A stretch of DNA of 64,000 nt, from positions 20,542 to 84,541 of the forward strand of contig PFGG01000074.1 of assembly GCA_002783405.1 (NCBI GenBank). The letters run 5' to 3'. The notes under the pieces are model-generated. The model was not told the DNA's origin and did not search any database. It worked only from the letters and a program-made list of their open reading frames with translations. The stretch is from a bacterium (Candidatus Blackallbacteria) CG13_big_fil_rev_8_21_14_2_50_49_14. GTDB taxonomy: Bacteria; Cyanobacteriota; Sericytochromatia; UBA7694. A program made the translations under genes and the position numbers. Below are positions 1-64,000 of this stretch, one piece after another; position 1 is the first letter of the stretch; each line of letters opens with the position of its first letter.

Positions 1-337
1 GTCTTTTTTTTTAGATAGAAATGGTTGGGGGCATACTGCGAAACGTTTCGGACGCTAGATGGGGGTCTATAACGCCCGTCAAACAGACTAGACAAAGCGA
101 GTAATGTTTTTCTCAGCACCAAACTGGGGCCGATGTATGCCAAAAATAAAAGCGTTGAGCGCTCTAAAGAATAGTTCCCATACAATACTTTAAAGGTCTA
201 AACAAAGTGTGGGCAGCATCATTCACTTGAATTCAAAATAAAGAGAAAAAAAAGTGAACCCTGAAATCAGGATTCACCCTTGAATTGAATAGTGAGCGGA
301 AGCAGAACTGAATCATTAATGGATTCAATTTACCTGT

Positions 338-351
338 TAAACAATTGTTTA
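338..351. promoter_or_regulatory. Perfect 14-bp palindrome TAAACAATTGTTTA in a long non-coding leader region
   Basis: Read directly. It is its own reverse complement. It lies about 300 bp upstream of lexA in a stretch with no ORF of 60 aa or more. Confidence 0.2.
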
Positions 352-449
352 CAGGATTTTATGGGAATGTGGCTCGAAAAACACACCAGAATCATTTGAT
401 TAAGGCATTTTTCTTATGCGGTGTTTCTAACCATCACTCTTATACATTA

Positions 450-465
450 GTATACGGATTGTATC
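450..465. promoter_or_regulatory. Candidate LexA operator copy 1 (GTATAC-GGATT-GTATC)
   Basis: One of three GTATAC-N5/6-GTAT sites clustered upstream of lexA. TATAC pentamers also recur at 441, 451 and about 462, i.e. with 10-bp phasing. Confidence 0.25.
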
Positions 466-514
466 TGATTCTGTCAAGAGAATTTTGAGAAGGTCTATAT
501 AATCGTGGAAATAT

Positions 515-544
515 TTGACTTTCCTGTATTCTTATGCTTATTAT
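515..544 (+). promoter_or_regulatory. Sigma70-like promoter candidate for lexA (TTGACT-N18-TATTAT)
   Basis: TTGACT at 515-520 and TATTAT at 539-544. GTATAC site 2 begins 2 bp downstream, i.e. over the predicted transcription start. Confidence 0.35.
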
Positions 545-545
545 G

Positions 546-563
546 GTATACATAGATGTATGT
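546..563. promoter_or_regulatory. Candidate LexA operator copy 2 (GTATAC-ATAGAT-GTATGT)
   Basis: Immediately downstream of the -10 candidate. Same architecture as the sites at 450 and 621. Confidence 0.3.
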
Positions 564-620
564 GCATCTGCCACAGAATTCAGATCTGTAGGTACACAGT
601 CAGAAAAACAGGACAGGAGG

Positions 621-638
621 GTATACGTGATCGTATAC
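621..638. promoter_or_regulatory. Candidate LexA operator copy 3 (GTATAC-GTGATC-GTATAC)
   Basis: Best copy. Two perfect GTATAC hexamers, each self-complementary, separated by 6 bp; it ends 12 nt before the lexA ATG. Confidence 0.35.
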
Positions 639-649
639 ACAAACTCACC

Positions 650-1282
650 ATGAGTAATACCCAGATGAATGACCGCGAATTAGAAGCGTTTCGTGAGATT
701 CGCAATTCCTTGATTAAGCGGGGACGCCCGCCCTCAGTGCGAGAATTGATGATTGATTTAGGCTATCGCTCACCGCGTTCTGCCGCTGTTTTGATCGATC
801 GCTTGATTGAAAAGGGCTTGCTGCGCCGCAAGGCCGATGGTGGGCTGCAGCTTTTAGCTGAGCCTGAGTTGAATCAGGACCACGCCCAAACGGTCAATGT
901 GCCTTTGGTGGGTACCGTGGCCTGTGGTTCACCGATTTTGGCGGATGAAAATATTGAAGCCGTGATTCCGGTTTCCACGAAAATGGCCAAGCCTCCGCAC
1001 CAGTATTTTCTGCTCAAGGTCAATGGCGATTCGATGAATGAATGTCAGATCTATGACCATGATTTGGTTTTGATTCGTCAGCAGACCACTGCCGACAATG
1101 GCGACTTGGTGGTGGCCTTGATTGATACCGAAGCCACAGTCAAAGAGTTCCATCGCAGCCGCAATACCATTATTCTCAAGCCACGTTCTTCCAACCGTGG
1201 TCACCAACCCATTGTGCTTACTGAAGATTTTCAAATTCAGGGGATCGTGGTTGCGACTTTGCCAAAAGAAGTATTGAACTGA
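650..1282 (+). CDS. lexA: LexA-family repressor (wHTH + S24 self-cleaving peptidase)
   Basis: ORF 515..1282, with the first plausible ATG at 650 (MSNTQ). wHTH 'RPPSVRELMIDLGYRSPRSAAVLIDRLIEKGLL', cleavage region 'VACGSP', Ser motif 'NGDSM' and Lys motif 'ATVKEF'. Confidence 0.8.
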   Translation: MSNTQMNDRELEAFREIRNSLIKRGRPPSVRELMIDLGYRSPRSAAVLIDRLIEKGLLRRKADGGLQLLAEPELNQDHAQTVNVPLVGTVACGSPILADENIEAVIPVSTKMAKPPHQYFLLKVNGDSMNECQIYDHDLVLIRQQTTADNGDLVVALIDTEATVKEFHRSRNTIILKPRSSNRGHQPIVLTEDFQIQGIVVATLPKEVLN

Positions 1283-1305
1283 TCTCCGTTTTTTAGCCCT
1301 CTTTC

Positions 1306-1353
1306 ACCCAAGCGTAACAGGTTTTGCCTGTCGCGCTTGGGTCCTGTTTTTTT
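1306..1353 (+). terminator. Rho-independent terminator after lexA
   Basis: Perfect 9-bp outer stem ACCCAAGCG/CGCTTGGGT (1306-1314 / 1334-1342), inner stem ACAGG/CCTGT, then T7 at 1347-1353. Confidence 0.6.
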
Positions 1354-1458
1354 CGTAGGAAGATCTTGAAGAGGGTTTGCGTTTTTCAGAGGCTGTGGTT
1401 CAGGTTCGCCCCTGCGGTATAGTAGTAAACAGTCTGACCGTGAAGGGATCGATTCAAG

Positions 1459-2157
1459 ATGTCATTACCCAAACGTGTGTTTGTTTCCGGAGGCAGTAAA
1501 GGCATTGGTTTGGCCATTGCCCAACGTTTTCTGGCTGAAGGCTTTCAAGTTGCTGTGTCTGCCAGCAGTTCTTCCAGTTTGGAGGCTTTGAAGGCTCAAT
1601 CGCCCGAAATGAAAACCTATCTTTGTGATATGTCCTCAAAAGAAGCTGTGCTGGATTTGGCAGAGCGTCTCAATCAAGAGTGGGGGCCTCTGGATGTTTT
1701 GGTCAATAATGTGGGGCGGTTTATGCCCGGTCAAATGCATAGCGAAGAAGATCAGATCTTTGAATACCAAATGCAGTTGAACCTCAACAGTATTTATTAC
1801 CTGACCAAGCGCGTACTTCCCCCTATGATTGCCCAGCGCAGCGGAACGATTTTTAATATCTGCAGTACGGCCAGTATTACCGCTTATCCCAATGGAGGCT
1901 CCTATTGCATCTCAAAATTCGCCTTATTGGGTTTTTCAAAGATTTTGCGCGAAGAAATGAAAGCGCATCAAATTCGCGTGATCTCAGTTTTGCCAGGAGC
2001 GACCTTAACCGCTTCTTGGGAGGGCGTGGATTTACCTCCCGAACGCTTTATTCCCGCTGAGGATATTGCCACCGTGGTTTGGGAAACCTATGGTCTCAGC
2101 CCCCGCACCGTGGTTGAAGAAATTCTGGTGCGTCCGCTTGAAGGAGATTTGGGTTAA
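1459..2157 (+). CDS. Short-chain dehydrogenase/reductase (sepiapterin-reductase-like by context)
   Basis: Rossmann motif 'VFVSGGSKGIGLAIAQRF', 'NNVG' and catalytic 'YCISK'. TAATG stop/start overlap with the PTPS-family gene downstream. Confidence 0.8.
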   Translation: MSLPKRVFVSGGSKGIGLAIAQRFLAEGFQVAVSASSSSSLEALKAQSPEMKTYLCDMSSKEAVLDLAERLNQEWGPLDVLVNNVGRFMPGQMHSEEDQIFEYQMQLNLNSIYYLTKRVLPPMIAQRSGTIFNICSTASITAYPNGGSYCISKFALLGFSKILREEMKAHQIRVISVLPGATLTASWEGVDLPPERFIPAEDIATVVWETYGLSPRTVVEEILVRPLEGDLG

Positions 2158-2663
2158 TGCGCACAGTGACCCTTGAATTGTTCAAAGAAAACATGAAGTT
2201 TTCGGCGGGTCATTTTACGATTTTTTCGGCCCAGGAACGTGAAAATTTGCACGGCCACAATTTCACGGTGCATGTCACGATTGAGGCCTGTATTCTCGAA
2301 AATGGCATGTGTTTTGATTATGCTCTGTACAAGCGAAGGATTGAAGGGCTTTGCCGGGAGTGGAACGAGGTCGTTCTTCTGCCGAGCCAATCGCCCTATC
2401 TCAGAATAGAAGAAACAGACGACTTGATTTTCGCGCATTTTGATACGGAGCGGATTCCCTTTCTGCGCAGAGATGTTTTGCTCCTGCCGATTGAAAACGC
2501 GACAGTTGAAGAGTTTTCGCGCCTCTTTCTTGAGAAATTGATTGCCAATCCCCAGGAATTAAGCGATTGGGGGCTTGAGGCGATTAGCGTAAAAATTTTT
2601 TCGGGGCCCGGTCAGTGTGCTGCCAGTTCCTGGAAAAAACCGGAGGCCCATGCAGAGCCTTGA
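2157..2663 (+). CDS. 6-pyruvoyl-tetrahydropterin synthase (PTPS/QueD) family protein
   Basis: 'FSAGHFTIFSAQERENLHGHNFTVHVTIE' matches the PTPS His-triad region (H...HGH). Size is compatible with the family. Confidence 0.65.
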   Translation: MRTVTLELFKENMKFSAGHFTIFSAQERENLHGHNFTVHVTIEACILENGMCFDYALYKRRIEGLCREWNEVVLLPSQSPYLRIEETDDLIFAHFDTERIPFLRRDVLLLPIENATVEEFSRLFLEKLIANPQELSDWGLEAISVKIFSGPGQCAASSWKKPEAHAEP

Positions 2664-3798
2664 CGCTTTTCAGGATTGGTTAAAAACCTACCGTCAAGTT
2701 CCTCTTTTGCTGGAACAGGAACGCTGGAAAGACGCCTTGGAAACCATCGCGCAACTTCAAACTCTCTTGCCAGTGCAGCCCTCTCTTGCTGAGACTTTGC
2801 CTTGGCAGGATTTAAATTTGGCTCTGCATCAGATACTTTCGGCCCAGGCGGAAATTTTCTGGGAGATTCACCCGGAAATTCAGCTGGCTGCCTGGCAGGC
2901 CCAAGCCTATTTTCATTTAAAACAAGCCCATCAAGCCATTCAGGTTTTGCAGAAACTGATTGCGAACCATTCTGTTTCTGCGGCTGTTTACCACCAACTC
3001 AGCCGCTATCTTTGGGCCGAAGGCCGGGTCGAGGAAGGGCTTTTGCCCTTGTATCAGGCGCTGGAAAAAGAGCCCGCCTATCTGCCTGCGTATATTGACC
3101 TCGTCTTTCTAGCCAATGGGCAAAAAGCCTTTGAGCGGGTGTATCAGCTGGCCCGAATGGGATTTAGAGAAGGTTTTAGTTTGCGTCTGCTTGAAGAAGT
3201 GGCTTTGGCTGCTGCCCAACGAGAAGCCTTTGATTTGCGCTTTTTATTATTGGAACTCTGTGTGCAGAATATCCAGCCAGAGAGTCGGGATGTTTTGGTC
3301 GATCTTGCCAAAAGCCTTTACCTGCAGGGGGATTATAAAAACTGCGAGTATCTGAGTTACCATCTGATGCAGGTTTTTTCTGAAGATGCTGAAATTTTTG
3401 ATTTGCATCTTTTGGCGGTCATGCAGCTTGAACACTGGGTGCCCGCGATTCGGCTCTTAAAGCGAAGTTTGGCGGCGCAGGCCGAAAATCCTGGCCATTG
3501 GTTCCGTTTGGGTATTGCTTACAGCCGTTGGCAAATGCCCCTGCTTGCGCGTTATGCCTTGGGGCAGGCCTTGGCTTTAAACCCTGAAACAGAGCTGCAA
3601 TTGGAATGTCAGGCTTTGCTTGAACAATTGCCCCAGAGCCGAAGTTTAGAGGCCTCTGTTGCTGAGCTTTTGCGGGAGAGTCTTTTGACGCCTGGTTTCT
3701 CAGAAAAAATTCGCAATCAATGCCCAGAAACACTGGCTGAGTTGGGGATTGCCTGGAATGATGAGCTGGGTGAAGCCTTGCAGGAGATCCTGATTTGA
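2650..3798 (+). CDS. TPR-repeat protein
   Basis: ORF 2617..3798; ATG at 2650 preceded by GGAGG. Repeated 34-aa-like helical units with A/Y/L spacing (e.g. 'AWQAQAYFHLKQAHQAIQVLQKLI', 'WFRLGIAYSRWQMPLLARYALGQALALNP'). Confidence 0.6.
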   Translation: MQSLDAFQDWLKTYRQVPLLLEQERWKDALETIAQLQTLLPVQPSLAETLPWQDLNLALHQILSAQAEIFWEIHPEIQLAAWQAQAYFHLKQAHQAIQVLQKLIANHSVSAAVYHQLSRYLWAEGRVEEGLLPLYQALEKEPAYLPAYIDLVFLANGQKAFERVYQLARMGFREGFSLRLLEEVALAAAQREAFDLRFLLLELCVQNIQPESRDVLVDLAKSLYLQGDYKNCEYLSYHLMQVFSEDAEIFDLHLLAVMQLEHWVPAIRLLKRSLAAQAENPGHWFRLGIAYSRWQMPLLARYALGQALALNPETELQLECQALLEQLPQSRSLEASVAELLRESLLTPGFSEKIRNQCPETLAELGIAWNDELGEALQEILI

Positions 3799-3840
3799 TC
3801 GTGTATAATGAAGCATTATCTGGAGACAGAGGCAGGGATC

Positions 3841-4323
3841 ATGATAAAGAAACTTCTGTTTATGGGATTGAGTGGTTTATTGCTGATAGGGTGTTCTGGT
3901 GACCCTGTTGTCAAAGATTTGAGCCAATATGTTCAACAGGATCTGTTTAATCTCGAAACCAATCGCCGTGCAGCTCAAAGCCAGTATCTGTCCGTCAAGG
4001 GCGATACCGAAAAAAAACAGGTTTCGATTATCAAAAGCAAAGTGACCCTGCAATTGGAAAAATACCTCAAGGGTTTGAAAGATACCAAACCCAAAACAAC
4101 GCAGGTTCAAGAACTGAACAAAGAAGGCATTCAGCGGGTTGAAAAAGCCCTGGACCTGGTCAATGCCTACCGTAAAACGCTGATGAAACGGGATTCTCAT
4201 CAGGTGCCGATCGCGCGTTCAGAGCTGGATACGGCTTTTCGTGAGATTGAAGAATGGAAAAACGAGGTCTATTTGCTGGCCCGTGAAAAGAATATTTCCA
4301 TTCCCAGCGAACGCGTCAAATAA
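3841..4323 (+). CDS. Hypothetical lipoprotein
   Basis: The internal ATG at 3841 gives 'MIKKLLFMGLSGLLLIGCSG', a signal peptide with a lipobox Cys. No recognisable family. Confidence 0.55.
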   Translation: MIKKLLFMGLSGLLLIGCSGDPVVKDLSQYVQQDLFNLETNRRAAQSQYLSVKGDTEKKQVSIIKSKVTLQLEKYLKGLKDTKPKTTQVQELNKEGIQRVEKALDLVNAYRKTLMKRDSHQVPIARSELDTAFREIEEWKNEVYLLAREKNISIPSERVK

Positions 4324-4359
4324 GGGCTGAATAAATAAACTTTTTCTGAGGGGTTTTGC

Positions 4360-6573
4360 ATGTCTTCCGAAGCGGATGACGTTCCTCCTGGTTTTATCAT
4401 TGAAGACGAGGAGATAATCGCGGATTTTATCGTTGAGGCAGGAGAGTTTCTGCAGCAATTGGATCAGGATCTGATTGCGCTGGAACAGGCGCCTGATGAT
4501 TTGGAATTGCTGAACCGAATTTTTCGCGCGGCACACACGATCAAAGGCAATGCCTCTTTTTTAGGCTTCGCAAAATTGACGCGTTTTACCCACCAAACTG
4601 AAAATGTCTTGGATAAGTTGCGCAGTGGTGAAATGACCATGAATCCAGAGATCATGGATTTGATCTTGGAATCTGTCGATATTATGAAAGCCTTGATGGA
4701 CAATCTGCGCGATGAATCCGTTGTGGATATTGAGACCACGCTGCAAAAATTGGAAAAATGCCTCAAAGGGGAGCTTTCTGCGCCTGCTCCTGCACCTGAG
4801 GCTCCCCCGCCTCCCCCGGCTGGCAACGATGATATGGATGAAATCATCGAAGACTTTATTGTGGAGTCAGGCGAGCTGATCGAAGCTTTGGATCAGGATT
4901 TATTGAATCTCGAACAAACCCCAGACAATCTGGATTTACTCAATCAGATTTTTAGGCCTGTTCACACGATTAAGGGCAATGCTTCGTTTTTGGGCTTTGA
5001 TAAACTCATGCGTTTTACTCACCAGCTTGAAAACCTTCTGGACAAGCTGCGCAGTGGCGATAAGCGGGCGACCCCTGAAGTGATTGATGTGATTCTTGAA
5101 TCCGTTGATTTGATGAAAAACCTGATGAAGCATTTGCAGAACGAAGCCCTTGTGGATATTGAACCGATGGTGGCACGGCTTCAACTGCATTTGACGGGGG
5201 AATCGGTTGCCCCCGCTGCTCCTGTCACGCCCGTGCTTGAAACCAAGCCCGAACCCGTCGCGGCCCCTGCGCCGCCCCCTGTTCCGGCCAAGGCTGAGAC
5301 TCCGGCCCCAGCTGCCCCCAAACCCAAAGCGCCCGCTCCGGCGGCCCCTCCTGCCAAGAAAAAAGATCCCGAAGAGTCGACGATTCGTGTCGATGTTGAA
5401 CGCCTGGATGCCTTGATGAACCTGGCCGGTGAGCTGGTGATTGCCAAAAATCGTCTGCAACAGTTTTCCAGTTTGTTTGAAGAGCGCTTTTCAGAAAACG
5501 AATTGACTGAATCTCTGATGCTGACCACCAGTTTGATCAGTTTTATTACCGGTCAGTTTCAGGAAGCGGTCATGAAGACCCGCATGTTGCCGATTCGCAA
5601 GGTATTCAGCCGCGTGCCCCGTATGGTGCGAGACTTGGCCCGTGATACCAAAAAACAGGTCAATCTGGTGATGGAGGGTGAAGATACGGAATTGGATAAA
5701 TCCGTAATCGAACATATTGGCGATCCGCTGGTGCATATTATTCGCAATGCAGTGGATCATGGCCTGGAAACCCCTGATGAGCGCCGCAAAGCGGGAAAAG
5801 ATCCTGAAGGAAGAGTCTTTTTGTCTGCCTATTCTGAAGGCAACTATATCGTGATTGAGATCAAAGATGACGGCAAGGGCATGGACCCGCATAAAATCTT
5901 TAAGAAAGCTGTTGAAAAGGGCCTTGCCAACTCAGAGGACAGTCTGCGCCTGAGCGAATCGGAAATGCTTGATTTTATTTTTGCCCCCGGTTTTAGTACC
6001 GCTGAAACCATTTCAAATATTTCAGGCCGTGGCGTGGGCATGAATGTGGTCAAAGAAAATATTATGAAGCTCGATGGCTTGATTGAAATCGACAGCCGGG
6101 TGGGCGAGGGCAGCACCTTTCGGATTCAATTGCCTCTGACGATGGCGATTGTGCCGGCCCTGCTGGTCAAGGTTCAACATTTTACCTATGCCATTCCCCT
6201 CAATAATGTGGTGGAAACCCTGGTGGTTCAACCCTCTGAGATTTTCAATATTGATCAGAAACAGGTCATTCACCTGCGCGATCGCTTTGTTTCCCTGGTG
6301 CCCCTCAATCAAATTCTGGGCTATCCCGATCTGCCCAATACCGGGCAAAAACGATATGTGATTATTGTGGGCGTGGGCGAACAACGCATGGGCCTGCTGG
6401 TGGATCAACTTTTGGGACAAGAAGAAGTCGTGATCAAATCTTTGGGCGAGTTTTTCGACGAGGTGGATTTGATTGCGGGGGCGACGATTATGGGCGATGG
6501 CAGTGTGGTGCTGATTCTGGATATTGGCCATATTCTGCTGCGGCTTTCCCGCAAGACGCTTTACGTCAATTAG
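4360..6573 (+). CDS. cheA: Chemotaxis histidine kinase CheA with two tandem HPt (P1) domains and a Pro/Ala-rich linker
   Basis: The motif HTIKGNASFLGF occurs twice. Dimerisation region 'STIRVDVERLDALMNLAGELVI'; HATPase motifs 'NAVDHG', 'DDGKGMD', 'GRGVGMNVV', 'GEGSTF'; C-terminal CheW-like domain. Confidence 0.9.
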   Translation: MSSEADDVPPGFIIEDEEIIADFIVEAGEFLQQLDQDLIALEQAPDDLELLNRIFRAAHTIKGNASFLGFAKLTRFTHQTENVLDKLRSGEMTMNPEIMDLILESVDIMKALMDNLRDESVVDIETTLQKLEKCLKGELSAPAPAPEAPPPPPAGNDDMDEIIEDFIVESGELIEALDQDLLNLEQTPDNLDLLNQIFRPVHTIKGNASFLGFDKLMRFTHQLENLLDKLRSGDKRATPEVIDVILESVDLMKNLMKHLQNEALVDIEPMVARLQLHLTGESVAPAAPVTPVLETKPEPVAAPAPPPVPAKAETPAPAAPKPKAPAPAAPPAKKKDPEESTIRVDVERLDALMNLAGELVIAKNRLQQFSSLFEERFSENELTESLMLTTSLISFITGQFQEAVMKTRMLPIRKVFSRVPRMVRDLARDTKKQVNLVMEGEDTELDKSVIEHIGDPLVHIIRNAVDHGLETPDERRKAGKDPEGRVFLSAYSEGNYIVIEIKDDGKGMDPHKIFKKAVEKGLANSEDSLRLSESEMLDFIFAPGFSTAETISNISGRGVGMNVVKENIMKLDGLIEIDSRVGEGSTFRIQLPLTMAIVPALLVKVQHFTYAIPLNNVVETLVVQPSEIFNIDQKQVIHLRDRFVSLVPLNQILGYPDLPNTGQKRYVIIVGVGEQRMGLLVDQLLGQEEVVIKSLGEFFDEVDLIAGATIMGDGSVVLILDIGHILLRLSRKTLYVN

Positions 6574-6576
6574 CCC

Positions 6577-7287
6577 ATGGGTCATCCTGCTGCATTGGTC
6601 ACTGGGGCTGCCCGCCGTCTGGGCAAAGCCATTGCTTTGCACTTGGCTTCTCAAGGGTATGATGTGATTCTGCACTGTCACCATTCCCGTGCTGAAGCCG
6701 AAGCGCTTTTACCTGTGATTGAAAGCTTTGCCCGTCGGGGGTGGGTGCTTCAGGCCGATCTCAGCGATACTCAGCAAGCGCTGTCGATGTTTGCAAAAGC
6801 GCAGGCTGAATTTCCAGACTTAAATCTGCTCGTGAACAGTGCTTCTGTTTATTATCCCCTGGATTTTTTAGCGACCCGCCCTGAACAATTTGAACAATTC
6901 TATGCCCTGCATGTTAAAACACCTTTTTTTCTGACCCAGGCTTTTGCCCAAACCTGTGGCACGGGGTTGGTGGTGAATATGACCGATGCCCAGGCGCCCC
7001 GCCCGGATTATTTCGCCTACAGCCTTTCCAAACAAAATCTTTCAGATTTTACCCAATTGGCAGCCCGTGCTTTGGGGCCCGCTATACGTGTCAACGCGAT
7101 TGCACCGGGTTATATCCTGCCCCCTGTGGAAGGAAATCCCGACAATGCGGCGAGCCTGCGCTCTCAAATTCCGCTGGAGCGAACCGGCTCTGTTTCAGAG
7201 ATTACCCAAGCCTTACAAGTTTTGATCGATCATCCTTATCTGACAGGCCAAACCCTCTATGTCGATGGTGGTTTGCACCTCGTGTGA
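6577..7287 (+). CDS. SDR of the pteridine reductase / dihydromonapterin reductase (FolM/PTR1-like) type
   Basis: 'ALVTGAARRLGKAIALHLA' (TGxxxRxG signature), 'QADLS', 'NSAS', 'YSLSK', 'VNAIAPGYIL' and 'TGQTLYVDGGLHL' resemble FolM as I remember it. Confidence 0.6.
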   Translation: MGHPAALVTGAARRLGKAIALHLASQGYDVILHCHHSRAEAEALLPVIESFARRGWVLQADLSDTQQALSMFAKAQAEFPDLNLLVNSASVYYPLDFLATRPEQFEQFYALHVKTPFFLTQAFAQTCGTGLVVNMTDAQAPRPDYFAYSLSKQNLSDFTQLAARALGPAIRVNAIAPGYILPPVEGNPDNAASLRSQIPLERTGSVSEITQALQVLIDHPYLTGQTLYVDGGLHLV

Positions 7288-7518
7288 CACGCTTCTAAAC
7301 ATGATCTCGCCTTTCAAAAGTCTATCTAAAAACTTCTAAAAAAATAAAATGAATCATCGTTTACAAGCTAAAAATTAATAATAAATGAATATTTATTTAT
7401 ATTATTTATACAAAATCTCAGATTTGCAAAACACAAATTGCTTGGTTATCTTTATGTAACTTCAACGCTTTTTTGTTGAGGCATGTTTTACAATAGAGGG
7501 GTCAGCCCAGGAGGTTTC

Positions 7519-8172
7519 ATGGCTAAACTTCAGACTCGCCAGATACTTGATGATTTTGTCAGTGCCTCTGAGCAAGCGGGGGCTTTGCCCGTTTCGCTGA
7601 ACAGTTTTGCGCAGGCGCAAGGCTATGCCCCTGAAGCTTTGAAAGCTAAGTTTGCTTCTGTGCTTGAAATTGAAGCTGCGATTTATCACTTCTTTTTTGA
7701 AGAAACACTGCGCCTCTTGGCTGAGGATGCGGCCTATGCCGAGTATGGCACGCAAGAGCGTGTGCTGGCGTTTTACTATACTCTGTTTGAACTTCTGAGT
7801 GCCAACCGTGATTATGTTTTGCTTAGTCTGCAAAAGGGATGGAGCCCACTTCAGAATATTCCGAAACTGAAGCCTTTCCGGCAGGCTTTTCTCAGCCATT
7901 TTGCTGAGCTTTTGAGTGACCTTTTGTTCTTGCCTGAGCCCTTCAAAAACATGCAGGCACAGGTGCTGAGCGAATCCGCCTGGCTTCAGTTTCTGAGTAT
8001 CTTGGGTTTTTGGCTCTATGATCGCTCTTCAGAAAAAGAGCGAACCGATGTTTTAATCGAGAAAACTGTAGCTGCAGATTTTGAGGTTCTGAACCATTTA
8101 AATTGGCGTCATACCCCAGATTTACTCCGTTTCTGGCTTGAAGAACTGACCCCTGAAAGGCGCAAGCAATGA
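7519..8172 (+). CDS. TetR/AcrR-family transcriptional regulator (divergent)
   Basis: ATG at 7519 after GGAGG. The N-terminus 'TRQILDDFVSASEQAGALPVSLNSFAQAQGYAPEALKAKFASVLEIEAAIYHFF' follows the TetR HTH pattern. ATGA overlap with the next gene. Confidence 0.5.
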   Translation: MAKLQTRQILDDFVSASEQAGALPVSLNSFAQAQGYAPEALKAKFASVLEIEAAIYHFFFEETLRLLAEDAAYAEYGTQERVLAFYYTLFELLSANRDYVLLSLQKGWSPLQNIPKLKPFRQAFLSHFAELLSDLLFLPEPFKNMQAQVLSESAWLQFLSILGFWLYDRSSEKERTDVLIEKTVAADFEVLNHLNWRHTPDLLRFWLEELTPERRKQ

Positions 8173-9482
8173 AGTCGATTGACAAAATTCCGACCGGAAA
8201 AATTCAGCGAGCCTCGAAATTGGTGGGCACGGGCGTGAAAGTGGGGGGGAATTATCTCAAGCATTATGGCGAAAAACTACTCAATCCCGATCTCGATCGC
8301 AGCAGTCTGGATCAGGCCAATGCCGAAGAAATCTTCAAGAGCCTTAAAAGCTTGAAAGGCAGCGCGCTCAAAGCGGCTCAACTTTTGAGCATGGAAAAAA
8401 ATCTGCTGCCCCAGGCCTATATCGACACTTTTTCCTTGGCCCAGTTTCAGGTTCCCCCGCTTTCGGCTCCCCTGGTGCGCAAAACTTTCCGTCAATATCT
8501 GGGGTGCCCCCCAGAAGAAATCTTTGCCCATTTTGAGGCCGAGTCAGTGGCTGCTGCCAGTATTGGTCAGGTGCACAAGGCCCGCAGCAAAGAAGGGCGG
8601 GATTTGGCTGTTAAATTACAGTACCCCGGTGTGGCTGAGAGTATCTCATCTGATCTGGCGATCGTGAAACCCATTGCGCTGCGAATGTTTAATCTCAACG
8701 CTGAAGATGTCGAGCATTATTTTCAAGAGGTACGCTCCAAACTTTTAGAAGAAACAGATTATACGCTCGAGTTGCGCCAGAGCCAACAAATGGCAAAGGA
8801 TTGCGCTCACCTTCCGGGTTTGCGCTTTCCCGCCTATTATCCCGAATATTCCAGCCCTCGGATTCTGACCATGGACTGGATCGAAGGAGAACCTCTTTCG
8901 CGTTTTGCCGAACGAAGCCCCGCCTTAGCAGAACGCACCCAGGTGGCGCAGACGCTTTGGGATTGGTATCTCTATCAGGTGCATCAGCTGCGCTATATGC
9001 ATGCTGATCCGCACCCAGGCAATTTTTTGGTGGCGCAGGGAGATTTGGTTGCGATTGATTTTGGCTGTATCAAACAGATTCCTGAAGCTTTTTATCTTCC
9101 CTATTTTGAATTGTCTTCCCCCGAATCCCTGGCTGATCCCGCACGTATGCAAGCCTGCCTTGAGCGTTTGGAGCTTTTGCGACCCACTGACAGCCAGGAT
9201 GACAGAAATTATTTGACAGCTGCTTTCAGAGAGTTGGCCGAATTGATTGCCCGCCCCTTTCATCAGGAACGGTTTGATTTCAGCAATGCTGAATTTTTTG
9301 CCACGATCAATGCCTTGGGGGAACGTTTTGCAAGGGATTCTCGCCTGCGCAAACTTACAGGGGGAAGGGGCTCTCAGCACTTTTTATACGCCAACCGTAC
9401 TTTTTTTGGGCTGTTTATGCTTCAACATGCTCTGGGGGTTGAAATAGAGACCCAACAATATCGCCGTTGGCTGAAGGCTTAA
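8169..9482 (+). CDS. ABC1/UbiB-family atypical protein kinase
   Basis: 'AASIGQVHKARSKEGRDLAVKLQYPGV', 'HADPHPGNFLV' and 'IDFG' are the ABC1 kinase motifs. Confidence 0.8.
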   Translation: MKSIDKIPTGKIQRASKLVGTGVKVGGNYLKHYGEKLLNPDLDRSSLDQANAEEIFKSLKSLKGSALKAAQLLSMEKNLLPQAYIDTFSLAQFQVPPLSAPLVRKTFRQYLGCPPEEIFAHFEAESVAAASIGQVHKARSKEGRDLAVKLQYPGVAESISSDLAIVKPIALRMFNLNAEDVEHYFQEVRSKLLEETDYTLELRQSQQMAKDCAHLPGLRFPAYYPEYSSPRILTMDWIEGEPLSRFAERSPALAERTQVAQTLWDWYLYQVHQLRYMHADPHPGNFLVAQGDLVAIDFGCIKQIPEAFYLPYFELSSPESLADPARMQACLERLELLRPTDSQDDRNYLTAAFRELAELIARPFHQERFDFSNAEFFATINALGERFARDSRLRKLTGGRGSQHFLYANRTFFGLFMLQHALGVEIETQQYRRWLKA

Positions 9483-9483
9483 G

Positions 9484-10461
9484 TCATTCGAGCCTGCGCG
9501 TGAAATTTAAAATCGCACGGATAAACTCCTGCGGTCGGGTCAAATGGCTCATATGCTCGGTTTGCATGGCGAGGTATTGAAACGGCACCTTCAGGGCTTG
9601 GCGGGTACGTTGCACATCCTCTGCGTTCATGGCACCGACCAAGCCCCATTGGGGGTGTTCAAACCAATGGGCGTGCAGCAGCAGAACGGGGCATTGGATT
9701 TGGGCAAGGGTTTGCGCATGGTCAAAATTGCGACAGGCCTGGCCCTCTAAAAAAGCCGCGCTGAAGGCCGGATCATATTCAGACAGCCCTTTGACAAAGA
9801 CCTGAAGGGTGGCGGGAAAAAACGCGGGAAGTTCGATCGCTTGGTGAGGGTGACGGGCCTGTAAGAACTGAAGCATTTTCACCAACATGAAACTGAGGGC
9901 CGGTGGCAATTTGAGAGGGGTTATGCGGCCTTGAACCGGAACTTCCAGCCCTGCAAAAAAACCGGCAAGGTCGCGGTTTTGTGTGTCTTTCAGGTAGTGA
10001 TGGCAGCGTTCAAAGATTGAATAGACGAAACAACTGTCGCGTAAGCGGGGCCATTCAGCACTGAACAACGGGGGGTCTTCAGGAATCACTCCCAAAACCC
10101 AGTCGGGTTCATGGGCCGCGAGCCAAAGTGCGATCAATCCGCCCGAAGAGTTGCCTGTCAGAAAAGCTGGGCGGCCCACCCGCTCACGCAGAAATGCAGC
10201 CATATCCTGGCCAATACTGTTGAAATCATAGCGTTCGGGATTCCAAGAAGTTTGTCCATGCCCATGCACATCGAGGGCAAAGACTTGAAAATGCTTTGCC
10301 AATCCGGGTAAAACCCGCTGATAGGATTCCCAAGAGACACTTTGCCCTGGAAAAAGCAAAAGGGGAGGGTGTGAGGATTCAGAAAAGACATAATGCAGAC
10401 GTACGGGGCCGGTCTGAAAGAAGGCTTCCTTCAGACCGGCCTTGCGTAAACTTGCTTTCAT
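9484..10461 (-). CDS. Alpha/beta hydrolase
   Basis: 'HGHGQTS' and nucleophile elbow 'GNSSGG'. Typical size. Lies 12 nt downstream of the Gly/Ala-rich repeat gene. Confidence 0.7.
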   Translation of the reverse strand: MKASLRKAGLKEAFFQTGPVRLHYVFSESSHPPLLLFPGQSVSWESYQRVLPGLAKHFQVFALDVHGHGQTSWNPERYDFNSIGQDMAAFLRERVGRPAFLTGNSSGGLIALWLAAHEPDWVLGVIPEDPPLFSAEWPRLRDSCFVYSIFERCHHYLKDTQNRDLAGFFAGLEVPVQGRITPLKLPPALSFMLVKMLQFLQARHPHQAIELPAFFPATLQVFVKGLSEYDPAFSAAFLEGQACRNFDHAQTLAQIQCPVLLLHAHWFEHPQWGLVGAMNAEDVQRTRQALKVPFQYLAMQTEHMSHLTRPQEFIRAILNFTRRLE

Positions 10462-10473
10462 TTCAAGCCGTGG

Positions 10474-12186
10474 CTATTCGCCTTTGTTTTTGTTGTAAGC
10501 GTAATAGCCTACACCACCAGCTACGGCCAGAGCGCCGAGTGTGACGCCAGGATGTTTGACGGCGAATTCAAAGACGGGTTTGATGGCTTTATCGCTTACA
10601 AATTCAGCGGTTTTTACCACGCCAGTTTTGGTGCCATTCAGAACTTTCATGCCTGCGTTTTCAAGCACGGGGATTCCCAGCACATTGCCGGTGACAGCCA
10701 CAGCGCCAGCCCCTGTCAGTACGGTAGCGGTGGCTGCGCCAGCGGTGATCAGGCCTCTGCCCAGGCCGGGCTTTTCAAGCATTTGATCGGCCTGTTCGAG
10801 GGTCAGTTCACCCAATTTATAGGCGGTGGCACCCAAGCCCACTGCTGCAACAGGTTTCCAGCCTTTGTCGAAGGCTTTATCCAGCATGGGCACGCCCAGT
10901 TTATCGGCGATCAGTTGGGTGCCTCCCATGGCGGTAAGAGCAGCAGCCGTGCCGGTTGCCACGTGGGTGATTTCAAATCCATTGGCTTTGATATCTTCTG
11001 CGGTATATTTGCCCAAGGCGGCAGAGGTGGCGATCAGAGCGGTTCCACCCAGAATGGGAAGATTTTCAGGGAAGGCTTTGATTAGTTTTTCATTTTGAGT
11101 GGCCAAGCCAATCAGTGAAGCGCCCCCGGTTGCACCCGCTACGCCAGCGGTGACTTCGGCAACACCTACCGCGTCATTGATAATTCCTTTTTGGGTGGTC
11201 AAACGGCGTACACCGTCAGCACCTGCGGCCAAGCCACTGGCTGCCACTGCGCCCCCTGAGACGATAATGCCGCCTTTGGAGGTAAACAGGGCTTTGGCGG
11301 TACCGGTCAGGGCTTCTTTCATGACGGGAATATTGTATTGGCGGCCAATCAGTTCTGCGCCTCCCAGGGTGCCCACGACACCCCCAGCAATTTCAGCGCC
11401 GCCCTGAAGCTTTTTACCTTCGCTCAGGTCTTTTGCGCCTTTGACAAGGGCTGCTGCACCGCCCGTAACGGCTGCTGCGCCGGTGACGGCTTTTACATTT
11501 TTACCGACCCATTCAGCAGGGGTGGAAAGGGCCTCTTTCATGACAGGAATATTGTAGCGACGGCCGACCAATTCGGCGCTTCCCAAAACGGCCAGAGAGC
11601 CACCGGTCAATTCAATGCCGCCCATGACAGAATTGCCATCTTTGAGATTTTCAACGCCATCTTTCAGCAGCAGAGCGCCCCCGGTGGCAATCGCAGCACC
11701 GGCAATGGCTTCTTTGTGGGCATAGGCTTTTTCAAGTGGAGTAGAAAGGGCCTGTTTCATGACGGGAATATTGTACTGACGGCCTACGAGTTCGGCTCCA
11801 CCCAAACCTGTGACCAGAGCGCCAGCAGCTTCGGCTGCTGCTTTGCCATGGGAACCTTCTTGAAAGCTGGCGACAGCATCTTCGCCGAGCAGGGCGGCTG
11901 TGCCCAGGCTGGCAGCGCCGCCGACCAAGAGGCCGTTTTTAACAAAGGTGAATTCGAGGGCTTTTTCTACCGCAGGAAATTTATCTGCGAGTTTGACGGC
12001 TCCTGAGATCGTGGCGGCTCCACCTACCAGGGTGCCAGCACCCACAAGGGCCATATTGTCGCCAATAAAGGTGCCTTCTTTGGTGTTTTCATGAACGGTA
12101 TCTACAATTTTGTCGAGATGGGTCTGTTTGGGAGCACTGACTTGGGGCTGTACGGGAAGATTGGGTTGACCTTGAATCGCTGGCAT
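10474..12186 (-). CDS. Gly/Ala-rich repeat protein, no signal peptide, C-terminal TM anchor (unknown family)
   Basis: Three near-identical units 'AEL(V/I)GR(Q/R)YNIPVMK(Q/E)AL' at residues 131, 205 and 277, plus degenerate copies. Ends with 'GVTLGALAVAGGVGYYAYNKNKGE'. Confidence 0.7.
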   Translation of the reverse strand: MPAIQGQPNLPVQPQVSAPKQTHLDKIVDTVHENTKEGTFIGDNMALVGAGTLVGGAATISGAVKLADKFPAVEKALEFTFVKNGLLVGGAASLGTAALLGEDAVASFQEGSHGKAAAEAAGALVTGLGGAELVGRQYNIPVMKQALSTPLEKAYAHKEAIAGAAIATGGALLLKDGVENLKDGNSVMGGIELTGGSLAVLGSAELVGRRYNIPVMKEALSTPAEWVGKNVKAVTGAAAVTGGAAALVKGAKDLSEGKKLQGGAEIAGGVVGTLGGAELIGRQYNIPVMKEALTGTAKALFTSKGGIIVSGGAVAASGLAAGADGVRRLTTQKGIINDAVGVAEVTAGVAGATGGASLIGLATQNEKLIKAFPENLPILGGTALIATSAALGKYTAEDIKANGFEITHVATGTAAALTAMGGTQLIADKLGVPMLDKAFDKGWKPVAAVGLGATAYKLGELTLEQADQMLEKPGLGRGLITAGAATATVLTGAGAVAVTGNVLGIPVLENAGMKVLNGTKTGVVKTAEFVSDKAIKPVFEFAVKHPGVTLGALAVAGGVGYYAYNKNKGE

Positions 12187-12203
12187 TTTTCTCTACGTCC
12201 TTA

Positions 12204-12209
12204 CACTTG
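12204..12209 (-). promoter_or_regulatory. CAAGTG leader element 17 nt upstream of the repeat-protein ATG
   Basis: The same hexamer sits 16 and 21 nt upstream of the ATGs of the genes at 35440 and 43746. An AT-rich -10-like element (TAAAGT) precedes it. Confidence 0.3.
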
Positions 12210-12432
12210 GGATTTGATACTTTAACTATCCCCTCAAGCAGCATGAAGATTGCCTGTTTTATCCATGATTTAACTGTACTTTATGGTTATCTATGTTTTC
12301 TCTTAACTTGTTAACCCTTCAGAAGTGAAGATGGGTTCAGTGAGGTCTGACTAAAGTGCTGGTTTTGCTTGTTTTCAAAGGTTTTCTCTTGGAAGTCTGC
12401 TAAAATGAAAGGCGAAGAAACGGAGTTTGAAA

Positions 12433-13002
12433 ATGCCAAAATTTTCGTTTAAAAAAGGGAAGCGCATTTTAGGGTTGGGAGCCTTGTTTTTGGCTTTGAC
12501 GTCCTGTTGGGCGCGTCAGGGGCTGCCCGTTGAAAAAATTTCAGAGCCCGCTTTGCTTGAACAGGCCAAGGTGCTTCCTGTTTCTGGTTTCTTTGCCCTG
12601 CGCATGGAAAATCGGCCCCGCAAGGCCTTGGTCGGTCAGTGGTTGATTCTGCATGAAGATGCCCAGTTCGTTTATTTGGGCTATCCCCGTTTTGACGGTA
12701 TTTTAAGTGATTCTCGTTCTGTTTCTGAGTTTTATAAAACGCAAAAGTCTGAGCTTCTGTCTGAATTCCCAGGCTATCGCAGCATTGGGGGCAATGATGT
12801 GCGGCTTGCTGCCCAGTCGGCACTTCAGCAAAAGACCCAGACATCTGTGGCCCTGCCCTGGGAGAAATGGCAGGCCAAGCTGAATCAGCGGGTGATTCAG
12901 GTCAGTGCAGAAGTGGCCTTGGCAGAGCAGGTTCAGAAATACACTGTGGAATTGGATGCTTCAGACTTGAAGCTGATCAGCGTTCGCTCAATTGCGGATT
13001 GA
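12433..13002 (+). CDS. Hypothetical lipoprotein
   Basis: ATG at 12433 after GGAG. 'LGLGALFLALTSCW' lipobox. Its 3' end overlaps the convergent crp/fnr-family gene by 26 nt. Confidence 0.55.
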   Translation: MPKFSFKKGKRILGLGALFLALTSCWARQGLPVEKISEPALLEQAKVLPVSGFFALRMENRPRKALVGQWLILHEDAQFVYLGYPRFDGILSDSRSVSEFYKTQKSELLSEFPGYRSIGGNDVRLAAQSALQQKTQTSVALPWEKWQAKLNQRVIQVSAEVALAEQVQKYTVELDASDLKLISVRSIAD

Positions 13003-13669
13003 GCACCACAACCCGGCGTTTCTCAAAGCGAATCAAGCCTTTGTTTTCAAGCTTTTTTAATAACTCAGTGACGGTAGGGCGGGCGATATTGGTTAACTCG
13101 CCCAACTCCTGATGGGTCAGCGTGAGATTGATTAGCATTCCGTCTTTGACTGGTTTGGGGTATTCCTGACTGAGTCTCTGCAAAAGCTCCAATAAACGCT
13201 GTTCTGCGCTTTTAAATACCAGGGCATCCATTTGATTGGTGATCTGGCGCAAGCGCAGGCCCATCCATTTGGTCACCCTTAAATTCAGATCTGGATGCAT
13301 GGCCAGAAAATTTTCAAAATCTTCTTTGCGTACCAGGCAAAGCAAACTGTCTTCCATTGCTTCAGCAATACTGTCCTGTTCGCCAGCTTCTTCGATCAGG
13401 GCCAATTCTCCAAAGATATCGCCAGGTTCGAGGATTGAAAGAATAATCTGTTTGCCTTCTTCTGACAAGCGAGAGATGCGAATCCTCCCTTTTTTGAGCA
13501 GGTAAATGGATGTCGCCGGGTCGCCGGGCAGATAAACAGGTTCATTCTTGGGGGTTGTACACATTTGGGTCATCTCTTCCATCTGCTTCATTTCGTCTTG
13601 TTCCATGGCAGAGAAGAGATTGATTTGTGAGAGATACCAAAGCTTGCTAATGGTGTCAGAGGTTCCCAT
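12977..13669 (-). CDS. Crp/Fnr-family transcriptional regulator (cNMP-binding-like domain + C-terminal HTH)
   Basis: 'IYLLKKGRIRISRLSEEGKQIILSILEPGDIFGELAL' beta-roll and HTH 'LTHQELGELTNIARPTVTELLKKLENKGLI'. The pocket reads 'GEQDSIAEA' where CRP has the Arg-Ser pair. Confidence 0.85.
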   Translation of the reverse strand: MGTSDTISKLWYLSQINLFSAMEQDEMKQMEEMTQMCTTPKNEPVYLPGDPATSIYLLKKGRIRISRLSEEGKQIILSILEPGDIFGELALIEEAGEQDSIAEAMEDSLLCLVRKEDFENFLAMHPDLNLRVTKWMGLRLRQITNQMDALVFKSAEQRLLELLQRLSQEYPKPVKDGMLINLTLTHQELGELTNIARPTVTELLKKLENKGLIRFEKRRVVVLNPQLSER

Positions 13670-13721
13670 ATGGATGCATTACATTCTTTTTCTGTATAAA
13701 TTTTCAACTACCCGCGTTCAG

Positions 13722-13763
13722 TTTAACAGTAAAAGGTATTATTTTAACAGTAAAAGGTATTAT
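13722..13763. repeat. Perfect 21-bp tandem direct repeat (TTTAACAGTAAAAGGTATTAT x2)
   Basis: Read directly: 13722-13742 equals 13743-13763. Located in the divergent promoter region of the Crp/Fnr-family gene. Confidence 0.9.
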
Positions 13764-13775
13764 TAAACCTTTGAA

Positions 13776-13791
13776 TATCAGCTAGCTGACA
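13776..13791. promoter_or_regulatory. CRP-type palindrome, one mismatch (TATCA-GCTAGC-TGACA)
   Basis: Contains the perfect 12-bp palindrome TCAGCTAGCTGA. Lies between the regulator gene (start 13669) and the thioredoxin-like gene (start 13852). Confidence 0.45.
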
Positions 13792-13851
13792 TTATTTTTT
13801 GATGACGGCCTTTAAAATAGTATTTATTTCGTACTAAAGGATGAATTTCTT

Positions 13852-14094
13852 ATGCTAGAGGCGGTTGCTATTTGTGATGCGCTCTGTTTGAGCAAGACAG
13901 CTTTGAATCGGCAGCTTGAATCGCTTCAGAGCACCTGCCCTGATTTTCGTTTTCGTTGGGCTTCAGGAGCTGAATCACGTCTTTTGATGAAAAAACGTCA
14001 TGTAAAAATCTTACCTTGCCTTGTGATTGGTGAAATTGTACTCTATGGGGTGCCCGCCCAAGAAGAAATTCTGCAGACCTGGCAATTACAATGA
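13852..14094 (+). CDS. Small thioredoxin-fold protein (redox-active-disulfide-protein-2-like)
   Basis: 80 aa. N-terminal 'CDALC' CxxC and C-terminal 'ILPCLVIGEIVLYGVPAQEEI' follow the pattern of small Trx-like proteins. ATGA overlap with the next gene. Confidence 0.4.
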   Translation: MLEAVAICDALCLSKTALNRQLESLQSTCPDFRFRWASGAESRLLMKKRHVKILPCLVIGEIVLYGVPAQEEILQTWQLQ

Positions 14095-15326
14095 TGAGAT
14101 CTCTGTGGCTTGTTGTTTTTCTGTTGTTGAGTGCTTGTCAGTATTCCACTGTTATTGAGCCTCAGCCTCACTTGCCTGCTGAGGCCACCAATAACGCTGC
14201 ACCTTCTCAAAAACTTGATTCATTTGCTTTGTTGGAGCGTCATCATCTGGTACAGGTTTTGCAAGATATTCCAGCACGGATACTCCACTTAAAACAAGCA
14301 GATGGGGGTATTCTTTTCTGGATTATTTCAGAACAAGGTCATTTAGAAGTTTTTCAGCTTAAAAATGGGAATATTGTTTTAGGTTCTGTTCCTGAAAATC
14401 TGCCAGTTTTGCCGCCTGAGAGCAGTGCCTGGCCCCTTTTGATGCGCTCTGTGGATTTTCAAGTTCAAAAAGGCTTTCTCTATTTACCTTGGGAATCAGG
14501 GGGGATCGCTCTGGAGCCCCATACCGGTTATTTACAGCGATTTCCTCAGCGCCAGAGCTATTTTTTGAGCAAGGAGAGTTTGCCGGATGCCGAGCTGACT
14601 CTTTTCGAAGAAAATCTATTGCTCTTAGAAGCTCCAACAGAACGCTATGGGCATGGTATTTTGGGGGATCGCCTGGAAGCCTCAGGATTGGGGATGTATT
14701 CTCTTGAAAATGGAAAGAAGCAGGCCGAGATTGTTTTGCCCGAAACAGAGGTTTTTGAAACGCTACGCCCCCTAAGAGCAGAGTTGGTTTCTGAATCTGA
14801 TAGGGCTGAAATAATAATGACAGTCAGCGATAAGAACAAGGGCTCCTTCCTGCGTATCTACAGTGCAAATGGAGCTGAATTGGCTGTCGGTGCAGAAATC
14901 GGAAGCGCTTTTCGTTGGCTTCATCTTTTGGGGGTCGCTCATTTTGCGCCTGATTTAGCTGCTGAAATAGCAGTGATCAAAACTCCGCATATTGGCGGTG
15001 TTTTAGAGCTGTATAAGTTAAGTCAGGGAAAGTTGGTAAAAACAGTTTCTTTAAAGGGCTATTCAACGCATCGTATTGGGTCGCGAAATCTCGATATGTT
15101 TGTAATGTTTGATCTCAATGGAGATCACTTCCCTGAGCTGATTCTGCCGCACCAGGAGATGCGCAGTTTGGGTGTTCTCCAGCGCAATTCTCAAGGTTTT
15201 AAAGAGCAACTTCAACTTAACTTGGGCAGTCCTTTAAGTACCAATCTGGCAGGATTTTCTGAGTCAGATCAATGGCTTTTGGCAGCCGGAACGCAAAAAA
15301 AAGAACTTCATCTTTGGTTCAGATAA
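14091..15326 (+). CDS. Lipoprotein with an FG-GAP/VCBS-like repeat
   Basis: Signal/lipobox 'LWLVVFLLLSACQ'. 'FDLNGDHFPELIL' resembles an FG-GAP Ca-binding loop. Confidence 0.4.
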   Translation: MMRSLWLVVFLLLSACQYSTVIEPQPHLPAEATNNAAPSQKLDSFALLERHHLVQVLQDIPARILHLKQADGGILFWIISEQGHLEVFQLKNGNIVLGSVPENLPVLPPESSAWPLLMRSVDFQVQKGFLYLPWESGGIALEPHTGYLQRFPQRQSYFLSKESLPDAELTLFEENLLLLEAPTERYGHGILGDRLEASGLGMYSLENGKKQAEIVLPETEVFETLRPLRAELVSESDRAEIIMTVSDKNKGSFLRIYSANGAELAVGAEIGSAFRWLHLLGVAHFAPDLAAEIAVIKTPHIGGVLELYKLSQGKLVKTVSLKGYSTHRIGSRNLDMFVMFDLNGDHFPELILPHQEMRSLGVLQRNSQGFKEQLQLNLGSPLSTNLAGFSESDQWLLAAGTQKKELHLWFR

Positions 15327-15328
15327 TT

Positions 15329-15344
15329 TGTCAACCAGCTGACA
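15329..15344. promoter_or_regulatory. CRP-type palindrome TGTCA-ACCAGC-TGACA
   Basis: Perfect 5+5 match, 22 bp upstream of the YceI-like ORF start. Confidence 0.55.
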
Positions 15345-15366
15345 GAATTTTGCGAAAAAGTCTTTT

Positions 15367-16029
15367 ATGCTCAAACGAAGATTTACCATCAAACGAAGGA
15401 CTTATTTTGTGTTGAAAACCAGTGTGATTGCTCCATTTTTATTCTTTTCCCTTGTTTCGGCGGTCTTTGCAACCAGTTTGCCCAGTCGTCAAGTTTTACA
15501 GCAGGGGTCTCATTGTGTTGCTTGGCGAACCACGAAAACTTTGGCTTTGGTTTCTCAGCATGAGGTGGTCGGCGTCTCATGTCAGGTCTCTGTAACCGCC
15601 AAATCCGCAGCAGGAGAGAAATACTCGGCCACGGTCTCAATTCCCATCAACTCATTTAACAGTCAGGAGGCCGATCGTGACAAAGAAGTCCTGAAAATTT
15701 TAAAGGCCTCCGTCCAGCCCAATCTGCTCTTTACGACCCAAGCTTTTTCCAAAGCTCAGTGGGAAGCTCTCTTGGCAAAGGGTCAAGGCACTGTAAAAGG
15801 CCGACTGGCTGTGGGAGGACGCTCGTTTCCTCTCGCTGCGATTGTAAAAATCCGTAAAAATGGCGGTTCCATTGAGGTCTACGGCACGATTCGTACTCGT
15901 TTTACCGCGTTTGGAATTCAGCCGCCCGAAGTGGGCCCCGGCGGGGCAATTGCCAAGGTTCCAGATTATTTGGAGTTACATTTTAATTTAACTTCAGACA
16001 AAGTTCAGAATTATGGCATTGTCAAATAA
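15367..16029 (+). CDS. YceI-like secreted protein
   Basis: Signal peptide 'VIAPFLFFSLVSAVFA'. 'VSIPINSFNSQEADRDKEVLKILK' resembles the YceI 'S.dtg...RD.hl' segment. Confidence 0.45.
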   Translation: MLKRRFTIKRRTYFVLKTSVIAPFLFFSLVSAVFATSLPSRQVLQQGSHCVAWRTTKTLALVSQHEVVGVSCQVSVTAKSAAGEKYSATVSIPINSFNSQEADRDKEVLKILKASVQPNLLFTTQAFSKAQWEALLAKGQGTVKGRLAVGGRSFPLAAIVKIRKNGGSIEVYGTIRTRFTAFGIQPPEVGPGGAIAKVPDYLELHFNLTSDKVQNYGIVK

Positions 16030-16061
16030 ACTTATTCCATTTAAATCACAAGGAGAATTTC

Positions 16062-16577
16062 ATGAAACTATTTTCGACCCTGTTGGCAGCCAGTGTTTTG
16101 CTCTATACTGTTGTGGCCTGTACAGCCCCCAGCACACCTTCAGTGCCCAACACTCCCAGCAAGAATGCCCCAGCAACACAACCTGTGGAGCCAAGTGATG
16201 CCGACCTCAAGGCTCTGGCCAAGAGTTATGCCTCTTTTGCCGCGCTCAATACAGATTTGAAAGTGAGTCCAACGCACCAGGGGATGCTGGTCAGAACTCA
16301 TCTGGATGCGGCAGCAACCCAGGCTTATAACAGCAAATCGTACCCTTTTCCCGATGGGGCAACGGCTGTGAAAGAGGCCCATAAGTCAGCAGAATCACCG
16401 ACAGAAGCGCTTTTCGTCATGAAAAAAATCAAAGGCTATGATACGGCCAACGGGGATTGGTATTACGCGATGACAGCCCCTGATGGAACTGCCATGCAAA
16501 AGGGCAAGGTTCAGATGTGTATTTCATGCCATTCTCAAGCCAAAGCCAAGGATTATATCTACGGATTTAATCAATAA
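16062..16577 (+). CDS. Cytochrome P460-family haem lipoprotein
   Basis: Lipobox 'VVACT'. C-terminal 'GDWYYAMTAPDG...GKVQMCISCHSQAKAKDYIYGF' has CxxCH near the C-terminus in a 170-aa protein, as in the P460 family. Confidence 0.6.
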   Translation: MKLFSTLLAASVLLYTVVACTAPSTPSVPNTPSKNAPATQPVEPSDADLKALAKSYASFAALNTDLKVSPTHQGMLVRTHLDAAATQAYNSKSYPFPDGATAVKEAHKSAESPTEALFVMKKIKGYDTANGDWYYAMTAPDGTAMQKGKVQMCISCHSQAKAKDYIYGFNQ

Positions 16578-16599
16578 ACAGACCCTGAAACATAGCTGG

Positions 16600-16626
16600 G
16601 GAGGTCGTTGAGGGCCTCCTTTTTTT
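16600..16626 (+). terminator. Rho-independent terminator after the P460-like gene
   Basis: GGAGG...CCTCC stem (16600-16604 / 16615-16619) followed by T7. Confidence 0.5.
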
Positions 16627-16693
16627 AGAGTTTTAAGAGGATAAACGTCGAGCAACTCTTTCAAATCTGGTGAAAGTGGCAAAGGGGAGGATC

Positions 16694-17755
16694 GTGACCG
16701 TATTTTCTCAGACAAAGCCCTTGCTTGCTTCGGAGCTAGAGGCACATTTAAGGCGTCTTCGGCCTGGATTTGAGCCTGTATCTGCGCCTGTGGCCTTAAA
16801 GGGCGGGTACCTGAACTATGTCTGGCGATTGCAAGGGGAATCGGAAAGCTGGATAGCCAAACAGGCGCTGCCTTTTTTTGCAGCATTTCCTGAACAGGCT
16901 TTGTCTCCTACCCGTTTGTGGTTTGAAGTTCGGGCCCTTGAGGTCTTGGGGCCCATGGGGGCATTGGTTGAATTGCGCACAGAAACTGTTCGGGCTCCAC
17001 AATTATTGGCTTTTGAACCTGAATATTCTCTGCTTTGGATGGAAGATATTGGCTCTGGCCCGGATTTATATCATTGGTTGATGCAGATTCCCTGTCTGGA
17101 AAGGATTGCACATCGGGCACAAGAATTGGCTCTATTTTTGGCGGATCTTCATGCTTACAGTTCTTCCCATAGACGCTTGGCCGAGGATTTTTACAATTTT
17201 GAGGTTCAAGCAACCCGTCTGAGAGTTCAGTATGATTTGGCCGCCTGGCTGCCACAAAACCTGTATGAAGATCGCGTTTATACAGAATTGCGGCAAGCTG
17301 TTTATGCTTTGGGAGAGCAGTTATTAAAACCTGGAAAATGCCTGATCATGGGTGATCTCTGGCCCGCTTCAATCTGTATGACTGAACAGGGGATTCGTCT
17401 GCTTGATTGGGAATTTGTGCATTGGGGCCAACCGGCTCAAGATCTGGGGCATTTTATGGCCCATTGCTGGCTGATTTCTGAGGCGCATGCGGGTACGGCG
17501 ATTCAGGTTTGTATCGATCATTTCTGGCAGGTATTTTCTATGCATTACTGGAAGCGCATTGAAACAACCTGTCCTCAGCTTTGGCAGGAAAATGACTATG
17601 AAGCCAAGCGTATTCATGCCGGGGCTGAAATTTTAATTCGTACTGTGGGCATCTTTCAAAAATGCGGCTATTTTGCAGGCATTCCAGCACAGGATCCTCA
17701 GGTTTTGAAGGCTTTGGCTTTGGCTCAAACGCTGATTCTGGACTTTCAATCATGA
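16694..17755 (+). CDS. Phosphotransferase (APH / methylthioribose-kinase-like) family protein
   Basis: GTG at 16694 after GGGGAGG. 'GGYLNYVWRL', 'IMGDLWPASI' and 'LLDWEFVHWGQPAQDLGHF' match the APH/MtnK-like kinase core. Confidence 0.6.
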   Translation: MTVFSQTKPLLASELEAHLRRLRPGFEPVSAPVALKGGYLNYVWRLQGESESWIAKQALPFFAAFPEQALSPTRLWFEVRALEVLGPMGALVELRTETVRAPQLLAFEPEYSLLWMEDIGSGPDLYHWLMQIPCLERIAHRAQELALFLADLHAYSSSHRRLAEDFYNFEVQATRLRVQYDLAAWLPQNLYEDRVYTELRQAVYALGEQLLKPGKCLIMGDLWPASICMTEQGIRLLDWEFVHWGQPAQDLGHFMAHCWLISEAHAGTAIQVCIDHFWQVFSMHYWKRIETTCPQLWQENDYEAKRIHAGAEILIRTVGIFQKCGYFAGIPAQDPQVLKALALAQTLILDFQS

Positions 17756-17861
17756 GATTTTTTCTCTTTGTTATTTTGAAGGCAGTCTGATTGAATTCGT
17801 AGGAGTTGGTTTTATTCTGGACAGGTTTTTAGGTTCTAATTTTTTGTACTGAGGTTGAAAA

Positions 17862-18302
17862 ATGAAAAAAATATTATTGGCCCGCCCTCACCCCTTTCTT
17901 GTTCAAGAAATGAGTCAATTTCTTTTAGAAGAAGGATACTTTATTGAGCCCTTGAGGTCTTTTAGCGAATTATCTATTCAGGTCGAGAATAGTTCTGCAG
18001 TGATTATCTCTACTGCAGTCTCTGCGACTATTCAAGAAAGTGCCAGGGAGGTTTTTGCGGGCTTATATAAATACGCAATTCCTACAATCTTCGCTGGTTT
18101 ATTGGGTGTGGCTCAAGCTCGTTCATTGATTCAAGAAGCTGTCCAGGATTTTTATTCAGAACCCCTGATTGTGAGTGCAGAGAGTCAAGAGCGGGAACTC
18201 ATTGATGCTCGTCGGCCTTTTTTATTTATCTGTCGGGATGATTTAAAACATCTGGATTCACGGGCAAAAATAGCAAGATTATTATTGCGATTTATGGGGT
18301 AA
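17862..18302 (+). CDS. Hypothetical protein
   Basis: 146-aa ORF. No family recognised. Confidence 0.45.
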   Translation: MKKILLARPHPFLVQEMSQFLLEEGYFIEPLRSFSELSIQVENSSAVIISTAVSATIQESAREVFAGLYKYAIPTIFAGLLGVAQARSLIQEAVQDFYSEPLIVSAESQERELIDARRPFLFICRDDLKHLDSRAKIARLLLRFMG

Positions 18303-18304
18303 TT

Positions 18305-18547
18305 GTGAGCTTCAGATGGTTGATGGTGACTATTCATACCAAAATTCTTATCAATTCTCTTAAAATTGCCTTGGTGGTGGGTTTTGTCTTGAATCTGATC
18401 AATCAAGGGCCAGCCATATTTGCCGGTCAGACCGTTTCTTGGTGGCATATTTTATTGAATTTTTGTGTGCCTTTTTGTGTGGCAACTTACAGTGCAGCTA
18501 AAAATCAAATGGATTCGGAACAATCTTCACTCAAGTCACGTGATTGA
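18305..18547 (+). CDS. NrtS-like small membrane protein (putative nitrate/nitrite transporter family)
   Basis: 'LKIALVVGFVLNLINQGPAIFAG...LLNFCVPFCVATYSA' matches my recollection of the NrtS family. The start could be GTG 18305 or ATG 18323. Confidence 0.55.
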   Translation: MSFRWLMVTIHTKILINSLKIALVVGFVLNLINQGPAIFAGQTVSWWHILLNFCVPFCVATYSAAKNQMDSEQSSLKSRD

Positions 18548-18593
18548 ACGACAGGAGCTTAAATCTGAGCCGATTGCGCTTGGCTTTGCTGCC

Positions 18594-18926
18594 TTACGCT
18601 TTTTTTTCATGATAGGAGTTAAAAACAGTCTGCAGATACTGAATAATCTCTTTGGATTCTAGCATCGGCTGGCCATCAACCAGCAGGCAGGGGACTTGGG
18701 TTTTTCCGGTGAGTTCAATCAGTTTTTGTCGATACTGGGGATTCTCACGGGTATCTCGGTAGACCACGGGCCATTGATGTTCTTCAATCACGGCCATGAC
18801 ACGGCGGCAAAAAGGGCAGGCATCAAACTTGTACAAAACCAGTTCATCAGGTTTGAGATTCAGTACTTGCTCGGTTTTGGCGGGCTGTTTAAAAAAGGCC
18901 TGAGAGAAAAATTTTTTGGCAAACAT
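18594..18926 (-). CDS. Glutaredoxin-family protein
   Basis: 'YKFDACPFCRRV' CPFC active site and 'TQVPCLLVDGQPMLESKEIIQYL'. Confidence 0.8.
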   Translation of the reverse strand: MFAKKFFSQAFFKQPAKTEQVLNLKPDELVLYKFDACPFCRRVMAVIEEHQWPVVYRDTRENPQYRQKLIELTGKTQVPCLLVDGQPMLESKEIIQYLQTVFNSYHEKKA

Positions 18927-18983
18927 GTTATTACTCCAAGAGAAGTGTTAATTTGAGTATAGGTGTAGCCCTGATTGCTATTC

Positions 18984-18999
18984 TGTCATTCAGTTGACA
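18984..18999. promoter_or_regulatory. CRP-type palindrome TGTCA-TTCAGT-TGACA
   Basis: Perfect 5+5 match in the divergent region between the glutaredoxin gene (start 18926) and the cyclase gene (start 19058). Confidence 0.55.
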
Positions 19000-19057
19000 T
19001 TTGTTTCTTCGCGGTCTCGCAGTTGCACCACAAAAATACAGGCTAGAAAAAACTTTG

Positions 19058-20545
19058 ATGCTTGATCCTATTGCCCTCAAACAAAAATTTCAGACACTCA
19101 AACAATTTGAAGGTCTCAATCATGCGTTGATTGAGCGTCTTGAGGCTCTTTTGCCTCAGTTGGATGCTTGGGATTTGCACCGTTTAAATCCTCTGGAGCT
19201 GGCAAAAAATCACGATTTTGAATTATTGGCACTGCTGGATATTCTGATTTACGCCGTAAAAATTGGGATCTTTGATTTTTTCTGGACTCCGATTTGCCCT
19301 GGTTGTGGCGGTATTGAATATACCTCAGACAGCCTCAATGCCTTAAAAAAAGGCAGTATCCAATGCACAACCTGTGTCATGGAAATTGAATTGGATCTGG
19401 CCCAGCATATCGAAGTGGCTTTTCACTTGAATTCGGCCATGGGGGATTTCAGCCAAGAGACTTCACCTTTTTCAAGTTTTGAAAATTACCTGCGCTATTA
19501 TTTTTCGGCCTATTTGCAGCGCTCTGAAGTTCTCCAAGATTATATTCAAAGGCATTTTAAGGGCTTCCGCGTTTTAGAGCCTGATCAGCAATTGGAATTA
19601 CAATTGGAAACCCAGCCACAAACCCAGTGGCGTTTGATCAATTTGCAGTCACACTCACAGCTTGTCTTGCGAGTAGCTGATGCAGATAGCCCGACCCCTT
19701 CTCTCTCAGCGCTTCAGAGTGATTTGGTTGCCAGCGGTTTCTCTCCTTCAGAACAAATTCTTTCTGCCGGGCATACTCATTTTTGGATTAAGAACCATGA
19801 ATCCGTGGCGCGGGTGCTCACGCTTTGGACTGCAGATTTTGAGAAATTTCATCAGATTTTGAGTGAACATCCCAATGCTTATCGGCCTTTTTTGACCGCG
19901 CAAATGCTGCTCAATACCCAGTCATTTCGTGATTTGTTTAAAATTCAGGCTTTGGATCCTGATTTGCATTTGAAAATTGGCAGTCAAACCGTTCTTTTTA
20001 GCGACCTCAAAGGCTCTACTGCGATGTACGAACAAAAAGGCGACTATCAGGCTTATCAGTGGGTGCAGCGACATTTTCATGCTCTGACGGAGAGCACGCG
20101 TCAGCATGCGGGTTCAGTGGTCAAAACCATGGGAGATGCGATCATGGCCACGTTTTCGCGGCCTCAGGACGGTATTTTAGCTGCCCTTGAGATGTTGGCT
20201 CGGATTCAGTCCTTGCAGCACGAAAATTCGCCAGAGGGCATGACCTTGGGTTTAAAACTGGGCTTGCATCAAGGGCCTGTACTGGCTGTCAATGCCAATG
20301 ACCGTCTGGATTATTTTGGCCAAACGGTCAATCTCGCGGCACGGGTTCAGGGCTTGGCAGAAGCCGGGGAGCTGTGGCTCAGTGAGAGCATGATAGACCT
20401 TGCAAAACCTTTGCTGCAACAGGCTCATTTTCAATGGGAACGGCGTGAGGCCAATCTCAAAGGCATTACCGAGAAAACGGTGGTGTATCGCTGCTGGCCG
20501 GTCGAACCTTTAACGATTTCCAGACAGGCCAGCGTTCGATTTTGA
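19058..20545 (+). CDS. Class III adenylate/guanylate cyclase with an N-terminal Cys-rich sensor-like domain
   Basis: 'VLFSDLKGSTAMYE', 'KTMGDAIMATF' and 'GQTVNLAARVQ'. N-terminal 'CPGCGG...CTTC' zinc-ribbon-like pairs. ATG at 19058. Confidence 0.85.
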   Translation: MLDPIALKQKFQTLKQFEGLNHALIERLEALLPQLDAWDLHRLNPLELAKNHDFELLALLDILIYAVKIGIFDFFWTPICPGCGGIEYTSDSLNALKKGSIQCTTCVMEIELDLAQHIEVAFHLNSAMGDFSQETSPFSSFENYLRYYFSAYLQRSEVLQDYIQRHFKGFRVLEPDQQLELQLETQPQTQWRLINLQSHSQLVLRVADADSPTPSLSALQSDLVASGFSPSEQILSAGHTHFWIKNHESVARVLTLWTADFEKFHQILSEHPNAYRPFLTAQMLLNTQSFRDLFKIQALDPDLHLKIGSQTVLFSDLKGSTAMYEQKGDYQAYQWVQRHFHALTESTRQHAGSVVKTMGDAIMATFSRPQDGILAALEMLARIQSLQHENSPEGMTLGLKLGLHQGPVLAVNANDRLDYFGQTVNLAARVQGLAEAGELWLSESMIDLAKPLLQQAHFQWERREANLKGITEKTVVYRCWPVEPLTISRQASVRF

Positions 20546-20733
20546 GATCCGGATAGGGTTTGATTCGCTGTTGTCTTTCCAGGGCTTGTTCTAAATCTTC
20601 AATCATGCGGGGCAAAGGCAAGAACCGAACTGCCCAGCCTGGGGATCTGCGCTGTCAGCCTCTTGCTTTTGCAGATTTGGCGGGTCGTCTGGTTGAGCTT
20701 GGTGGCGGCGTGTCTGGGGTGGATGTGGTGTCG

Positions 20734-21066
20734 CTAATACAAGCAGGCATCCAACAGGGCTAAGACTTCGTTTAAAACCGCAAGCGGGGCACGTTTAATT
20801 CGTTTCGCCTCACGTATTTTGTAATCAACAGATTTGACTTGTTCGACCATAATATATCCTGTCAGCCCTGTATCGGCAGGAATAGCCACATGAAAGGGAA
20901 AATTCCGAAAAGTGTTGGTAATGGGGCAAACCAAGGCCAGGCCTGTGTGCTTGTTAAACAAGGTATTGCTGACGACCAGAGCCGGACGTCGTCCCCTTTG
21001 CTCATGGCCCGCTTGAGGATCAAAGGTCAGATAAATAAAATCGCCTTTTTGCGGGATATCAGCCAT
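20734..21066 (-). CDS. mazF: MazF/PemK-family toxin endoribonuclease
   Basis: 'GDFIYLTFDPQAGHEQRGRRPALVVS' and 'LVCPITN'. The start 'MADIPQ' overlaps the mazE stop (TAATG). Confidence 0.8.
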   Translation of the reverse strand: MADIPQKGDFIYLTFDPQAGHEQRGRRPALVVSNTLFNKHTGLALVCPITNTFRNFPFHVAIPADTGLTGYIMVEQVKSVDYKIREAKRIKRAPLAVLNEVLALLDACLY

Positions 21067-21314
21067 TACCAGACCTCTTTCCCTGCTGCTTGCCCCCAAT
21101 TTTCTTCCTGAACCTGGTAATTGGCGGGAATTTCCCGCACCAGTGCCTTTAAACTGTATTTGCCCCGAATCTGCGTTACAGGTTCAATCACAATCCGTCC
21201 TTGTTCAACTGAAACTTCGACTTCATCTCCCACATCCAAGTGCAGGCTGGATAAGATTTCTTTGGAAAGACGCAGCCCTTGACTGTTTCCCCATTTCTGC
21301 AATTTGGTCAGCAT
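21066..21314 (-). CDS. mazE: MazE/AbrB-fold antitoxin
   Basis: 'KLQKWGNSQGLRLSKEIL...VGDEVEVSVEQGRIVIEP' is a SpoVT/AbrB swapped-hairpin motif. Confidence 0.8.
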   Translation of the reverse strand: MLTKLQKWGNSQGLRLSKEILSSLHLDVGDEVEVSVEQGRIVIEPVTQIRGKYSLKALVREIPANYQVQEENWGQAAGKEVW

Positions 21315-21327
21315 AAAACACCGCTTT

Positions 21328-21353
21328 CAAAGTATATCCAAAGTATATACTTT
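21328..21353. promoter_or_regulatory. Candidate mazEF operator: CAAAGTATAT direct repeat containing the 14-bp palindrome AAAGTATATACTTT
   Basis: Read directly, 14-39 bp upstream of the mazE ATG. Confidence 0.4.
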
Positions 21354-21408
21354 ACTTGGGATTGGATCAAGCCTTAAATCGGATAGAGCCTTGTAGACCT
21401 ATTGAGGC

Positions 21409-21441
21409 AAAAAAAAGCGCTGCCGAAGGGAGAGGCAGCGC
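21409..21441 (-). terminator. Rho-independent terminator of the cytochrome c operon
   Basis: GCGCTGCC/GGCAGCGC 8-bp stem with an A8 run on the plus strand, i.e. a U8 tail on the minus strand. Confidence 0.6.
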
Positions 21442-21466
21442 CGATCAAGTGAATACAGAGCGAGAA

Positions 21467-21841
21467 CTATTTTTTTAAGGTGTGAATATACGCCACCACA
21501 TCCTGAAGCTGGGTTGGGTTTAGGGTTCCTTCCCAGGCTGGCATTGGAGATTTTCCTTTTTTAATAAAAGCAATCAACTCAGCGTCATTTTTGGCATATA
21601 AAAATTTGCCGATACTGAAATCACGGGGTTTGGGAGTGAGTGCTTTGCCCACGGGCCCATCGGCTTTACCGGTATTGCCATGACAGGTGGCGCAGCGTTG
21701 CATGTAGACCTTTTTTCCGGCTTTGGCATTGCCTGCTGCGGCTTCAGCCTGTGGTGCTGAGCCATTGAACAACATCAGGCCTCCCGTCAAAACTGCCATT
21801 CCCAAACTGACCTGTAAAGTTTTTTTCCAAAACATTTTCAT
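21467..21841 (-). CDS. Secreted class I c-type cytochrome
   Basis: Signal peptide, 'CATCHG' haem site and distal 'SPMPAW'. Confidence 0.8.
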   Translation of the reverse strand: MKMFWKKTLQVSLGMAVLTGGLMLFNGSAPQAEAAAGNAKAGKKVYMQRCATCHGNTGKADGPVGKALTPKPRDFSIGKFLYAKNDAELIAFIKKGKSPMPAWEGTLNPTQLQDVVAYIHTLKK

Positions 21842-21858
21842 AGGTTTACTTCCTTTCC

Positions 21859-23706
21859 TTAATTAAGAGCGACTGTAATACTTTGGGCGGTAACGGGAGC
21901 CGTGCCAAACATACCCCCAGCAAACATGGGGTTGGGGGTTCCGTCTTCATCGCTGTCCCGCATCCCGATTATCATTTCCATGCGTTTCTCTTCGGGCATG
22001 CGCATCAACTGACTCATTTGAACAGTCATTTTGACCATTTCAAATTCATCTTCAGGCATCATCTCACCGGTTTCGCCCATCTCAGCCAATTGCAGACCTT
22101 GACCATCTTCGCGTTTGACACTGTGTTCAAAGAACTTACTCATATATGCCACAAGTTCTTTGCGGGTTGTGCCGTCACTTTGTAAGGCCAGTTCACGCAG
22201 CGCACCCAAGGTTGCGGCGATGCTTTGAGCGTTGAGCGTGGTTTCGTCCTTGTCGGAATCCAGAGCTTTAAAGATCTGAGCATCTTCGGCCCAGAAATAT
22301 TTTTTGAGGGCCTCGTAACCTCTTTGGGCTGCCAATTGGTATACCTTTTTGCCTGTTGCTTGGTGAGCCAAAGTTAGGGCTTTGATGGCAAAGCCTTGGG
22401 CCTCCAGCGTAAATGCACCACTTTCAGGTCTTTGTTGTCCCAAATGAAAAGCTGTATAAAAGCGCCCATCGGGGGTTTGCAGTTTGTTTATGAGAAAATC
22501 TGCCTGGGCAGTTAAAAACTGGGTGCCCATTTGCTTGAGCATGGGATCGTCATGAAAGGCTTTGATACTGTTTTCCAAGGCTGAAATCAACATGCCAGAA
22601 CTGGCGGTTGAAACCCGGCTGTCTTGGTGACCGGGGCTGGCCTGATCTACAAAAACCATGTTTTTGCTGTCTTGGTGCATGGCCATCAGATTTTTTAAGA
22701 GTACTGCAGAAACCCCTTTTGCAAGCATATGGGGCATGGTCGGGAAGAGGGCTCCCTGAGCTTCTTCGCCAAAGACCGAATCAAAACTGTCTTTGACGAG
22801 CGGATCTGAGTAAAAATAAAATTCACTGGCAGCCCAGAGCAATGAGGCCTGATCAAAGAGCCGAGAATGGGCATCTCTGACTTTAAATCCCGTCAACATC
22901 GCGGGCATGCCCGGCATACTGCTCTGCAGCTGGGGCTCTACGGCGTGAGGGAAGTAGCGCAGGCCTTTCATGGGATCATAGTTCATTGGGTCAACAGGGG
23001 TAAATTTGCGGCCATCAAAGGCCAATTGATCTTTTAAAGACATCAGGGCGTTTAAACTGGCAGCAGTCAAAACCCCCCCCCGAAAACCATCCATTTCTGT
23101 TCGTCCGAGTTGATTGCCCCGGTGGGCACTGAAAAAATCTTCCGACCACAGAATCTGTTTCATGACCGTCTGTCCCAGGGCATCCATTTTGATCTGGGTA
23201 TCAAAACTCTGAGGGTTCCAACGCAGGGTTTCGGCATCAAAGGGGTTGATACTGTGGGTGAACTGAGGTGTGCCGCCTGCAAAAGGTAAATAGGTGGGAT
23301 ACATATTCTTGGGCATGTCTTTGAGACCTGAACGCATCATGAACTGTTTGACCTTCGATACCATAAAGTCTTTGGGGGTGGGAAACAGGGCTTTGTTTTG
23401 ATTCGATATCATCACACCCACGGGCCCATTGACCAGATGCACCCCCATGCCCGACATCATTGACAGATTGCCCAGATTGTAAAGTGAATACCAGTAGGAA
23501 TCGGTATCAATTGCTGAACCCAGTGATTTATACGGCAGGCCACAGGAAAAAACTTTGATCTCTTCATTGGCCAGATACATGGCTTGGGCTGTGTCAAAAT
23601 GTTCGTTTCTTTCGGCATGGGCCGCCTGTGTCAAAACCGGGGTCTGAAGCAGAACAGAAGCTGCCATGATCGAAAATAAACTTTGTTTAATTCCTTTAAA
23701 TTTCAT
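21859..23706 (-). CDS. Secreted Met-rich protein of unknown family (possible alpha/alpha-toroid core)
   Basis: Signal peptide 'SIMAASVLLQTPVLTQAAHA'. 13 Met in about 60 residues near the C-terminus. Lies 17 nt upstream of the cytochrome c gene. Confidence 0.6.
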   Translation of the reverse strand: MKFKGIKQSLFSIMAASVLLQTPVLTQAAHAERNEHFDTAQAMYLANEEIKVFSCGLPYKSLGSAIDTDSYWYSLYNLGNLSMMSGMGVHLVNGPVGVMISNQNKALFPTPKDFMVSKVKQFMMRSGLKDMPKNMYPTYLPFAGGTPQFTHSINPFDAETLRWNPQSFDTQIKMDALGQTVMKQILWSEDFFSAHRGNQLGRTEMDGFRGGVLTAASLNALMSLKDQLAFDGRKFTPVDPMNYDPMKGLRYFPHAVEPQLQSSMPGMPAMLTGFKVRDAHSRLFDQASLLWAASEFYFYSDPLVKDSFDSVFGEEAQGALFPTMPHMLAKGVSAVLLKNLMAMHQDSKNMVFVDQASPGHQDSRVSTASSGMLISALENSIKAFHDDPMLKQMGTQFLTAQADFLINKLQTPDGRFYTAFHLGQQRPESGAFTLEAQGFAIKALTLAHQATGKKVYQLAAQRGYEALKKYFWAEDAQIFKALDSDKDETTLNAQSIAATLGALRELALQSDGTTRKELVAYMSKFFEHSVKREDGQGLQLAEMGETGEMMPEDEFEMVKMTVQMSQLMRMPEEKRMEMIIGMRDSDEDGTPNPMFAGGMFGTAPVTAQSITVALN

Positions 23707-23776
23707 CTTTATTTCTTCCTTTTTAGCAAAATAATTGATTTATACTGCTATTATCACCTTGCTTAAATTAAAAATC

Positions 23777-23792
23777 TGTCAAGTAAGTGACA
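23777..23792. promoter_or_regulatory. CRP-type palindrome TGTCA-AGTAAG-TGACA
   Basis: Perfect 5+5 match, 71 bp upstream of the Met-rich protein ATG. Confidence 0.55.
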
Positions 23793-23811
23793 ATGGTAAG
23801 AAATTGAAGAA

Positions 23812-24221
23812 TTATTTTGTGTAAAAACGAATTTCCCGCGCCCCGGTATTTCCGCCACTGCTGCTCACTGTCTCAATTTTGATACTTGTGATATTGAGAC
23901 TGGAATTTAAAGCAAACAGATAAGTTTGGCTGGGGTCTGGGCTTAAAAAAGGCCCCAAAACCTGTTCTCCCTCATTTAAAATCAACCGAGTGGCTCAGCC
24001 TTTGGGGCTGTTTAAAACGCAGGCTGACAAAGGCTTTGTTACCGTCTCCCTGACTTGACCATTCCGTGGCCATGCTGTCATCAAAGGCCTTGTGGATACC
24101 GAAAGTTCCATTAAAATCATCCCCACCAAAAATTGGCTGATGGCTGAGAAACAGGCAATTGGCAGGCCGAGAGCGTCAGGACTCCTGATAAAAGGCCACC
24201 CATCAGTAGCGGTTTATACAT
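23812..24221 (-). pseudogene. Lipoprotein with a discoidin/galactose-binding-like domain, split by two +1 frame changes
   Basis: Frame a reads 'MYKPLLMGGLLSGVLTLSACQ...'. Frame b reads 'DDFNGTFGIHKAFDDSMATEWSSQGDGNKAFVSLRFKQPQRLSHSVDF'. Frame c reads 'LNEGEQVLGPF...SIKIETVSSSGGNTGAREIRFYTK'. Both junctions lie at T/A homopolymer runs. Confidence 0.5.
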
Positions 24222-24222
24222 G

Positions 24223-25098
24223 TCATGAATCCTTTGGGTTTAAAATACGATGCTGTTTTAGAATGTTGAGAAAAACCTGAGGTTCGGGCCGAACCCGGTA
24301 ATTATCAGCAATTTCCACAAATTGTACAATTCCAGCGGCATCAAGAATGATCAGGGTTGGCAAGACAGTGTCTTTATCATAACCCAGGGTTTGCATGCCT
24401 GTGGGAAGGCCCCAGGCATGAAAAATATCCAGTTTTTGGGCCATCGCCCCCTGGGGGTCTGACAAAAACTGCATGGGCACTGAAAATTTCTCTGCCAAAG
24501 CTTGGCTGTGGGCCTGATCTTGCGGGCTGATCAGCACGATTTGAACACCCCATTCGCTCAATTCCCGATATTGTTTAGCTACCTCCCGAATTTGGGCCAT
24601 ACACAGCGGGCACCAATTGCCCCGGTAAAACAAAATCAAAGTGGGTTTTCCCAACCAGTCTGAAGATTTTACAGGCTGTGCCTGCAAATCTGTAAAAACC
24701 ATCTCAGGCAGGGGTTGACCGATCTTTAAGGGGGTATTTTCAGGCTTTTGCAGCCGAGAATACCAATAGACATACAAAAACCAGCTTCCCCCTACCAGTC
24801 CTAATCCGAGCAAAGGTCCGAGCAATTGAATCTCTTCGAACCCCCAAGCCCACGTACCCAAGCCAAGAGCAAGCAGCTCGAAAAGGCTCCAACTGCTTAA
24901 ATTGGGTTGGGTGCGGGCGCGCTTGAAGACAAACAGTGAGCCAATAAAGAGGAACCCCAGCGTTGTCGCACTGAACAAACTCCACCAGAATACAGAGCGA
25001 AACCCTGACTGAAAAAGCTCAGCCGTGCTGTCATACAGAAAAAAAGCCAGTGCCGTCATCCAGACAGGAATAAACAAAGATTTGAGCATATTCATCAC
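24223..25098 (-). CDS. Membrane-anchored peroxiredoxin-like (AhpC/TSA, redoxin) protein
   Basis: About 4 N-terminal TM helices, then 'GKPTLILFYRGNWCPLCMAQIREV'. Confidence 0.75.
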   Translation of the reverse strand: MMNMLKSLFIPVWMTALAFFLYDSTAELFQSGFRSVFWWSLFSATTLGFLFIGSLFVFKRARTQPNLSSWSLFELLALGLGTWAWGFEEIQLLGPLLGLGLVGGSWFLYVYWYSRLQKPENTPLKIGQPLPEMVFTDLQAQPVKSSDWLGKPTLILFYRGNWCPLCMAQIREVAKQYRELSEWGVQIVLISPQDQAHSQALAEKFSVPMQFLSDPQGAMAQKLDIFHAWGLPTGMQTLGYDKDTVLPTLIILDAAGIVQFVEIADNYRVRPEPQVFLNILKQHRILNPKDS

Positions 25099-25106
25099 TC
25101 CAGGGG

Positions 25107-25757
25107 TTATTTTTCGAATTTCAGGACTTGTAAAATACTGTCTGGTTCCATGCGCTGGGTATAATCCGCTTGAATATGAGCCAGAATGACTTTGCCTGAA
25201 CGATTCACCACATAAGTGGCGGGAATTGGCAATTCGGCTTGTGTGCTGCCATTGTGTTGGTTTAAATTAAGCTTTAAAAGCCCTCTGTAGACAGCCTGTA
25301 AATCTGGATTGACTGCAAAAACAAGCCCCAGAGAACGGGCATAGGCATTTTCTCTGTCGGTGAGCACTTCAAATTCCAAGGCCAGTTTTTCTTTTAAGTC
25401 GAGGCTGTGATCGGGTAATTCAGGTGAAATGGCGACCAATTGTGCCCCCAGCGCTTGAAGTTCTGGCAAGATGGCCTGTTGGGCTCGCAATTCCAAATTA
25501 CAATAGGGGCACCAACTGCCCCTGTAAAAACTGATCACCAGAGGTCCCTGGGCATAGAGATCCTGGATTGACAAGCTTTGCCCAAAGGCATTGGGCAGCA
25601 CTGCCTCGGGAATTTTCTGTCCCACCTGGAGTGCTTTTTCGGCCAGCCCACTGGCCCATAATTCTCTTAAACCTTTTTGTAAAATTGCTTTGGCTGTGGG
25701 GGGCATTTTTGCCAGTCCCTGGGTGTTTAAAGCTTGCAAAGCCTGATTTAATGACAT
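25107..25757 (-). CDS. Peroxiredoxin-like family protein (AhpC/TSA)
   Basis: 'GPLVISFYRGSWCPYCNLELRA'. The start is uncertain: 25757, 25793 and 25811 are all in frame. Confidence 0.75.
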   Translation of the reverse strand: MSLNQALQALNTQGLAKMPPTAKAILQKGLRELWASGLAEKALQVGQKIPEAVLPNAFGQSLSIQDLYAQGPLVISFYRGSWCPYCNLELRAQQAILPELQALGAQLVAISPELPDHSLDLKEKLALEFEVLTDRENAYARSLGLVFAVNPDLQAVYRGLLKLNLNQHNGSTQAELPIPATYVVNRSGKVILAHIQADYTQRMEPDSILQVLKFEK

Positions 25758-25843
25758 CGTTATTCGCCTTATCTTTTTTAGTGTGGGGTTCATGTGATTG
25801 ACCCCCCACACAAGAAAAATAAACTATAGGGGGTGAGGTATTC

Positions 25844-25859
25844 TGTCAGGAGCCTGACA
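25844..25859. promoter_or_regulatory. CRP-type palindrome TGTCA-GGAGCC-TGACA
   Basis: Perfect 5+5 match (7+7 if extended: TGTCAGG/CCTGACA), just upstream of the peroxiredoxin operon. Confidence 0.55.
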
Positions 25860-26137
25860 ATTGATAAATTAAACTATTAGGTTTGAATGGGCCTGCTCAG
25901 TGCTCTCAAATTGTGGGTTTAAGATAGCAGGGAGCCCGTCTTTTTCGGGCACCCCTGCTTCCAATTCATTTAATCTTTGTTTTTTGCGTGTCTGTCATTG
26001 AGTGATTGAGGGGCTCCTGATTGAGTGGATAAACCGATGAAAATGGCCAGGGTAGTTGTTTGGCTTCATTTTCATCGGGGGTCTCAATTCGAAAATTGAA
26101 GACTTGCTTATATTAGATTTTGTTGATGCAAACAGGC

Positions 26138-26153
26138 TGTCAGGTAGCTGACA
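26138..26153. promoter_or_regulatory. CRP-type palindrome TGTCA-GGTAGC-TGACA
   Basis: Perfect 5+5 match upstream of the thioredoxin/ccdA operon. Its centre is 33 bp from the next copy. Confidence 0.55.
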
Positions 26154-26170
26154 AATATTTTCCAGATCTT

Positions 26171-26186
26171 TGTCAACCATCTGACA
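26171..26186. promoter_or_regulatory. CRP-type palindrome TGTCA-ACCATC-TGACA
   Basis: Perfect 5+5 match, about 100 bp upstream of the thioredoxin ATG. Confidence 0.55.
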
Positions 26187-26283
26187 TATTTTTTGATTTC
26201 AACCCTGTAGATTGAAGAACAGGAAAGCTGAATCTCAGCTGTTTCCAATTAAAAATTGAATCCAGGAGTTTTGAAATCTCAAG

Positions 26284-26736
26284 ATGTTTAAACCCGTTAT
26301 TTTATCTCTATTTGCTCTGTTACTGAGTGCTGGTTCCCTTACCCTGCCCGCAATGGCTGAAAAGGCACCTGCTTCTCAAACCCAGACCCAACCTGCCAAA
26401 GCCCAAGTGAAGCCGATTGTTGCTGTTGTCAAAGCCGATTGGTGCCCGGCCTGTCAAAAGATTTCTCCCACCCTCATGGGGTTGATGAAAGACTATATGA
26501 ACAAAGCCGATTGGGTGGTTCTGGATGTAACAAACCCCAAAACCACTGCCGAGGCTGAGAAAAAAGCCAAACAGCTGGGGCTTGAAAAATTCTATGCTGA
26601 ATTTGGTGCAAAGACTTCTACCGTGGCGATTATTGACCCCCAGACTAAAAAAGTCTTGAAAATGTTTATGGCAGAAGGCAAGCGTGAAAAATATGTTCTG
26701 GCGCTGAATCAAGCCCTGGCTGCCCATCAGGAGTAA
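26284..26736 (+). CDS. Secreted thioredoxin-family protein
   Basis: Signal peptide 'LSLFALLLSAGSLTLPAMA' and 'KADWCPACQK'. Confidence 0.8.
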   Translation: MFKPVILSLFALLLSAGSLTLPAMAEKAPASQTQTQPAKAQVKPIVAVVKADWCPACQKISPTLMGLMKDYMNKADWVVLDVTNPKTTAEAEKKAKQLGLEKFYAEFGAKTSTVAIIDPQTKKVLKMFMAEGKREKYVLALNQALAAHQE

Positions 26737-26741
26737 GTAAA

Positions 26742-27569
26742 ATGGCTATCCGTTCTGAGCAAAAGCAGCAGAAAATTTCCTGGCAGGTTTTGGGAGTGGG
26801 TTTGTTTTTAACCTGCTTTCTTCTACTGGGACTGACAGCTCTTTTTCGTCCGCTTTTGCTGGAGCGGGTACTCAGCTTTTCTGAAGGCTGGTTTTCTGAG
26901 TTGCTTGAAAAACAAAGTGCTGGTTTGCCTTTTCCAGCACTTTTGGGATTGGCCTTTGCCGGGGGCCTTTTGGGCAGTATTTCGCCCTGTATTTTGGCGA
27001 TGTTGCCCATGAATTTGGGCTATATTGGCACACTCAAGATTGAAAGCCGTTGGGATGCCCTGCGCAAATCAGGGGCTTTTGTTTTGGGCGTTGTTTTGAT
27101 TACCAGTCTGTTTGGCTTGGCCTCAGGATTTGCCCAGGCTGTGATGGTAACCTATAAGGGCTGGCTGTATAGCGTGGTTGCTTTAATTGTGCTGGTGATG
27201 GCTGCGGCCATGCTGGAGTGGATTCACTTGCCCCTGCCCCAGGTGGTGAAACGAATGCCGAGTGCTGGCCCCTTTGTCGTCGGGGTGGCCTTTGCCCTGA
27301 TCAGTTCACCCTGTGCCAGTCCTGTACTGTTTGGTGTCTTGGCCCTGGCGGCCACTTCGGGAAATCCTTTGCTTTCGATTGCAACCATGGCTGCCTATGG
27401 TTTGGGGTATACGCTTCTGATTTTTCTTGCCAGCCTGTTTACGGGCCTGAGCAAACAGGTCGGGATTCTCAAATACCATGGTGCTCTGATTAATCGGATC
27501 TCGGCTTCCCTTTTGATTTTGGCAGGGATTTGGGCTTTGGTGGAAGGGGCGCGCTGGTTTCTGGCCTAG
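26742..27569 (+). CDS. ccdA: CcdA/DsbD-family thiol:disulfide transmembrane electron transporter
   Basis: Polytopic membrane protein with the two conserved Cys motifs 'SPCILAMLP' and 'SSPCASPVL'. Confidence 0.75.
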   Translation: MAIRSEQKQQKISWQVLGVGLFLTCFLLLGLTALFRPLLLERVLSFSEGWFSELLEKQSAGLPFPALLGLAFAGGLLGSISPCILAMLPMNLGYIGTLKIESRWDALRKSGAFVLGVVLITSLFGLASGFAQAVMVTYKGWLYSVVALIVLVMAAAMLEWIHLPLPQVVKRMPSAGPFVVGVAFALISSPCASPVLFGVLALAATSGNPLLSIATMAAYGLGYTLLIFLASLFTGLSKQVGILKYHGALINRISASLLILAGIWALVEGARWFLA

Positions 27570-27593
27570 AGTTGTTGCCTGATTCTCAGGGCT

Positions 27594-29591
27594 TCAATGG
27601 CTGTGAGGAATAGCCAGAACCGCTTCGTGAATGCCGTGCTGACCAATATTCAGCTCGCGTGAAACCGTTTGAAACGGGTTTTCAACTCGGGGGGCATTCT
27701 GAGGGCAGGCCCTGAGCCAGAGGCTGAAGGCTTCCTGTTCTTCGCTGGGGGGCAAGCCCAGTGATTCCAGCAAGGGCAATACTTGTTCCTGAAAGGGTTT
27801 GAAGCTGGCCTGGCCAAAACGCAGAAATTCGCTTTCATGCACCACCAGTTCCTGGCTTTCCAGCAGGCTTTTCAGGCCTTGGGGGCTGAAAAACCGGCAA
27901 GCGCCCTGTTCCTGAACAGAAAAGGGGGTGAGTTGCCAGCTGCCGCGCAGCAGGTGGTAGAGCACGGAGAGGTGGCGAACATTGTAAGAGATGGCGATGA
28001 TTTCTCCTCCCTCCGCCAGGTGTTTGTTTCTCAGGGTTTGCAGGCAGGTAACGGGGTCTCTGAGTTTTTCCAGGGCATGCAGCAAAACAATCCGCTCATA
28101 GCGGGTCTCGCCCAGGCTCTCTAGATCAGTGGTTCCATCTGCAACCGGAAGAAAATCAAGCTGTTCTTCTTCAAAATGGTCCCAGGTGCCCAGGTTCTGG
28201 GCGCTGAGCAGCAAGACCGAGGCCACTCCGACCTGGGCTTTGATCCGTCCATAGAGATATTGGTAATAGGCCCGCTTGATATGCATGTCTGTAAAGGCCT
28301 GGCGATCATTTTCGGGCTGGGATTGAAAATGGCGGAAATGTTCATAAACAGGCACAAAGCTGCGGGCGTCAATATGTTGATTGAGATAAACGGTTTCGCC
28401 GGGTTCCAGGCTTAAATCGAGGGCGTTCCAACGCTGAAAGTTTTCATCGACCAATTTGCGCTCTTGGGCTTCATGCCAGAATTCAGTCCCTGGATAGGGC
28501 GTGGAGATCAGCACTGAAAGTTTCCAGATTCGATCGCGGTTATTGCGAATAAACCACCAGGTGCGGGCCAAGTCTTCCCAGGTTTCATCGGGAGAGCCCA
28601 CCATATAGCTGCCGACCACGGCAATGCCATAGCGCTCACAGAGTTGGAGGGCCCGCAGGGCTTCGCGGGCTGTGGTTTTGCCCTTGAGCTGTTTGAGGAT
28701 CTTATCACTGGCAGATTCAAAGCCAAAACCAATAATCTGCCCATTCATGGCGGCAATCAGCTCAACAATTTCGGTATCAAAGACATTGGCGCGGGTATTC
28801 AGGGTAAAGCCCACCTTGCGGTGCAGGCCTTTGGCGCGAATGGCTTCGACGACGGTACGCAGACGTTTGCGGTTGAGGGGAAAGAGATCATCGTTGATTG
28901 CGATCAGGGTTTGTTGGGGGTAATCGCGGACAATGTCTTCAATTTCTTCAATAATACGGGGGATAGAATGGTAGCGTGTGCGCTGCCAGAAACGGGTAGA
29001 GGCGCAATAGGTGCACTGATACGGACAGCCTCGGGCGGTAAACAGGGGCTGTTGCCAGAGTTGATCCGGGCGATGGATCAAGGCCCTGTCGGGTTTGGGC
29101 AATTCGTCAAGCTCCATCATCCAGGGGCGGGGCGGGGTTTGTACCCGTTTGCCCTCGTGCCAGAAGACAATCCCCTGCACCTTTTCAAGGTTTTCGGGGG
29201 TGGCCTGTTTGTTCAAGTAGAGTTCCATCAGCTCGCGCAGGGTGATTTCACCTTCGCCGATCACGCCAATATCTACTTCTTCAGGCAAGCTTTCGGGCGC
29301 AGCAGAAATATGTTCACCCCCGACAATAATCGGAATTTCAGGGGCCATGCGTTTCAGCCAGCGGGCGTGGCGCATGACATGCTCAAAGGTCTCTGTAAAC
29401 GAGGTCATGCCGATAATATCCGGCCCGTGACGCAGCAGACGTTCTGGGTCATCGACCTCCAGCACAATGTCTTCATCTTTGAAATGCAAATCGCGTTTCA
29501 GGATGGCTGAGAGATAGCTCAGGCCGAGAGGGCCGATGGTGGAACCACTGCCTCCGCCTTTGCCCTGAAAATACAGCAAGCCTAAACGCAT
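27594..29591 (-). CDS. B12-binding radical SAM enzyme fused to a degenerate class I methyltransferase-like C-terminal domain
   Basis: N-terminal B12-binding-like region, 'ARGCPYQCTYCAS' CxxxCxxC, and a C-terminal segment 'YERIVLLHALEKLRDPVTCLQTLRNKHLAEGGEIIAISYN'. No clear GxGxG motif. Confidence 0.7.
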   Translation of the reverse strand: MRLGLLYFQGKGGGSGSTIGPLGLSYLSAILKRDLHFKDEDIVLEVDDPERLLRHGPDIIGMTSFTETFEHVMRHARWLKRMAPEIPIIVGGEHISAAPESLPEEVDIGVIGEGEITLRELMELYLNKQATPENLEKVQGIVFWHEGKRVQTPPRPWMMELDELPKPDRALIHRPDQLWQQPLFTARGCPYQCTYCASTRFWQRTRYHSIPRIIEEIEDIVRDYPQQTLIAINDDLFPLNRKRLRTVVEAIRAKGLHRKVGFTLNTRANVFDTEIVELIAAMNGQIIGFGFESASDKILKQLKGKTTAREALRALQLCERYGIAVVGSYMVGSPDETWEDLARTWWFIRNNRDRIWKLSVLISTPYPGTEFWHEAQERKLVDENFQRWNALDLSLEPGETVYLNQHIDARSFVPVYEHFRHFQSQPENDRQAFTDMHIKRAYYQYLYGRIKAQVGVASVLLLSAQNLGTWDHFEEEQLDFLPVADGTTDLESLGETRYERIVLLHALEKLRDPVTCLQTLRNKHLAEGGEIIAISYNVRHLSVLYHLLRGSWQLTPFSVQEQGACRFFSPQGLKSLLESQELVVHESEFLRFGQASFKPFQEQVLPLLESLGLPPSEEQEAFSLWLRACPQNAPRVENPFQTVSRELNIGQHGIHEAVLAIPHSH

Positions 29592-29629
29592 GTAAAATTC
29601 CTCATTTGCAGGGATAAGATTCCCTTATG

Positions 29630-31756
29630 CTAGCAAAAGCCGGCACTTAATTCAATATGGGTGGGAGATTTCAATTTTTCTTTTTGAAGGTAGGCTTGCC
29701 AGCAGCGGGTATAAGCGGCCTCGACGGTTTTGACAAAGTTTTCGCTTTGGCAGAGAGGGGATGTGAGTAGATCATTGCGCAGGCTCTGGTGATAACTTTG
29801 CAAGCGGGAGCGATCGTGGAGCAAATCCAATGCCTTTTGCTGGTAGTCTTCAACGCTTTGGGCAATCAGTTCAGGATGCCCCAGTGCGGTCAGGATACTG
29901 CTGCCAGAACTCATGGGGCCTGCCAGACTGAGCACCGGGCGAGACATCCACAGCGCTTCAAGGGTGGAGACGCCTCCCTGATAGGGGAAGGGATCCAAGA
30001 CCAAATCCAGCTCCTGATAAAAAGCCAAATGTTCTTCGTGGGAGCTGGGGCCCAAAAGTTCTACCTGCTGGGCGAGAGCACCCCAGGCTTTAATTTTTTG
30101 AAGAAAGCGCTCACGTGTGCCTGCATCTCCCAGGGCTGTGGCTTTGATTCTGAGCCGGGCTCCAGGCAGGGCCTGTAAAATTTCATGCCAGCATTGCAGC
30201 ACCTGCTGATTCAGCTTAAACAGACTGTTGCCTGTGCCCAGCACCAGCGGGGCTGCTTTTGCGCGTGGTACCAAGGAGGGCGCTGTATCAGGGGGCGTCC
30301 AATGCATGAATTCGGGAAGATAAAGCACGGTTTCACTGAACTCAGAAACACTGCTGCGGGGGGTGATCTGGGCATCGGAAAAGAAATAGTCCATGCCGGG
30401 CAATCCCGTAGCATCTCCATAGCCCAGTCCTGTGAACTGCAGGGGAGCCGGATGCTGTAAAAATACTTTCAGGCGGTGTCCTTTGGTCTGCCCATTCATG
30501 TCGACCAACAGATCGATCTGGTCTTCACGTATTTGTTCGACCACTTCGGCATCGCTGAGATAGGCAATATTGCGCCAATGACTGTCTCTTTCCCCTTCGG
30601 GCAACAGACTTTTTAAACGCAGGGTTTCACTGTCGGGTGTGAACACATTGGCGTAAACAAAAATTTCGAATTTTTCCAGATTGTGGTGGCGCAGCAGCAT
30701 TTCACTGGTCATGGCGGCTGAGTGCTGACGTAGATCGGCAGAAACATAGCCGATACGCAGGCGTTCTGAGCTTGAATTTTTTGCTGGCCGTGCTGGAGAT
30801 GCCTGAAGCAGGGGCCAGCTTTTTTTCTGAAGAGCCCGTCGCTCTTGCTGGCTGACAGTGGGCAGGCAACGCAGGCAAAAATCGAGGTGAATCAAAATTT
30901 CATCCTGGCCTTCAAGGCTTTGCGCATAGGCTGATTCAAGCCATTCGCGTGCAGACTCTGCTTCTCCCTGCATCAACGCGATTTGACCGAAATAGGCCAT
31001 AAAGCGGGGGTTTTGCGGGTCTAAACGCAAGGCCTCTTGCAGACATTGGCGGGCGGCTTCGTATTCGCCGACCTGGTTCAAAACCTGCCCCAATTGGGCA
31101 TAGGCTTCGGCTTGGCTGCTTTCGCGTTTCAACGCTTCCTGGCAGGCTTTAAAGGCCTGGGCCCCTTGTTCATGCTCAAAAAAAACCTGGGCGATGCTGA
31201 GATAAATGGAGGCAGCGTCTGGTTTGAGCAGCAGGGCCTGTTCCATTTGCCGCAATGCGGCTGGCAGCCTGCCTGTTTTGCTGAGCAGAAGCCCCAGATT
31301 TTGGTGAGCTTCAGCCAGTTTGGGCTCTAAAAAAAGCGCCTGCTCACAGGCTTCTATTGCTTCCTTGCGCTTGCCCAAACGTTCAAGCACTTCTGAAAGA
31401 CTGACAAATATTTCAGCCTGGAGAGGCGCTTTGCCCAAGGCCTGAAGATAATATTCGGCTGCTTTTTGCCATTGGCCCTGGCGGTGAAAAAGCAGGCCCA
31501 GATTTTGCAGAATTTCAGCCTGATCCGGCAGGCATGCCAAGGCTTCTTCCAAACAGGGCTGAGCTTCAGAATAGGCTTTGAGATCGATCAAAACCAAGCC
31601 CAAACCATTGAGGTTTTCGGGGCTGCGGGAAAGTTCAAGCGCTTTTTGATAAGCTGCTCTTGCGCGCTTCAGATCGCCTTTGCGATAGGCCTTTTCACCC
31701 TCTAAACTCCACGGGGTAGCTTGGGGGGCATCAGGGGCTGGTTCGTGCGGGCACAT
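29630..31756 (-). CDS. TPR-repeat O-GlcNAc-transferase (SPINDLY/GT41-like) family protein
   Basis: More than 6 TPR units, then 'RLRIGYVSADLRQHSAAMTSEMLLRHHNLEKFEIFVYA', typical of GT41 C-terminal domains. Start at Met16 (31756) or 31801. Confidence 0.7.
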   Translation of the reverse strand: MCPHEPAPDAPQATPWSLEGEKAYRKGDLKRARAAYQKALELSRSPENLNGLGLVLIDLKAYSEAQPCLEEALACLPDQAEILQNLGLLFHRQGQWQKAAEYYLQALGKAPLQAEIFVSLSEVLERLGKRKEAIEACEQALFLEPKLAEAHQNLGLLLSKTGRLPAALRQMEQALLLKPDAASIYLSIAQVFFEHEQGAQAFKACQEALKRESSQAEAYAQLGQVLNQVGEYEAARQCLQEALRLDPQNPRFMAYFGQIALMQGEAESAREWLESAYAQSLEGQDEILIHLDFCLRCLPTVSQQERRALQKKSWPLLQASPARPAKNSSSERLRIGYVSADLRQHSAAMTSEMLLRHHNLEKFEIFVYANVFTPDSETLRLKSLLPEGERDSHWRNIAYLSDAEVVEQIREDQIDLLVDMNGQTKGHRLKVFLQHPAPLQFTGLGYGDATGLPGMDYFFSDAQITPRSSVSEFSETVLYLPEFMHWTPPDTAPSLVPRAKAAPLVLGTGNSLFKLNQQVLQCWHEILQALPGARLRIKATALGDAGTRERFLQKIKAWGALAQQVELLGPSSHEEHLAFYQELDLVLDPFPYQGGVSTLEALWMSRPVLSLAGPMSSGSSILTALGHPELIAQSVEDYQQKALDLLHDRSRLQSYHQSLRNDLLTSPLCQSENFVKTVEAAYTRCWQAYLQKEKLKSPTHIELSAGFC

Positions 31757-32864
31757 CTTTTGCAAAAATCCTTCCGGCCTGGGCTGCTTGAATCGCTTCA
31801 AGATCGGCGGGTGTCAGCAGGCCCTGATTCAGCAGAATTTGAGCGGCCTCTACCGCGTCACGGGTCAGATAGGTGCCTTGAAAACGGGGATCCTGGGCTT
31901 GAGCCTGCGTGACATTGTTAATAAAAATACCTTTGACGCGCCCTGGAAATTCCTGGGCAATCTGGCGGTAGATTTCAGGATCTTTTTCACCGCTGTCTCC
32001 GAAAAAAAGAAAACTTTTCTGGGGATAGGTGGCGAATAACTGGCGCAGACGTGAGAGTTTAAAGGCGTATTGTTCCAAGGGGCTGTCATCGGTTTTGCCA
32101 AAGCCCCATTTTTTCAGTTCAATTGCGCCGGTAGGAAAGGTGCGAAAGTCCATAAAACGGTAAATATACGGCGAGAGGTTAAAGGGGCTGCCGCTGATAT
32201 ACGTGATATCGCCATCGGCTTGGCCGTCGCGGTTTTCAAGGCGTTGGTAGAGCATGGCGGTGCCGGGAATGGGTTCTGAACTGTAGGAATTGCTGAAGAG
32301 CAGCCGGCGCAGGGCATTGAGCTTTTGGGTGACATTGCTGAGTTTAATCGTATCGTCGATATCTGAAACAATGCCGATATCCTGGCTGTTCAGGCTTTGG
32401 ATCACGATTTTTTCCGAGCTGGGTGGGGCTGTTGCTTTCTGACCGGGTGCCAACTCGGCCTGCAAAGTATAAAGGCCTGCTGACAGGGGGCCAAAAGCAC
32501 CGATTGGCGCTTGAATCATGCCTTCTTTATCGCTGATCAGGGTGATCTGTTTGCCATTTAGGCTGAAGATCACCTGTATGCCGGGCACTTCTTTGACGCT
32601 CAGCGAGGTGAGATTGCGCCAGAAATTAACCAGTGAAGAATCATGGGGGCTTTCAGGTTTTTGATTCTCGGCTTGAATGACGCGGGCCTTGAGCCAAACC
32701 TGACTTTCGTTGCCATAACTGCGAAAAAGGCGGATATCAAGTTTTTTTGCGCTTCTCTGTGCTTCCAACTGAGCGGAGCCAAGTGCGGTGGTTTGCACCA
32801 TCTGGAGGGGGTAACTGCTGCAGGAACACAGCAGCAGGAGGCTGAAGAGTAATTGTTTTTTCAT
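31731..32864 (-). CDS. Lipoprotein with an APP1-type phosphatidate phosphatase (DUF2183) domain
   Basis: Lipobox 'LLLLCSCS'. 'VSDIDDTIK' (DxDxT), 'YISGSP' and 'FGDSGEKDPEIY'. Confidence 0.65.
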   Translation of the reverse strand: MKKQLLFSLLLLCSCSSYPLQMVQTTALGSAQLEAQRSAKKLDIRLFRSYGNESQVWLKARVIQAENQKPESPHDSSLVNFWRNLTSLSVKEVPGIQVIFSLNGKQITLISDKEGMIQAPIGAFGPLSAGLYTLQAELAPGQKATAPPSSEKIVIQSLNSQDIGIVSDIDDTIKLSNVTQKLNALRRLLFSNSYSSEPIPGTAMLYQRLENRDGQADGDITYISGSPFNLSPYIYRFMDFRTFPTGAIELKKWGFGKTDDSPLEQYAFKLSRLRQLFATYPQKSFLFFGDSGEKDPEIYRQIAQEFPGRVKGIFINNVTQAQAQDPRFQGTYLTRDAVEAAQILLNQGLLTPADLEAIQAAQAGRIFAKDVPARTSP

Positions 32865-32992
32865 GGTGAGCTTTCAACTAAACGCCTGGATAAAGATAAT
32901 CTCTATTATAGTATATTCTCGGCTTGTTTATTTTTCAGGTCTGTATTTCAGGGTCTGGGGGGCAAACCCCTAGAGAAGAGGTGAACCGGCCG

Positions 32993-33001
32993 TGATATAA
33001 T
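32993..33001 (+). promoter_or_regulatory. Extended -10 (TGATATAAT) only 7 nt before the ATG: possible leaderless transcript
   Basis: Read directly. TATAAT at 32996-33001 and ATG at 33009. Confidence 0.3.
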
Positions 33002-33008
33002 ACACCCC

Positions 33009-34295
33009 ATGCGTAAAACACCGATTCATCTGGCTTTTCTGGTTTTATTTTCACTCAGCCTTTTGGTTTGCTTGGCCTCTGCCTTTGCAGAAGACAATAA
33101 ACCCAAGGTCGCCGTGGTGCAGTTTGAAAGCATTGGCGTTGAACCCTCCTTGGGCGCTGCGGCCAGTGAGATTCTCTCTACCCATCTGGCGAGCCGGGAA
33201 CAGGCGTTTCGGGTGGTTGAACGCACCCAATTGCAGAAAGCTATGAAGGAATTGGGCTATCAGAATACTGCGCTGGTTGATCCCGATTCGGCAGTGCAGA
33301 TTGGTAAGCACTTGGGGGCCCGTTATATTGTGGTGGGCAGTGTGACCCGTTTTGGTAAAAGTTATTCACTCAATGCCCGGATTGTCGAAGTGGAGACTGC
33401 CGAGGCCCGTTCGGTTGAACCTTTAATGGCTCCTGAGTTAAACCCTGCCACGGTGGTCCAATTGGGGCAACAAATCACCACCCGTCTCAATTTGCTGATC
33501 TCGCCCGTGGCTTTGCCTTCTTCTTTGCCCACTGTTCCGCCAACGCGTCCCCTTCAGCCCCTGGCTTCCCCCATGACCTCTCAATTGAGTCAGTTTGGGG
33601 CGTTGGTTTCGATCCCCGCAGGCCCTTTTTTACGTGGAGATCAACTCAATGAGGGGCAGGACGACGAGCGCCCGGCCCGCACGATTTATATCGACTCTTT
33701 TTCAATCATGGAGCATGAAGTAACCCAGTCTCAATACATGCGTTATCTTTTGGCGACAGGCCACAAGCCCCCCTTGCACTGTGATTATGGCAAACCCGTC
33801 TGGGACCCTGAAAAAAAAGCCAATTATCCCGTGATTTGCGTGAACTGGCAGGAAGCCCATGACTATTGTGCTTGGGCCGGTTTGCGTCTGCCCACAGAAG
33901 CTGAATGGGAAAAAGCTGCACGTGGTCCGCAGGGCCTGCGTTTTGCCTGGGGAAATGAAGCGCCAAACTGCGATAAAACAACCTTTTCAGGTTGTAAGGG
34001 AAGTTTGGGCGGATTGCATGCCGTCGGTGAGAAACCTTTGGGCAACAGTCCCTATGGTTTGCGTGATATGACAGGCAATGTTTGGGAATGGGTCAGCGAT
34101 TGGTATGATGATCATTATTACAGAAACAGCCCTGATCGCAACCCGCCTGGGCCGGGGGGGAAAGGCCAGAAGAGTACCAAAGTTCTGCGGGGAGGAAGTT
34201 TTGCCCATGATGAATTTGCGAACCGCGCCAGTAACCGCAGTGATTTACCCCCTGATTTTCGCAATTCCATGACGGGTTTTCGTTGCGCGCGTTAA
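33009..34295 (+). CDS. Secreted protein: CsgG/LpoB-like N-terminal domain + formylglycine-generating-enzyme (SUMF1) domain
   Basis: 'KVAVVQFESIG...RVVERTQLQKAMKELGYQ...ARYIVVGSVTRFG'. C-terminal 'VICVNWQEAHDYCAWAGLRLPTEAEWEKAARG', 'NVWEWVSDWY' and 'VLRGGSF'. Confidence 0.75.
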   Translation: MRKTPIHLAFLVLFSLSLLVCLASAFAEDNKPKVAVVQFESIGVEPSLGAAASEILSTHLASREQAFRVVERTQLQKAMKELGYQNTALVDPDSAVQIGKHLGARYIVVGSVTRFGKSYSLNARIVEVETAEARSVEPLMAPELNPATVVQLGQQITTRLNLLISPVALPSSLPTVPPTRPLQPLASPMTSQLSQFGALVSIPAGPFLRGDQLNEGQDDERPARTIYIDSFSIMEHEVTQSQYMRYLLATGHKPPLHCDYGKPVWDPEKKANYPVICVNWQEAHDYCAWAGLRLPTEAEWEKAARGPQGLRFAWGNEAPNCDKTTFSGCKGSLGGLHAVGEKPLGNSPYGLRDMTGNVWEWVSDWYDDHYYRNSPDRNPPGPGGKGQKSTKVLRGGSFAHDEFANRASNRSDLPPDFRNSMTGFRCAR

Positions 34296-34495
34296 AGACT
34301 TTCTCTTGCTTCTGTTTTTCATTCTGATCAAAGATCACAGGATCTTTTTGCTGCCTGTGCTAAAGTAAGCGTGAAAACAGTGTATTCAAGTTAAACAAGA
34401 GGATGGGTTAAACACATGTATCAGGATTTAGAGTGTTTGATTTCAGCGCCTGTGATTACCTCCGACGATATAGAGCGTTTGGTGGGTAGTTTGGA

Positions 34496-34705
34496 ATGCG
34501 AAGGGTAGCAATGCTTGAGTCTTCCCTGAGCCCCGAAGCCCAGGCCCGCCTGATGGCGATTGCGCGCCAGATTCGTGATGAAGTCTCTGACTTACCCGAT
34601 AGTCCGGATAAGCAGGCGAAAATTCAAGCCCGAATCCGTGAACTATATCAAGCGCAATTCCCTGAGGATTACGAGCGCATTAAACATTTGCTGCAGGGTT
34701 CCTAG
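34496..34705 (+). CDS. Small hypothetical protein
   Basis: 69-aa ORF only, with no family. The real start may be the internal 'MLESS'. Confidence 0.25.
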   Translation: MRRVAMLESSLSPEAQARLMAIARQIRDEVSDLPDSPDKQAKIQARIRELYQAQFPEDYERIKHLLQGS

Positions 34706-34850
34706 TTTTACAGGCCTATCTGAGGTCTGAATGGCCTCAATCTATTTCCCACTAAGCTTTATCATCGATTAATGTTTTTTTTCTTGCACAAAAATTTTTT
34801 GAGTCTGCATTCCAATGCTTATTTTTAAGGATTGGATTGTGTGCCTGAGA

Positions 34851-34887
34851 TCCTAAAAGCAAACCCCCTGGGTGAGAGCCCAGGGGG
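34851..34887 (-). terminator. Rho-independent terminator of the 177-aa Gly-zipper gene
   Basis: Perfect 9-bp stem CCCCCTGGG/CCCAGGGGG with a 6-nt loop. The minus-strand tail is UUUGCUUUU. Confidence 0.6.
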
Positions 34888-34906
34888 TAAAACAATTTTA
34901 TGCGGT

Positions 34907-35440
34907 TTATTTGCGTGAAGCAGTCATCGCGCCAGCCAGACCTCCGGCCGCTCCGGTTACGCCCCCGACAACTGCACCAAGAACGCCTACGGCTACTGCG
35001 TCTTTGATATTGCCGCTGGAGAGATTTTTACCTGCCAAAGCCAGGCCTCCAACCAGTGCGCCTACACCCGCACCTACAGCTGCGCCTTTGAGTTTGCTTT
35101 CTGTCGTATTGGCGGCAACGCCACCGGCTAAGCCGCCTGTCACAGCTCCTCCCATGGCACCAGCCAGAGCGAAGAGTTGTGCCCAGCCCTTGCCTTCACC
35201 ATGAGAACCCAAGGCCATCAGGGCCAAGGGGACACCAGCAGCCATCGCACCTCCGAGAGCGCCTGCGCCGGCACCTTTTAAGGTGGGAACCATGCCGCGT
35301 TTAAGTTCTGTGATATCGTTGCTGTCTTTGAGCAGGGCTTTGTTTTCTGTTACCGGAGCCGTTTGTTGAGGGGCGGCTTTGGGGGCTTGGACAGGGGTGT
35401 TTAAAAGGGGTGTGTTGGATACAGCAGTAATCGTTGACAT
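34907..35440 (-). CDS. Glycine-zipper-rich tail-anchored protein (unknown family)
   Basis: No signal peptide. P/Q/A-rich N-terminus, then about 120 residues of GxxxG/AxxxG repeats, ending 'GGVTGAAGGLAGAMTASRK'. Confidence 0.65.
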   Translation of the reverse strand: MSTITAVSNTPLLNTPVQAPKAAPQQTAPVTENKALLKDSNDITELKRGMVPTLKGAGAGALGGAMAAGVPLALMALGSHGEGKGWAQLFALAGAMGGAVTGGLAGGVAANTTESKLKGAAVGAGVGALVGGLALAGKNLSSGNIKDAVAVGVLGAVVGGVTGAAGGLAGAMTASRK

Positions 35441-35454
35441 GGTTCACTCTTTTC

Positions 35455-35465
35455 TTCACTTGAAT
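35455..35465 (-). promoter_or_regulatory. Leader element ATTCAAGTGAA (plus-strand TTCACTTGAAT), 16 nt upstream of the ATG
   Basis: The 11-mer is identical to one at 222-232. The CAAGTG core is shared with 12204 and 43768. Confidence 0.3.
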
Positions 35466-35682
35466 TAAATTTTATTTATAAACTAGATATAGATTGGTTA
35501 AATTTAATTTTGCTGAAAAAGATAAAGATAAGGTTAAGATTAGAAAAAATAATATTTAAAATTAAATTATTTAATATTTAATCTTTTGCGCGGAAGTGCT
35601 TGCTTCCAAGGTGTTTCCTTGATTTTTGATTTCTTTTTAAAGACTGTGAGTATCAAAAAGCATGGATTTTCTCTCGCTTCGC

Positions 35683-36903
35683 TCAGAACGGTGATTCGGT
35701 GGGTAAAGCGTGGGCTGTTTTCATGGCTTGAATCTCTGCAGCCTGATTCTGAATCCAGCTTAAAAAGTTTCCGAGCGTATTGATCTCTTCACTGCTGACG
35801 GCCATACCCGTGGGCAATACCATTACTTTCTCTGCAATGGCCTCTGTGACGGGCAGTTGCTTGCCTGCTTCAGGATAAAGCTGAAGATAGGGTTTGAGGC
35901 GGTGACAGCCCGGATAAAAATAGCGACGGGCAATTACATTTTCGGCATGGAGCAGCTCAACGACACTGTCCCGATGAAGCCCAAAACCTGCAGGATCGAG
36001 TTCCAAGACCAAATATTGAAAATTGCTGGTTTCAGGCAAGGGAAGCAGTTTCAAGCCTGGGATTCCTTGGGTTGCCTGTTTCAGGGCTTGGTAATTGCGT
36101 CGGTTTTGGGCGATAAAAGTCTGGGCATATCGCAACGAGCTGCGTCCTACGGTGGCACAGATTTCATTCATTTTGGCATTGATACCCAGCTCAACCACCT
36201 GATCATAATCGACAAAGCCAAAATTGCGCATCAAACGCAAGCGCTCTGCCAGGGCGGAATCTTGGGTGGTGATGATTCCCCCTTCGAGGCTGTTGACGAA
36301 CTTAGTTGCATGCAGACTGAAGACTTCGGCTTGGCCCAAGCCGCCGATCATGCGCCCCTTGTATTGGCAACCCAAGGCATGGGCTGCATCGAAGATCAAT
36401 TTGAGCTGGTATTTCTTTGCAAGGGCTTCTAGGGCTTCTACTTCGCAGGCCTGGCCCCAAAGATGCACGCCCAGAATCGCAGAGGTTTGGGGGGTAATCA
36501 AGCGCTCCACCGCCTGGGGATCGAGGGTATGGGTTTCAGGTAGAATATCGCAAAAGACAGGCTGAATTCCCAACCACTGCAGGGCATGTACTGTGGCGAC
36601 AAAGGTAAACGAGGGAACAATCACCTCGCCGTGCAGATCCAAAGCCTTAAAGAGCAGCTCCAGGCCCAGGGTTGCGTTGCTGACGGCTAAACAATGCTTG
36701 ACCCCCAGGGTATCTGCCAGTTCGGCTTCGAAAGCCTTGAGCTGGGGGCCGTCATTGGAGAGCCAGCGGCTTTCCAATACGGTTCGAATTTCGGCCAGAA
36801 TCTCTTCACTGGGAGCCAGATTGGGCCGTCCCACAAAGCGCTTTTCGTGGAACAGGGGGTCGCCTCCAAAAAGGGCAAGGTCGGACAGGGATTGCTTGAA
36901 CAT
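35683..36903 (-). CDS. DegT/DnrJ/EryC1/StrS-family PLP-dependent sugar aminotransferase
   Basis: 'CLAVSNATLGLELLFKAL', 'FDAAHALG' and the PLP-Lys region 'FSLHATKFVNSLEGG'. Confidence 0.8.
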   Translation of the reverse strand: MFKQSLSDLALFGGDPLFHEKRFVGRPNLAPSEEILAEIRTVLESRWLSNDGPQLKAFEAELADTLGVKHCLAVSNATLGLELLFKALDLHGEVIVPSFTFVATVHALQWLGIQPVFCDILPETHTLDPQAVERLITPQTSAILGVHLWGQACEVEALEALAKKYQLKLIFDAAHALGCQYKGRMIGGLGQAEVFSLHATKFVNSLEGGIITTQDSALAERLRLMRNFGFVDYDQVVELGINAKMNEICATVGRSSLRYAQTFIAQNRRNYQALKQATQGIPGLKLLPLPETSNFQYLVLELDPAGFGLHRDSVVELLHAENVIARRYFYPGCHRLKPYLQLYPEAGKQLPVTEAIAEKVMVLPTGMAVSSEEINTLGNFLSWIQNQAAEIQAMKTAHALPTESPF

Positions 36904-37096
36904 AGCTGCCTTTCTTGAACTTCAGGCCTCTAGCATAGCCTTAAGCCCTGCTGATTTCAAGTACCTGAAGGCTTGCCTTGCGCGTGCTTTTGAGAAAGTT
37001 TTTCAAACCCCAGCTAAGAACAGGGAGAGCAAGCGTTTCCGGCCTGAATTCTACATGCTATGCTAAATGCGAAGCATTGCTGAGAAAGGGTTTTTC

Positions 37097-37909
37097 ATGC
37101 GCAGATTTCAAACTGTTTTTTCAAGCCCCAAACCGATTATTGGCATGATCCATCTTTTGCCCCTGTTGGGAACGCCCGCCTACCAGAACAACCGCGAGCA
37201 GATTTTAGAAACGGCTCTGCAGGAGACCGAAACCTATCTCAAGGCAGGTATTGATGCTTTGATGATCGAAAATATGCATGATTTGCCCTATCTGAACCGT
37301 ACTGTGGGGCCTGAAATCGTGGCCATGATGGGAGTGATTGCCTACGAAATCAAAAAAAGGTCGGCCTTGCCCTGTGGGATTCAAATTCTAGCAGGGGCCA
37401 ATCAGGCCGCGTTGGGCGTGGCTGCTGCTGCCGGTTTGGATTTTATTCGGGCTGAGGGTTTTGTTTTTTCACATATTGCTGATGAGGGCCAGATGGATGC
37501 CTGTGCCGGTGAACTCTTGCGTTACCGCAGACAGATAGAGGCCCAGCAGATATTGGTTTTTACAGATATTAAAAAAAAGCACAGTTCACATGCCCTGACC
37601 CAGGATGTGGATATTGTCGAAACAGCCCAAGCCGCTGAATTTTTTCGCAGTGATGGGTTGATCATTACGGGTTCGGCCACGGGCAAACAGGCCAGTTTAA
37701 AAGAACTTGAAGCCGTAAAAGCTGCAGTACAATTGCCTGTCATGGTAGGCTCTGGCGTTGAACTCGACAATCTCGAAGCCTATTTGGCGATTGCGGATGC
37801 TTTGATCATTGGTTCGTATTTTAAAGCGGGCGGAGCCTGGCAAAACCCTGTGAGCTATGAGCGTACGGCCGCATTGATGGAAAAGGCTAGGCGCTATCGT
37901 TCTGCCTGA
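37097..37909 (+). CDS. btpA: BtpA/SgcQ-family protein
   Basis: 'IIGMIHLLPLLGTPAY' and 'DALMIENMHDLPY'. TIM-barrel-sized. Confidence 0.65.
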   Translation: MRRFQTVFSSPKPIIGMIHLLPLLGTPAYQNNREQILETALQETETYLKAGIDALMIENMHDLPYLNRTVGPEIVAMMGVIAYEIKKRSALPCGIQILAGANQAALGVAAAAGLDFIRAEGFVFSHIADEGQMDACAGELLRYRRQIEAQQILVFTDIKKKHSSHALTQDVDIVETAQAAEFFRSDGLIITGSATGKQASLKELEAVKAAVQLPVMVGSGVELDNLEAYLAIADALIIGSYFKAGGAWQNPVSYERTAALMEKARRYRSA

Positions 37910-37948
37910 CCCGATGGATCTGTTCTTTGAAAGGCAGGTTTGGCAAAA

Positions 37949-38278
37949 ATGACAAGTGCGATCTGTTATCAAAATAACCAGGTTTGGGGCAGCAATGGCT
38001 GTATTGAAGATATTTTGATCAAATTGATCAAATACAGCCCTGAAAACTCGCTGCTCTTGCAATGGTCATTGGAGCATTACCGTCTCTTTTTTTCTGGGAT
38101 CTGTTGTGATTTGAGTGAGATTTTAACCGATGCTGCCTCGATTTTAGAGTGGCAGGAAACGATTCAGCAGGCGCTTGACGATCTCAAGACCTCATCAGGT
38201 TGGACTGCCTTGGGCCTGCTCTGGATTGATGAAAACCGGGAAGCACTCTGTCGCATTGCAGAAGCCCCACCAACTTGA
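37949..38278 (+). CDS. Hypothetical protein
   Basis: ORF only, with ATG at 37949. No family recognised. Confidence 0.35.
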   Translation: MTSAICYQNNQVWGSNGCIEDILIKLIKYSPENSLLLQWSLEHYRLFFSGICCDLSEILTDAASILEWQETIQQALDDLKTSSGWTALGLLWIDENREALCRIAEAPPT

Positions 38279-38289
38279 GTTTGCTTGGA

Positions 38290-38523
38290 TTAAAAGCTCA
38301 ATTGCACAAGGGTTTGTTTTGATGCTTGAATCAGTTTGTATTTAGAATATCCAGATTCTAATTTGATAATACAATTTCTGATTGATTTGTTGCTGAAATT
38401 GAATGCGGGTAGAAATTCAAGCAGTGATTTTTCCTGGCTCATCTGAAAAAGTTTGAGATCATCCTTGGCTGTGAATTTTCTCAGGCGGATACGGGGCTGC
38501 GTGTTCTGCTTGCTCTTGGTCAT
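38290..38523 (-). CDS. Short GNAT-N-terminus-like protein (possibly truncated)
   Basis: 'RIRLRKFTAKDDLKLFQM' resembles the start of RimJ/RimL-type acetyltransferases, but the ORF is only 77 aa and its 3' half is AT-rich. ATGA-coupled to the methyltransferase gene. Confidence 0.3.
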   Translation of the reverse strand: MTKSKQNTQPRIRLRKFTAKDDLKLFQMSQEKSLLEFLPAFNFSNKSIRNCIIKLESGYSKYKLIQASKQTLVQLSF

Positions 38524-39173
38524 GGCTTTTGAGGGCTGGGTTTGAGGGCGTGAAGCGTACAGTGTGAGGCGGGTTCAGAAGGAACTTCCCGGCTGGAGAG
38601 GACTTCAAATCCAGCGCTGAGCAACTCGTTCTCAAGGGCTGTCTTGGAGACGATCTGGCGATAGGGATGGCCTGCCCGCATCTGGATTTCTTTCTCTGTA
38701 TCGCCGCAATGGCACAAACTGCTGACAAAAAAGAGGCAGTGCGGTTTCAGGGCCTGCAAAACATTTGCCAGAAAAACAGCGCGATCCTCGTCAATGATAC
38801 AGTGCAGACAATTGCCATCGACAATCAAATCATAGCTTTGCTCGGGCAAAACCCCTGCTTGCGAGAGATCTGCGACAGAATACTCAATCTTGAAACCTTC
38901 CGCCAAGGCTTTGGCTTGGGCCCATTCAATTGCACGCGCCGAGACATCTACCCCATGCACCTGATAGCCTCTTTGGCTCAACAAACGGCTGAAATGGCCT
39001 TCGCCACAGCCCAATTCAAGTACCCGCCCCGTTTGGGGAACCTGGGAATGGCTGAAAAGGCGTTCGAGCCAAAGATATTCCTTTGCCAGACGTTGTGCGC
39101 CTCCCCAGCCAGCTTGCCCTGTGGCAATGGTTTCAGCGTAGAGAGGATCGTAAATGGAATAATCGCCTTTCAT
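38520..39173 (-). CDS. Class I SAM-dependent methyltransferase
   Basis: Motif I 'VLELGCGEGHFS' and 'VHGVDVSARAIEWA'. The start at 39173 forms an ATGA overlap with the upstream gene. Confidence 0.8.
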   Translation of the reverse strand: MKGDYSIYDPLYAETIATGQAGWGGAQRLAKEYLWLERLFSHSQVPQTGRVLELGCGEGHFSRLLSQRGYQVHGVDVSARAIEWAQAKALAEGFKIEYSVADLSQAGVLPEQSYDLIVDGNCLHCIIDEDRAVFLANVLQALKPHCLFFVSSLCHCGDTEKEIQMRAGHPYRQIVSKTALENELLSAGFEVLSSREVPSEPASHCTLHALKPSPQKP

Positions 39174-39511
39174 GACTTGGTTTTGCGCTGAGTTGGTTTC
39201 TTGGGTTTGGGGGCAGGCAGTTCTTGGGTTGTGATCTGAATCAGTTGTCTGAGCCAAGCCGGATCTTTGAGTGGCTCTTGAATCAGAAAACAGGGTTTGG
39301 CACCGGGGTAGGGTGAACGTTCAATCGGGGTTTGAATAAAGGCGCGGCCTGCTTCTGTGGGCTTGACGAAAAGCTGGTTGTCGGCAAGCAGGGCCACAAT
39401 TTTCGCTTGGGCATAAAGGGCGTATTCCCCAAACATGGCTTTGGCTGAGAGTTCTGCTTGAAGGTCCAACTGTTTGAGCAGGGTTTCGAGCCAGGCTTTA
39501 TCGGTGGGCAT
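39170..39511 (-). CDS. TfoX/Sxy N-terminal-domain protein
   Basis: 'SAKAMFGEYALYAQAKIVALLADNQLFVK' is the TfoX_N signature. Confidence 0.6.
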   Translation of the reverse strand: MPTDKAWLETLLKQLDLQAELSAKAMFGEYALYAQAKIVALLADNQLFVKPTEAGRAFIQTPIERSPYPGAKPCFLIQEPLKDPAWLRQLIQITTQELPAPKPKKPTQRKTKS

Positions 39512-39651
39512 GTGCTTGCTCTTTTCAGGTTGATTTGCTCTTGCTATTCTAATCGAGACTGTGCAATTGGGCAATTCTTTGACGCTTACGTTATGCTGTG
39601 CAAAGCTTTGAGGAGTGCTTTCGGGGCAGGAGAGTGGAAAGGGGGGGCTGG

Positions 39652-41823
39652 GTGAAAAATCTGCATTATCGAAATTGCCATCTCTGTGAGGCGATGTGCG
39701 GTCTTGAAATTGAATATGAAGGCGAGCGGGTACTCTCCATTCGCGGAGATCAGGCGGATCCCTTCAGTCAGGGACATCTTTGCCCCAAGGCGGTGGCTAT
39801 CCAGGATATTCATACCGATTCGGATCGTGTGCGCGCCCCCCAGAAGAAAATCAAGGGGGCCTGGGTTGAGATCAGTTGGGATGAGGCTTTGGATACGGTG
39901 GCTACAAAACTCTCTCAGCTTCAAGAACGCTATGGTCCCGATTCTGTTGCGATTTATATGGGAAATCCGATGGCTCACAATTTTGGTGGGGTTTTGTATC
40001 TCAGCGCCTTGCATGAAGCCCTCAAAACCCGCAACAAATACTCGGCGACCTCTGTCGACCAGCTCCCGCATATGCTGGCGGGGTTCTTGATGTTTGGCCA
40101 CCAGCTGCTCATGCCGGTGCCCGATCTGGATCGCACAGATTTTTTTCTGAATATTGGGGGCAATCCCCTGGCTTCAAATGGCAGTATCATGACCGCACCC
40201 AATATTCGTAAACGTTTCAAAGCCTTGAAAGCACGCGGCGGCAAACTGGTTGTGATTGATCCCCGGCGAACAGAAACCAGTCAAATTGCCGATCAGCATC
40301 TGTTTATTTCGCCTGGGCGGGATGCGTTTCTGCTCTTGGCCATGCTCCATACTCTTTTTGCCGAAAATCTCGTCAAAAAAGAGTCTCCCCATGCCACTTC
40401 CCTGTTCGGGGGAGGTGAAATGCCGGGCTGGGTAGCTGATTTTCCCCCCGAGGCTGTGGCTGGGGTGACGGGGATTTCTGCTGAAGACATAAAAACCTTG
40501 GCACGGGATTTCTGCGCGGCCCGCTCTGCTGTCTGTTATGTTCGCTTTGGGGCCTGCACCCAGGCCTTTGGGGCTCTTGTGGTTTGGCTCAGCTATGTCT
40601 TGAATGGCATGACAGGGAATTTTGACCGGGCGGGTGGTTTGATGTTTACTTCACCGGCTGCCGATTTGGTGGGTGTTTCCAAACGTTTAGGAAAAGCAGG
40701 CAGCTTTGGCCGCTATTTTTCCCGCGTGCGCCACCTGCCTGAATTTGGGGGGGAGTTTCCTGTTTCCACCTTGGCTGACGAGATGGAGACACCGGGTCAA
40801 GCTCAGATTCGGGGGCTTTTGACCCTGGCGGGGAACCCTGTTTTATCAAGCCCCAATGGGGGGCGTCTGGAAAAAGCTTTGGAGCAGCTTGAGTTTATGG
40901 CTTCAATTGATCTCTATTGCAATGAAACCTCCTGCAAGGCAGATATTTTGCTGCCAGCCAGTTTTGCGCTTGAAGAGGATCATTTTGATTTGATTTTTAA
41001 TCTGCTCTCGGTAAGAAATACCCTGAAGTATTCCCCCGCCCTGTTTGAGCGGGTGGGAAATACCAAACCCGATTGGGAAATTATTTTTGAATTGGCCCAA
41101 CGTCTGCAAATCAAAAAAGGAGGCCTGGATTCCCTGTTCGCGCAGGCCATGCAGTTCTTGGGCAAAGGCCTCAAACCTGCGGCACTGGTAGACACAATGA
41201 TCCGTTTCGGGCGCTATGGGGATTGGTTTTTGCCTTTTTCGCAGGGGTTGAATCTTGCAAAACTCAAAGCGCATCCGCATGGACTGGATTTGGGAGCGCT
41301 TCAGCCTGCTTTGCCCGAGATTCTCTGCACGCCAGATCAAAAAATCAACTGGGCCCCCCGGGAATATCTTGCTGATCTCTCGCGGCTCAAACAGGATTTG
41401 AAGCGACCCGCTCCTGAATTTCTGTTGATTGGACGCAGACAGTTAAGAAGCAATAATTCCTGGATGCATAACAGTTTGAGACTGGTAAGGGGAAAAAATC
41501 CCTGTACGCTGCTGATGCATGCCCAGAATGCAGCAAATTTGGAGCTTGTTTCAGGGGATTGGGTCGAGGTCTGTTCTGCGACTGGGGCCCTTCAGGTTTC
41601 GGTTGAGGTGACGGATGCGATCATGCCTGGGGTGGTCAGTTTACCGCATGGCTGGGGACATGATCGCCAGGGCGTCCAATTGAAAATTGCCCGCGAGCAT
41701 GCCGGGGTTAGCCTCAACGATATAACCGAGCATTTGAGCATTGACGCGCTTTCTGGCAATGCCGCCCTCAATGGGGTGTCGGTCAAAATTCGCAAAATTG
41801 AGCCCGCTCAGCAAGATTCCTGA
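39652..41823 (+). CDS. Molybdopterin (bis-MGD) oxidoreductase with an N-terminal 4Fe-4S motif
   Basis: 'CHLCEAMCGLEIE...GHLCPKA' (CxxCxxxC...C), a long MopB core and a C-terminal 'VSLPHGWGH' barrel. GTG start at 39652 or 39598. Confidence 0.8.
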   Translation: MKNLHYRNCHLCEAMCGLEIEYEGERVLSIRGDQADPFSQGHLCPKAVAIQDIHTDSDRVRAPQKKIKGAWVEISWDEALDTVATKLSQLQERYGPDSVAIYMGNPMAHNFGGVLYLSALHEALKTRNKYSATSVDQLPHMLAGFLMFGHQLLMPVPDLDRTDFFLNIGGNPLASNGSIMTAPNIRKRFKALKARGGKLVVIDPRRTETSQIADQHLFISPGRDAFLLLAMLHTLFAENLVKKESPHATSLFGGGEMPGWVADFPPEAVAGVTGISAEDIKTLARDFCAARSAVCYVRFGACTQAFGALVVWLSYVLNGMTGNFDRAGGLMFTSPAADLVGVSKRLGKAGSFGRYFSRVRHLPEFGGEFPVSTLADEMETPGQAQIRGLLTLAGNPVLSSPNGGRLEKALEQLEFMASIDLYCNETSCKADILLPASFALEEDHFDLIFNLLSVRNTLKYSPALFERVGNTKPDWEIIFELAQRLQIKKGGLDSLFAQAMQFLGKGLKPAALVDTMIRFGRYGDWFLPFSQGLNLAKLKAHPHGLDLGALQPALPEILCTPDQKINWAPREYLADLSRLKQDLKRPAPEFLLIGRRQLRSNNSWMHNSLRLVRGKNPCTLLMHAQNAANLELVSGDWVEVCSATGALQVSVEVTDAIMPGVVSLPHGWGHDRQGVQLKIAREHAGVSLNDITEHLSIDALSGNAALNGVSVKIRKIEPAQQDS

Positions 41824-41900
41824 GTTTGCGGTGAACTTTTATTTCAATGCTTGAGCTTTGCCCCTCAAAATCGCTATGATAATCGCAGGAGGAAGCCCCC

Positions 41901-42587
41901 ATGTCTGAACCCTCATCTCTGACCATCACGCAAAAGCTGCGCCCTGGTTTGTTGCTGCCCTTTTCTTTGCTTGGGCTTTTCAGTGTGGCTTTGCTTTTTT
42001 TTAGAATTCGCTATACCGGCACCCCTTATTTTTCATTTTTGGTTTGGAATCTCTTTTTGGCCTTGATTCCCCTGGCGGTCAGTACGATCTTTCGCCTGGG
42101 AGAAAACCGCTTTCAGGGGCTGCCCTGGCTTGTTGCTGGCTTGGCGCTTTGGCTGCCTTTTTTTCCAAACGCGCCGTATATTATTACCGATCTGATTCAT
42201 CTGCGCTATCGCATGAATATGCCGGTCTGGTTTGATGCCTTGCTGATTCTTTCTTTTGCGCTCTGTGGGCTTTTGGCGGGTTTTCTCTCGCTTTGGGATT
42301 TTGAGCAGGCGATTGCCCGGCGTTGGGGGGCTTGGGCAGGGGTTGGCTTTTCAGGTCTGACCCTGTTTCTGGCTGGCGTGGGTATTTATCTTGGGCGTTT
42401 TCTGCGCTGGAACAGTTGGGATTTGCTTCACCATCCCCGCGCGGTGCTGACAGATACCCTGCAGCCCTTTTTTCAGCCGGGTGCGTTTTTGCCTGTTTTG
42501 GGCGTGATTGGTTTTATCTTCATGTTTCAAGCCTGTGTTTATCTCTGCTTCCGCCAGATGCTGCGTTTGCCCCACGAAACCATTTAA
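41901..42587 (+). CDS. DUF1361-like integral membrane protein
   Basis: 'WNLFLALIPL', 'PNAPYIITDLIHL' and 'RWNSWDL'. Confidence 0.5.
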   Translation: MSEPSSLTITQKLRPGLLLPFSLLGLFSVALLFFRIRYTGTPYFSFLVWNLFLALIPLAVSTIFRLGENRFQGLPWLVAGLALWLPFFPNAPYIITDLIHLRYRMNMPVWFDALLILSFALCGLLAGFLSLWDFEQAIARRWGAWAGVGFSGLTLFLAGVGIYLGRFLRWNSWDLLHHPRAVLTDTLQPFFQPGAFLPVLGVIGFIFMFQACVYLCFRQMLRLPHETI

Positions 42588-42702
42588 GCTGTTTCAGACC
42601 ATCGGCACTCATGCAATGGGTGCCGATTTTTTATTGCGATTTTCGATTCAGAGCCGTGGGGCTCTGTTAAAATCGAAAAAGAGTAAATCGCCAGGAGCCA
42701 CC

Positions 42703-43041
42703 ATGAGCAATCTGCAAATTTTTGGCACGCGCAAATGTTCTGAAACCCGCAAGGCTGAGCGCTTTTTCAAGGAACGGGGACAGAAGTTTCAGTTTATTGA
42801 TCTCAAAGAGACGAAAATCAGCAAGGGAGAATTGAACAGTATCCGCAAATCTGTGCCTTTAAAGGATCTGATCAATACCCAGGGCGCAGAGTACCAGAAG
42901 CGCAACCTCAAATATATTGTGCATGATATCGAGACTGAGCTTTTAGAGCATCCCCTGCTCCTCATGACCCCGATTGTGCGCCAGGGCCCCAAAGCAACCG
43001 TGGGTTTTCAGCCTGAAATCTGGAAAACCTGGTTGGCTTAA
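42703..43041 (+). CDS. ArsC/Spx-family (YffB-like) protein
   Basis: ATG at 42703 after AGGAG. 'LQIFGTRKCSETRKAERFFKERGQKFQFIDL'. Confidence 0.7.
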   Translation: MSNLQIFGTRKCSETRKAERFFKERGQKFQFIDLKETKISKGELNSIRKSVPLKDLINTQGAEYQKRNLKYIVHDIETELLEHPLLLMTPIVRQGPKATVGFQPEIWKTWLA

Positions 43042-43050
43042 ACGCCCACC

Positions 43051-43076
43051 AAAAAAGCCCCCAGACGGGGGCTTTT
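43051..43076. terminator. Bidirectional rho-independent terminator
   Basis: A6-GCCCCC-AGAC-GGGGGC-T4 between convergent genes. Confidence 0.65.
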
Positions 43077-43089
43077 GGAATTGAAAAAT

Positions 43090-43746
43090 TTACTCTTTAT
43101 CCTGGCTCAAGAGGGCGGCACCCAGACCAATCAGGAGCAACCCCCCGACTACAGCGCCTGCAGCTGCATCAGCAGCATCGCTGGGGTAGCTGTTGTGGTA
43201 GGGCTCATGGCGCACGGGATCACGGAAGGGATCATTGTGATAGGGGGCAGGTTCATGAAAAGGATTGTGATCATAGGCATCATGATGAGAAGGCTCATGG
43301 AAAGGATTTTGGCCTACCTGGCGGCTTTCACCAATGGTCAGCGAGCCTGAAGACAAGGCATTTGCAAATTCACGGGTGCTGATGCGGTTGTCACCATTGC
43401 GATCGATCCGGTCTTTGACGTCATAGGGCAGTTCCAAATCATCCTTGGAAATCCAAGCGTCACTGACCCACTGAGAGACCGGACGATCAAAATTTTCATT
43501 GCGTTTAGAAAAATAAGCTGCAATTTTATCTGCGGTTTCGGGGTTGATATTGTTCAGATAAACATCGCCCTCTGCCAGGGAGTTTGCCAGTTCACGGGTG
43601 CCGGCAACCCCATTTGAATTGCCAATATTGCGGTGGGCATTGTAGGAGATCGTCGCTTCATTGCGGTCAATGCGGTTGTTGCGATTGGAATCCATGGCGC
43701 GGGTAACGGCCATATAGTCTTGAGAAGATAATTTTAAATTTCCCAT
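43090..43746 (-). CDS. Tail-anchored EF-hand protein with a His-rich NPFHEP repeat region
   Basis: EF loops 'DSNRNNRIDRNE' and 'DRNGDNRISTRE'. 'NPFHEPSHHDAYDHNPFHEPAPYHNDPFRDPVRHEPYH'. C-terminal TM 'AGAVVGGLLLIGLGAALLSQDKE'. No signal peptide. Confidence 0.65.
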   Translation of the reverse strand: MGNLKLSSQDYMAVTRAMDSNRNNRIDRNEATISYNAHRNIGNSNGVAGTRELANSLAEGDVYLNNINPETADKIAAYFSKRNENFDRPVSQWVSDAWISKDDLELPYDVKDRIDRNGDNRISTREFANALSSGSLTIGESRQVGQNPFHEPSHHDAYDHNPFHEPAPYHNDPFRDPVRHEPYHNSYPSDAADAAAGAVVGGLLLIGLGAALLSQDKE

Positions 43747-43767
43747 GGTTCAATTTCCTCTTTTGCA

Positions 43768-43773
43768 CACTTG
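43768..43773 (-). promoter_or_regulatory. CAAGTG leader element 21 nt upstream of the EF-hand gene ATG
   Basis: Context is TATATATTCAAGTGTGCAAAAGAGGAAATTGAACCATG. It shares the TTCAAGTG...AAAAGAG...GAACCATG layout with the gene at 35440. Confidence 0.3.
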
Positions 43774-44039
43774 AATATATAAATTGGAAGGAATCAGGTT
43801 TTTTTGCCTGAATCTGATAGGTTTTTTATCGGCGCATGGGGTGCAATTTATTCTTATGATAGAGTTAAGCCTTGGCGTATTTTTGTTTAAATAAAAATTA
43901 TTACTTATTTAATCTTTGGACTGTGCGTGTGCGGGCATAAGTCTTGTTCTCAGAAGGGGGGGTAAAAAAGATACTCTATGATACAATAAATATACAAGCT
44001 TAACCTGGAGCTACCTGACCCGCTGAGGCGCTTGGGCAG

Positions 44040-44047
44040 TGTATAAT
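44040..44047 (+). promoter_or_regulatory. Extended -10 (TGTATAAT) promoter candidate for parE
   Basis: Read directly, about 40 nt upstream of the ATG at 44088. Confidence 0.35.
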
Positions 44048-44087
44048 CGGGTAAGCATACCACCACAACACTTTAACAGGAAAAGCC

Positions 44088-45893
44088 ATGTCCCAGAAAA
44101 CCACCCCCGTGGCCTATGATGAAAACGCAATCAAGACCCTCAGTTCCCTCGACCATATCCGCCTGCGTCCGGGCATGTATATCGGGCGTTTGGGCAATGG
44201 AAATCACCGCGATGATGGGATTTATGTCCTGGTCAAAGAGGTGGTTGATAACGCCATCGATGAATTTATTATGGGCCACGGTTCCCGTGTTGAAATTCGT
44301 TTAGAGGGAGATCTGGTCACTGTGCGTGACTTTGGCCGTGGGATTCCGCTCGGCAAGGTCGTGGATTGCGTTTCGACCATCAATACGGGTGCCAAATACA
44401 ATGACGATGTCTTTCAGTTCAGTGTTGGGCTGAATGGGGTGGGCACCAAAGCTGTGAATGCCCTTTCTGCCAGTTTTACCGTGCGCAGCTACCGTGAGGG
44501 CCGCTACAAAGAAGCCCGATTTGAGCAGGGTGCACTCGTGCATGAAGAAGAAGGCCCCAGCAAAGAGCGCAACGGCACGCTGGTTCAGTTTGTGGCAGAT
44601 ACCGAGGTCTTTGGCCCTTTCCACTATAATTTGGAGTTCCTCAACCGTCGCTTTGCCTATTATGCCTATCTCAACGCTGGTCTGAGCCTTGATTTTAATG
44701 GTGAAATCTTTTATTCCGATCAGGGCCTTTATGATCTGCTGCAACATGAGGTGGAAAGCGAAAAACTCTACGATCCGATCTATTTCAAGGGGCACCGGAT
44801 TGAATTTGCCCTGACCCATACCCAAGCCTATGGCGACGACTATCTTTCTTTTGTCAATGGGCAATATACCTCTGATGGCGGCACCCATCTCTCGGCCTTT
44901 AAAGAGGGCGTACTCAAGGGCGTAAATGAGTTTGCCAAACGCAGTTTTCAGGCCGATGACGTACGTGAAGGGCTGGCGGGTGCGATTGCAATCAAGATCA
45001 AAGACCCGGTTTTTGAATCCCAGACCAAAAACAAGCTTGGCAATACCGATGTTAAAACCTGGATCGTGCAAGAGGTCAAGCGCGAGGTTGAAGACTATCT
45101 GTATAAAAATCCTGAAGTGGCGCAGATTATTCTCGACAAGGTCAGTCTGAATGAGCGCATTCGCAAGGAATTGCAAGGCATTAAAAAGCTGGTCAAAGAA
45201 AAGGCGAAAAAAGTCGCAGTTAAGGTGCCCAAGCTCAAGGATTGTAAGTTTCATCTCAACGCCAAGCAGCCTCGGGGTGAAGAATCGATGATCTTCATTA
45301 CCGAAGGCCAGTCGGCCAGTGGTTCGATTGTCATGAGCCGTGACGTGATGACCCAGGCCGTTTTTCCACTCAAGGGAAAACCCGTCAATGTCTATGGGGC
45401 CAAACGCAATCTGCTCTACGAAAACGAGGAGCTTTACAATATTGTGCAGGCCCTGGGCATTGAAGACAATGTTGATAATTTGCGCTATAACAAAGTTATT
45501 CTTGCCACCGATGCCGATGTGGACGGCATGCATATCCGCAATCTGCTGCTGACGATTTTTCTCCATTTCTTTGAGGCGCTGGTGCTGCGCGGGCATGTCT
45601 ATATTCTCGAAACCCCGCTTTTCCGCGTGCGCAACCCCAAACAGACCCTTTACTGTTATTCTGAGCAGGAAAAAGAGAGTGCGCTGAAAAAGCTCGGTAA
45701 AGGGGCTGAAATTACCCGATTTAAAGGTTTAGGCGAAATTTCACCGCAGGAATTTGGTCAGTTTATTGGCAAAGATATGCGCCTGTTGCCTGTCAGCGTA
45801 CGTGAAAAACATGAGATTCCCCGCCTGCTGACCTTTTATATGGGCAAAAATACCCAGGAGCGCAAGCAATATATTATGGAAAATCTGGTCTGA
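44088..45893 (+). CDS. parE: Type IIA topoisomerase subunit B (short, topo IV ParE-like)
   Basis: 'LRPGMYIG', 'EVVDNAIDE', 'GLNGVGTKAVNALS', Toprim 'ESMIFITEGQSASG' and 'ILATDADVDGMHIRNLLLTIF'. 601 aa. Confidence 0.85.
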   Translation: MSQKTTPVAYDENAIKTLSSLDHIRLRPGMYIGRLGNGNHRDDGIYVLVKEVVDNAIDEFIMGHGSRVEIRLEGDLVTVRDFGRGIPLGKVVDCVSTINTGAKYNDDVFQFSVGLNGVGTKAVNALSASFTVRSYREGRYKEARFEQGALVHEEEGPSKERNGTLVQFVADTEVFGPFHYNLEFLNRRFAYYAYLNAGLSLDFNGEIFYSDQGLYDLLQHEVESEKLYDPIYFKGHRIEFALTHTQAYGDDYLSFVNGQYTSDGGTHLSAFKEGVLKGVNEFAKRSFQADDVREGLAGAIAIKIKDPVFESQTKNKLGNTDVKTWIVQEVKREVEDYLYKNPEVAQIILDKVSLNERIRKELQGIKKLVKEKAKKVAVKVPKLKDCKFHLNAKQPRGEESMIFITEGQSASGSIVMSRDVMTQAVFPLKGKPVNVYGAKRNLLYENEELYNIVQALGIEDNVDNLRYNKVILATDADVDGMHIRNLLLTIFLHFFEALVLRGHVYILETPLFRVRNPKQTLYCYSEQEKESALKKLGKGAEITRFKGLGEISPQEFGQFIGKDMRLLPVSVREKHEIPRLLTFYMGKNTQERKQYIMENLV

Positions 45894-46477
45894 TGAGTTC
45901 GGCTGAAAAAAAACCTTTTTCAATTGAAGAAGAAACGCCGCTTGCCTATTTTGAGAAACTGGTGGAGTTTATTTACGACCCCTGGTATGCCCGTTTTCTG
46001 CGTCGGATCAGCGCGCGCTATGAGCGTGCCAAAATTCCTGAAGAAATTGAACTGATGCCTTTCTTTGTTGACAGCCTGATCTTTGAAACCTTTATTGATC
46101 GCAAAACGCCTCTGGATCGCTTTATTGAGCATTACCAGGCCCAGTTAAAACCCCGCCAGCTTAAAATTTACCAACGCTTTAAGACCTCGGCCCTGGGCTG
46201 TTATGAAATTCTTGAGCGCCACAAGCCCGATCGTCTTCTTCTGCGTGATTTGCTGGATGACAGTCCGGTGGAGGTCCACGATGGGGAAGCCTGGCGCTAT
46301 ATGATGCCGGGTTTTTATGCGATCTGCCGCTTGCTGCCCTATGAGGATAGCCTGGTCTTGACCGGATCCTGTGCGGTGCTCAATTATAAAACCCGTGAAG
46401 AAGTTCTGGCTTTGGCCCGTGAATTCAAGCATCCTCCGCTCTTTGTCGAGGGCGAAAGCCGACCCGCGAGCCCCTGA
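45893..46477 (+). CDS. Hypothetical protein (ATGA-coupled to parE)
   Basis: 194-aa ORF. Stop/start overlaps on both sides. No family recognised. Confidence 0.5.
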   Translation: MSSAEKKPFSIEEETPLAYFEKLVEFIYDPWYARFLRRISARYERAKIPEEIELMPFFVDSLIFETFIDRKTPLDRFIEHYQAQLKPRQLKIYQRFKTSALGCYEILERHKPDRLLLRDLLDDSPVEVHDGEAWRYMMPGFYAICRLLPYEDSLVLTGSCAVLNYKTREEVLALAREFKHPPLFVEGESRPASP

Positions 46478-46899
46478 TGCCCTGGTTCCAAAAAACCTTT
46501 CAGCTCAGGCCCTATCCCCGTGGTTTTCATTTGATCACCCCTGAAGTGGAAGCGGCTTTGCCTGCATTGCGCCAGCTTCAGATTGGGCTGGCCCATCTTT
46601 TTATTCAGCATACCTCTGCCAGTTTAACCCTGAATGAAAATGCAGATCCCACTGTGCGCAGTGATTTTGAGCGCCATTTCAATCTTTTGGCCCCTGAAAA
46701 TGCGCCCTATTACCAACATGTCTTTGAAGGGCCGGATGATATGCCAGCCCATCTCAAGGCTTCCCTGCTGGGGGCTTCGCTGACGGTGCCGATTCGGGAT
46801 GGACATTTCTTGCTGGGCACCTGGCAGGGGATTTATCTCTGTGAACACCGCGACCAGGGCGGTCGCCGTACCCTGACGCTGACCCTGCAAGGGGAGTAG
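46477..46899 (+). CDS. yjbQ: YjbQ/UPF0047-family protein (secondary thiamine-phosphate synthase)
   Basis: 'LFIQHTSASLTLNENADPTVRSD', 'DDMPAHLKASLLG' and 'LGTWQGIYLCEHR'. Confidence 0.8.
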   Translation: MPWFQKTFQLRPYPRGFHLITPEVEAALPALRQLQIGLAHLFIQHTSASLTLNENADPTVRSDFERHFNLLAPENAPYYQHVFEGPDDMPAHLKASLLGASLTVPIRDGHFLLGTWQGIYLCEHRDQGGRRTLTLTLQGE

Positions 46900-46936
46900 C
46901 GTGGTAAGTTTTGATGAAGACAAAGGGAGAGAGAAT

Positions 46937-47359
46937 ATGCAAGCGAGTCTGATCAAACATCTCAATAATCGTTTTATTTCTTATCATGATTGGATTAGGG
47001 GCCTATCCTCAGAGGATTTAAAGGCTAAACTGCCGGTGAAAAAAAACAAATCTCTGGGTGAGCACTTCTGGTGTCTGATTGGTGCGCGGGAGTCCTATAC
47101 CCGTGCGCTGCAGGCAGGGGTTTGGGTGGGTTTTGACTGCTCCTTGGAATCGATAGAGAGCCCTGAAAAGATCCAAGCCAAGCTTGAAAGCTCAGCTCAG
47201 ACCTTTCATCAGGTACTTGCTGCTGTCGACGACTGGAGTGAAGCACGGCAGGAGATTCTCTTGCAGTTGCTGGAGCACGAAACCATGCATGAAGGTCAAA
47301 TGATTCGTCAAATGTTGGCCTTGGAACTGAAGCTTCCTAAATCAGTAAAATGGGCTTAG
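46937..47359 (+). CDS. DinB-family protein
   Basis: Size of a four-helix-bundle protein and a 'HETMHEGQ' His motif. Confidence 0.55.
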   Translation: MQASLIKHLNNRFISYHDWIRGLSSEDLKAKLPVKKNKSLGEHFWCLIGARESYTRALQAGVWVGFDCSLESIESPEKIQAKLESSAQTFHQVLAAVDDWSEARQEILLQLLEHETMHEGQMIRQMLALELKLPKSVKWA

Positions 47360-47468
47360 TCGGTCGGCCAGATCATGAATCAACACCTCATCAGAGCGGG
47401 ACTGCTGCTGGGGCTTTGGCTGGGAAGCAGTGCTTGGGCAGAAGGCGGTCCGGTAGATTCTCCAGGAT

Positions 47469-48017
47469 TTAAGCAGCGAGCAAAGCCTCAATCTGGCTGA
47501 TTACCCGCTCGTCTTTGGCGGTGATATCTGGAAAAAACCGGGCCACAATCTGGCCTTCGGCATTGAGCAGGAATTTTTCAAAATTCCAGTGAATTTCATG
47601 GGGCTCGCCCGTGATCAGGCCCTTGCTGCTGAGCAGGGTTTCAAACTGACCGTTTTCATTTTTAATTGCTTCGGGCTGACCTTCTGTCAGGGCTTTGTAA
47701 AGCGGGTGTTGGCCTTCGCCCTTAACCACGATTTTTTGATGGATGGGAAAGCCCACACCATAGTTCAGGCTGCAGAAGCTCTGAATTTCTTCATTGCTGC
47801 CAGGTTCCTGAGCGAGAAATTCATTGGCGGGAAACCCCATAATTTCAAGCCCTTGGGCATGGTATTTTTCATACAGCGCTTGGAGCCCTGTGTATTGAGG
47901 CGTTAATCCACATTTCGAGGCCACGTTGACAACCAGGGTGGCCTTGGCCTGAAAATCTTTCAGGGTTTTTTCTTCGCCCTGTTTGTCTTTGAAGGGAATG
48001 GTTTGCAGATTGCTCAT
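47469..48017 (-). CDS. gpx: Glutathione peroxidase (Cys-type, BtuE-like)
   Basis: 'LVVNVASKCGLTPQY', 'GFPANEF' and 'WNFEKFLL'. Confidence 0.85.
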   Translation of the reverse strand: MSNLQTIPFKDKQGEEKTLKDFQAKATLVVNVASKCGLTPQYTGLQALYEKYHAQGLEIMGFPANEFLAQEPGSNEEIQSFCSLNYGVGFPIHQKIVVKGEGQHPLYKALTEGQPEAIKNENGQFETLLSSKGLITGEPHEIHWNFEKFLLNAEGQIVARFFPDITAKDERVISQIEALLAA

Positions 48018-48048
48018 CTTGAAACTCCTGTGTAAATGGGTTAAAAAT

Positions 48049-48095
48049 TATTTTGTGTACAAACTAATTATACGATAAACTATTTTGTATGCAAA
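48049..48095. promoter_or_regulatory. Two copies of TATTTTGT(G/A)T(A/G)CAAA (each an imperfect TTTGT-N2-ACAAA palindrome): candidate OhrR/MarR operators
   Basis: 15-mers at 48049-48063 and 48081-48095, 13 of 15 positions identical, in the gpx/ohrR divergent region. Confidence 0.3.
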
Positions 48096-48127
48096 GTATT
48101 TGCGTTAAAATGAAAAAGGAGAACGCC

Positions 48128-48562
48128 ATGCACGAAGACAGCCTCAAACTTGAAAATCAATTGTGTCACCGCCTGTACACGGCTTCAAATGCCATGACAC
48201 GGGCCTATCGTCCGCTCTTGAGCGAATTGGATCTGACGTATCCGCAATATTTGGTCATGCTCGCCCTTTGGCAAAAAGATCAAATCCAGGTCAATCGTTT
48301 GATTGAGTTGACTTTGATTGATGGGGGATCCTTGACGCAAATTCTGGCCAAGCTGCAGGAAAAAGAGTTGCTGAAAAGTCGCACCGCCTCTGATGACCGC
48401 CGCAAGCGTCTGCTGTGTCTCACGCCCAAGGGGCAGGCTTTGAAACAGGCCGCTTTAAAAATTCCCGGACTGATGCTCTGCAAACTCAAATCGCTTTCAC
48501 TGAAAGAGTTTCAGACCCTGATTGAGCTGATAGATAAACTCAATCAGGATCTTGAGATTTGA
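48128..48562 (+). CDS. ohrR: MarR-family regulator, OhrR-like
   Basis: ATG at 48128 after AGGAG. 'LENQLCHRLYTAS' places the sensing Cys as in OhrR. The wHTH follows. Confidence 0.65.
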   Translation: MHEDSLKLENQLCHRLYTASNAMTRAYRPLLSELDLTYPQYLVMLALWQKDQIQVNRLIELTLIDGGSLTQILAKLQEKELLKSRTASDDRRKRLLCLTPKGQALKQAALKIPGLMLCKLKSLSLKEFQTLIELIDKLNQDLEI

Positions 48563-48568
48563 GATCTG

Positions 48569-49393
48569 CTATTTCAGCATGCCGAACAGGGCCTGATCGT
48601 AGATTCTGTCGCCAAAAATCTTGCGCAGCAGGATCATCGGGCGAGCCATTTTGCCTGCCACATAGCGCGTTTTCGGGCGTTTGGCCTGAATGGCCTGGGC
48701 AATCGTTTCTGCGATCAAGTGGGCAGGTGAAGCTGCATTGGGCTTTTGATAGGATTCCTGTGTCATTTTCGCCATGGTCTTTGCCATTTTGGCATAGGGC
48801 CCCTGGCCTGAGCGCTCCAACAGGGGTTCTGACATGACCTCACCAAATTCTGTGGCAATCACTCCGGGTTCAATAATCACCACGTCAATGCCAAAGGGTT
48901 TTAACTCAATCCGCAGGCAATCGCTCCAGCCTTCAAGGGCATGTTTGCTGGCGTGGTACCAGGCTCCCAGGGGGAAATAGATTTTTCCCCCCATCGAGGA
49001 GATATTGATAATTCTACCTGCGCCCTGTTTGCGCATGTGTGGGATCACGGCTTGGGTCAAACGGGCAAGGCCAAAATTATTCACTTCAAACTGGCGCTTG
49101 GCCTCTTCTATGCTGGTCTCTTCGACCGAGCCATAGCTGCCATAGCCCGCATTGTTGATCAGTACGTCAATCCGTCCTTCTTGGGCCATGATCTGTTCAA
49201 CAGCGGCTTTGACCTGGTCTGCATCGGTCACGTCCATTTTGAGCGGATGCCCCCCCGCTTGCTCTAATTCCTGCATCAGTTCAACACGACGGGCTGCGCC
49301 ATAGACGGTATAGCCTGCCTGCAGCAGGTGCAGGGCGGTGACTTTGCCCATGCCTGAGGAGGCTCCGGTAATCAAAACAACTTTCTTTGACAT
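48569..49393 (-). CDS. SDR-family oxidoreductase
   Basis: 'VVLITGASSGMGK', 'NNAG' and 'YHASK'. Confidence 0.8.
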   Translation of the reverse strand: MSKKVVLITGASSGMGKVTALHLLQAGYTVYGAARRVELMQELEQAGGHPLKMDVTDADQVKAAVEQIMAQEGRIDVLINNAGYGSYGSVEETSIEEAKRQFEVNNFGLARLTQAVIPHMRKQGAGRIINISSMGGKIYFPLGAWYHASKHALEGWSDCLRIELKPFGIDVVIIEPGVIATEFGEVMSEPLLERSGQGPYAKMAKTMAKMTQESYQKPNAASPAHLIAETIAQAIQAKRPKTRYVAGKMARPMILLRKIFGDRIYDQALFGMLK

Positions 49394-49406
49394 CTTGTAG
49401 ACCTTT

Positions 49407-50588
49407 TTATTTTTTTTCGCGTTCGCGTTTGTGAACCTGATCCAGTACCTGGGGCTTTAAAAGCTTGCCCAAACCCAGTTTCTCCATTTTTAAAACCAAC
49501 TGATCGTGAGAAATATTCAGCGCTTTGGCAGTTTTTTCCAAATGCCAGAGCTGGGCATCCAATTGTTCGAGTAGCCAGGCCTGCTCGCTCTGCTGCCGCG
49601 AAAGCCTGCAGGTTTTGAGATAGGCCAAACGGCCCTGGCTGTCACAGATAAACTCCCCCAAATGGGTCTGATCGCCAAAGGGGGGGCTCAGCTCTGAGAT
49701 AAAACGGTGGAGATGATAGGGGCCTACTCCCTGAACCTCTTGGCTGCGAATGGGTGTTTCCAGCAGTCCGTTGGCCATCCAGGTTTGAAATGCGCTGATC
49801 TCGCCTCGCAAGCTTTGAAGTTCAACCCGCAGATCTTCAAAGCTCTGGGCCTGGCTGTCACCTTCGGCCTGCAATTCGGGGAGTTTGCCAGGGAAGCGGC
49901 TATAGTACCAGAAGATCTCGCCATAGAGATCCTCTAAAAAACTGCTGTGCAAGGCCTGGTAATCCTGGGCTGAAGGGCAAACCTGAATCGCGGCCAGCAG
50001 GTCTCCCACGAAAAGCATCATGCCAATTTGCTGGGGGTAGCGTTCAAACAGCCGCAGGGCATCGCGAAAACCGTCGATTCCCCAGCCACTCAGCATCCAG
50101 GTGCTGCGGGGCAAGAGGCCTTTGGAAATGGCTGAACGGCTGTAAGTGTCGCGCCAGTCGATTTTGGGGACATTGAAAAACTGGTGAAGATAGCTTTCGA
50201 TGCCCAGGTGCTGGGGCAAAAAACGCAATTGGCGGGTGCCCCGTTTTTTCGCCATGCGTTCAAATTGCGCGACAGGTGCATGTTTCCAGCGCTTGCCATC
50301 CTGATTTTTTTTGCGGATCTGTGTGCCACTTACGCAATCGGGAACGCCGTCGGGGCGCCAGTGCAGCACGTAACTGTGGGGGATATAGGAGAAATAATTG
50401 AGATCATCGTCTACCTCGACCACACTCAGATCCGCGCTGTTGCGCTCTCGAAACAGGCGTAAATCCTCAATCGGCTTTTCACGCAAGAGGGGCACAAGCC
50501 GGATACCGTTCCAAATTTGCCCAGGTGCGCAGGAAATACCACTGAGATTAAAGTGTTGCGCCAGTTGTGTCTGATTCCACTGTGGCAT
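49407..50588 (-). CDS. Unknown 393-aa protein with a C-terminal HTH-like segment, coupled to the Ro-like gene
   Basis: ATG at 50588 is preceded by AGGAGGG and lies 41 nt inside the upstream ORF. C-terminal 'LEKTAKALNISHDQLVLKMEKLGL' resembles a Fis-type HTH. Confidence 0.55.
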   Translation of the reverse strand: MPQWNQTQLAQHFNLSGISCAPGQIWNGIRLVPLLREKPIEDLRLFRERNSADLSVVEVDDDLNYFSYIPHSYVLHWRPDGVPDCVSGTQIRKKNQDGKRWKHAPVAQFERMAKKRGTRQLRFLPQHLGIESYLHQFFNVPKIDWRDTYSRSAISKGLLPRSTWMLSGWGIDGFRDALRLFERYPQQIGMMLFVGDLLAAIQVCPSAQDYQALHSSFLEDLYGEIFWYYSRFPGKLPELQAEGDSQAQSFEDLRVELQSLRGEISAFQTWMANGLLETPIRSQEVQGVGPYHLHRFISELSPPFGDQTHLGEFICDSQGRLAYLKTCRLSRQQSEQAWLLEQLDAQLWHLEKTAKALNISHDQLVLKMEKLGLGKLLKPQVLDQVHKREREKK

Positions 50589-51978
50589 GGGCGGCCCTCC
50601 TGAGGTAGATTTTAAAATCGGCAAGCGAAATTTGCCCCGTGGCAAAACGTCCCATGATCCAGAGCAGGGCGATCTGCTCCCCGCTGTGCAGGCCCAGCAT
50701 GGGCAGTTCCGGGCTGAGCGCTGAGGGGCCAAAATCTTCGGGGTTCAGTGTGGGGTTAAAATGCAGCATAAAGGGCCGTTTGCCTGCCCATGGGGCTTGG
50801 CTGAGCTGGGTGAGCAACCAGTGAACTCCGCCTGCCGGGTCATTTTCGGCCCCATCCGAGATCAGCACTACTTCTTGGGGTTGCCAGGCCAAGGCCTCCA
50901 ACAGGGGAGAAGCCAGAGATGTCTGACCTTTGGCTTCAACCAGGAGTGGGTGCTCGGGGGGGTGAATCCAAAACAGGCGGTAGTTTTCGCTCAAGCCTGC
51001 GAGCAGATAATGGGCACTCAGCCCGGCAATCAGGGGGCGCAGCCAGGATTCCCGACTGCCCCGACTGGATTGACTGTTGTCGAGAACCAATGCCAGTTTG
51101 GGCAGACGCAGCCAACTGGGGATAAAGCGTTGCCGACAGCGATCCACGAGGCTTTCTAATTCTGACAGACGGGCCTTGCGCTCATGCAGGGGCAGCGAGA
51201 GAATATATGCCAGCAGGCGGGTCAAACTGAGTTTTTCAGGGTTCAGCTCCAGCTTGAGCTTTTCTTGGTGGGCCTGGGTCTGCAGGCGCAGTTTTTCCTG
51301 GGCCGTCATTTGGGGAGCCAGGCGTTCGAGCAGTTGGGCCCGGCTGAGATTAAAGCGGGGAGCAAGCCCTTCGGCGACTGTCAGGGGCAACAGACTCAGA
51401 GCCTGTGCGCTGTAATGGGCCTGGCGAAAGTTTTCGAGCAGGGGGGTCTCAAACTTTTTCAATTGCCAGTGGCGATCCTGTAAAAAAATATGTTCTTCGG
51501 CAGGCAGCGGCAGGTGCCAGTGGCGGCTGATGATCCGCAGCAGACGGCGGTATTTTACGCAGTCAAAAACCCAGTTATTCCGCCAGGCCAGCCAGGCTTT
51601 GAGCGTGGCACGGCTGCGGCGATTGTTGACGCGGGCTTCGGCCAAGCCGGCAAAGAGCTTATACACCCGATGTACGGGCATTTTGCGCAGGGCCCGCTGA
51701 ATTTGAGCCTGTTCAAACGCTTGTTGGGCGCGATTCGGTGTGGGGTGAGCCAAAAGCATGTGAATAATGCGTTGTTGGTTGTGGTGGTTGATTTCCTGGG
51801 CCAGGGCCGAGGCGTAGAGATCGCGATAATTGGCGCAGATATACACATGCAGAAAATCAAGCGCTGCTTTTTGTGCGCTGGCGCTGGAATAGTATACATT
51901 TTGGCTGGTTCCGCTCAGACAGGCACTGAGAAAGAGCAGAATATCTGCTGCTTCGACCTGGGCCGTATATTGCGCCAT
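50548..51978 (-). CDS. Divergent Ro60/Rsr-like protein (TROVE-like N-terminal region + vWA domain with a MIDAS motif)
   Basis: 'RRSRATLKAWLAW...KYRRLLRIISRHWHLP', 'LLPLTVAEGL', vWA 'LALVLDNSQSS' (DxSxS) and 'VVLISDGAENDPAGGVHW' parallel Ro60 segments as I remember them. Confidence 0.5.
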   Translation of the reverse strand: MAQYTAQVEAADILLFLSACLSGTSQNVYYSSASAQKAALDFLHVYICANYRDLYASALAQEINHHNQQRIIHMLLAHPTPNRAQQAFEQAQIQRALRKMPVHRVYKLFAGLAEARVNNRRSRATLKAWLAWRNNWVFDCVKYRRLLRIISRHWHLPLPAEEHIFLQDRHWQLKKFETPLLENFRQAHYSAQALSLLPLTVAEGLAPRFNLSRAQLLERLAPQMTAQEKLRLQTQAHQEKLKLELNPEKLSLTRLLAYILSLPLHERKARLSELESLVDRCRQRFIPSWLRLPKLALVLDNSQSSRGSRESWLRPLIAGLSAHYLLAGLSENYRLFWIHPPEHPLLVEAKGQTSLASPLLEALAWQPQEVVLISDGAENDPAGGVHWLLTQLSQAPWAGKRPFMLHFNPTLNPEDFGPSALSPELPMLGLHSGEQIALLWIMGRFATGQISLADFKIYLRRAAHATVESDTTGATL

Positions 51979-52189
51979 GCCCTACTCTCCACTCTCATTG
52001 AATAGGCCCGGGACAAATGCACAAGGAGACAGACAGTGGTCGTTACAAAGCGAGTTGCGGAAGTCCCCCTGAAGTTCCACGGGCCTGAACAGAATTGTAG
52101 CATTCTGACAGAATTTCTTGTCTTTGGGTCTGAGAATGTCTGTATTTCTGGTTCAATTCAGGCGAATTTACTTTCTGTGCCGAAGCCAT

Positions 52190-52195
52190 TATACT
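52190..52195 (+). promoter_or_regulatory. -10-like TATACT 6 nt before the ATG at 52202 (possible leaderless transcript)
   Basis: Read directly. No SD sequence precedes this ATG. Confidence 0.2.
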
Positions 52196-52201
52196 GAAAA
52201 C

Positions 52202-53200
52202 ATGATCGCTTCAAACAATCCTCTCCAACCTGGTTCTTTTCCTGTGCCCGCTGCCCCCAAGCCCGCTGTAAAACAGGCTTTGTTGGCTGCTGAGCAAACG
52301 CAGGCTCCTGCTTCTGTGCCTGATACGCTTCAGACCCGCCCGTTGGCGCAATCGGCCCAGAAAATGCCCACCCTTTCACTGGTGGAAACCGCTGGACCCA
52401 AGCTGGGGTTGAAAGCTTCTGAACCCCAACACAGCAAGAACCCTTGGAAAATTACCTCGATGCATGTCAATGCGGGGTATATTGTCAAAAATGATATCCT
52501 GCACACTGGGCCGATGCAGATTCAGAATCCGGGCACAGGCACCGATCTCACCATCACCGGTCTGGAGCAGAAAGAGCGCACCAGCTTTGAATATCTGCAA
52601 ATCAAAAAAGGTCAGCGTTTTGCCCCCGATGAGCCCCAGTTTAATCTGGGCGTGAATCTGGGCTTTGAGAATAAGTTCGGCTTGGAACTCGACCTCAAGC
52701 ACAATAAAATCACGGCGGCAGGCTATGATCAGGTGGTGCATTTTGAAGGCCAGATGAACGGCGAAGAAGTCAACACCGATGCCCCGCTCAATACCTATCT
52801 GCGTCAGCATGAGCAGACCTTTGGCAATATGGAAATTTCGCTGCTGGGCACCCGCAGTTTCGACCTTCCCGCCCCAGCCAACCACCGTTTCTCTTTTATT
52901 ACCAAGGCCGGCCCCAGCCTGCAAACCAGCACCACCCGAACGGCTTTGCTCAATCCCCAAGGGGAATTTGAGCAGACGACTTCTCCCCTGGGGGTTGCCG
53001 GTTATGGCTTTGAGCTTGAAAATGCCCTGCGCTATGAACTGGGCCCCAAAGCAGGGCGTTTGGGCCTTGAAGTGGGCCATGCCTTTTCCTATCTGAATTA
53101 TGCCCGTTATTCGACCGTGGGGGGCGGCACCGGCAGTCATGATGCGCTGGCCAGCCAATGGACCGTCAAATTAACCAAGACCATTCCCTTCAAGAAATAA
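52202..53200 (+). CDS. Beta-strand-rich (outer-membrane-barrel-like) protein with a P/Q/A-rich N-terminus and no obvious signal peptide
   Basis: Alternating-hydrophobicity strands in the C-terminal 220 aa, ending 'TVKLTKTIPFKK'. The start is uncertain: the ORF opens at 52118 (TTG), with ATGs at 52136 and 52202. Confidence 0.5.
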   Translation: MIASNNPLQPGSFPVPAAPKPAVKQALLAAEQTQAPASVPDTLQTRPLAQSAQKMPTLSLVETAGPKLGLKASEPQHSKNPWKITSMHVNAGYIVKNDILHTGPMQIQNPGTGTDLTITGLEQKERTSFEYLQIKKGQRFAPDEPQFNLGVNLGFENKFGLELDLKHNKITAAGYDQVVHFEGQMNGEEVNTDAPLNTYLRQHEQTFGNMEISLLGTRSFDLPAPANHRFSFITKAGPSLQTSTTRTALLNPQGEFEQTTSPLGVAGYGFELENALRYELGPKAGRLGLEVGHAFSYLNYARYSTVGGGTGSHDALASQWTVKLTKTIPFKK

Positions 53201-54486
53201 CCCCTGAAACAGCTCCGATTGCGGTGATTGGCTTTTCGCATGCGGCTTTTCATACGGTCTGCCGTTTGGCCGAACAAGGACAACGCGTTCAGTTTTTGGT
53301 CAACCAGTCGGAATTGCACCAGGTGCCCACCCTGCCCGCAGGGGTTGAGCTTTCACCCCGACCGCATTTGCATCCCGCTGAATTGCCTGAGGATTTACGC
53401 AATTGTGAGCGGGCTGTGGTGGCCAGTGACAACGAACAGTTTAATCTGCATACCACCATGATGCTCAATGCCCGTTACCCCCAGATGCGGATTGTCACCC
53501 GTCTGTTTAATCTGGCTTTGGGTCAGGAGATTGAAAGTCGTTTTCCCCATGTGCGTGTCTTGAGTGTTTCTGAATTGGCCGCCCCCTATTTTGTCGCTGC
53601 GGCCTTTGTCGATCATGTTCAGGAGGCCTGGCACGATCAGGAGCATCTGATGGCCCGTGTGGGTGCAGACAGCAGTGAAAAGACTCTTTGTATTCAGGTT
53701 GAAGATTTTCCGGCTCCCCAAAGCCTGGCCTCGATGGGGGCTGCTGCTGTGCGTCACAAACCGGATCTTCTTTTTTGGGCCGTTCTGGTGGGTTTGCTGG
53801 GCGTGATTGCGAGTGGCACCCTGTTTTTTTCCCTGCGTCATGGCATGCCCCTGGGGGATGCCCTCTATTTTGTGGTCACTACCCTGACCACCACGGGCTA
53901 TGGGGATTACAGTCTGCGTGATTACCCCTTTTCTGCCAAACTGGCGGGCATGTCGCTGATGCTGGCAGGGGCCAGTCTTTTTGCGATTCTCTATGCCCTG
54001 CTCACGGATAAACTCTTCAGCCTGCGCCTGGATGCCCTGATGGGACGGCGGCAGGTCAAAGCTTCGGGCCATGTGATTGTCTGTGGGGCTGGGGATGTGG
54101 GGGTGCGTTTGGTCGAATGTCTGCGTTTGACCCAGGCCGAAACTGTGGTGGTAGAGCACAATTCAGAAGGCCGTTTCAACCAGCGGATTCGCGATTTGCA
54201 TTATCCGCTCTTGATTGCCGATGCCACACTTGAAGAAACCCTGATTCGGGCTGGGGTGAAAAGGGCGCGCACTTTGATTTGTGCAACCCATCAGGATTTG
54301 GTCAATATTGAAATTGCCCTCAATGCCCGTGCCCTCAACCCTGCGATTCGGATTGTGGTGCGGATTTATGAGCGCGATTTTGCCGAACATATGCGCGAGC
54401 ATTTTGGTATTGACGTGGCGCTCAGTTCTTCGGCGCTGGCCTCGCATGCCTTTGCCCGTGAGGCCATGAAAGATATCGAAATATGA
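53158..54486 (+). CDS. Potassium channel with RCK/TrkA-N domains
   Basis: Selectivity filter 'TLTTTGYGDYS' and Rossmann 'VIVCGAGDVGVRLVE'. The start at 53158 overlaps the upstream gene by 43 nt; GTG 53224 is an alternative. Confidence 0.8.
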   Translation: MDRQINQDHSLQEITPETAPIAVIGFSHAAFHTVCRLAEQGQRVQFLVNQSELHQVPTLPAGVELSPRPHLHPAELPEDLRNCERAVVASDNEQFNLHTTMMLNARYPQMRIVTRLFNLALGQEIESRFPHVRVLSVSELAAPYFVAAAFVDHVQEAWHDQEHLMARVGADSSEKTLCIQVEDFPAPQSLASMGAAAVRHKPDLLFWAVLVGLLGVIASGTLFFSLRHGMPLGDALYFVVTTLTTTGYGDYSLRDYPFSAKLAGMSLMLAGASLFAILYALLTDKLFSLRLDALMGRRQVKASGHVIVCGAGDVGVRLVECLRLTQAETVVVEHNSEGRFNQRIRDLHYPLLIADATLEETLIRAGVKRARTLICATHQDLVNIEIALNARALNPAIRIVVRIYERDFAEHMREHFGIDVALSSSALASHAFAREAMKDIEI

Positions 54487-56939
54487 ATTTGAATGCACTT
54501 TTACCTGAACTGGGCTTGCAATTGGAAACTTCTCTCTGTGTGATTCTTGAAGCCCCTCCTGGAACCGGCAAAACCACCACAGTACCCCCCGCGCTTTTAA
54601 ACGCGCCCTGGTTGGCTGGGCAGAAAATTCTGATGCTCGAACCGCGCCGCTTGGCTGCCAAATCTGCTGCCCGTTATATGGCCCAGCAAAGATCTGAGCA
54701 GGTGGGGCAAAGTGTGGGCTACCGTGTACGCATGGAAACCCGGGTCAGCGCCCAGACCCGGATTGAAGTCGTCACCGAGGGGGTTTTGACCCGCATGCTC
54801 CAATCCGACCCCGCTTTAGAGGGGGTTGGGCTGGTGATCTTTGATGAGTTTCACGAGCGCAGCTTGCAGGCCGACTTGGGCCTTGCTCTCTGCCGTGAGA
54901 GCCAGCAGGTGCTGCGGGAGGACTTGCGTCTTTTGATTATGTCGGCCACCCTGCCCGAGCGTTTGGCGGGTCTTTTGGGCGATGTGCCCGTTTTGCGGGC
55001 CGGGGGTGTGACCCATCCTGTCAGTTTGCGCTATGCTCCCCCCCCTTTGGGAGGCGATGAGCTGGCCCATGCTGCTGGGGTGATACGTCAGGCCCTGCGT
55101 GAAGAAGCGGGAAGTCTTCTGGTTTTTTTGCCGGGTTCAGGCGAAATCCGACGCCTGGCTGAACGTTTGGGTGATTTGCCTGCCAACTGCCAGGTGACAC
55201 CGCTCTATGGTGATTTAGCGCCTATAGAGCAGGACCGTGCGATTCAACCCGCTCCTGCTGGGCAGCGAAAAATCGTACTGGCGACCAATATTGCTGAGAC
55301 CAGTCTGACGATTGAAGGCATTCGGGGCGTGATCGATCTGGGCCAAGAGCGCACGCCTGTCTTTGATCCCATCAGTGGCATGACCCGTTTAACCACCCGT
55401 CGGATTTCACGGGCATCAGCCCTTCAGCGCCAGGGCCGGGCAGGGCGACTGGAACCCGGTTTTTGTATTCGGCTTTGGCAGGAATCGGATACAGCACGTC
55501 TCTTGCCCGAGATTGAACCTGAAATTCTCAGTGCCGATTTGGCTCCCTTGGTGTTGGAACTGGCGCAGTGGGGCTGTTCGGATCCCTTTCAACTGGCCTG
55601 GCTGGATCCCCCACCGTCTGTGCCTTGGGAACAGGCCCAAAGTCTGCTTCAGGCCTTGGGGGCACTGGATGCCAAAGGCCTGATGACCTCCCATGGCAAA
55701 GCGCTTGTTGGTCTGCCCCTGCACCCCCGTTTGGGGCATATGGTGCTGAAAGCCCGTGAACAGAATTTAGGCGGTTTGGCCTGTACCCTGGCCGCTCTGC
55801 TCTCAGAACGCGATATTTTCAAGGGGGCAGCCAGTCGTGATGCAGATTTGGGCTCCCGTTTGCAAGCCTTGAGCCGGGGGCGGGCAGGCCGTCAGGAGGC
55901 GATTCAAAAAGCTGCAGCCCAGGTGGGTGAAAAATTGGGGCTCAAGCCAGCATTTCACCCGATTGAAGAACTGGGACTGCTGATTGGTCTGGCTTATCCC
56001 GAGCGTCTGGCACAAAGACGGGGCGAAAGCGCACGTTATCGTCTGGCCAACGGTCGGGGGGCTGTTTTACCTGAAGGTGATTTTCTGGCCCGTGAACCCC
56101 TGCTGGCGATTGCCCAGCTCGATGGTCATCCGCGCGAAGCCAAAATCTTTCTGGCGGCGGCCCTCAGCCCCGAACAGCTTGAGCTTTTAAGTGAAGCTCA
56201 AACGGAAACCGGCCTGGAAGTCAGTTTTAATCAGCAGACAGGTTCAGTTCAGGCTTGGCGGGTCACCCGCTATGGGGCCTTGGTGCTTAAAAAAGAGCGG
56301 ATTCAGAACCCCGATGCCGATACCTTGGCTTTGGCTTTGTTGGAAGGCGTGCGTCAAAAGGGAATCGCCAAACTGCCTTGGAGCGAGAACCAGTTGGAAC
56401 TGCGCGAGCGGGTGGCTTTTTTGCATCGCCACCAACCTCAGGACTGGCCAGATCTGAGCGATGATGCACTGAAGTCTGCTTTGAAGGATTGGCTTTTGCC
56501 TTTTCTCACGGGCTTGAAACGCCTGGAGGCGATTACCCCAGCGCTTTTGCAGCAGGCTTTGGAATACTATTTGGGCTATGAAAAGCTCGCGCTTTTGGAT
56601 TCCTGGGCTCCCAGTCATTGGCCTGTACCCAGTGGTTCGCGTATCCGGCTGGATTACTCTGGAGAAGAGCCTGTCTTGGCTGCGCGCTTGCAGGAGCTTT
56701 TTGGTATGCTGGATACCCCCAAAATTTTAGGTGGCAGGGCGCCTCTATTAATTCATCTGCTTTCACCGGCCCGCCGCCCAGTGCAGGTCACGCGTGATCT
56801 TGCCAGTTTCTGGCGGGAGACCTATCCTGAGGTTAAAAAAGAACTCAAGGGCCGTTATCCCAAGCATTACTGGCCCGAGGATCCGCTTCAGGCCGAGGCT
56901 GTGCGAGGAATTAAGCGTAAGCCCGAGCCAAAGGCCTGA
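54483..56939 (+). CDS. hrpB: ATP-dependent DEAH-box helicase HrpB
   Basis: 'LEAPPGTGKTT', 'DEFHERS', 'SATL', 'TNIAETSLTIEGI' and 'QRQGRAGR'. 818 aa. ATGA overlap with the channel gene. Confidence 0.85.
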   Translation: MNLNALLPELGLQLETSLCVILEAPPGTGKTTTVPPALLNAPWLAGQKILMLEPRRLAAKSAARYMAQQRSEQVGQSVGYRVRMETRVSAQTRIEVVTEGVLTRMLQSDPALEGVGLVIFDEFHERSLQADLGLALCRESQQVLREDLRLLIMSATLPERLAGLLGDVPVLRAGGVTHPVSLRYAPPPLGGDELAHAAGVIRQALREEAGSLLVFLPGSGEIRRLAERLGDLPANCQVTPLYGDLAPIEQDRAIQPAPAGQRKIVLATNIAETSLTIEGIRGVIDLGQERTPVFDPISGMTRLTTRRISRASALQRQGRAGRLEPGFCIRLWQESDTARLLPEIEPEILSADLAPLVLELAQWGCSDPFQLAWLDPPPSVPWEQAQSLLQALGALDAKGLMTSHGKALVGLPLHPRLGHMVLKAREQNLGGLACTLAALLSERDIFKGAASRDADLGSRLQALSRGRAGRQEAIQKAAAQVGEKLGLKPAFHPIEELGLLIGLAYPERLAQRRGESARYRLANGRGAVLPEGDFLAREPLLAIAQLDGHPREAKIFLAAALSPEQLELLSEAQTETGLEVSFNQQTGSVQAWRVTRYGALVLKKERIQNPDADTLALALLEGVRQKGIAKLPWSENQLELRERVAFLHRHQPQDWPDLSDDALKSALKDWLLPFLTGLKRLEAITPALLQQALEYYLGYEKLALLDSWAPSHWPVPSGSRIRLDYSGEEPVLAARLQELFGMLDTPKILGGRAPLLIHLLSPARRPVQVTRDLASFWRETYPEVKKELKGRYPKHYWPEDPLQAEAVRGIKRKPEPKA

Positions 56940-57073
56940 TTCGCGCTTGAAAATCTCGGCTATACACGCTGAGAGCCCCTTCCCGCAATGCTGTTTCAGT
57001 TTAGTCTGCTTGGGGGCCGGGGGCAATGGGGCTGTAGGAGGGGTATTATTGAGGTCTTTAATTTGTAAACTCT

Positions 57074-57087
57074 TTCGAATATTCGAA
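57074..57087. promoter_or_regulatory. Perfect 14-bp palindrome TTCGAATATTCGAA: candidate ArsR/SmtB operator
   Basis: Read directly, 45 bp upstream of the arsR-family ATG. Confidence 0.4.
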
Positions 57088-57131
57088 TCTTCTAATATAC
57101 TTAAGCCATGTTCTTGATTTAGGAGTTTCCT

Positions 57132-57485
57132 ATGACCATCACGCAAATGCGCATTTTTAAAGCCGAATTTTTCAAAGCTTTGGCCAATCCTGTGCGCAAA
57201 AGATCGAGAATCGAAATGCGCACAGGCGAGAAAAGCGTCAATGATCTGGCGGCTTCGATTCAGATTGAACAGGCGGGTGTGTCTCAGCATCTTGCTATTT
57301 TAAGGGCCAAACACCTGGTCAAAAACCGCAAAAAAGGCAACAGTGTCTATTATTCGATTGCCGATCCCGCGATTTTCGTGCTTTTGGATGATGCTGCCCG
57401 AATTTTTAAAAACAACCTGATCGATTTACAGGGGCTGGTCAGCCCTGCTGAAAATCCCTCAATGATGCCTGCTCCGAATGAATGA
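57132..57485 (+). CDS. ArsR/SmtB-family transcriptional regulator
   Basis: 'FKALANPVR' and 'SVNDLAASIQIEQAGVSQHLAILRAKHLV...GNSVYYS'. Confidence 0.8.
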   Translation: MTITQMRIFKAEFFKALANPVRKRSRIEMRTGEKSVNDLAASIQIEQAGVSQHLAILRAKHLVKNRKKGNSVYYSIADPAIFVLLDDAARIFKNNLIDLQGLVSPAENPSMMPAPNE

Positions 57486-57537
57486 AACAGTCAGGGGTCT
57501 GTGCTCAGGTCTCTGCTGAAAGAAGGAAAGTATAACA

Positions 57538-59061
57538 GTGGAAGTTCAAATTGTATCAAAAGCTTTGCATGAAGCTGAAACCGAAATTTTGGTTCTGACG
57601 ATTTTCCAGGATACCCTGCGCAATTTGGGGTATTTGAGTGAACTGGATCAGAAATTGAACGGCAAGCTCAGCCGCATGATTGAAAGCAAAGAAATTCAAG
57701 GGAAGTACCGCGAGTTTACGATTCTGCATCTGGATGGGCCAGGCCCCAAACGGCTTTTGGTAATGGGCTTGGGCCAGCAAAAAGACTTTTCAATTGACAG
57801 AGTTCGTTCGATTGCTGCCAATTCAGCCCGCTATGCCCGCCGGATCCGGGTCTCTGAAATTGCCATTCATGATTTTTCAGAATATGCAGTTTCCCCCCAT
57901 GACTGTGCTTCGGCTTTGATTGAGGGCGTCTTGATGGGCATGTACCGTTTTGATAAATACAAAACTCAAAAGAAAAATTCAGAGAAAAAATTAAAGAAGA
58001 TCAAAATTATCGCGAGTGAAGGCGCACAGATTGAAGCTCTGCGTGTGGGGGCTGAAAAAGGTAAAAACCTGGCTGAAAGCACCAATTTTGTGCGCGATTT
58101 GGTCAATGAGCCCGCCAATTATCTAACCCCTGTGCGCTTTGCTGAATATGCGCAGGAAGTGGCTGAGGCCGAAGGGCTTGAAATTCAGATTCTGGGGCCC
58201 GAAGAGCTGGAGCGTGAAGGCATGGGTGCTTTTCTGGCTGTGGCCCGTGGTTCTGAAGAACCTCCACGTATGGTTGTCATGCGTTATCAGGGCAATCCAG
58301 GCGGCAAGACCCTGGGCCTGGTCGGCAAAGGCGTAACCTTTGATTCTGGCGGCTATGATATCAAACCCTCTCCTTCGATGCTGCGCATGCACGGCGATAT
58401 GGCGGGTGCTGCTGCGACCTTGGGAGCCGTTCGGGCGATTGCCCATGAAAAATTGGCGCTGAATCTGGTGGCGGTCATGCCTTTGGCCGAAAATCTGATC
58501 AATGGCAGAGCCTATAAACCTTCTGATATTCTCACTTCGATGTCAGGCAAGACGATTGAAATGCTCAATACCGATGCCGAAGGCCGACTTCTGCTCTGTG
58601 ATGCCCTGACCTATATTCAAAAATACCACCAACCCGATGTTTTGATTGATATCGCGACCTTGACCGGAGCCGCGATAGTCGCGCTGGGCAGAACCGTTTC
58701 GGCGGTTTTGAGCAATGATGACACACTCTATACTGACCTTTTCAAGGCAGGAGAGTATACCGGAGAACGCGTCTGGCGCTTGCCGCTCTATGAAGAGTAT
58801 CGTTCGCAGCTGATTTCAGATGTGGCAGATATTGAAAGTGTGGGCGGGCGTTCTGCGGGAACGATTACGGCGGCGATGTTTTTGAAAGAATTTATTGATC
58901 CCGACCGGGCTTGGTTGCATTTGGATATTGCAGGAACCGCTGTGATGGAAGAAGAAATCGCACGTTATGTCAAAACCCCTTATATCCCCAAAGAAGGCGG
59001 CACGGGTACCGGCACACGCCTGCTATATACCTTTGCTGAAAACTTTGCCAGAAAGGCCTAA
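57538..59061 (+). CDS. pepA: Leucyl aminopeptidase (M17)
   Basis: 'VGKGVTFDSGGYDIKP', 'MHGDMAGAA' and 'NTDAEGRLLL'. GTG start. Confidence 0.9.
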   Translation: MEVQIVSKALHEAETEILVLTIFQDTLRNLGYLSELDQKLNGKLSRMIESKEIQGKYREFTILHLDGPGPKRLLVMGLGQQKDFSIDRVRSIAANSARYARRIRVSEIAIHDFSEYAVSPHDCASALIEGVLMGMYRFDKYKTQKKNSEKKLKKIKIIASEGAQIEALRVGAEKGKNLAESTNFVRDLVNEPANYLTPVRFAEYAQEVAEAEGLEIQILGPEELEREGMGAFLAVARGSEEPPRMVVMRYQGNPGGKTLGLVGKGVTFDSGGYDIKPSPSMLRMHGDMAGAAATLGAVRAIAHEKLALNLVAVMPLAENLINGRAYKPSDILTSMSGKTIEMLNTDAEGRLLLCDALTYIQKYHQPDVLIDIATLTGAAIVALGRTVSAVLSNDDTLYTDLFKAGEYTGERVWRLPLYEEYRSQLISDVADIESVGGRSAGTITAAMFLKEFIDPDRAWLHLDIAGTAVMEEEIARYVKTPYIPKEGGTGTGTRLLYTFAENFARKA

Positions 59062-59076
59062 ACGGGAACTTCAGCC

Positions 59077-59484
59077 ATGCGTGATCTACCTCAAAAGACA
59101 GAATCTCCAGGTCTTTTGCCGCGCTTAAAAGTCGTGGGCCGTTGTTTAAGTTTGGCCTGTCCGCGTTGCGGTTGGCGTCCGATCGCGGGTTTGTTTTCCT
59201 TTCAAACCCGCTGTCCGGGTTGCGATTTGTTGATCGACAAGGGCAATGGCTTTTTATTGGGGGCTTTGCCAATTTCCTATGTGGTGTTTATCTTTGTCTG
59301 GCTTTTGCCGGTTTCGGCAGCCTGGATTATGAAAGCACTGACCTATCCTGTCGCTTTTGGGCTGATTGGGGTGGGAGCGGTGGTGATTCCTTTGCTGATT
59401 TACAATTATTGCAAACTGATTTCTCTTGCCCTCTATTATTTTTTCATGGTGGCGGAGTTGACTGAAACGTCTGAGAATGGCTGA
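59077..59484 (+). CDS. DUF983-like zinc-ribbon membrane protein
   Basis: 'CPRCGWRP...CPGCDL' followed by two TM helices. 8-nt overlap with dabA. Confidence 0.45.
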   Translation: MRDLPQKTESPGLLPRLKVVGRCLSLACPRCGWRPIAGLFSFQTRCPGCDLLIDKGNGFLLGALPISYVVFIFVWLLPVSAAWIMKALTYPVAFGLIGVGAVVIPLLIYNYCKLISLALYYFFMVAELTETSENG

Positions 59485-62245
59485 ATCTGTGAGCTTTGAG
59501 CTGGATTTAGACTGGGTAAGTCGTTATTTGCCCCATCAGGGTGCTTTGCAGCATTTTGTACACCATAATCCGCTGGCAGCATTTGAATCTCTGCCCTTTG
59601 AGGTGGCTTGCCAGCAAGCGCGTGAGCTCTACGGGGGATATTGTTTTTTAGAACAAAAACGCTATTTGGAATATCTTCAGCAGGGAAAGATCGCCTTGTC
59701 TGTTTTAGCGTCTGAATTAAGGGCTTGGTATTCTGAGCAGGAATCTCTTTCTGAGCAAGAATTACAGGCGCTTTTGCAGGTTTTTCTGAATCCCCCCCGT
59801 TTGAGCTTGAAAAATACGATTGAAAAAAAACTGTTACAGGAACCTCGCCAAGCGCTTCTCAGCGAGCTTAAAAGCCTGATCGCTGAAGTTGCAATTGCTG
59901 AGCCAATTTCTTCGACATTGACTTACCCCACCTATCGTGAGGTCATTCTTGCGCAAAAAGGGGTCGATATTGATACCCAGATCAATCCTTTGATGGCAAA
60001 ATTTTTCAGTGCCTATGCTGATCCGGGCTGTGCTTATTGGAAAGTGGAGTATAAGCGAGAGGGTCTTTGGGCCTGTTTCCTTGAAAATTATCGCTCGCCT
60101 TATTTACTCGAAAATACCTTTGCCCGTATGCTTCACTTGGAATTGTTTCACTCTTCGGTTCAAGATCTTAATCCAGATCAGGCTTTGCTTTACTATCTTG
60201 AAGCCCTTCAGCTTCAACCTGAAAACTACAAAAAATACCTCTTGGCAATGGGGTTGCGTTTGCGCGGTTGGGCGGGTCTATTCAATCAGATGGAGCACGA
60301 GCCTGAGCAGCGTTTGGATGGTACTTCTTTTGTTTTGAAGGAGTTTCTCCTGGTCAAACTGGTGTTTGAGTATGTGGCCTGCAAGGCCTATCTTCCCCGT
60401 TTTGAAGAAAAAGTGCTTTTGTACCACCAGCTTGAACGGGCCAAGCAAAAGCAAGACGATCTGCAAGCCGAATGGCTTTATTTGAGTCTTCACTTTTTTG
60501 ATTTGCATCTGGGGCCGGGCGAATGGCAGGCCTCTCCTACTGAGAAGAAAAGATGGCTGCATCTGTTGCGTGTTTTGCTTAAGGAACAGCGTAAATTAAT
60601 TTACCAACGCGCCCTTGAGAAGACCTATGCCCTTGAGGTTCTTTCGGTTTTTAAGCAGGTGAAACAGCTTGAACAAACGGTTTCATCCCCTCCCGCTTTT
60701 CAATATATTACCTGTATCGATGATCGTGAAGAATCGTTGCGTCGTTATATTGAAGCCCAGGTGCCAGATTGTGAAACCTTTGGTGTGGCGGGTTATTTTG
60801 AAATGAATATGTATTTTCAAGCCCATAATGAAGTTCGTTCACGCAAACTCTGCCCGGGTGTGATTCAAGAAACTTTTCAGGTTCAACAGGTGAAAAAGAG
60901 CAAGGCTCAAGTTTCGCTCAGTCAAACCTATGCCAGAGTCTTCCGTAGCTATTCAACGCATTCCAAAATTTCATTTTTTGCTTATCTGATTACTGTGGTG
61001 ACTGGTTTTCTCAGCGCGATTCCCTTTTTTATCAAGGTATTTTTGCCCTATTTAGATCTGGTTTTACGCCAATCGATACGTGCTTATTTTCTGCCAGAAC
61101 AAGAGCTTGAAGATTTGATCTTTCATGAACAGGGCCAGGTATTGGGTTTGTCTTATGCTCAGGCCGCTGAAAAGGTTTATCAATTGCTGAAAACGATTGA
61201 TTTACTTGAAAATTTCAGTGAATTTATCTATGTGGTGGGGCATGGCTCTTCAAGTATCAACAACCCCCATGAATATGCCTATAACTGTGGCGCCTGTGGC
61301 GGGGGAGAAGGACGGGCCAATGCCCGTGTTTTTGCGACACTTGCCAATACCCCTGAAGTACGAACTCTGCTCAAAGCCAATCATGCACTTGAGCTTCCCG
61401 AAACAACGATTTTTATCGCAGGGTATCATGATACCTGCCAGGACAGTTTGCTCTGGTCTGAACCGTCTTTAACCGCGCAGCAAAAGCAGCGCCACGCGCA
61501 TTATGTCGCGAAAATGAATCGGGCCTTGAAATACAACGCTGCTGAGCGGGCACGTAAATTTTTTAATATTTCCAAGCGTCTGGGCATTTTAAGTGCGTTT
61601 AAACAGGTCTTCAAGCGTTCGAATGATTTGGCCGAGGCCCGACCGGAATACAACCATGCAACCCAGGCGCTTTGCGTGATTGGGCGGCGCAGCCTCAATC
61701 AACATATCTTTTTTGATCGCAGAGCTTTTCTCTGTTCCTATAATCCCGATTCGGATGATGGTTCTGTGCTTGCCAAAAGCATGGCAGCGGTCATGCCCGT
61801 CTGTGCGGGCATCAGTTTGGAATACTATTTCAGCAGTATGGATCCCGAAGTCTATGGCTGTGGCTCGAAACTGAGCCACAATATTACCTGTGATTATGCC
61901 GTGATGAGTGGCTTTGCCAGTGATCTTCGCTTGGGGCTTTCAAAACAGATGGTTGAAATTCACGACCCACGCAGAATTCTCTTTGTGATAGAAAGCGAAC
62001 CCGAAATTGTACACGCAATTTTGTTGGAGAATCCACAACTCGAAAATCTTGTGAAAAACAGGTGGGTTTCTTTGCTTGTTTACCATGCGCGTACTGAAAC
62101 CTTCTTTGGTTTTCAAAATCAGGGTTTTGTGCCGCTTGAAATTCCTGAAGCCGAATATTTGAGCTATGTTTGTTCAGAAAATATTCCCACTGATGCCAGC
62201 AACCTGATCCCCGTTGCTTTGTTGGAGAGACAACTATGCCCGTGA
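59477..62245 (+). CDS. dabA: DabA (DUF2309/UPF0753), beta-carbonic-anhydrase-like subunit of a DAB inorganic-carbon pump
   Basis: 'YITCIDDREESLRRY' (Cys413-x-Asp415) and 'GHGSSSINNPHEYAYNCGACGG' (His589, Cys604) give the Cys-x-Asp ... His-x14-Cys pattern of the family. A NuoL-like gene follows. Confidence 0.8.
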   Translation: MAESVSFELDLDWVSRYLPHQGALQHFVHHNPLAAFESLPFEVACQQARELYGGYCFLEQKRYLEYLQQGKIALSVLASELRAWYSEQESLSEQELQALLQVFLNPPRLSLKNTIEKKLLQEPRQALLSELKSLIAEVAIAEPISSTLTYPTYREVILAQKGVDIDTQINPLMAKFFSAYADPGCAYWKVEYKREGLWACFLENYRSPYLLENTFARMLHLELFHSSVQDLNPDQALLYYLEALQLQPENYKKYLLAMGLRLRGWAGLFNQMEHEPEQRLDGTSFVLKEFLLVKLVFEYVACKAYLPRFEEKVLLYHQLERAKQKQDDLQAEWLYLSLHFFDLHLGPGEWQASPTEKKRWLHLLRVLLKEQRKLIYQRALEKTYALEVLSVFKQVKQLEQTVSSPPAFQYITCIDDREESLRRYIEAQVPDCETFGVAGYFEMNMYFQAHNEVRSRKLCPGVIQETFQVQQVKKSKAQVSLSQTYARVFRSYSTHSKISFFAYLITVVTGFLSAIPFFIKVFLPYLDLVLRQSIRAYFLPEQELEDLIFHEQGQVLGLSYAQAAEKVYQLLKTIDLLENFSEFIYVVGHGSSSINNPHEYAYNCGACGGGEGRANARVFATLANTPEVRTLLKANHALELPETTIFIAGYHDTCQDSLLWSEPSLTAQQKQRHAHYVAKMNRALKYNAAERARKFFNISKRLGILSAFKQVFKRSNDLAEARPEYNHATQALCVIGRRSLNQHIFFDRRAFLCSYNPDSDDGSVLAKSMAAVMPVCAGISLEYYFSSMDPEVYGCGSKLSHNITCDYAVMSGFASDLRLGLSKQMVEIHDPRRILFVIESEPEIVHAILLENPQLENLVKNRWVSLLVYHARTETFFGFQNQGFVPLEIPEAEYLSYVCSENIPTDASNLIPVALLERQLCP

Positions 62246-64000
62246 GCTATGCCCCTCTGTTTGGTGTTCCTCTGATTGTTTTGCCGCTTTTGATGTTTCT
62301 TTATGCCATTCTCGTGCGGGTTGTGAAGGTACGGAATTATTCCCGCTCGCTCAGCTTTTTGGCGATCTTGACCCAAATCTTGCTCTTTGCGTGTGCCTTG
62401 GGCACTTCGGCTTTTGTCGCCAGGCATGGAAACTATGACTTTTTACTTTTTAGCTGGATGCAAGATGCCAAACCTGTCTATCATCTGCAAATTCACCTTG
62501 AGCTTTCAACTTGTGTTTTCTTGCTCTTGGCGAGTTTTCTAAGTGGTGTGATCGGGCGTTTTTCGATCAGCTATTTGGCCTACGAAGAAGGCTATTACAA
62601 GTTTTTTATCAATTTCTATTTAATGCAATTGGCGCTCTATACGCTGATCTTAAGCGCTAATTTCTACTTTGTTTTGATTGCTTGGGAATTGCTTGGCTTG
62701 GCCTCAATCTTCCTGATCTCCTTTTATCAAGGCAGTCAAAAAACAGTAGACAATGCACTATTTGTATTGGGAATTTATAAATTTTGTGATTTGTTTTTAA
62801 TTTTGGCGCTATTACTCTTTCAGCACGAACAACATGGCTTTATTCTTTCAAAAACTTCTCACCAGGCTTCCGTCTTTTTCCTTTGCGTGCTCTGTCTTGC
62901 CTCGATGGGAAAATCTGCTCTTTTTCCCTTTTCAAAATGGGTGCCTCGGGCCATGGAAGGGCCGACAACCTCCAGCGCGATCTTTTATGGGGCCTTGTCG
63001 ATTCATGCTGGGGTGATTCTATTGGTCAAGTTTCGCGTCTTTTTTGAAGCCCATGTCTGGATTCATTTTCTGCTGTTTTGGATGGGCTTGCTTTCGGCTG
63101 TCTACGCCAGTTTGAAAAGCCGGATTCAAACCGATGTTAAATCGACATTGGCCTATGCCACGGTGGTGCAGGTCGGCCTGATCTATATGGAGTTTGCCTT
63201 GGGTTGGTATGAACTTGTTTTATTGCATACCGTTTCCAATGCGCTTTTGAAAACCTACCAATTTATTCGCACACCTTCCAATATTCACCATTTTCACCAT
63301 CTTGAAAAAATGAATTACCATTTATTTGACCCCCATGGGTTGCATTTTGAAATGTTTTTGCCCCGTTCGACACGCATTTGGAGTTATAAACTGGTTTACC
63401 ATAATTTTGGGCTGACCCTGGCTTGGCAGACGCTTTTAAAACCTCTGAAGCAGTTTCAGACTTTTCTGAACCACAAGCTGGAAGCGCTCACTGAGCGGTT
63501 GGTTCAAGTGCCGATTTTTCGCTCTCAAGCCCTGGTTTTGCTGATTGGGGGGAGTGGCGTATTGGGGTTGATCTGGCTGGAACGCCATGCCTTTATTCAG
63601 CAGTTGTATCTTTCCGGTGGTCTGCTTTTGGGGGCTTTGTTTTTTTCATTCTTGAGTTTGAAACACACAACCATTGAGCATTATCTTATCAAAATAAAAT
63701 CCAGTTATTTTTGCGTTTCTGCAAGTGCGATCTTATTTTTTGGTAATCTAGAGCACTACAATGCGCTTTACTATTTTGGTCTCAACTTGATCTCTTTGTT
63801 CATTCTCGATTTCTTTATCAAGTATTTGTCCCGGCGTTTGGATCTTGACAGTCTTCAGGCCTATTTGGGTATTGGCAATCGCTATAAATATATCAGCATG
63901 ATCGCGATTTCGATTCTGTTGATGCTGACGTTTACACCTGGATTTGCTTCTTTTATTGTTTTTGATGCTGTTTTAGAAGAAATATCTGAAAAATCAAAAT
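62236..64000 (+). CDS. dabB: DabB (NuoL/MrpA-like proton-conducting membrane subunit), 3'-truncated by the window end
   Basis: Not in the ORF track because it has no stop. My own translation from the ATG at 62236 gives 'AWELLGLASIFLISFY', 'GKSALFPFSKWVPRAMEGPTTSSAIFYGALSIHAGV' and 'STLAYATVVQVG'. It overlaps the dabA stop by 10 nt. Confidence 0.8.
   Translation, partial: MPVSYAPLFGVPLIVLPLLMFLYAILVRVVKVRNYSRSLSFLAILTQILLFACALGTSAFVARHGNYDFLLFSWMQDAKPVYHLQIHLELSTCVFLLLASFLSGVIGRFSISYLAYEEGYYKFFINFYLMQLALYTLILSANFYFVLIAWELLGLASIFLISFYQGSQKTVDNALFVLGIYKFCDLFLILALLLFQHEQHGFILSKTSHQASVFFLCVLCLASMGKSALFPFSKWVPRAMEGPTTSSAIFYGALSIHAGVILLVKFRVFFEAHVWIHFLLFWMGLLSAVYASLKSRIQTDVKSTLAYATVVQVGLIYMEFALGWYELVLLHTVSNALLKTYQFIRTPSNIHHFHHLEKMNYHLFDPHGLHFEMFLPRSTRIWSYKLVYHNFGLTLAWQTLLKPLKQFQTFLNHKLEALTERLVQVPIFRSQALVLLIGGSGVLGLIWLERHAFIQQLYLSGGLLLGALFFSFLSLKHTTIEHYLIKIKSSYFCVSASAILFFGNLEHYNALYYFGLNLISLFILDFFIKYLSRRLDLDSLQAYLGIGNRYKYISMIAISILLMLTFTPGFASFIVFDAVLEEISEKSK

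What the first reader, a model, noticed from the sequence alone, without database searches (positions are those of the whole stretch)
13776..26186. TGTCA-N6-TGACA palindrome, six perfect copies plus one near-copy, all intergenic, upstream of redox/haem genes next to a Crp/Fnr-family regulator
I scanned every TGACA in the window by eye. Perfect TGTCA-N6-TGACA occurs exactly six times (15329, 18984, 23777, 25844, 26138, 26171), and there is one one-mismatch copy at 13776 (TATCA...TGACA). With equal base frequencies about 0.06 perfect copies are expected in 64 kb (64000/4^10). All seven copies lie in intergenic DNA, which is only about a tenth of the window. Each is 20-140 bp upstream of a gene start: the small Trx-like gene and the divergent regulator; yceI-like/P460; glutaredoxin and the divergent cyclase; the Met-rich protein/cytochrome c operon; the peroxiredoxin operon; and thioredoxin/ccdA. 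The geometry is that of CRP-family sites (TGTGA-N6-TCACA). The only Crp/Fnr-family gene in the window (12977-13669) sits beside the first copy. Together this looks like a compact, self-contained regulon for extracytoplasmic thiol/oxidant defence whose operator differs from the classical CRP, FNR and NtcA boxes.
Basis: partly seen in the sequence, partly recalled or inferred. Interest (0 to 1): 0.78.

Follow-up and report, generated by a model that had tools for sequence, protein, structure and literature searches.

The report
Crp-family activator boxes, redox regulon
Seven copies of a 16-bp palindrome mark the promoters that the neighbouring Crp/Fnr-family regulator most likely switches on; together they define a small conserved regulon of thiol-redox, haem and envelope proteins in uncultured non-photosynthetic relatives of cyanobacteria, which is a well-supported finding of a familiar kind.

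Summary
TGTCA-N6-TGACA occurs exactly six times (0.07 expected), and there is one TATCA variant. All seven copies are intergenic and lie within 12.4 kb next to the only Crp/Fnr gene in the window. It is the most frequent of all 5-mer inverted repeats with spacers of 4-8 nt.

Comparative data support the regulon reading. Orthologous regulators (83-45% identity; Sericytochromatia, Blackallbacteria, Vampirovibrionales) and 38%-identical homologues in Marinimicrobia/Fidelibacterota carry TGTC(A/G)-N6-(C/T)GACA boxes beside them. The same target genes carry boxes even when they lie 35 kb away or on another contig.

A TAnnnT -10 hexamer starts 20-22 nt after the box. That puts the box centre near -41.5, with no -35 element, which is the classic class II activator layout.

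The box is not new: it belongs to the CooA operator class. This fits the recognition helix, R-P/Q-T-V here and R-Q-T in CooA, against R-E-T-V in CRP.

The regulator lacks the cNMP-phosphate Arg. It has a Cys that is invariant in 120/120 homologues and aligns with FNR Cys122, and it is almost always adjacent to a mini-thioredoxin gene. The signal it senses is unknown; a thiol-based switch responding to oxidant or nitrosative stress is my inference.

Verdict: a new member of a known kind, of moderate interest.

The parts
12977..13669 (-). Crp/Fnr-family regulator, 230 aa. Recognition helix A-R197-P198-T-V-T-E; invariant Cys111; N-terminal K9-L-W11-Y-L motif.
   Evidence: Pfam cNMP_binding 73 bits and HTH_Crp_2 53 bits. 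Scores are far below every NCBIfam equivalog cut-off. Best PDB hit is NtcA, E=5e-25. Invariant residues.
13776..13791 (.). Box 1, TATCAGCTAGCTGACA (one mismatch), in the divergent region between the regulator gene and the mini-thioredoxin gene.
   Evidence: The same TATCA distal half-site is conserved in the 83%-identity orthologous loci L018, L021 and L024.
13813..13818 (+). Predicted -10 hexamer TAAAAT, 21 nt after box 1.
13852..14094 (+). Mini-thioredoxin-fold protein, 80 aa, with C-D-A-L-C in place of CxxC.
   Evidence: A family HMM finds it adjacent to the regulator in at least 15 loci. Relatives pass the Pfam Thioredoxin_3 cut-off; the window copy scores only E=0.038.
14091..15326 (+). 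411-aa lipoprotein of unknown function, co-transcribed with the mini-thioredoxin.
   Evidence: No Pfam or NCBIfam hit. Orthologues of 369-375 aa sit in the same position in L018 and L021.
15329..15344 (.). Box 2, TGTCAACCAGCTGACA.
   Evidence: An orthologous box lies before YceI-P460 in L018, L021 and L077.
15366..15371 (+). Predicted -10 hexamer TATGCT, 21 nt after box 2. It overlaps the nominal ATG at 15367.
15409..16029 (+). YceI-like exported protein. The probable true start is GTG 15409; the ORF as listed starts at 15367.
   Evidence: Pfam YceI. The orthologue is 206 aa. An AAGGA Shine-Dalgarno motif lies 8 nt before 15409 (sequence).
16062..16577 (+). Cytochrome P460 with a CISCH haem motif. 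A terminator-like hairpin follows at 16598-16621.
   Evidence: Pfam 50 bits. Terminator scan.
18594..18926 (-). Glutaredoxin, 110 aa.
   Evidence: Pfam Glutaredoxin and GST_N_3.
18956..18961 (-). Predicted -10 hexamer TATACT, 22 nt from box 3, pointing towards the glutaredoxin gene.
18984..18999 (.). Box 3, TGTCATTCAGTTGACA, between the glutaredoxin gene and the divergent DUF5939-cyclase gene. No -10 lies at the right distance on the cyclase side.
21467..21841 (-). Exported c-type cytochrome, 124 aa, downstream of the Met-rich gene.
   Evidence: Pfam Cytochrome_CBB3 and Cytochrom_C.
21859..23706 (-). Exported 615-aa protein: an (alpha/alpha)6 barrel with a Met-rich C-terminal tail.
   Evidence: AlphaFold2 model with mean pLDDT (confidence) 87.7. 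Foldseek matches the AGE / cellobiose-2-epimerase / YihS fold at E~1e-6. Some homologues are fused to cytochrome c.
23750..23755 (-). Predicted -10 hexamer GATAAT, 21 nt from box 4.
   Evidence: Conserved in L071, L072 and L074.
23777..23792 (.). Box 4, TGTCAAGTAAGTGACA.
   Evidence: Identical box at -85/-86 in three orthologous loci (the fourth locus starts too close to the gene); phylogenetic footprint in more distant loci.
24223..25098 (-). Membrane-anchored AhpC/TSA-fold redoxin with a WCPLC motif.
   Evidence: NCBIfam.
25107..25811 (-). AhpC/TSA-fold redoxin with a WCPYC motif. The probable start is ATG 25793.
   Evidence: sequence.
25816..25828 (-). Two candidate -10 hexamers for the redoxin operon: TATTTT at offset 22 and TATAGT at offset 15.
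   Evidence: Both are conserved in L071 and L072.
25844..25859 (.). Box 5, TGTCAGGAGCCTGACA.
   Evidence: Orthologous box in L071, L072 and L077.
26138..26153 (.). Box 6, TGTCAGGTAGCTGACA. Its centre is 33 bp upstream of box 7, about -74.5 for the Trx promoter. It also faces a relic promoter on the minus strand.
   Evidence: The relic is described.
26171..26186 (.). Box 7, TGTCAACCATCTGACA.
26208..26213 (+). Predicted -10 hexamer TAGATT, 21 nt after box 7.
26284..27569 (+). Exported thioredoxin (WCPAC, 150 aa) and a CcdA/DsbD-type membrane electron transporter (275 aa).
   Evidence: Pfam Thioredoxin and DsbD_TM. The same pair follows a box in L022, L027, L029, L031 and L035.

Best explanation
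The seven palindromes are the DNA operators of the adjacent Crp/Fnr-family regulator (12977-13669). A dimer binds each 16-bp box, consensus t-TGTCA-G-n-n-A-n-C-TGACA-r. Each target promoter has a -10 element but no -35 element, and the box is centred near -41.5. The regulator therefore most likely acts as a class II activator that recruits RNA polymerase, as CRP, FNR, NtcA and CooA do.

In this window it would switch on six transcription units: mini-thioredoxin plus lipoprotein; YceI plus cytochrome P460; glutaredoxin; (alpha/alpha)6 Met-rich protein plus cytochrome c; two CxxC redoxins; and exported thioredoxin plus CcdA. The last promoter has a second, tandem box at about -74.5.

Shown: the sites, their enrichment, their conservation, and their fixed spacing to a -10-like hexamer. 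Inferred: binding by this protein, and activation.

The signal is not known. The protein lacks the cyclic-nucleotide phosphate-binding Arg, so it is probably not a cAMP/cGMP receptor. My best guess, at about one chance in three, is a thiol-based switch on the invariant Cys111. It would be oxidised, S-thiolated or S-nitrosated under oxidant, nitrosative or copper stress, and reset by the co-conserved mini-thioredoxin.
For: Enrichment and location.

The regulator and the box travel together:
- 83%-identity orthologues (L018, L021, L024) have the same TATCA-type box in the divergent region, plus perfect boxes before YceI-P460 and other genes.
- The 70%-identity locus L022 has a box between Trx-CcdA and P460.
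- The 62%-identity locus L029 has four perfect boxes.
- Vampirovibrionales L035 has TGTCGGCAAGACGACA followed by TAAACT at offset 21, before a Trx-CcdA-miniTrx-regulator operon.
- Five Marinimicrobia/Fidelibacterota loci (38% identity) have a perfect box 6 bp after the regulator's stop codon, then a TATAAT-like hexamer, then the mini-thioredoxin gene.

Targets keep the box away from the regulator. Of the four Met-rich gene orthologue loci, the three whose upstream DNA is held have the identical box at -85/-86; the fourth (L073) starts 37 bp before the gene. One of the three is about 35 kb from the regulator and one is on another contig. L077 and L075 show the same. The footprint alignment conserves only the box. 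A 42%-identity homologue in another lineage (L076), with no regulator gene in the ~12 kb fetched, has no box.

Geometry: TAnnnT starts 20-22 nt after the box in 35 of 62 flanks of 31 non-identical perfect boxes, against a background of 0-7 (mostly 0-3) at each other offset. No -35/-10 promoters are found at these starts.

Specificity logic:
- The residue at the position of CRP Glu181 contacts base pair 7, the G of TGTGA (established knowledge from CRP-DNA structures and Ebright's mutants; the residue-180/181-versus-base correlation is documented in PMC1274295). Here that residue is P or Q.
- CooA has R177-Q178 (PDB 1ft9) and a TGTC-type box (PMC545781).
- Homologues with R-E-[TS]-V never have TGTCA boxes nearby, and some have TGTGA-N6-TCACA.

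Sensor domain: Q98/D99 occupy the positions of CRP R82/S83, and Cys111 aligns with FNR Cys122. The Cys is invariant in 120/120 homologues. The mini-thioredoxin gene is adjacent in at least 15 loci.
Against: - No experiment exists, and the organisms are uncultured MAGs.
- Only 64 kb of this genome could be scanned, so genome-wide specificity is untested.
- One related MAG carries two paralogues with the same helix (L026, L029). A paralogue elsewhere in this genome could share or own some of the boxes.
- The -10 statistic contains orthologous promoters that are not independent.
- Box 5 also has a better -10 (TATAGT) at offset 15. That would put the box at about -35.5, a position compatible with repression.
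- The proximal half-site nTGACA resembles a -35 hexamer, although a 20-22 nt spacer is too long for sigma-70.
- Nothing directly ties Cys111 or the mini-thioredoxin to signalling. The Cys could be structural.
Confidence: 0.8

Rival explanations
1. The boxes are bound by this regulator, but it acts as a repressor. It would occlude RNA polymerase at the -35 region and release the genes under stress.
For: A box spanning about -49 to -34 overlaps the place where sigma region 4 sits. Box 5 has a strong alternative -10 at offset 15, which centres the box near -35.5. Crp/Fnr proteins can repress (PMC545781).
Against: No -35-like hexamer lies at a 16-18 nt spacing from the predicted -10 elements (sequence). 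Without an activator these promoters look non-functional. The narrow 20-22 nt spacing peak is what face-of-the-helix contact with RNA polymerase requires; simple occlusion would not impose it. The tandem -41.5/-74.5 pair (33 bp centre to centre) is a typical activator arrangement.
Confidence: 0.08
2. The boxes belong to another transcription factor. This could be a Crp/Fnr paralogue encoded elsewhere in the genome or an unrelated dimeric regulator, and the adjacency to this gene would be coincidental or only partial.
For: One related MAG has two paralogues (70% and 62% identical to the window protein) with the same R-P-T-V-T helix, each with boxes nearby (L026, L029). The rest of this genome could not be searched.
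Against: The box is found next to members of this subfamily in four or more lineages, whatever the neighbouring genes. It changes to TGTGA-type, or disappears, when the helix changes. No other regulator is conserved beside the boxes.
Confidence: 0.08
3. The palindromes act at the RNA level or are structural DNA: small hairpin terminators or attenuators, or a dispersed repeat element, rather than protein-binding sites.
For: Several boxes are followed by T-rich tracts. Box 6 was picked up by the terminator scan. Box 2 begins 2 bp after a stop codon.
Against: The stem would be only 5 bp. The arms are conserved in sequence with no compensatory changes, while the 6-nt centre varies. The boxes lie upstream of genes and of -10 elements, not at operon ends. 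The flanks are unrelated, so this is not a mobile repeat. Rfam finds nothing.
Confidence: 0.02

Closest known systems
CooA, the CO-sensing Crp/Fnr-family activator of Rhodospirillum rubrum and Desulfovibrio
   Same: Same operator class. The CooA consensus is TGTCGGCNNGCCGACA, and the D. desulfuricans cooSC site TGTCaGCcAGCCGACA (PMC545781) is identical to the box at L030:9920. The boxes in L035 and L033 are TGTCG...CGACA. The recognition residues are the same, R-Q-T (PDB 1ft9; orthologues here have R-Q-T-V, the window protein R-P-T-V). Both are activators with the site overlapping the -35 region (the CooA position is from my own knowledge).
   Different: CooA senses CO through a haem held by His77 and the N-terminal Pro2. 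This family has no invariant His in the sensor domain. No coo genes are nearby. Sequence similarity to CooA (E=5e-17) is weaker than to NtcA or CRP.
E. coli CRP (CAP)
   Same: Same two-domain fold. Both use a 16-bp palindrome with a 5-6-5 layout and the TGT...ACA frame. Both show the class II -41.5 promoter geometry and tandem-site promoters.
   Different: The half-site is TGTCA rather than TGTGA. The residue at position 181 is Pro/Gln rather than Glu, and at 185 it is Glu rather than Arg. The cAMP-phosphate ligands R82/S83 are replaced by Q98/D99. The NCBIfam CRP model scores 94 bits against a cut-off of 266.
NtcA, the cyanobacterial 2-oxoglutarate-responsive nitrogen regulator
   Same: The closest relative with a solved structure (E=5e-25; the DNA-binding domain is most similar too). 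It is also a class II activator at -41.5 with a TGT-N10-ACA frame (own knowledge). The lineage is a sister to cyanobacteria.
   Different: The NtcA box is GTA-N8-TAC and its helix is R-V-T-V-T-R. The TIGR03697 model scores 90 bits against a cut-off of 245. The target genes are different, and nothing in this regulon points to nitrogen assimilation.
FNR, and the FNR-like proteins (FLP) of lactic acid bacteria
   Same: The invariant Cys111 aligns with FNR Cys122, one of the Fe-S ligands. FLP proteins keep few Cys and can work without an Fe-S cluster (PMC5039431). From my own knowledge, L. casei FLP is switched by a thiol-disulfide change (Gostick et al. 1998). CprK is another family member controlled by disulfide formation (PMC2610375 abstract).
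   Different: There is no N-terminal Cys cluster, so a four-Cys Fe-S centre is impossible. The box is not TTGAT-N4-ATCAA. Only one Cys is conserved, whereas the FLP switch needs two.
HcpR, NssR, DNR and NnrR, the Crp/Fnr-family sensors of nitrosative stress
   Same: All are family members that activate small detoxification regulons from class II-type sites, often beside their targets (PMC1274295). The regulon here includes cytochrome P460, and an NrtS-family protein is a conserved neighbour.
   Different: Their boxes differ (TTGAC-N4-GTCAA, GTAAC-N4-GTTAC, TTGAT-N4-ATCAA, TTGCG-N4-CGCAA). No hcp, nor or nir genes are present. No orthology was detected.

Membership tests
[quoted passage not shown] | N-terminal cNMP-binding-type beta-roll domain | tested here: met
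   Pfam PF00027, 73.3 bits against a cut-off of 27.5.
[quoted passage not shown] | C-terminal Crp-type helix-turn-helix domain | tested here: met
   Pfam PF13545, 52.8 bits, and PF00325, 24.8 bits. The domain aligns with the NtcA and CRP HTH.
[quoted passage not shown] | Palindromic operator of about 16 bp, centred near -41.5 at activated promoters | tested here: met
   The box layout is 5-6-5, and the -10 hexamer starts 20-22 nt after the box. Transcription starts are predicted, not mapped.
[quoted passage not shown] | The protein actually binds the operator as a dimer | not testable with these tools
   Needs EMSA, DAP-seq or footprinting.
CRP sensu stricto (cAMP receptor protein) | Phosphate-binding cassette Arg82/Ser83 | tested here: not met
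   Q98/D99 occupy these positions (profile alignment). Across 120 homologues the second position is Glu/Asp in 97.
CRP sensu stricto (cAMP receptor protein) | TGTGA-N6-TCACA box with Glu181 in the recognition helix | tested here: not met
   The box is TGTCA and the residue is Pro198. NCBIfam PRK11753 scores 94 bits against a cut-off of 266.
NtcA | Equivalog-level sequence similarity and a GTA-N8-TAC box | tested here: not met
   TIGR03697 scores 90 bits against a cut-off of 245. The box differs.
FNR | Four Cys ligands for a [4Fe-4S] cluster (three N-terminal plus Cys122) | tested here: not met
   Only the Cys122 equivalent is present. There is no N-terminal Cys cluster. PRK11161 scores 61 bits against a cut-off of 228.
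CooA | TGTC(G/A)-N6-(C/T)GACA operator and an R-Q recognition pair | tested here: met
   In the window protein Pro replaces Gln, while 83%-identity orthologues with Gln have the same box.
CooA | Haem ligands (His77/Cys75 and N-terminal Pro2) and control of coo (CO dehydrogenase/hydrogenase) genes | tested here: not met
   No invariant His in the sensor domain. No coo genes in the window or in related loci.

The most novel reading that the evidence does not exclude
The regulator represents a widespread, undescribed Crp/Fnr subfamily (Sericytochromatia, Melainabacteria, Marinimicrobia, Nitrospirota, Acidobacteriota and others). It would sense thiol-reactive stress through a single invariant cysteine at the position of FNR Cys122. 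Candidate stresses are oxidants, S-nitrosating species or copper. The regulator would work as a two-component redox relay with a dedicated mini-thioredoxin encoded next to it. That would be a one-Cys switch on a CRP scaffold, or even a cofactor bridged between the two proteins.
Probability: 0.25. Interest if true: 0.65.

Novelty: new member of a known kind. Interest (0 to 1): 0.42.

Why it matters
It gives the first concrete, testable regulator-operator-regulon assignment I could find for the non-photosynthetic sister lineages of cyanobacteria. Full-text searches returned nothing on this box or regulon.

It links a set of poorly understood exported proteins to one control circuit, which is a handle on their function. 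These are cytochrome P460 in a non-nitrifier, YceI, an (alpha/alpha)6 Met-rich protein that partners a cytochrome c, and CxxC redoxins.

It adds a clean natural example of the rule that position 181 of the recognition helix sets base 7 of the half-site.

It also points to an invariant Cys and a partner mini-thioredoxin as a possible new sensing mode in a very well-studied protein family.

The box plus the fixed -10 spacing is specific enough to annotate regulon members in related metagenome-assembled genomes.

Tried and rejected
- **Single-protein scan of genome contigs with the regulator.** It found only relatives of about 25% identity. An alignment-based scan was needed.
- **Word-indexed homologue search with the 80-aa mini-thioredoxin.** It returned only the query itself. 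The family was recovered with an HMM I built on ORFs of the fetched loci.
- **Literature string searches for the box.** Nothing found.
- **Rfam on the whole window.** Nothing found, so the long 'intergenic' gaps are not known RNAs. The 25860-26137 gap turned out to be a deletion remnant.
- **cAMP/cGMP receptor fed by the neighbouring DUF5939-cyclase.** I consider this unlikely. The phosphate-binding Arg is missing. The cyclase side of box 3 has no -10 at the right distance. No cyclase was seen among the genes beside the regulator in the other loci examined.
- **FNR-type Fe-S sensor.** Rejected: only one of the four Cys ligands is present.
- **CooA orthologue.** Rejected: no haem ligands and no coo genes.
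- **Proximal half-site nTGACA serving as a -35 hexamer.** Rejected because the spacer to the -10 is 20-22 nt.
- **Other enriched inverted repeats (CAAAG-N6-CTTTG, TTCAG-N7-CTGAA).** All copies are in coding DNA, so I treat them as chance.
- **Names for cultured homologues.** Nothing beyond 'Crp/Fnr family transcriptional regulator'.

Full report
**1. The observation**

Dinucleotide-preserving shuffles give 0.07 copies on average, and none of 100 reaches six. Allowing one mismatch adds the TATCA...TGACA copy at 13776.

On a rough gene map (85% coding) all seven listed copies are intergenic and fall between 13.7 and 26.2 kb. The remaining ~51 kb has none.

The motif was chosen after looking at the sequence, so I counted every 5-mer inverted repeat with spacers of 4-8 nt. 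TGTCA-N6 ranks first with six copies. The runners-up have four copies each, all in coding DNA. The window contains only one Crp/Fnr-family gene.

**2. The genes**

The regulator (12977-13669, minus strand) has a cNMP-binding-type domain and a Crp-type HTH. The boxes precede six transcription units:
- an 80-aa mini-thioredoxin-fold protein and a 411-aa lipoprotein;
- YceI and cytochrome P460, followed by a terminator-like hairpin;
- a glutaredoxin;
- an exported 615-aa Met-rich protein and a c-type cytochrome;
- two AhpC/TSA-fold proteins with WCPxC motifs, which score as well on ResA/SelL-type redoxin models as on thiol-peroxidase models, so they may be redoxins rather than true peroxiredoxins;
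- an exported thioredoxin and CcdA.

A model of the Met-rich protein (mean pLDDT 87.7) is an (alpha/alpha)6 barrel of the AGE / cellobiose-2-epimerase / YihS type. Some homologues are fused to a cytochrome c domain, which matches the adjacent cytochrome gene here.

**3. The organism**

The closest regulator homologues (83% identity) come from Candidatus Sericytochromatia / Blackallbacteria metagenome-assembled genomes (MAGs). These are non-photosynthetic sister lineages of cyanobacteria.

**4. Conservation with the regulator**

- In the 83%-identity loci the divergent region between the regulator and the mini-thioredoxin gene holds the same one-mismatch box with a TATCA half-site. Perfect boxes precede YceI-P460 and other genes.
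- A 70%-identity locus has a perfect box between Trx-CcdA and P460.
- A 62%-identity locus has four perfect boxes.
- 45-52%-identity loci have TGTCA-N6-(A/C)GACA or TGTCG-N6-CGACA boxes before P460, Trx-CcdA or the mini-thioredoxin-regulator operon.
- Five Marinimicrobia/Fidelibacterota loci, with regulators only 38% identical, have a perfect TGTCAG-N4-(C/A)TGACA box 6 bp after the regulator's stop codon. A TATAAT-like hexamer follows, then a CxxC mini-thioredoxin gene and a DoxX-like gene.

**5. Conservation at targets away from the regulator**

Four orthologue loci of the Met-rich gene were fetched (88-92% identity). The three whose upstream DNA is held carry the identical box at -85/-86; the fourth (L073) starts 37 bp before the gene. 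One lies about 35 kb from the regulator on the same contig, and another is on a different contig of its MAG.

Two further relatives (72-73% identity) keep boxes before the redoxin, Met-rich and YceI-P460 units. Their distal half-sites are degenerate, but the proximal TGACA is intact.

An alignment of six Met-rich promoters conserves essentially only the box once the sequences diverge. A 42%-identity homologue in an unrelated lineage, with no regulator gene in the ~12 kb fetched around it, has no box at all.

The recurrent core of the regulon is the mini-thioredoxin, Trx-CcdA and cytochrome P460 (with or without YceI). Accessory members in relatives include DUF3179, a TPP enzyme, a DUF4344 metallopeptidase, an S8 peptidase and DJ-1/PfpI.

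**6. Promoter geometry**

I examined both flanks of 31 non-identical perfect boxes. A TAnnnT hexamer starts 20, 21 or 22 nt after the box in 35 of the 62 flanks, against 0-7 (mostly 0-3) at each other offset. If the hexamer spans -12 to -7, the box centre lies at -40.5 to -42.5.

No -35-like hexamer lies at a 16-18 nt spacing, and the generic promoter scan finds nothing at these gene starts. This is the layout of class II CRP/FNR/NtcA-dependent promoters (established knowledge, Busby and Ebright).

Boxes 6 and 7 are 33 bp apart centre to centre, which gives a -74.5/-41.5 tandem. A composite model (distal half at least 3 of 5, TGACA, TAnnnT at 20-22) finds exactly the seven sites in 64 kb.

Caveats: orthologous promoters inflate the count, transcription starts are predicted rather than mapped, and box 5 has an alternative -10 at offset 15.

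**7. Specificity logic**

In CRP, Glu181 reads base pair 7, the second G of TGTGA (established knowledge). Rodionov et al. documented the correlation between residues 180/181 and the bases across the family (PMC1274295).

Here the helix is R-P-T-V-T-E, and R-Q-T-V-T-E in the 83%-identity orthologues that share the box. CooA has R177-Q178-T (PDB 1ft9). Its operator consensus is TGTCGGCNNGCCGACA, and a Desulfovibrio site, TGTCaGCcAGCCGACA (PMC545781), is identical to one of the boxes found here (L030).

Among the fetched loci, all ten perfect TGTNN-N6-NNACA palindromes within 1.5 kb of the R-[PQ]-T-V regulators are TGTC-type. Homologues with R-E-[TS]-V have TGTGA or TGTTA palindromes or none, and never TGTCA.

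**8. What the regulator is not, and what it may sense**

It scores far below every NCBIfam equivalog cut-off: CRP 94/266, NtcA 90/245, FNR 61/228. Its best solved relative is NtcA at about 30% identity.

The cyclic-phosphate ligands of CRP, R82/S83, are replaced by Q98/D99. Across 120 homologues the second position is acidic in 97. A canonical cAMP/cGMP receptor is therefore unlikely, despite the neighbouring cyclase gene.

It has no invariant His (so it is not CooA-like) and no N-terminal Cys cluster (so it is not FNR-like). It does have a Cys that is invariant in 120/120 homologues and aligns with FNR Cys122, and an invariant N-terminal K-x-W motif.

A mini-thioredoxin gene sits next to the regulator in at least 15 loci from several phyla. 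It can be divergent, upstream in the same operon, or downstream. Some members pass the Pfam Thioredoxin_3 cut-off.

From this I infer, without proof, a thiol-based switch reset by the mini-thioredoxin. FLP and CprK are precedents for thiol control in this family (and my own knowledge).

The trigger could be oxidant or disulfide stress, supported by the many CxxC proteins and by Ohr/Prx/LysR neighbours in L033. It could be nitrosative stress, supported by cytochrome P460 in the core regulon. An NrtS-family protein and a 146-aa protein also follow the regulator directly in L031 and L034. It could be copper stress, supported by the Met-rich protein and by the copper ATPase, multicopper oxidase and Cus genes beside the regulator in L018 and L021. 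I cannot decide between these.

**9. Rival explanations**

- Repression rather than activation is possible, but it does not explain the missing -35 elements or the tight helical phasing.
- A paralogue could share the boxes; one related MAG has two paralogues with the same helix.
- An RNA hairpin or a dispersed repeat element is excluded by the 5-bp arms that are conserved in sequence without compensatory changes, by the variable centre, and by the unrelated flanks.

**10. Novelty and verdict**

Full-text searches found no description of this box, regulator subfamily or regulon. The library is incomplete.

The mechanism class, a Crp/Fnr class II activator with a local regulon, is textbook, and the operator class is that of CooA. 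I therefore rate this a new member of a known kind, of moderate interest.

The most novel reading still open is a widespread one-Cys redox or NO switch on a CRP scaffold, working with a dedicated mini-thioredoxin.

Noticed in passing
window 25860-26137: The 278-bp 'empty' stretch between boxes 5 and 6 is a deletion remnant. In a related MAG (L074) a box, a TATACT -10, a leader hairpin (CCGATGAAAATG...CATTTTCATCGG) and a Shine-Dalgarno site precede a ~290-aa HELSH-motif (HExxH) protein. The window keeps box 6, a minus-strand -10 (TAATAT, 26110-26115), the hairpin and the gene's last ~70 bp, but the gene body is gone. In L071 a DUF3179-like ORF (not scanned against Pfam) sits at this spot instead.
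   Followed up: partly
window 23972-24221 (minus strand): A small lipoprotein ORF downstream of the membrane redoxin is split between two frames (MYKPLLMGGLLSGVLTLSAC...FWWG* and ...DDFNGTFGIHKAFDDSMATEW...). This is either a frameshifted pseudogene or an assembly error.
   Followed up: no
window 13722-13764: A perfect 21-bp tandem duplication (TTTAACAGTAAAAGGTATTAT, two copies) lies between box 1 and the regulator's start codon. It may carry the regulator's own promoter: each copy holds TAAAAT- or TAAACT-like hexamers on the minus strand. Whether box 1 autoregulates from a class I position is unresolved.
   Followed up: partly
window 15367-15409: The annotated ATG of the YceI gene overlaps the predicted -10 hexamer. 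GTG 15409, preceded by AAGGA, gives a 206-aa protein with a clean signal peptide, the same length as the orthologue in L018.
   Followed up: partly
window 17862-18547; L031:7322-8018; L034:6547-7258: An 80-aa NrtS-family membrane protein (NF038050, 35 bits against a cut-off of 25) and a 146-aa protein with no family hit have no box in the window. In two 45%-identity loci, however, they lie immediately downstream of the regulator. They are conserved neighbours of unknown role.
   Followed up: partly
window 20734-21314 (minus strand): A MazF/PemK toxin gene (Pfam E=1.7e-26) with an overlapping upstream 82-aa ORF that looks like a MazE/AbrB-type antitoxin (KWGNSQGLRL motif; not scanned). The pair is inserted in the middle of the regulon cluster.
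   Followed up: no
window 21859-23706 and homologues P0174, P0187, P0191: The Met-rich exported protein is an (alpha/alpha)6 barrel of the sugar-epimerase/isomerase fold. It has no Pfam family and is widespread as 'hypothetical'. In some proteobacteria it is fused to a c-type cytochrome domain, which suggests an uncharacterised redox enzyme that partners cytochrome c.
   Followed up: partly
window 10474-12186 (minus strand): A 570-aa Gly/Ala-rich protein with at least three near-identical internal repeats containing ELVGR(Q/R)YNIPVMK(E/Q)AL. It has no significant family hit.
   Followed up: no
window 19058-20545: A DUF5939 domain fused to a class III nucleotidyl cyclase, divergent from the glutaredoxin gene. 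It shares the intergenic region with box 3 but has no -10 at the class II distance, so it is probably not part of the regulon.
   Followed up: partly
L018:12721-15628; L021:3465-13365: In two 83%-identity relatives the regulator is followed directly by a copper-resistance block: a P-type ATPase with an HMA domain, a response regulator, a multicopper oxidase and CusCBA-like genes. The window has no such block at that position.
   Followed up: no

What the first reader, a model, noticed from the sequence alone, without database searches (positions are those of the whole stretch)
49407..51978. Divergent Ro60-like (TROVE + vWA/MIDAS) gene translationally coupled to a family-less 393-aa HTH protein
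The 476-aa protein has a C-terminal vWA domain with a MIDAS motif ('VLDNSQSS', then 'ISDGAENDPAGGVHW'). Its helical N-terminal region has segments ('R.R.TLKAWLAW...KYRR...LLRIISRHWHLP', 'LLPLTVAEGL') that parallel the Ro60/Rsr TROVE domain as I remember it. Canonical bacterial rsr loci carry Y RNAs and rtcB/rtcA/rtcR. Here the only partner is an unknown Trp-rich protein with a Fis-like HTH at its C-terminus. That partner has a strong SD sequence (AGGAGGG), and its ATG lies 41 nt inside the Ro-like ORF. An SDR gene follows 13 nt later. This could be a previously undescribed variant of an RNA-surveillance, RNA-repair or conflict module.
Basis: partly seen in the sequence, partly recalled or inferred. 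Interest (0 to 1): 0.7.

Follow-up and report, generated by a model that had tools for sequence, protein, structure and literature searches.

The report
Ro60-like protein, Y-like RNA, ARPP-2 partner
The two genes are real and always travel together, but the finding missed the third part: a strongly conserved, previously uncatalogued small structured RNA sits just upstream, so this looks like a new branch of the Ro60/Y-RNA RNA-surveillance machines, paired with an ARPP-2 protein.

Summary
The ORFs, the 41-nt overlap, the AGGAGGG Shine-Dalgarno sequence, the MIDAS motif and the SDR gene 13 nt downstream are all confirmed. Two statements are wrong.

- The 393-aa partner is not family-less. It matches Pfam PF22549 ARPP-2 (E 8e-84) and has a weak Fis-type HTH.
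- It is not the only partner.

The 476-aa protein hits no Pfam TROVE or VWA model, and neither do its 60 relatives. Its AlphaFold model (pLDDT 90) nevertheless matches only Ro60/Rsr structures over its full length (Foldseek top 12, E down to 2.6e-7). The MIDAS residues are invariant.

The gene pair is adjacent in every locus with enough sequence: 82/83 loci, then 3/3 and 9/9 in independent samples, across at least 7 phyla.

New here: an ~83-nt structured RNA (window 52086→52004, minus strand) starts at the transcription start of the operon.
- It is present upstream of the gene in 85/87 loci.
- It shows massive compensatory covariation.
- It has no Rfam match.
- It carries a UUCCGAA motif like the Ro60-contact motif of Y RNAs.

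A sister branch has a tRNA-like version of this RNA, an ARPP-1-like partner, and sits inside tRNA arrays.

Best reading: a new Ro60/Y-RNA-type RNP variant with an obligate ARPP partner.

The parts
52094..52102 (-). Extended -10 promoter element TGcTACAAT. It ends 7 nt before the first base of the RNA's closing stem.
   Evidence: The sequence was read. In 41 of 63 loci a TAnnnT hexamer ends 5-8 nt before stem P1, and 26 of these have an upstream TG. The background is 0-3 per offset.
52004..52086 (-). 83-nt structured Y-like RNA (model R1). Stem P1 is AGGCCCG/CGGGCCU and extends into a GGAAC/GUCC segment. It is followed by stem P2, a single-stranded UUCCG(C)AA, and hairpin P3. The RNA ends 25 nt before the ATG of the Ro-like gene.
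   Evidence: The covariance model hits 51994-52092(-) at 49.9 bits, E 1.6e-9. The window RNA alone folds into the consensus at -31.6 kcal/mol, z -2.45. The consensus has 24 pairs, 20 of them with compensatory changes. 92.4% of cells are paired against 37-51% in slid controls, and 0/500 shuffles reach the observed values.
52058..52062 (-). Near-invariant single-stranded UUCCG at the P2/P3 junction. It resembles the Ro60-contact motif GGUCCGA and the bacterial GNCGAA.
   Evidence: Alignment A3 gives the invariant columns. The motif is described by Chen et al. 2014 (PMC4201824).
50548..51978 (-). Gene A: a 476-aa divergent Ro60/Rsr-like protein.
   Evidence: ORF. AF2 model with pLDDT 89.9 and pTM 0.88. 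The Foldseek top 12 are all Ro60/TROVE structures. There are 756 clusters of relatives at 50% identity.
51124..51978 (-). N-terminal all-helical (HEAT-like, TROVE-like) region, residues 1-285. It carries the invariant residues R120, R121, K142, Y143 and H153, and H155 in 58/61.
   Evidence: hhalign, although not significant, places K142-Y143 on Ro60 K170-Y171 and H155 on Ro60 H187.
50641..51105 (-). vWA domain, residues 292-446, with a complete MIDAS. DxSxS lies at 51067-51081, T353 at 50920-50922 and D375 at 50854-50856.
   Evidence: hhalign aligns the MIDAS elements with those of Ro60. Relatives give weak VWA Pfam hits.
50595..50601 (-). Shine-Dalgarno sequence AGGAGGG of gene B, lying inside gene A.
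   Evidence: In other loci the A stop and B start overlap by 1-4 nt or lie within a few nt of each other.
49407..50588 (-). Gene B: a 393-aa ARPP-2 protein with a C-terminal helical HTH-like region.
   Evidence: Pfam PF22549, E 8e-84. All 57 homologues tested hit ARPP-2. AF2 model with pLDDT 84.5. No solved structural relative was found.
49725..50549 (-). ARPP-2 domain, residues 14-288.
   Evidence: The invariant residues are Q24, R30, Y65, R122, E131, W145, R179, E182, Q187, D209 and D220, and there is no conserved Cys.
49413..49598 (-). C-terminal helical region, residues 331-392, probably a Fis-type HTH.
   Evidence: HTH_8 at E 5e-4 and 20.1 bits, below the cut-off of 22. 9/57 relatives give a weak match. 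The model shows four helices here.
48569..49393 (-). SDR oxidoreductase gene, 13 nt downstream. It is probably co-transcribed here but is not part of the conserved module.
   Evidence: It does not recur next to the pair in 85 other loci.

Best explanation
Window 49407-52102 (minus strand) is one transcription unit that encodes a three-part ribonucleoprotein module.

1. An extended -10 promoter starts transcription at the base of an 83-nt structured RNA. Its 5' and 3' ends pair, as in Y RNAs.
2. The next part is a divergent Ro60/Rsr-like protein: a helical TROVE-like domain closed by a vWA domain with an intact MIDAS.
3. Translationally coupled to it is an ARPP-2 protein with a C-terminal HTH.

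Shown: the anatomy, the fold assignment, the covariation of the RNA, and the obligate RNA-A-B linkage across phyla.

Inferred:
- The Ro-like protein binds this RNA as Ro60 binds Y RNA. The RNA may act in cis as an autoregulatory leader, after processing as a Y-like RNA, or both.
- The RNP works with the ARPP-2 protein, recruited through the MIDAS site or through the RNA. ARPP domains have been predicted to act on ribose-containing ligands.
- The complex inspects or processes the ends of damaged or misfolded RNAs. tRNAs are the likely substrates, judging from the sister branch.
- The HTH, found only in this branch, feeds back on transcription.
For: Fold of gene A:
- The Foldseek top 12 hits are all Ro60, Rsr or phage Ro60, with E from 2.6e-7 to 5e-4, about 530 aligned columns and TM 0.46-0.55. 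The model has pLDDT 89.9.
- The MIDAS is invariant.
- One homologue is named 'TROVE domain-containing' by UniRef.

Linkage of A and B:
- B lies directly downstream on the same strand in 82/83 loci. The one exception is a contig end.
- Contexts centred on B gave 3/3.
- Only A and B recur among the neighbours.
- A natural A-B fusion of 828 aa exists.

The RNA:
- It has 24 pairs, 20 with compensatory changes. 92.4% of cells are paired against 37-51% in slid controls, and 287 cells show double changes against 49-76.
- All 99 strong covariance-model hits in 1.07 Mb lie upstream of A on its strand.
- Hits found from the RNA alone were followed by A in 9/9 cases.
- A -10 box sits 5-8 nt before P1 in 41/63 loci.
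- Nostocales carry tandem copies, as bacterial Y RNAs often do (PMC4201824).

The sister branch keeps the same RNA core. Its apical hairpin is replaced by a tRNA-like D/T-arm module, as in YrlA. It has an ARPP-1-like partner and sits in tRNA arrays.
Against: - No Pfam TROVE hit was found for any of 61 members at E<=10.
- A profile search against PDB sequences found no Ro60.
- hhalign against Ro60 is weak for the vWA part (E 0.004) and not significant for the helical part (E 0.23).
- TM-scores of about 0.5 leave ring closure and cavity geometry unverified.
- The RNA matches no Rfam Y RNA family. Its motif is UUCCGAA, not GGUCCGA or GNCGAA.
- No terminator follows the RNA, so it may be only a 5' leader.
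- No binding, processing or expression data exist.
- ARPP-2 lacks the conserved cysteine that led to the proposed ARPP chemistry (PMC9503650).
- The HTH is below Pfam's threshold.
Confidence: 0.6

Rival explanations
1. The upstream RNA is a cis-acting riboswitch or leader that senses a small molecule, or is bound by the ARPP-2/HTH protein rather than by the Ro-like protein. On this reading A acts mainly through its vWA domain as a Mg2+-dependent peptide-binding chaperone for ARPP-2, in nucleotide or ADP-ribose signalling, and has no Y-RNA-like RNP role.
For: - The RNA is at the 5' end of the mRNA and ends 15-40 nt before the start codon in most loci, with no terminator.
- Its junction nucleotides are highly conserved, as in ligand-binding RNAs.
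- Iyer et al. 2022 describe vWA domains as peptide-binding chaperones in ARPP-containing systems.
- There is no sequence-level TROVE signal.
Against: - The element tolerates 0.3-1.3 kb of inserted DNA between itself and the gene (L053, L020, L040, L009, L068). It also occurs as tandem copies in 14 Nostocales loci. Both are atypical for an expression-platform riboswitch.
- The sister branch replaces the apical hairpin with a tRNA-like module, as in the Ro-bound YrlA RNAs.
- The full-length fold match to Ro60 covers the helical domain as well as the vWA domain.
Confidence: 0.2
2. The module is a biological-conflict (anti-phage or anti-toxin) system. The Ro-like/RNA complex senses phage-induced damage to RNA or tRNA, and ARPP-2 is the effector or counter-measure. 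This is compatible with the best explanation but assigns a defence role rather than housekeeping.
For: - The distribution is patchy across at least 7 phyla, with variable flanking genes.
- ARPP was defined in predicted anti-viral ADP-ribose systems.
- The sister branch sits in tRNA arrays. Such arrays carry mobility genes, and in archaea they carry a TROVE gene in 20/29 clusters (PMC6333295).
- Canonical rsr operons respond to tRNA damage (PMC7790460, listed).
Against: - There are no PADLOC or PHROGs hits for either protein.
- No recurrent defence genes are found next to the pair.
- Sequence conservation is fairly high for a conflict system: mean column identity is 39% for A and 52% for B.
- The window shows no mobile-element signs around the locus.
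Confidence: 0.15
3. One reading: a two-protein module without any RNA partner, in which the Ro-like protein is paired with an uncharacterised, family-less HTH regulator.
For: The two genes overlap and are co-conserved.
Against: The partner is in Pfam ARPP-2. A covarying RNA is present upstream in 85/87 loci.
Confidence: 0.03

Closest known systems
Ro60/Rsr-Y RNA ribonucleoproteins (D. radiodurans Rsr-Yrn1-PNPase; the Salmonella rsr-yrlBA-rtcBA operon; Thermus phage phiLo Ro60-Yrl1/2)
   Same: - The predicted fold is a helical TROVE-like domain plus a vWA domain with a DxSxS...T...D MIDAS.
- A structured RNA of about 85 nt, with paired 5' and 3' ends, is encoded directly upstream of the protein gene on the same strand, sometimes in tandem copies.
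- The RNA carries a UCCGA-type motif next to a helix.
- The sister branch carries a tRNA-like module, as YrlA does.
   Different: - There is no detectable match to Pfam TROVE or to Rfam Y RNA families.
- The helical domain is about 70 residues shorter.
- The RNA lacks the tRNA-like domain and forms the 5' leader of the mRNA.
- No rtcB, rtcA or rtcR lies next to the pair, and no gene other than A and B recurs beside it.
- The partner is instead an obligate, translationally coupled ARPP-2 protein.
[quoted passage not shown]
   Same: Gene B scores 281 bits on PF22549. 14/57 relatives also touch ARPP-1. No solved structural relative exists, which agrees with the paper's statement that the domain is unrelated to previously characterised domains.
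   Different: - The paper lists ARPP with ARG systems, HIRAN, WYL regulators and aminosugar deacetylases. It does not mention TROVE/Ro60 proteins.
- The ARPP-2 family here has no conserved cysteine.
- It has an added C-terminal HTH.
TROVE-domain genes in tRNA gene clusters (Morgado and Vicente 2019, PMC6333295)
   Same: The sister branch of this family (alignment A4) lies inside arrays of tRNA genes (135 tRNA hits in 20 loci).
   Different: The window's own branch is not in tRNA arrays: the 64-kb window has no tRNA at all. The ARPP partner and the Y-like RNA were not described there.
Autoregulatory mRNA leaders of RNA-binding proteins (for example ribosomal-protein leaders)
   Same: A structured RNA at the 5' end of the operon that encodes the protein predicted to bind it.
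   Different: Binding is untested. The tandem copies and the variable distance to the gene fit a stand-alone RNA at least as well.

Membership tests
TROVE / Ro60 (Pfam PF05731) | Significant match to the family's sequence profile | tested here: not met
   No hit at E<=10 for the window protein or for any of 61 relatives. A profile search against PDB sequences found no Ro60. hhalign on the helical part gives E 0.23. One relative is named 'TROVE domain-containing' by UniRef.
TROVE / Ro60 (Pfam PF05731) | Fold: a HEAT-repeat helical domain closed by a C-terminal vWA domain | tested here: met
   AF2 model with pLDDT 89.9. The Foldseek top 12 are all Ro60, Rsr or phiLo Ro60 over about 530 columns, with probability 1.0, E from 2.6e-7 to 5e-4 and TM 0.46-0.55. 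Ring closure could not be inspected.
TROVE / Ro60 (Pfam PF05731) | MIDAS motif DxSxS...T...D in the vWA domain | tested here: met
   D300, S302, S304 and D375 are in 61/61, and T353 is T or S in 61/61. They align to the Ro60 MIDAS elements.
TROVE / Ro60 (Pfam PF05731) | Binds Y RNA on the outer surface and RNA 3' ends in the central cavity | not testable with these tools
   There is only a non-significant alignment of K142-Y143 and H155 with Ro60 K170-Y171 and H187. An H187S mutant is reported to lose Y RNA binding (PMC11277228).
Y RNA (including bacterial YrlA/YrlB/Yrn) | RNA of 80-130 nt with a long stem formed by the 5' and 3' ends plus internal loops, encoded next to the Ro gene | tested here: met
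   The RNA is 83 nt, with P1 and P2 closed by the termini, and lies directly upstream on the same strand in 85/87 loci. The definition is taken from PMC4201824.
Y RNA (including bacterial YrlA/YrlB/Yrn) | Ro-binding motif GGUCCGA (animals) or GNCGAAN0-1G (bacteria) near the 5' end | tested here: inconclusive
   A near-invariant UUCCGAA follows the 5' strand of P2. It shares UCCGA with the animal motif, but the G of GNCGAA is a U.
Y RNA (including bacterial YrlA/YrlB/Yrn) | Match to a curated Y RNA covariance model | tested here: not met
   No Rfam 15 family matches at gathering score or at E<=10.
Y RNA (including bacterial YrlA/YrlB/Yrn) | tRNA-like D/T-arm module (YrlA class) | tested here: not met
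   It is absent from the window's RNA, which has a short hairpin P3 instead. It is present in the sister branch's upstream RNAs, which give partial tRNA model hits lacking the acceptor stem.
ARPP-2 (Pfam PF22549) | Profile match above the curated cut-off | tested here: met
   281.4 bits against a cut-off of 27, covering residues 14-288. 57/57 relatives match.
ARPP as described by Iyer et al. 2022 | Absolutely conserved cysteine and glutamine suggesting catalysis | tested here: not met
   No alignment column has Cys in 50% or more of sequences. Q24 and Q187 are invariant, but their equivalence to the paper's glutamine is untested (PMC9503650).
Fis-type HTH (Pfam HTH_8 PF02954) | Profile match above the curated cut-off | tested here: inconclusive
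   20.1 bits against a cut-off of 22, E 5e-4. 9/57 relatives give a weak match. The model is helical over residues 331-392. Foldseek gives no support.
Known anti-phage defence systems (PADLOC-DB) | Match to any defence-system protein model | tested here: not met
   No hits at E<=10 for either protein. PHROGs also gave none.

The most novel reading that the evidence does not exclude
This is a previously unrecognised, widespread branch of Ro60/Y-RNA ribonucleoproteins. Matches were found in at least 588 stretches of species-representative genomes, and relatives form about 750 protein clusters. The branch has its own class of minimal Y-like RNA, which doubles as the operon leader, and an obligate ARPP partner. 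That would link Ro/Y-RNA surveillance of RNA ends (probably tRNA ends) to a predicted ribose- or ADP-ribose-acting domain and, in this branch, to a transcriptional output.
Probability: 0.5. Interest if true: 0.85.

Novelty: new variant of a known kind. Interest (0 to 1): 0.8.

Why it matters
Bacterial Ro60 biology rests on a few systems: Deinococcus Rsr with PNPase, and the Salmonella rsr-yrl-rtc operon. What Ro/Y RNPs do, and what the MIDAS site binds, are still open questions.

This module offers the following.
- A large Ro-like family that sequence profiles do not detect.
- A new, strongly covarying RNA motif that is absent from Rfam and can be tested at once for protein binding.
- A fixed protein partner, ARPP, which gives the orphan ARPP domain a concrete context and gives the Ro MIDAS site a candidate ligand.
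- Culturable hosts such as Nostoc, Calothrix, Chlorogloeopsis PCC 6912, Myxococcus, Corallococcus, Sorangium, Micromonospora and Streptosporangium.

The sister branch in tRNA arrays, with its tRNA-like RNAs, points to tRNA as the substrate class. It also connects to the unexplained TROVE genes reported in tRNA gene clusters.

Tried and rejected
- Pfam, NCBIfam, PADLOC and PHROGs on protein A gave nothing useful.
- phmmer and a profile search of A against PDB sequences found no Ro60.
- hhalign of the A family against human Ro60, and against a small Ro60/Rsr alignment, was weak or not significant. Global mode gave a meaningless alignment.
- Foldseek of protein B against the PDB found no real match: best E 0.015, probability 0.06.
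- I asked whether the long A-B gaps in some cyanobacteria hide an RNA. They do not. They hold inserted small ORFs that I read, untested, as 23S-IVS four-helix-bundle, XisH and XisI genes, plus tandem repeats.
- A third conserved protein gene next to the pair was sought and not found. The SDR gene is specific to this genome.
- Rfam found no family for the RNA.
- A loose DNA pattern scan of genome contigs for the RNA returned mostly chance matches: 71 of 80. Only the hits confirmed by the covariance model were used.
- The literature search for 'ARPP-2' is swamped by the unrelated ARPP-16/19/21. A whole-word search found no paper.
- Burroughs and Aravind 2016 (NAR) could not be retrieved.
- No intrinsic terminator lies between the RNA and gene A.
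Full report
**1. The observation**

Gene A runs 50548-51978(-) and encodes 476 aa. Gene B runs 49407-50588(-) and encodes 393 aa from an ATG that lies 41 nt inside A. AGGAGGG sits 6 nt upstream of that ATG. An SDR gene (PF00106, E 3e-52) starts 13 nt after B's stop.

The motifs 'VLDNSQSS' and 'ISDGAEND' exist. Across 61 homologues they form a complete MIDAS. D300, S302, S304 and D375 are invariant, and T353 is T or S in all.

Two statements fail.
- B is not family-less. It scores 281 bits on Pfam PF22549 ARPP-2, covering residues 14-288. Its HTH_8 match is below threshold at 20.1 bits against 22.
- B is not the only partner (see section 4).

**2. Is gene A Ro60-like?**

By sequence profiles it is not.
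- No Pfam TROVE or VWA hit appears at E<=10 for A.
- No TROVE hit appears for any of 61 relatives. Six of the 61 touch VWA_CoxE or DUF2201 weakly.
- NCBIfam, PADLOC and PHROGs give nothing.
- phmmer and a family profile against PDB sequences find no Ro60.

By structure it is. An AlphaFold2 model built on the 61-sequence alignment is confident, with pLDDT 89.9 and pTM 0.88. It shows helices over residues 2-282, an alpha/beta domain over 292-446 and a terminal helix.

Foldseek against the PDB returns twelve hits at E<=1e-3, and all twelve are Ro60-type proteins:
- human and Xenopus Ro60;
- Deinococcus Rsr;
- Thermus phage phiLo Ro60.

They align over about 530 columns, with probability 1.0 and TM 0.46-0.55. 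Isolated vWA domains come only after them, at E>0.05.

hhalign of the A family against it aligns DxSxS, GxT and (S/T)D with the Ro60 MIDAS elements, but weakly. For the helical half, the single best local alignment is not significant (E 0.23). It places the invariant K142-Y143 on Ro60 K170-Y171, and H155 (58/61) on H187. An H187S mutant is reported to lose Y RNA binding (PMC11277228). I treat this as a lead, not a test.

One relative is named 'TROVE domain-containing protein' by UniRef.

Verdict: A has a Ro60-like fold with an intact MIDAS, but it lies outside the Pfam TROVE family as defined by sequence.

**3. The pair**

The hosts include:
- Cyanobacteria, many of them Nostocales;
- Sericytochromatia, which hold the nearest relatives at 63% identity, so the window probably comes from that group;
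- Myxococcota, Actinomycetota, Armatimonadota, Planctomycetota and Bdellovibrionota;
- a gammaproteobacterium.

In 82 of 83 loci an ARPP-2 homologue lies directly downstream on the same strand. The one exception ends 199 nt after A. The stop and start overlap by 1-4 nt, or are a few nt apart, in most loci.

Starting from B instead, Streptosporangium, Blastopirellula and Kitasatospora each show an A-like gene just upstream with a 4-11 nt overlap. No other gene recurs, so the SDR gene is a local passenger.

An exhaustive HMMER search finds 756 clusters at E<=1e-3. One of them is an 828-aa natural fusion of A with ARPP-2.

B's own model (pLDDT 84.5) has no solved structural relative. This agrees with Iyer et al. 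2022, who defined ARPP as unrelated to previously characterised domains and proposed that it acts on ribose-containing ligands (PMC9503650). That paper does not mention TROVE or Ro60. No paper in the library contains 'ARPP-2' as a whole word. The ARPP-2 family has no conserved cysteine.

**4. The missed third part: a structured RNA**

Aligning the regions upstream of A showed a conserved element in nearly every locus. RNAalifold predicts three helices with 24 pairs, and 20 of these have compensatory double changes.

| Measure on 62 sequences | Observed | Controls |
|---|---|---|
| Cells forming a standard pair | 92.4% | 37-51% when partners are slid |
| Cells with a change on both sides | 287 | 49-76 when partners are slid |
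| Shuffles reaching any observed value | 0 of 500 | |

A covariance model (R1) searched over 88 sources (1.07 Mb) gives 99 strong hits. Every one lies on A's strand, upstream of A. In most loci the element ends within a few tens of nt of A's start. The misses are one locus truncated by a contig end, L029, and a sister-branch locus.

The window's copy is 51994-52092(-), at 49.9 bits and E 1.6e-9. The core 52086→52004 folds on its own into the consensus (-31.6 kcal/mol, z -2.45).

Going the other way, nine loci found from the RNA alone were all followed by A. B followed wherever enough sequence was held.

A TAnnnT hexamer, often TGnTAnnnT, ends 5-8 nt before stem P1 in 41/63 loci. In the window it is TGcTACAAT at 52102-52094. 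The RNA is therefore the 5' end of the A-B transcript. No terminator follows it.

Fourteen Nostocales loci carry two tandem copies. In several loci 0.3-1.3 kb of inserted DNA separates the RNA from A.

Rfam 15 has no matching family, even at E<=10.

The most conserved single-stranded bases are GGGACU and UUCCGAA. The second resembles the Ro60-contacted GGUCCGA of animal Y RNAs and the bacterial GNCGAA motif (PMC4201824).

**5. The sister branch**

The HMMER search also revealed longer relatives of about 515-580 aa (alignment A4). Their 57 loci come from Pirellulaceae, Myxococcota, Bacteroidota, Gemmatimonadota and archaeal MAGs.

- Each locus with enough downstream sequence has a 334-aa ARPP-1-like gene, without an HTH, directly downstream.
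- Many of the upstream regions I read keep the same RNA core: P1, GGG(A)ACU, P2, then UUCCG or UUCAG. In a subset the apical hairpin is replaced by a tRNA-like D-arm/T-arm module lacking an acceptor stem. That is the architecture described for YrlA.
- The loci lie inside tRNA arrays, with 135 tRNA hits in 20 loci. A TROVE gene in tRNA gene clusters has been noted before in archaea (PMC6333295).

This links the window's RNA to bona fide bacterial Y-RNA design. It also points to tRNA as the substrate class for the whole clade.

**6. Mechanism**

Shown:
- a promoter-RNA-A-B unit;
- a Ro60-like fold with a MIDAS;
- RNA structure under strong selection;
- obligate three-way linkage.

Inferred:
- A binds the RNA as Ro60 binds Y RNA. 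The RNA acts in cis as an autoregulatory leader, as a processed Y-like RNA, or both.
- The ARPP partner is conserved across both branches. The HTH is not, so it is an add-on, probably for transcriptional feedback.
- ARPP is recruited through the MIDAS site or through the RNA. It acts on, or senses, the ribose ends of RNAs held by the ring.

I put about 0.6 on this RNP reading. The rivals are:
- a ligand-sensing leader unrelated to A, at 0.2;
- a dedicated conflict or defence role, at 0.15, which is compatible with the RNP model.

**7. Novelty**

- Protein A has no curated family.
- The RNA is not in Rfam.
- The ARPP literature does not record this association.

The kind of system, a Ro/Y RNP, is known. 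I therefore rate the finding a new variant of a known kind, of high interest.

Noticed in passing
L209-L265 (for example L235 Minicystis rosea, L251 Haliangium, L236, L241); also L087: A sister branch of the Ro-like family (about 515-580 aa) is always followed by a 334-aa ARPP-1-like gene without an HTH. Several of its upstream RNAs carry a tRNA-like D/T-arm module, as YrlA does. The loci are embedded in large same-strand tRNA arrays (135 tRNA hits in 20 loci). TROVE genes in archaeal tRNA clusters were reported earlier (PMC6333295).
   Followed up: partly
L018, L027, L030, L038, L039, L042, L048, L052, L056, L057, L058, L065, L069, L073 (upstream of the A gene): Fourteen Nostocales-type loci carry two tandem copies of the Y-like RNA. 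The copy nearer the gene is a distinct variant (...GACUUCCGUUCCAAC...). This is reminiscent of the multiple Y RNAs found upstream of rsr in other bacteria.
   Followed up: partly
L088:1058-3544 (protein P0331): A single 828-aa ORF in a JGI metagenome contig fuses the Ro-like protein to ARPP-2, and the R1 RNA sits just upstream (940-1037). This could be a natural fusion or an assembly frameshift.
   Followed up: partly
L008-L013, L021, L035, L037, L043, L052, L058, L065, L069 (between the A and B genes): In some cyanobacteria the A-B gap has grown to 0.3-0.9 kb through insertions. By eye these look like a 23S-rRNA-IVS four-helix-bundle gene, XisH/XisI-like genes and short tandem repeats. In L054 and L001 whole unrelated genes are inserted.
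   Followed up: partly
window 52102-52114 (-): A perfect inverted repeat, ATTCTG-T-CAGAAT, overlaps the -35 region and abuts the extended -10 box of the RNA/A/B promoter. It could be an operator for the HTH of gene B. It is not obviously conserved in the closest relatives (L004, L005).
   Followed up: no
L008:5368-5733 and 22 other cyanobacterial loci: A 121-aa ORF (MLKLTYTDNKINLH...) recurs just upstream of the RNA and A gene in 23 loci. It is probably lineage synteny within Nostocales rather than part of the module.
   Followed up: no
window 1-64000: No Rfam family reaches its gathering score anywhere in the 64-kb window, so it holds no tRNA, rRNA or riboswitch. The genes around the module are a topoisomerase subunit B-like ORF by eye (44088-45893), a glutathione peroxidase, a MarR regulator, a TrkA-type K+ channel (53158-54486) and an HrpB helicase (54483-56939). 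None of them is conserved next to the pair elsewhere.
   Followed up: partly
L029 (Aulosira sp. ZfuVER01): This is the only complete locus of the window's branch with no R1 RNA hit in the 6 kb upstream of the A gene. The RNA may be lost, displaced or too divergent.
   Followed up: no
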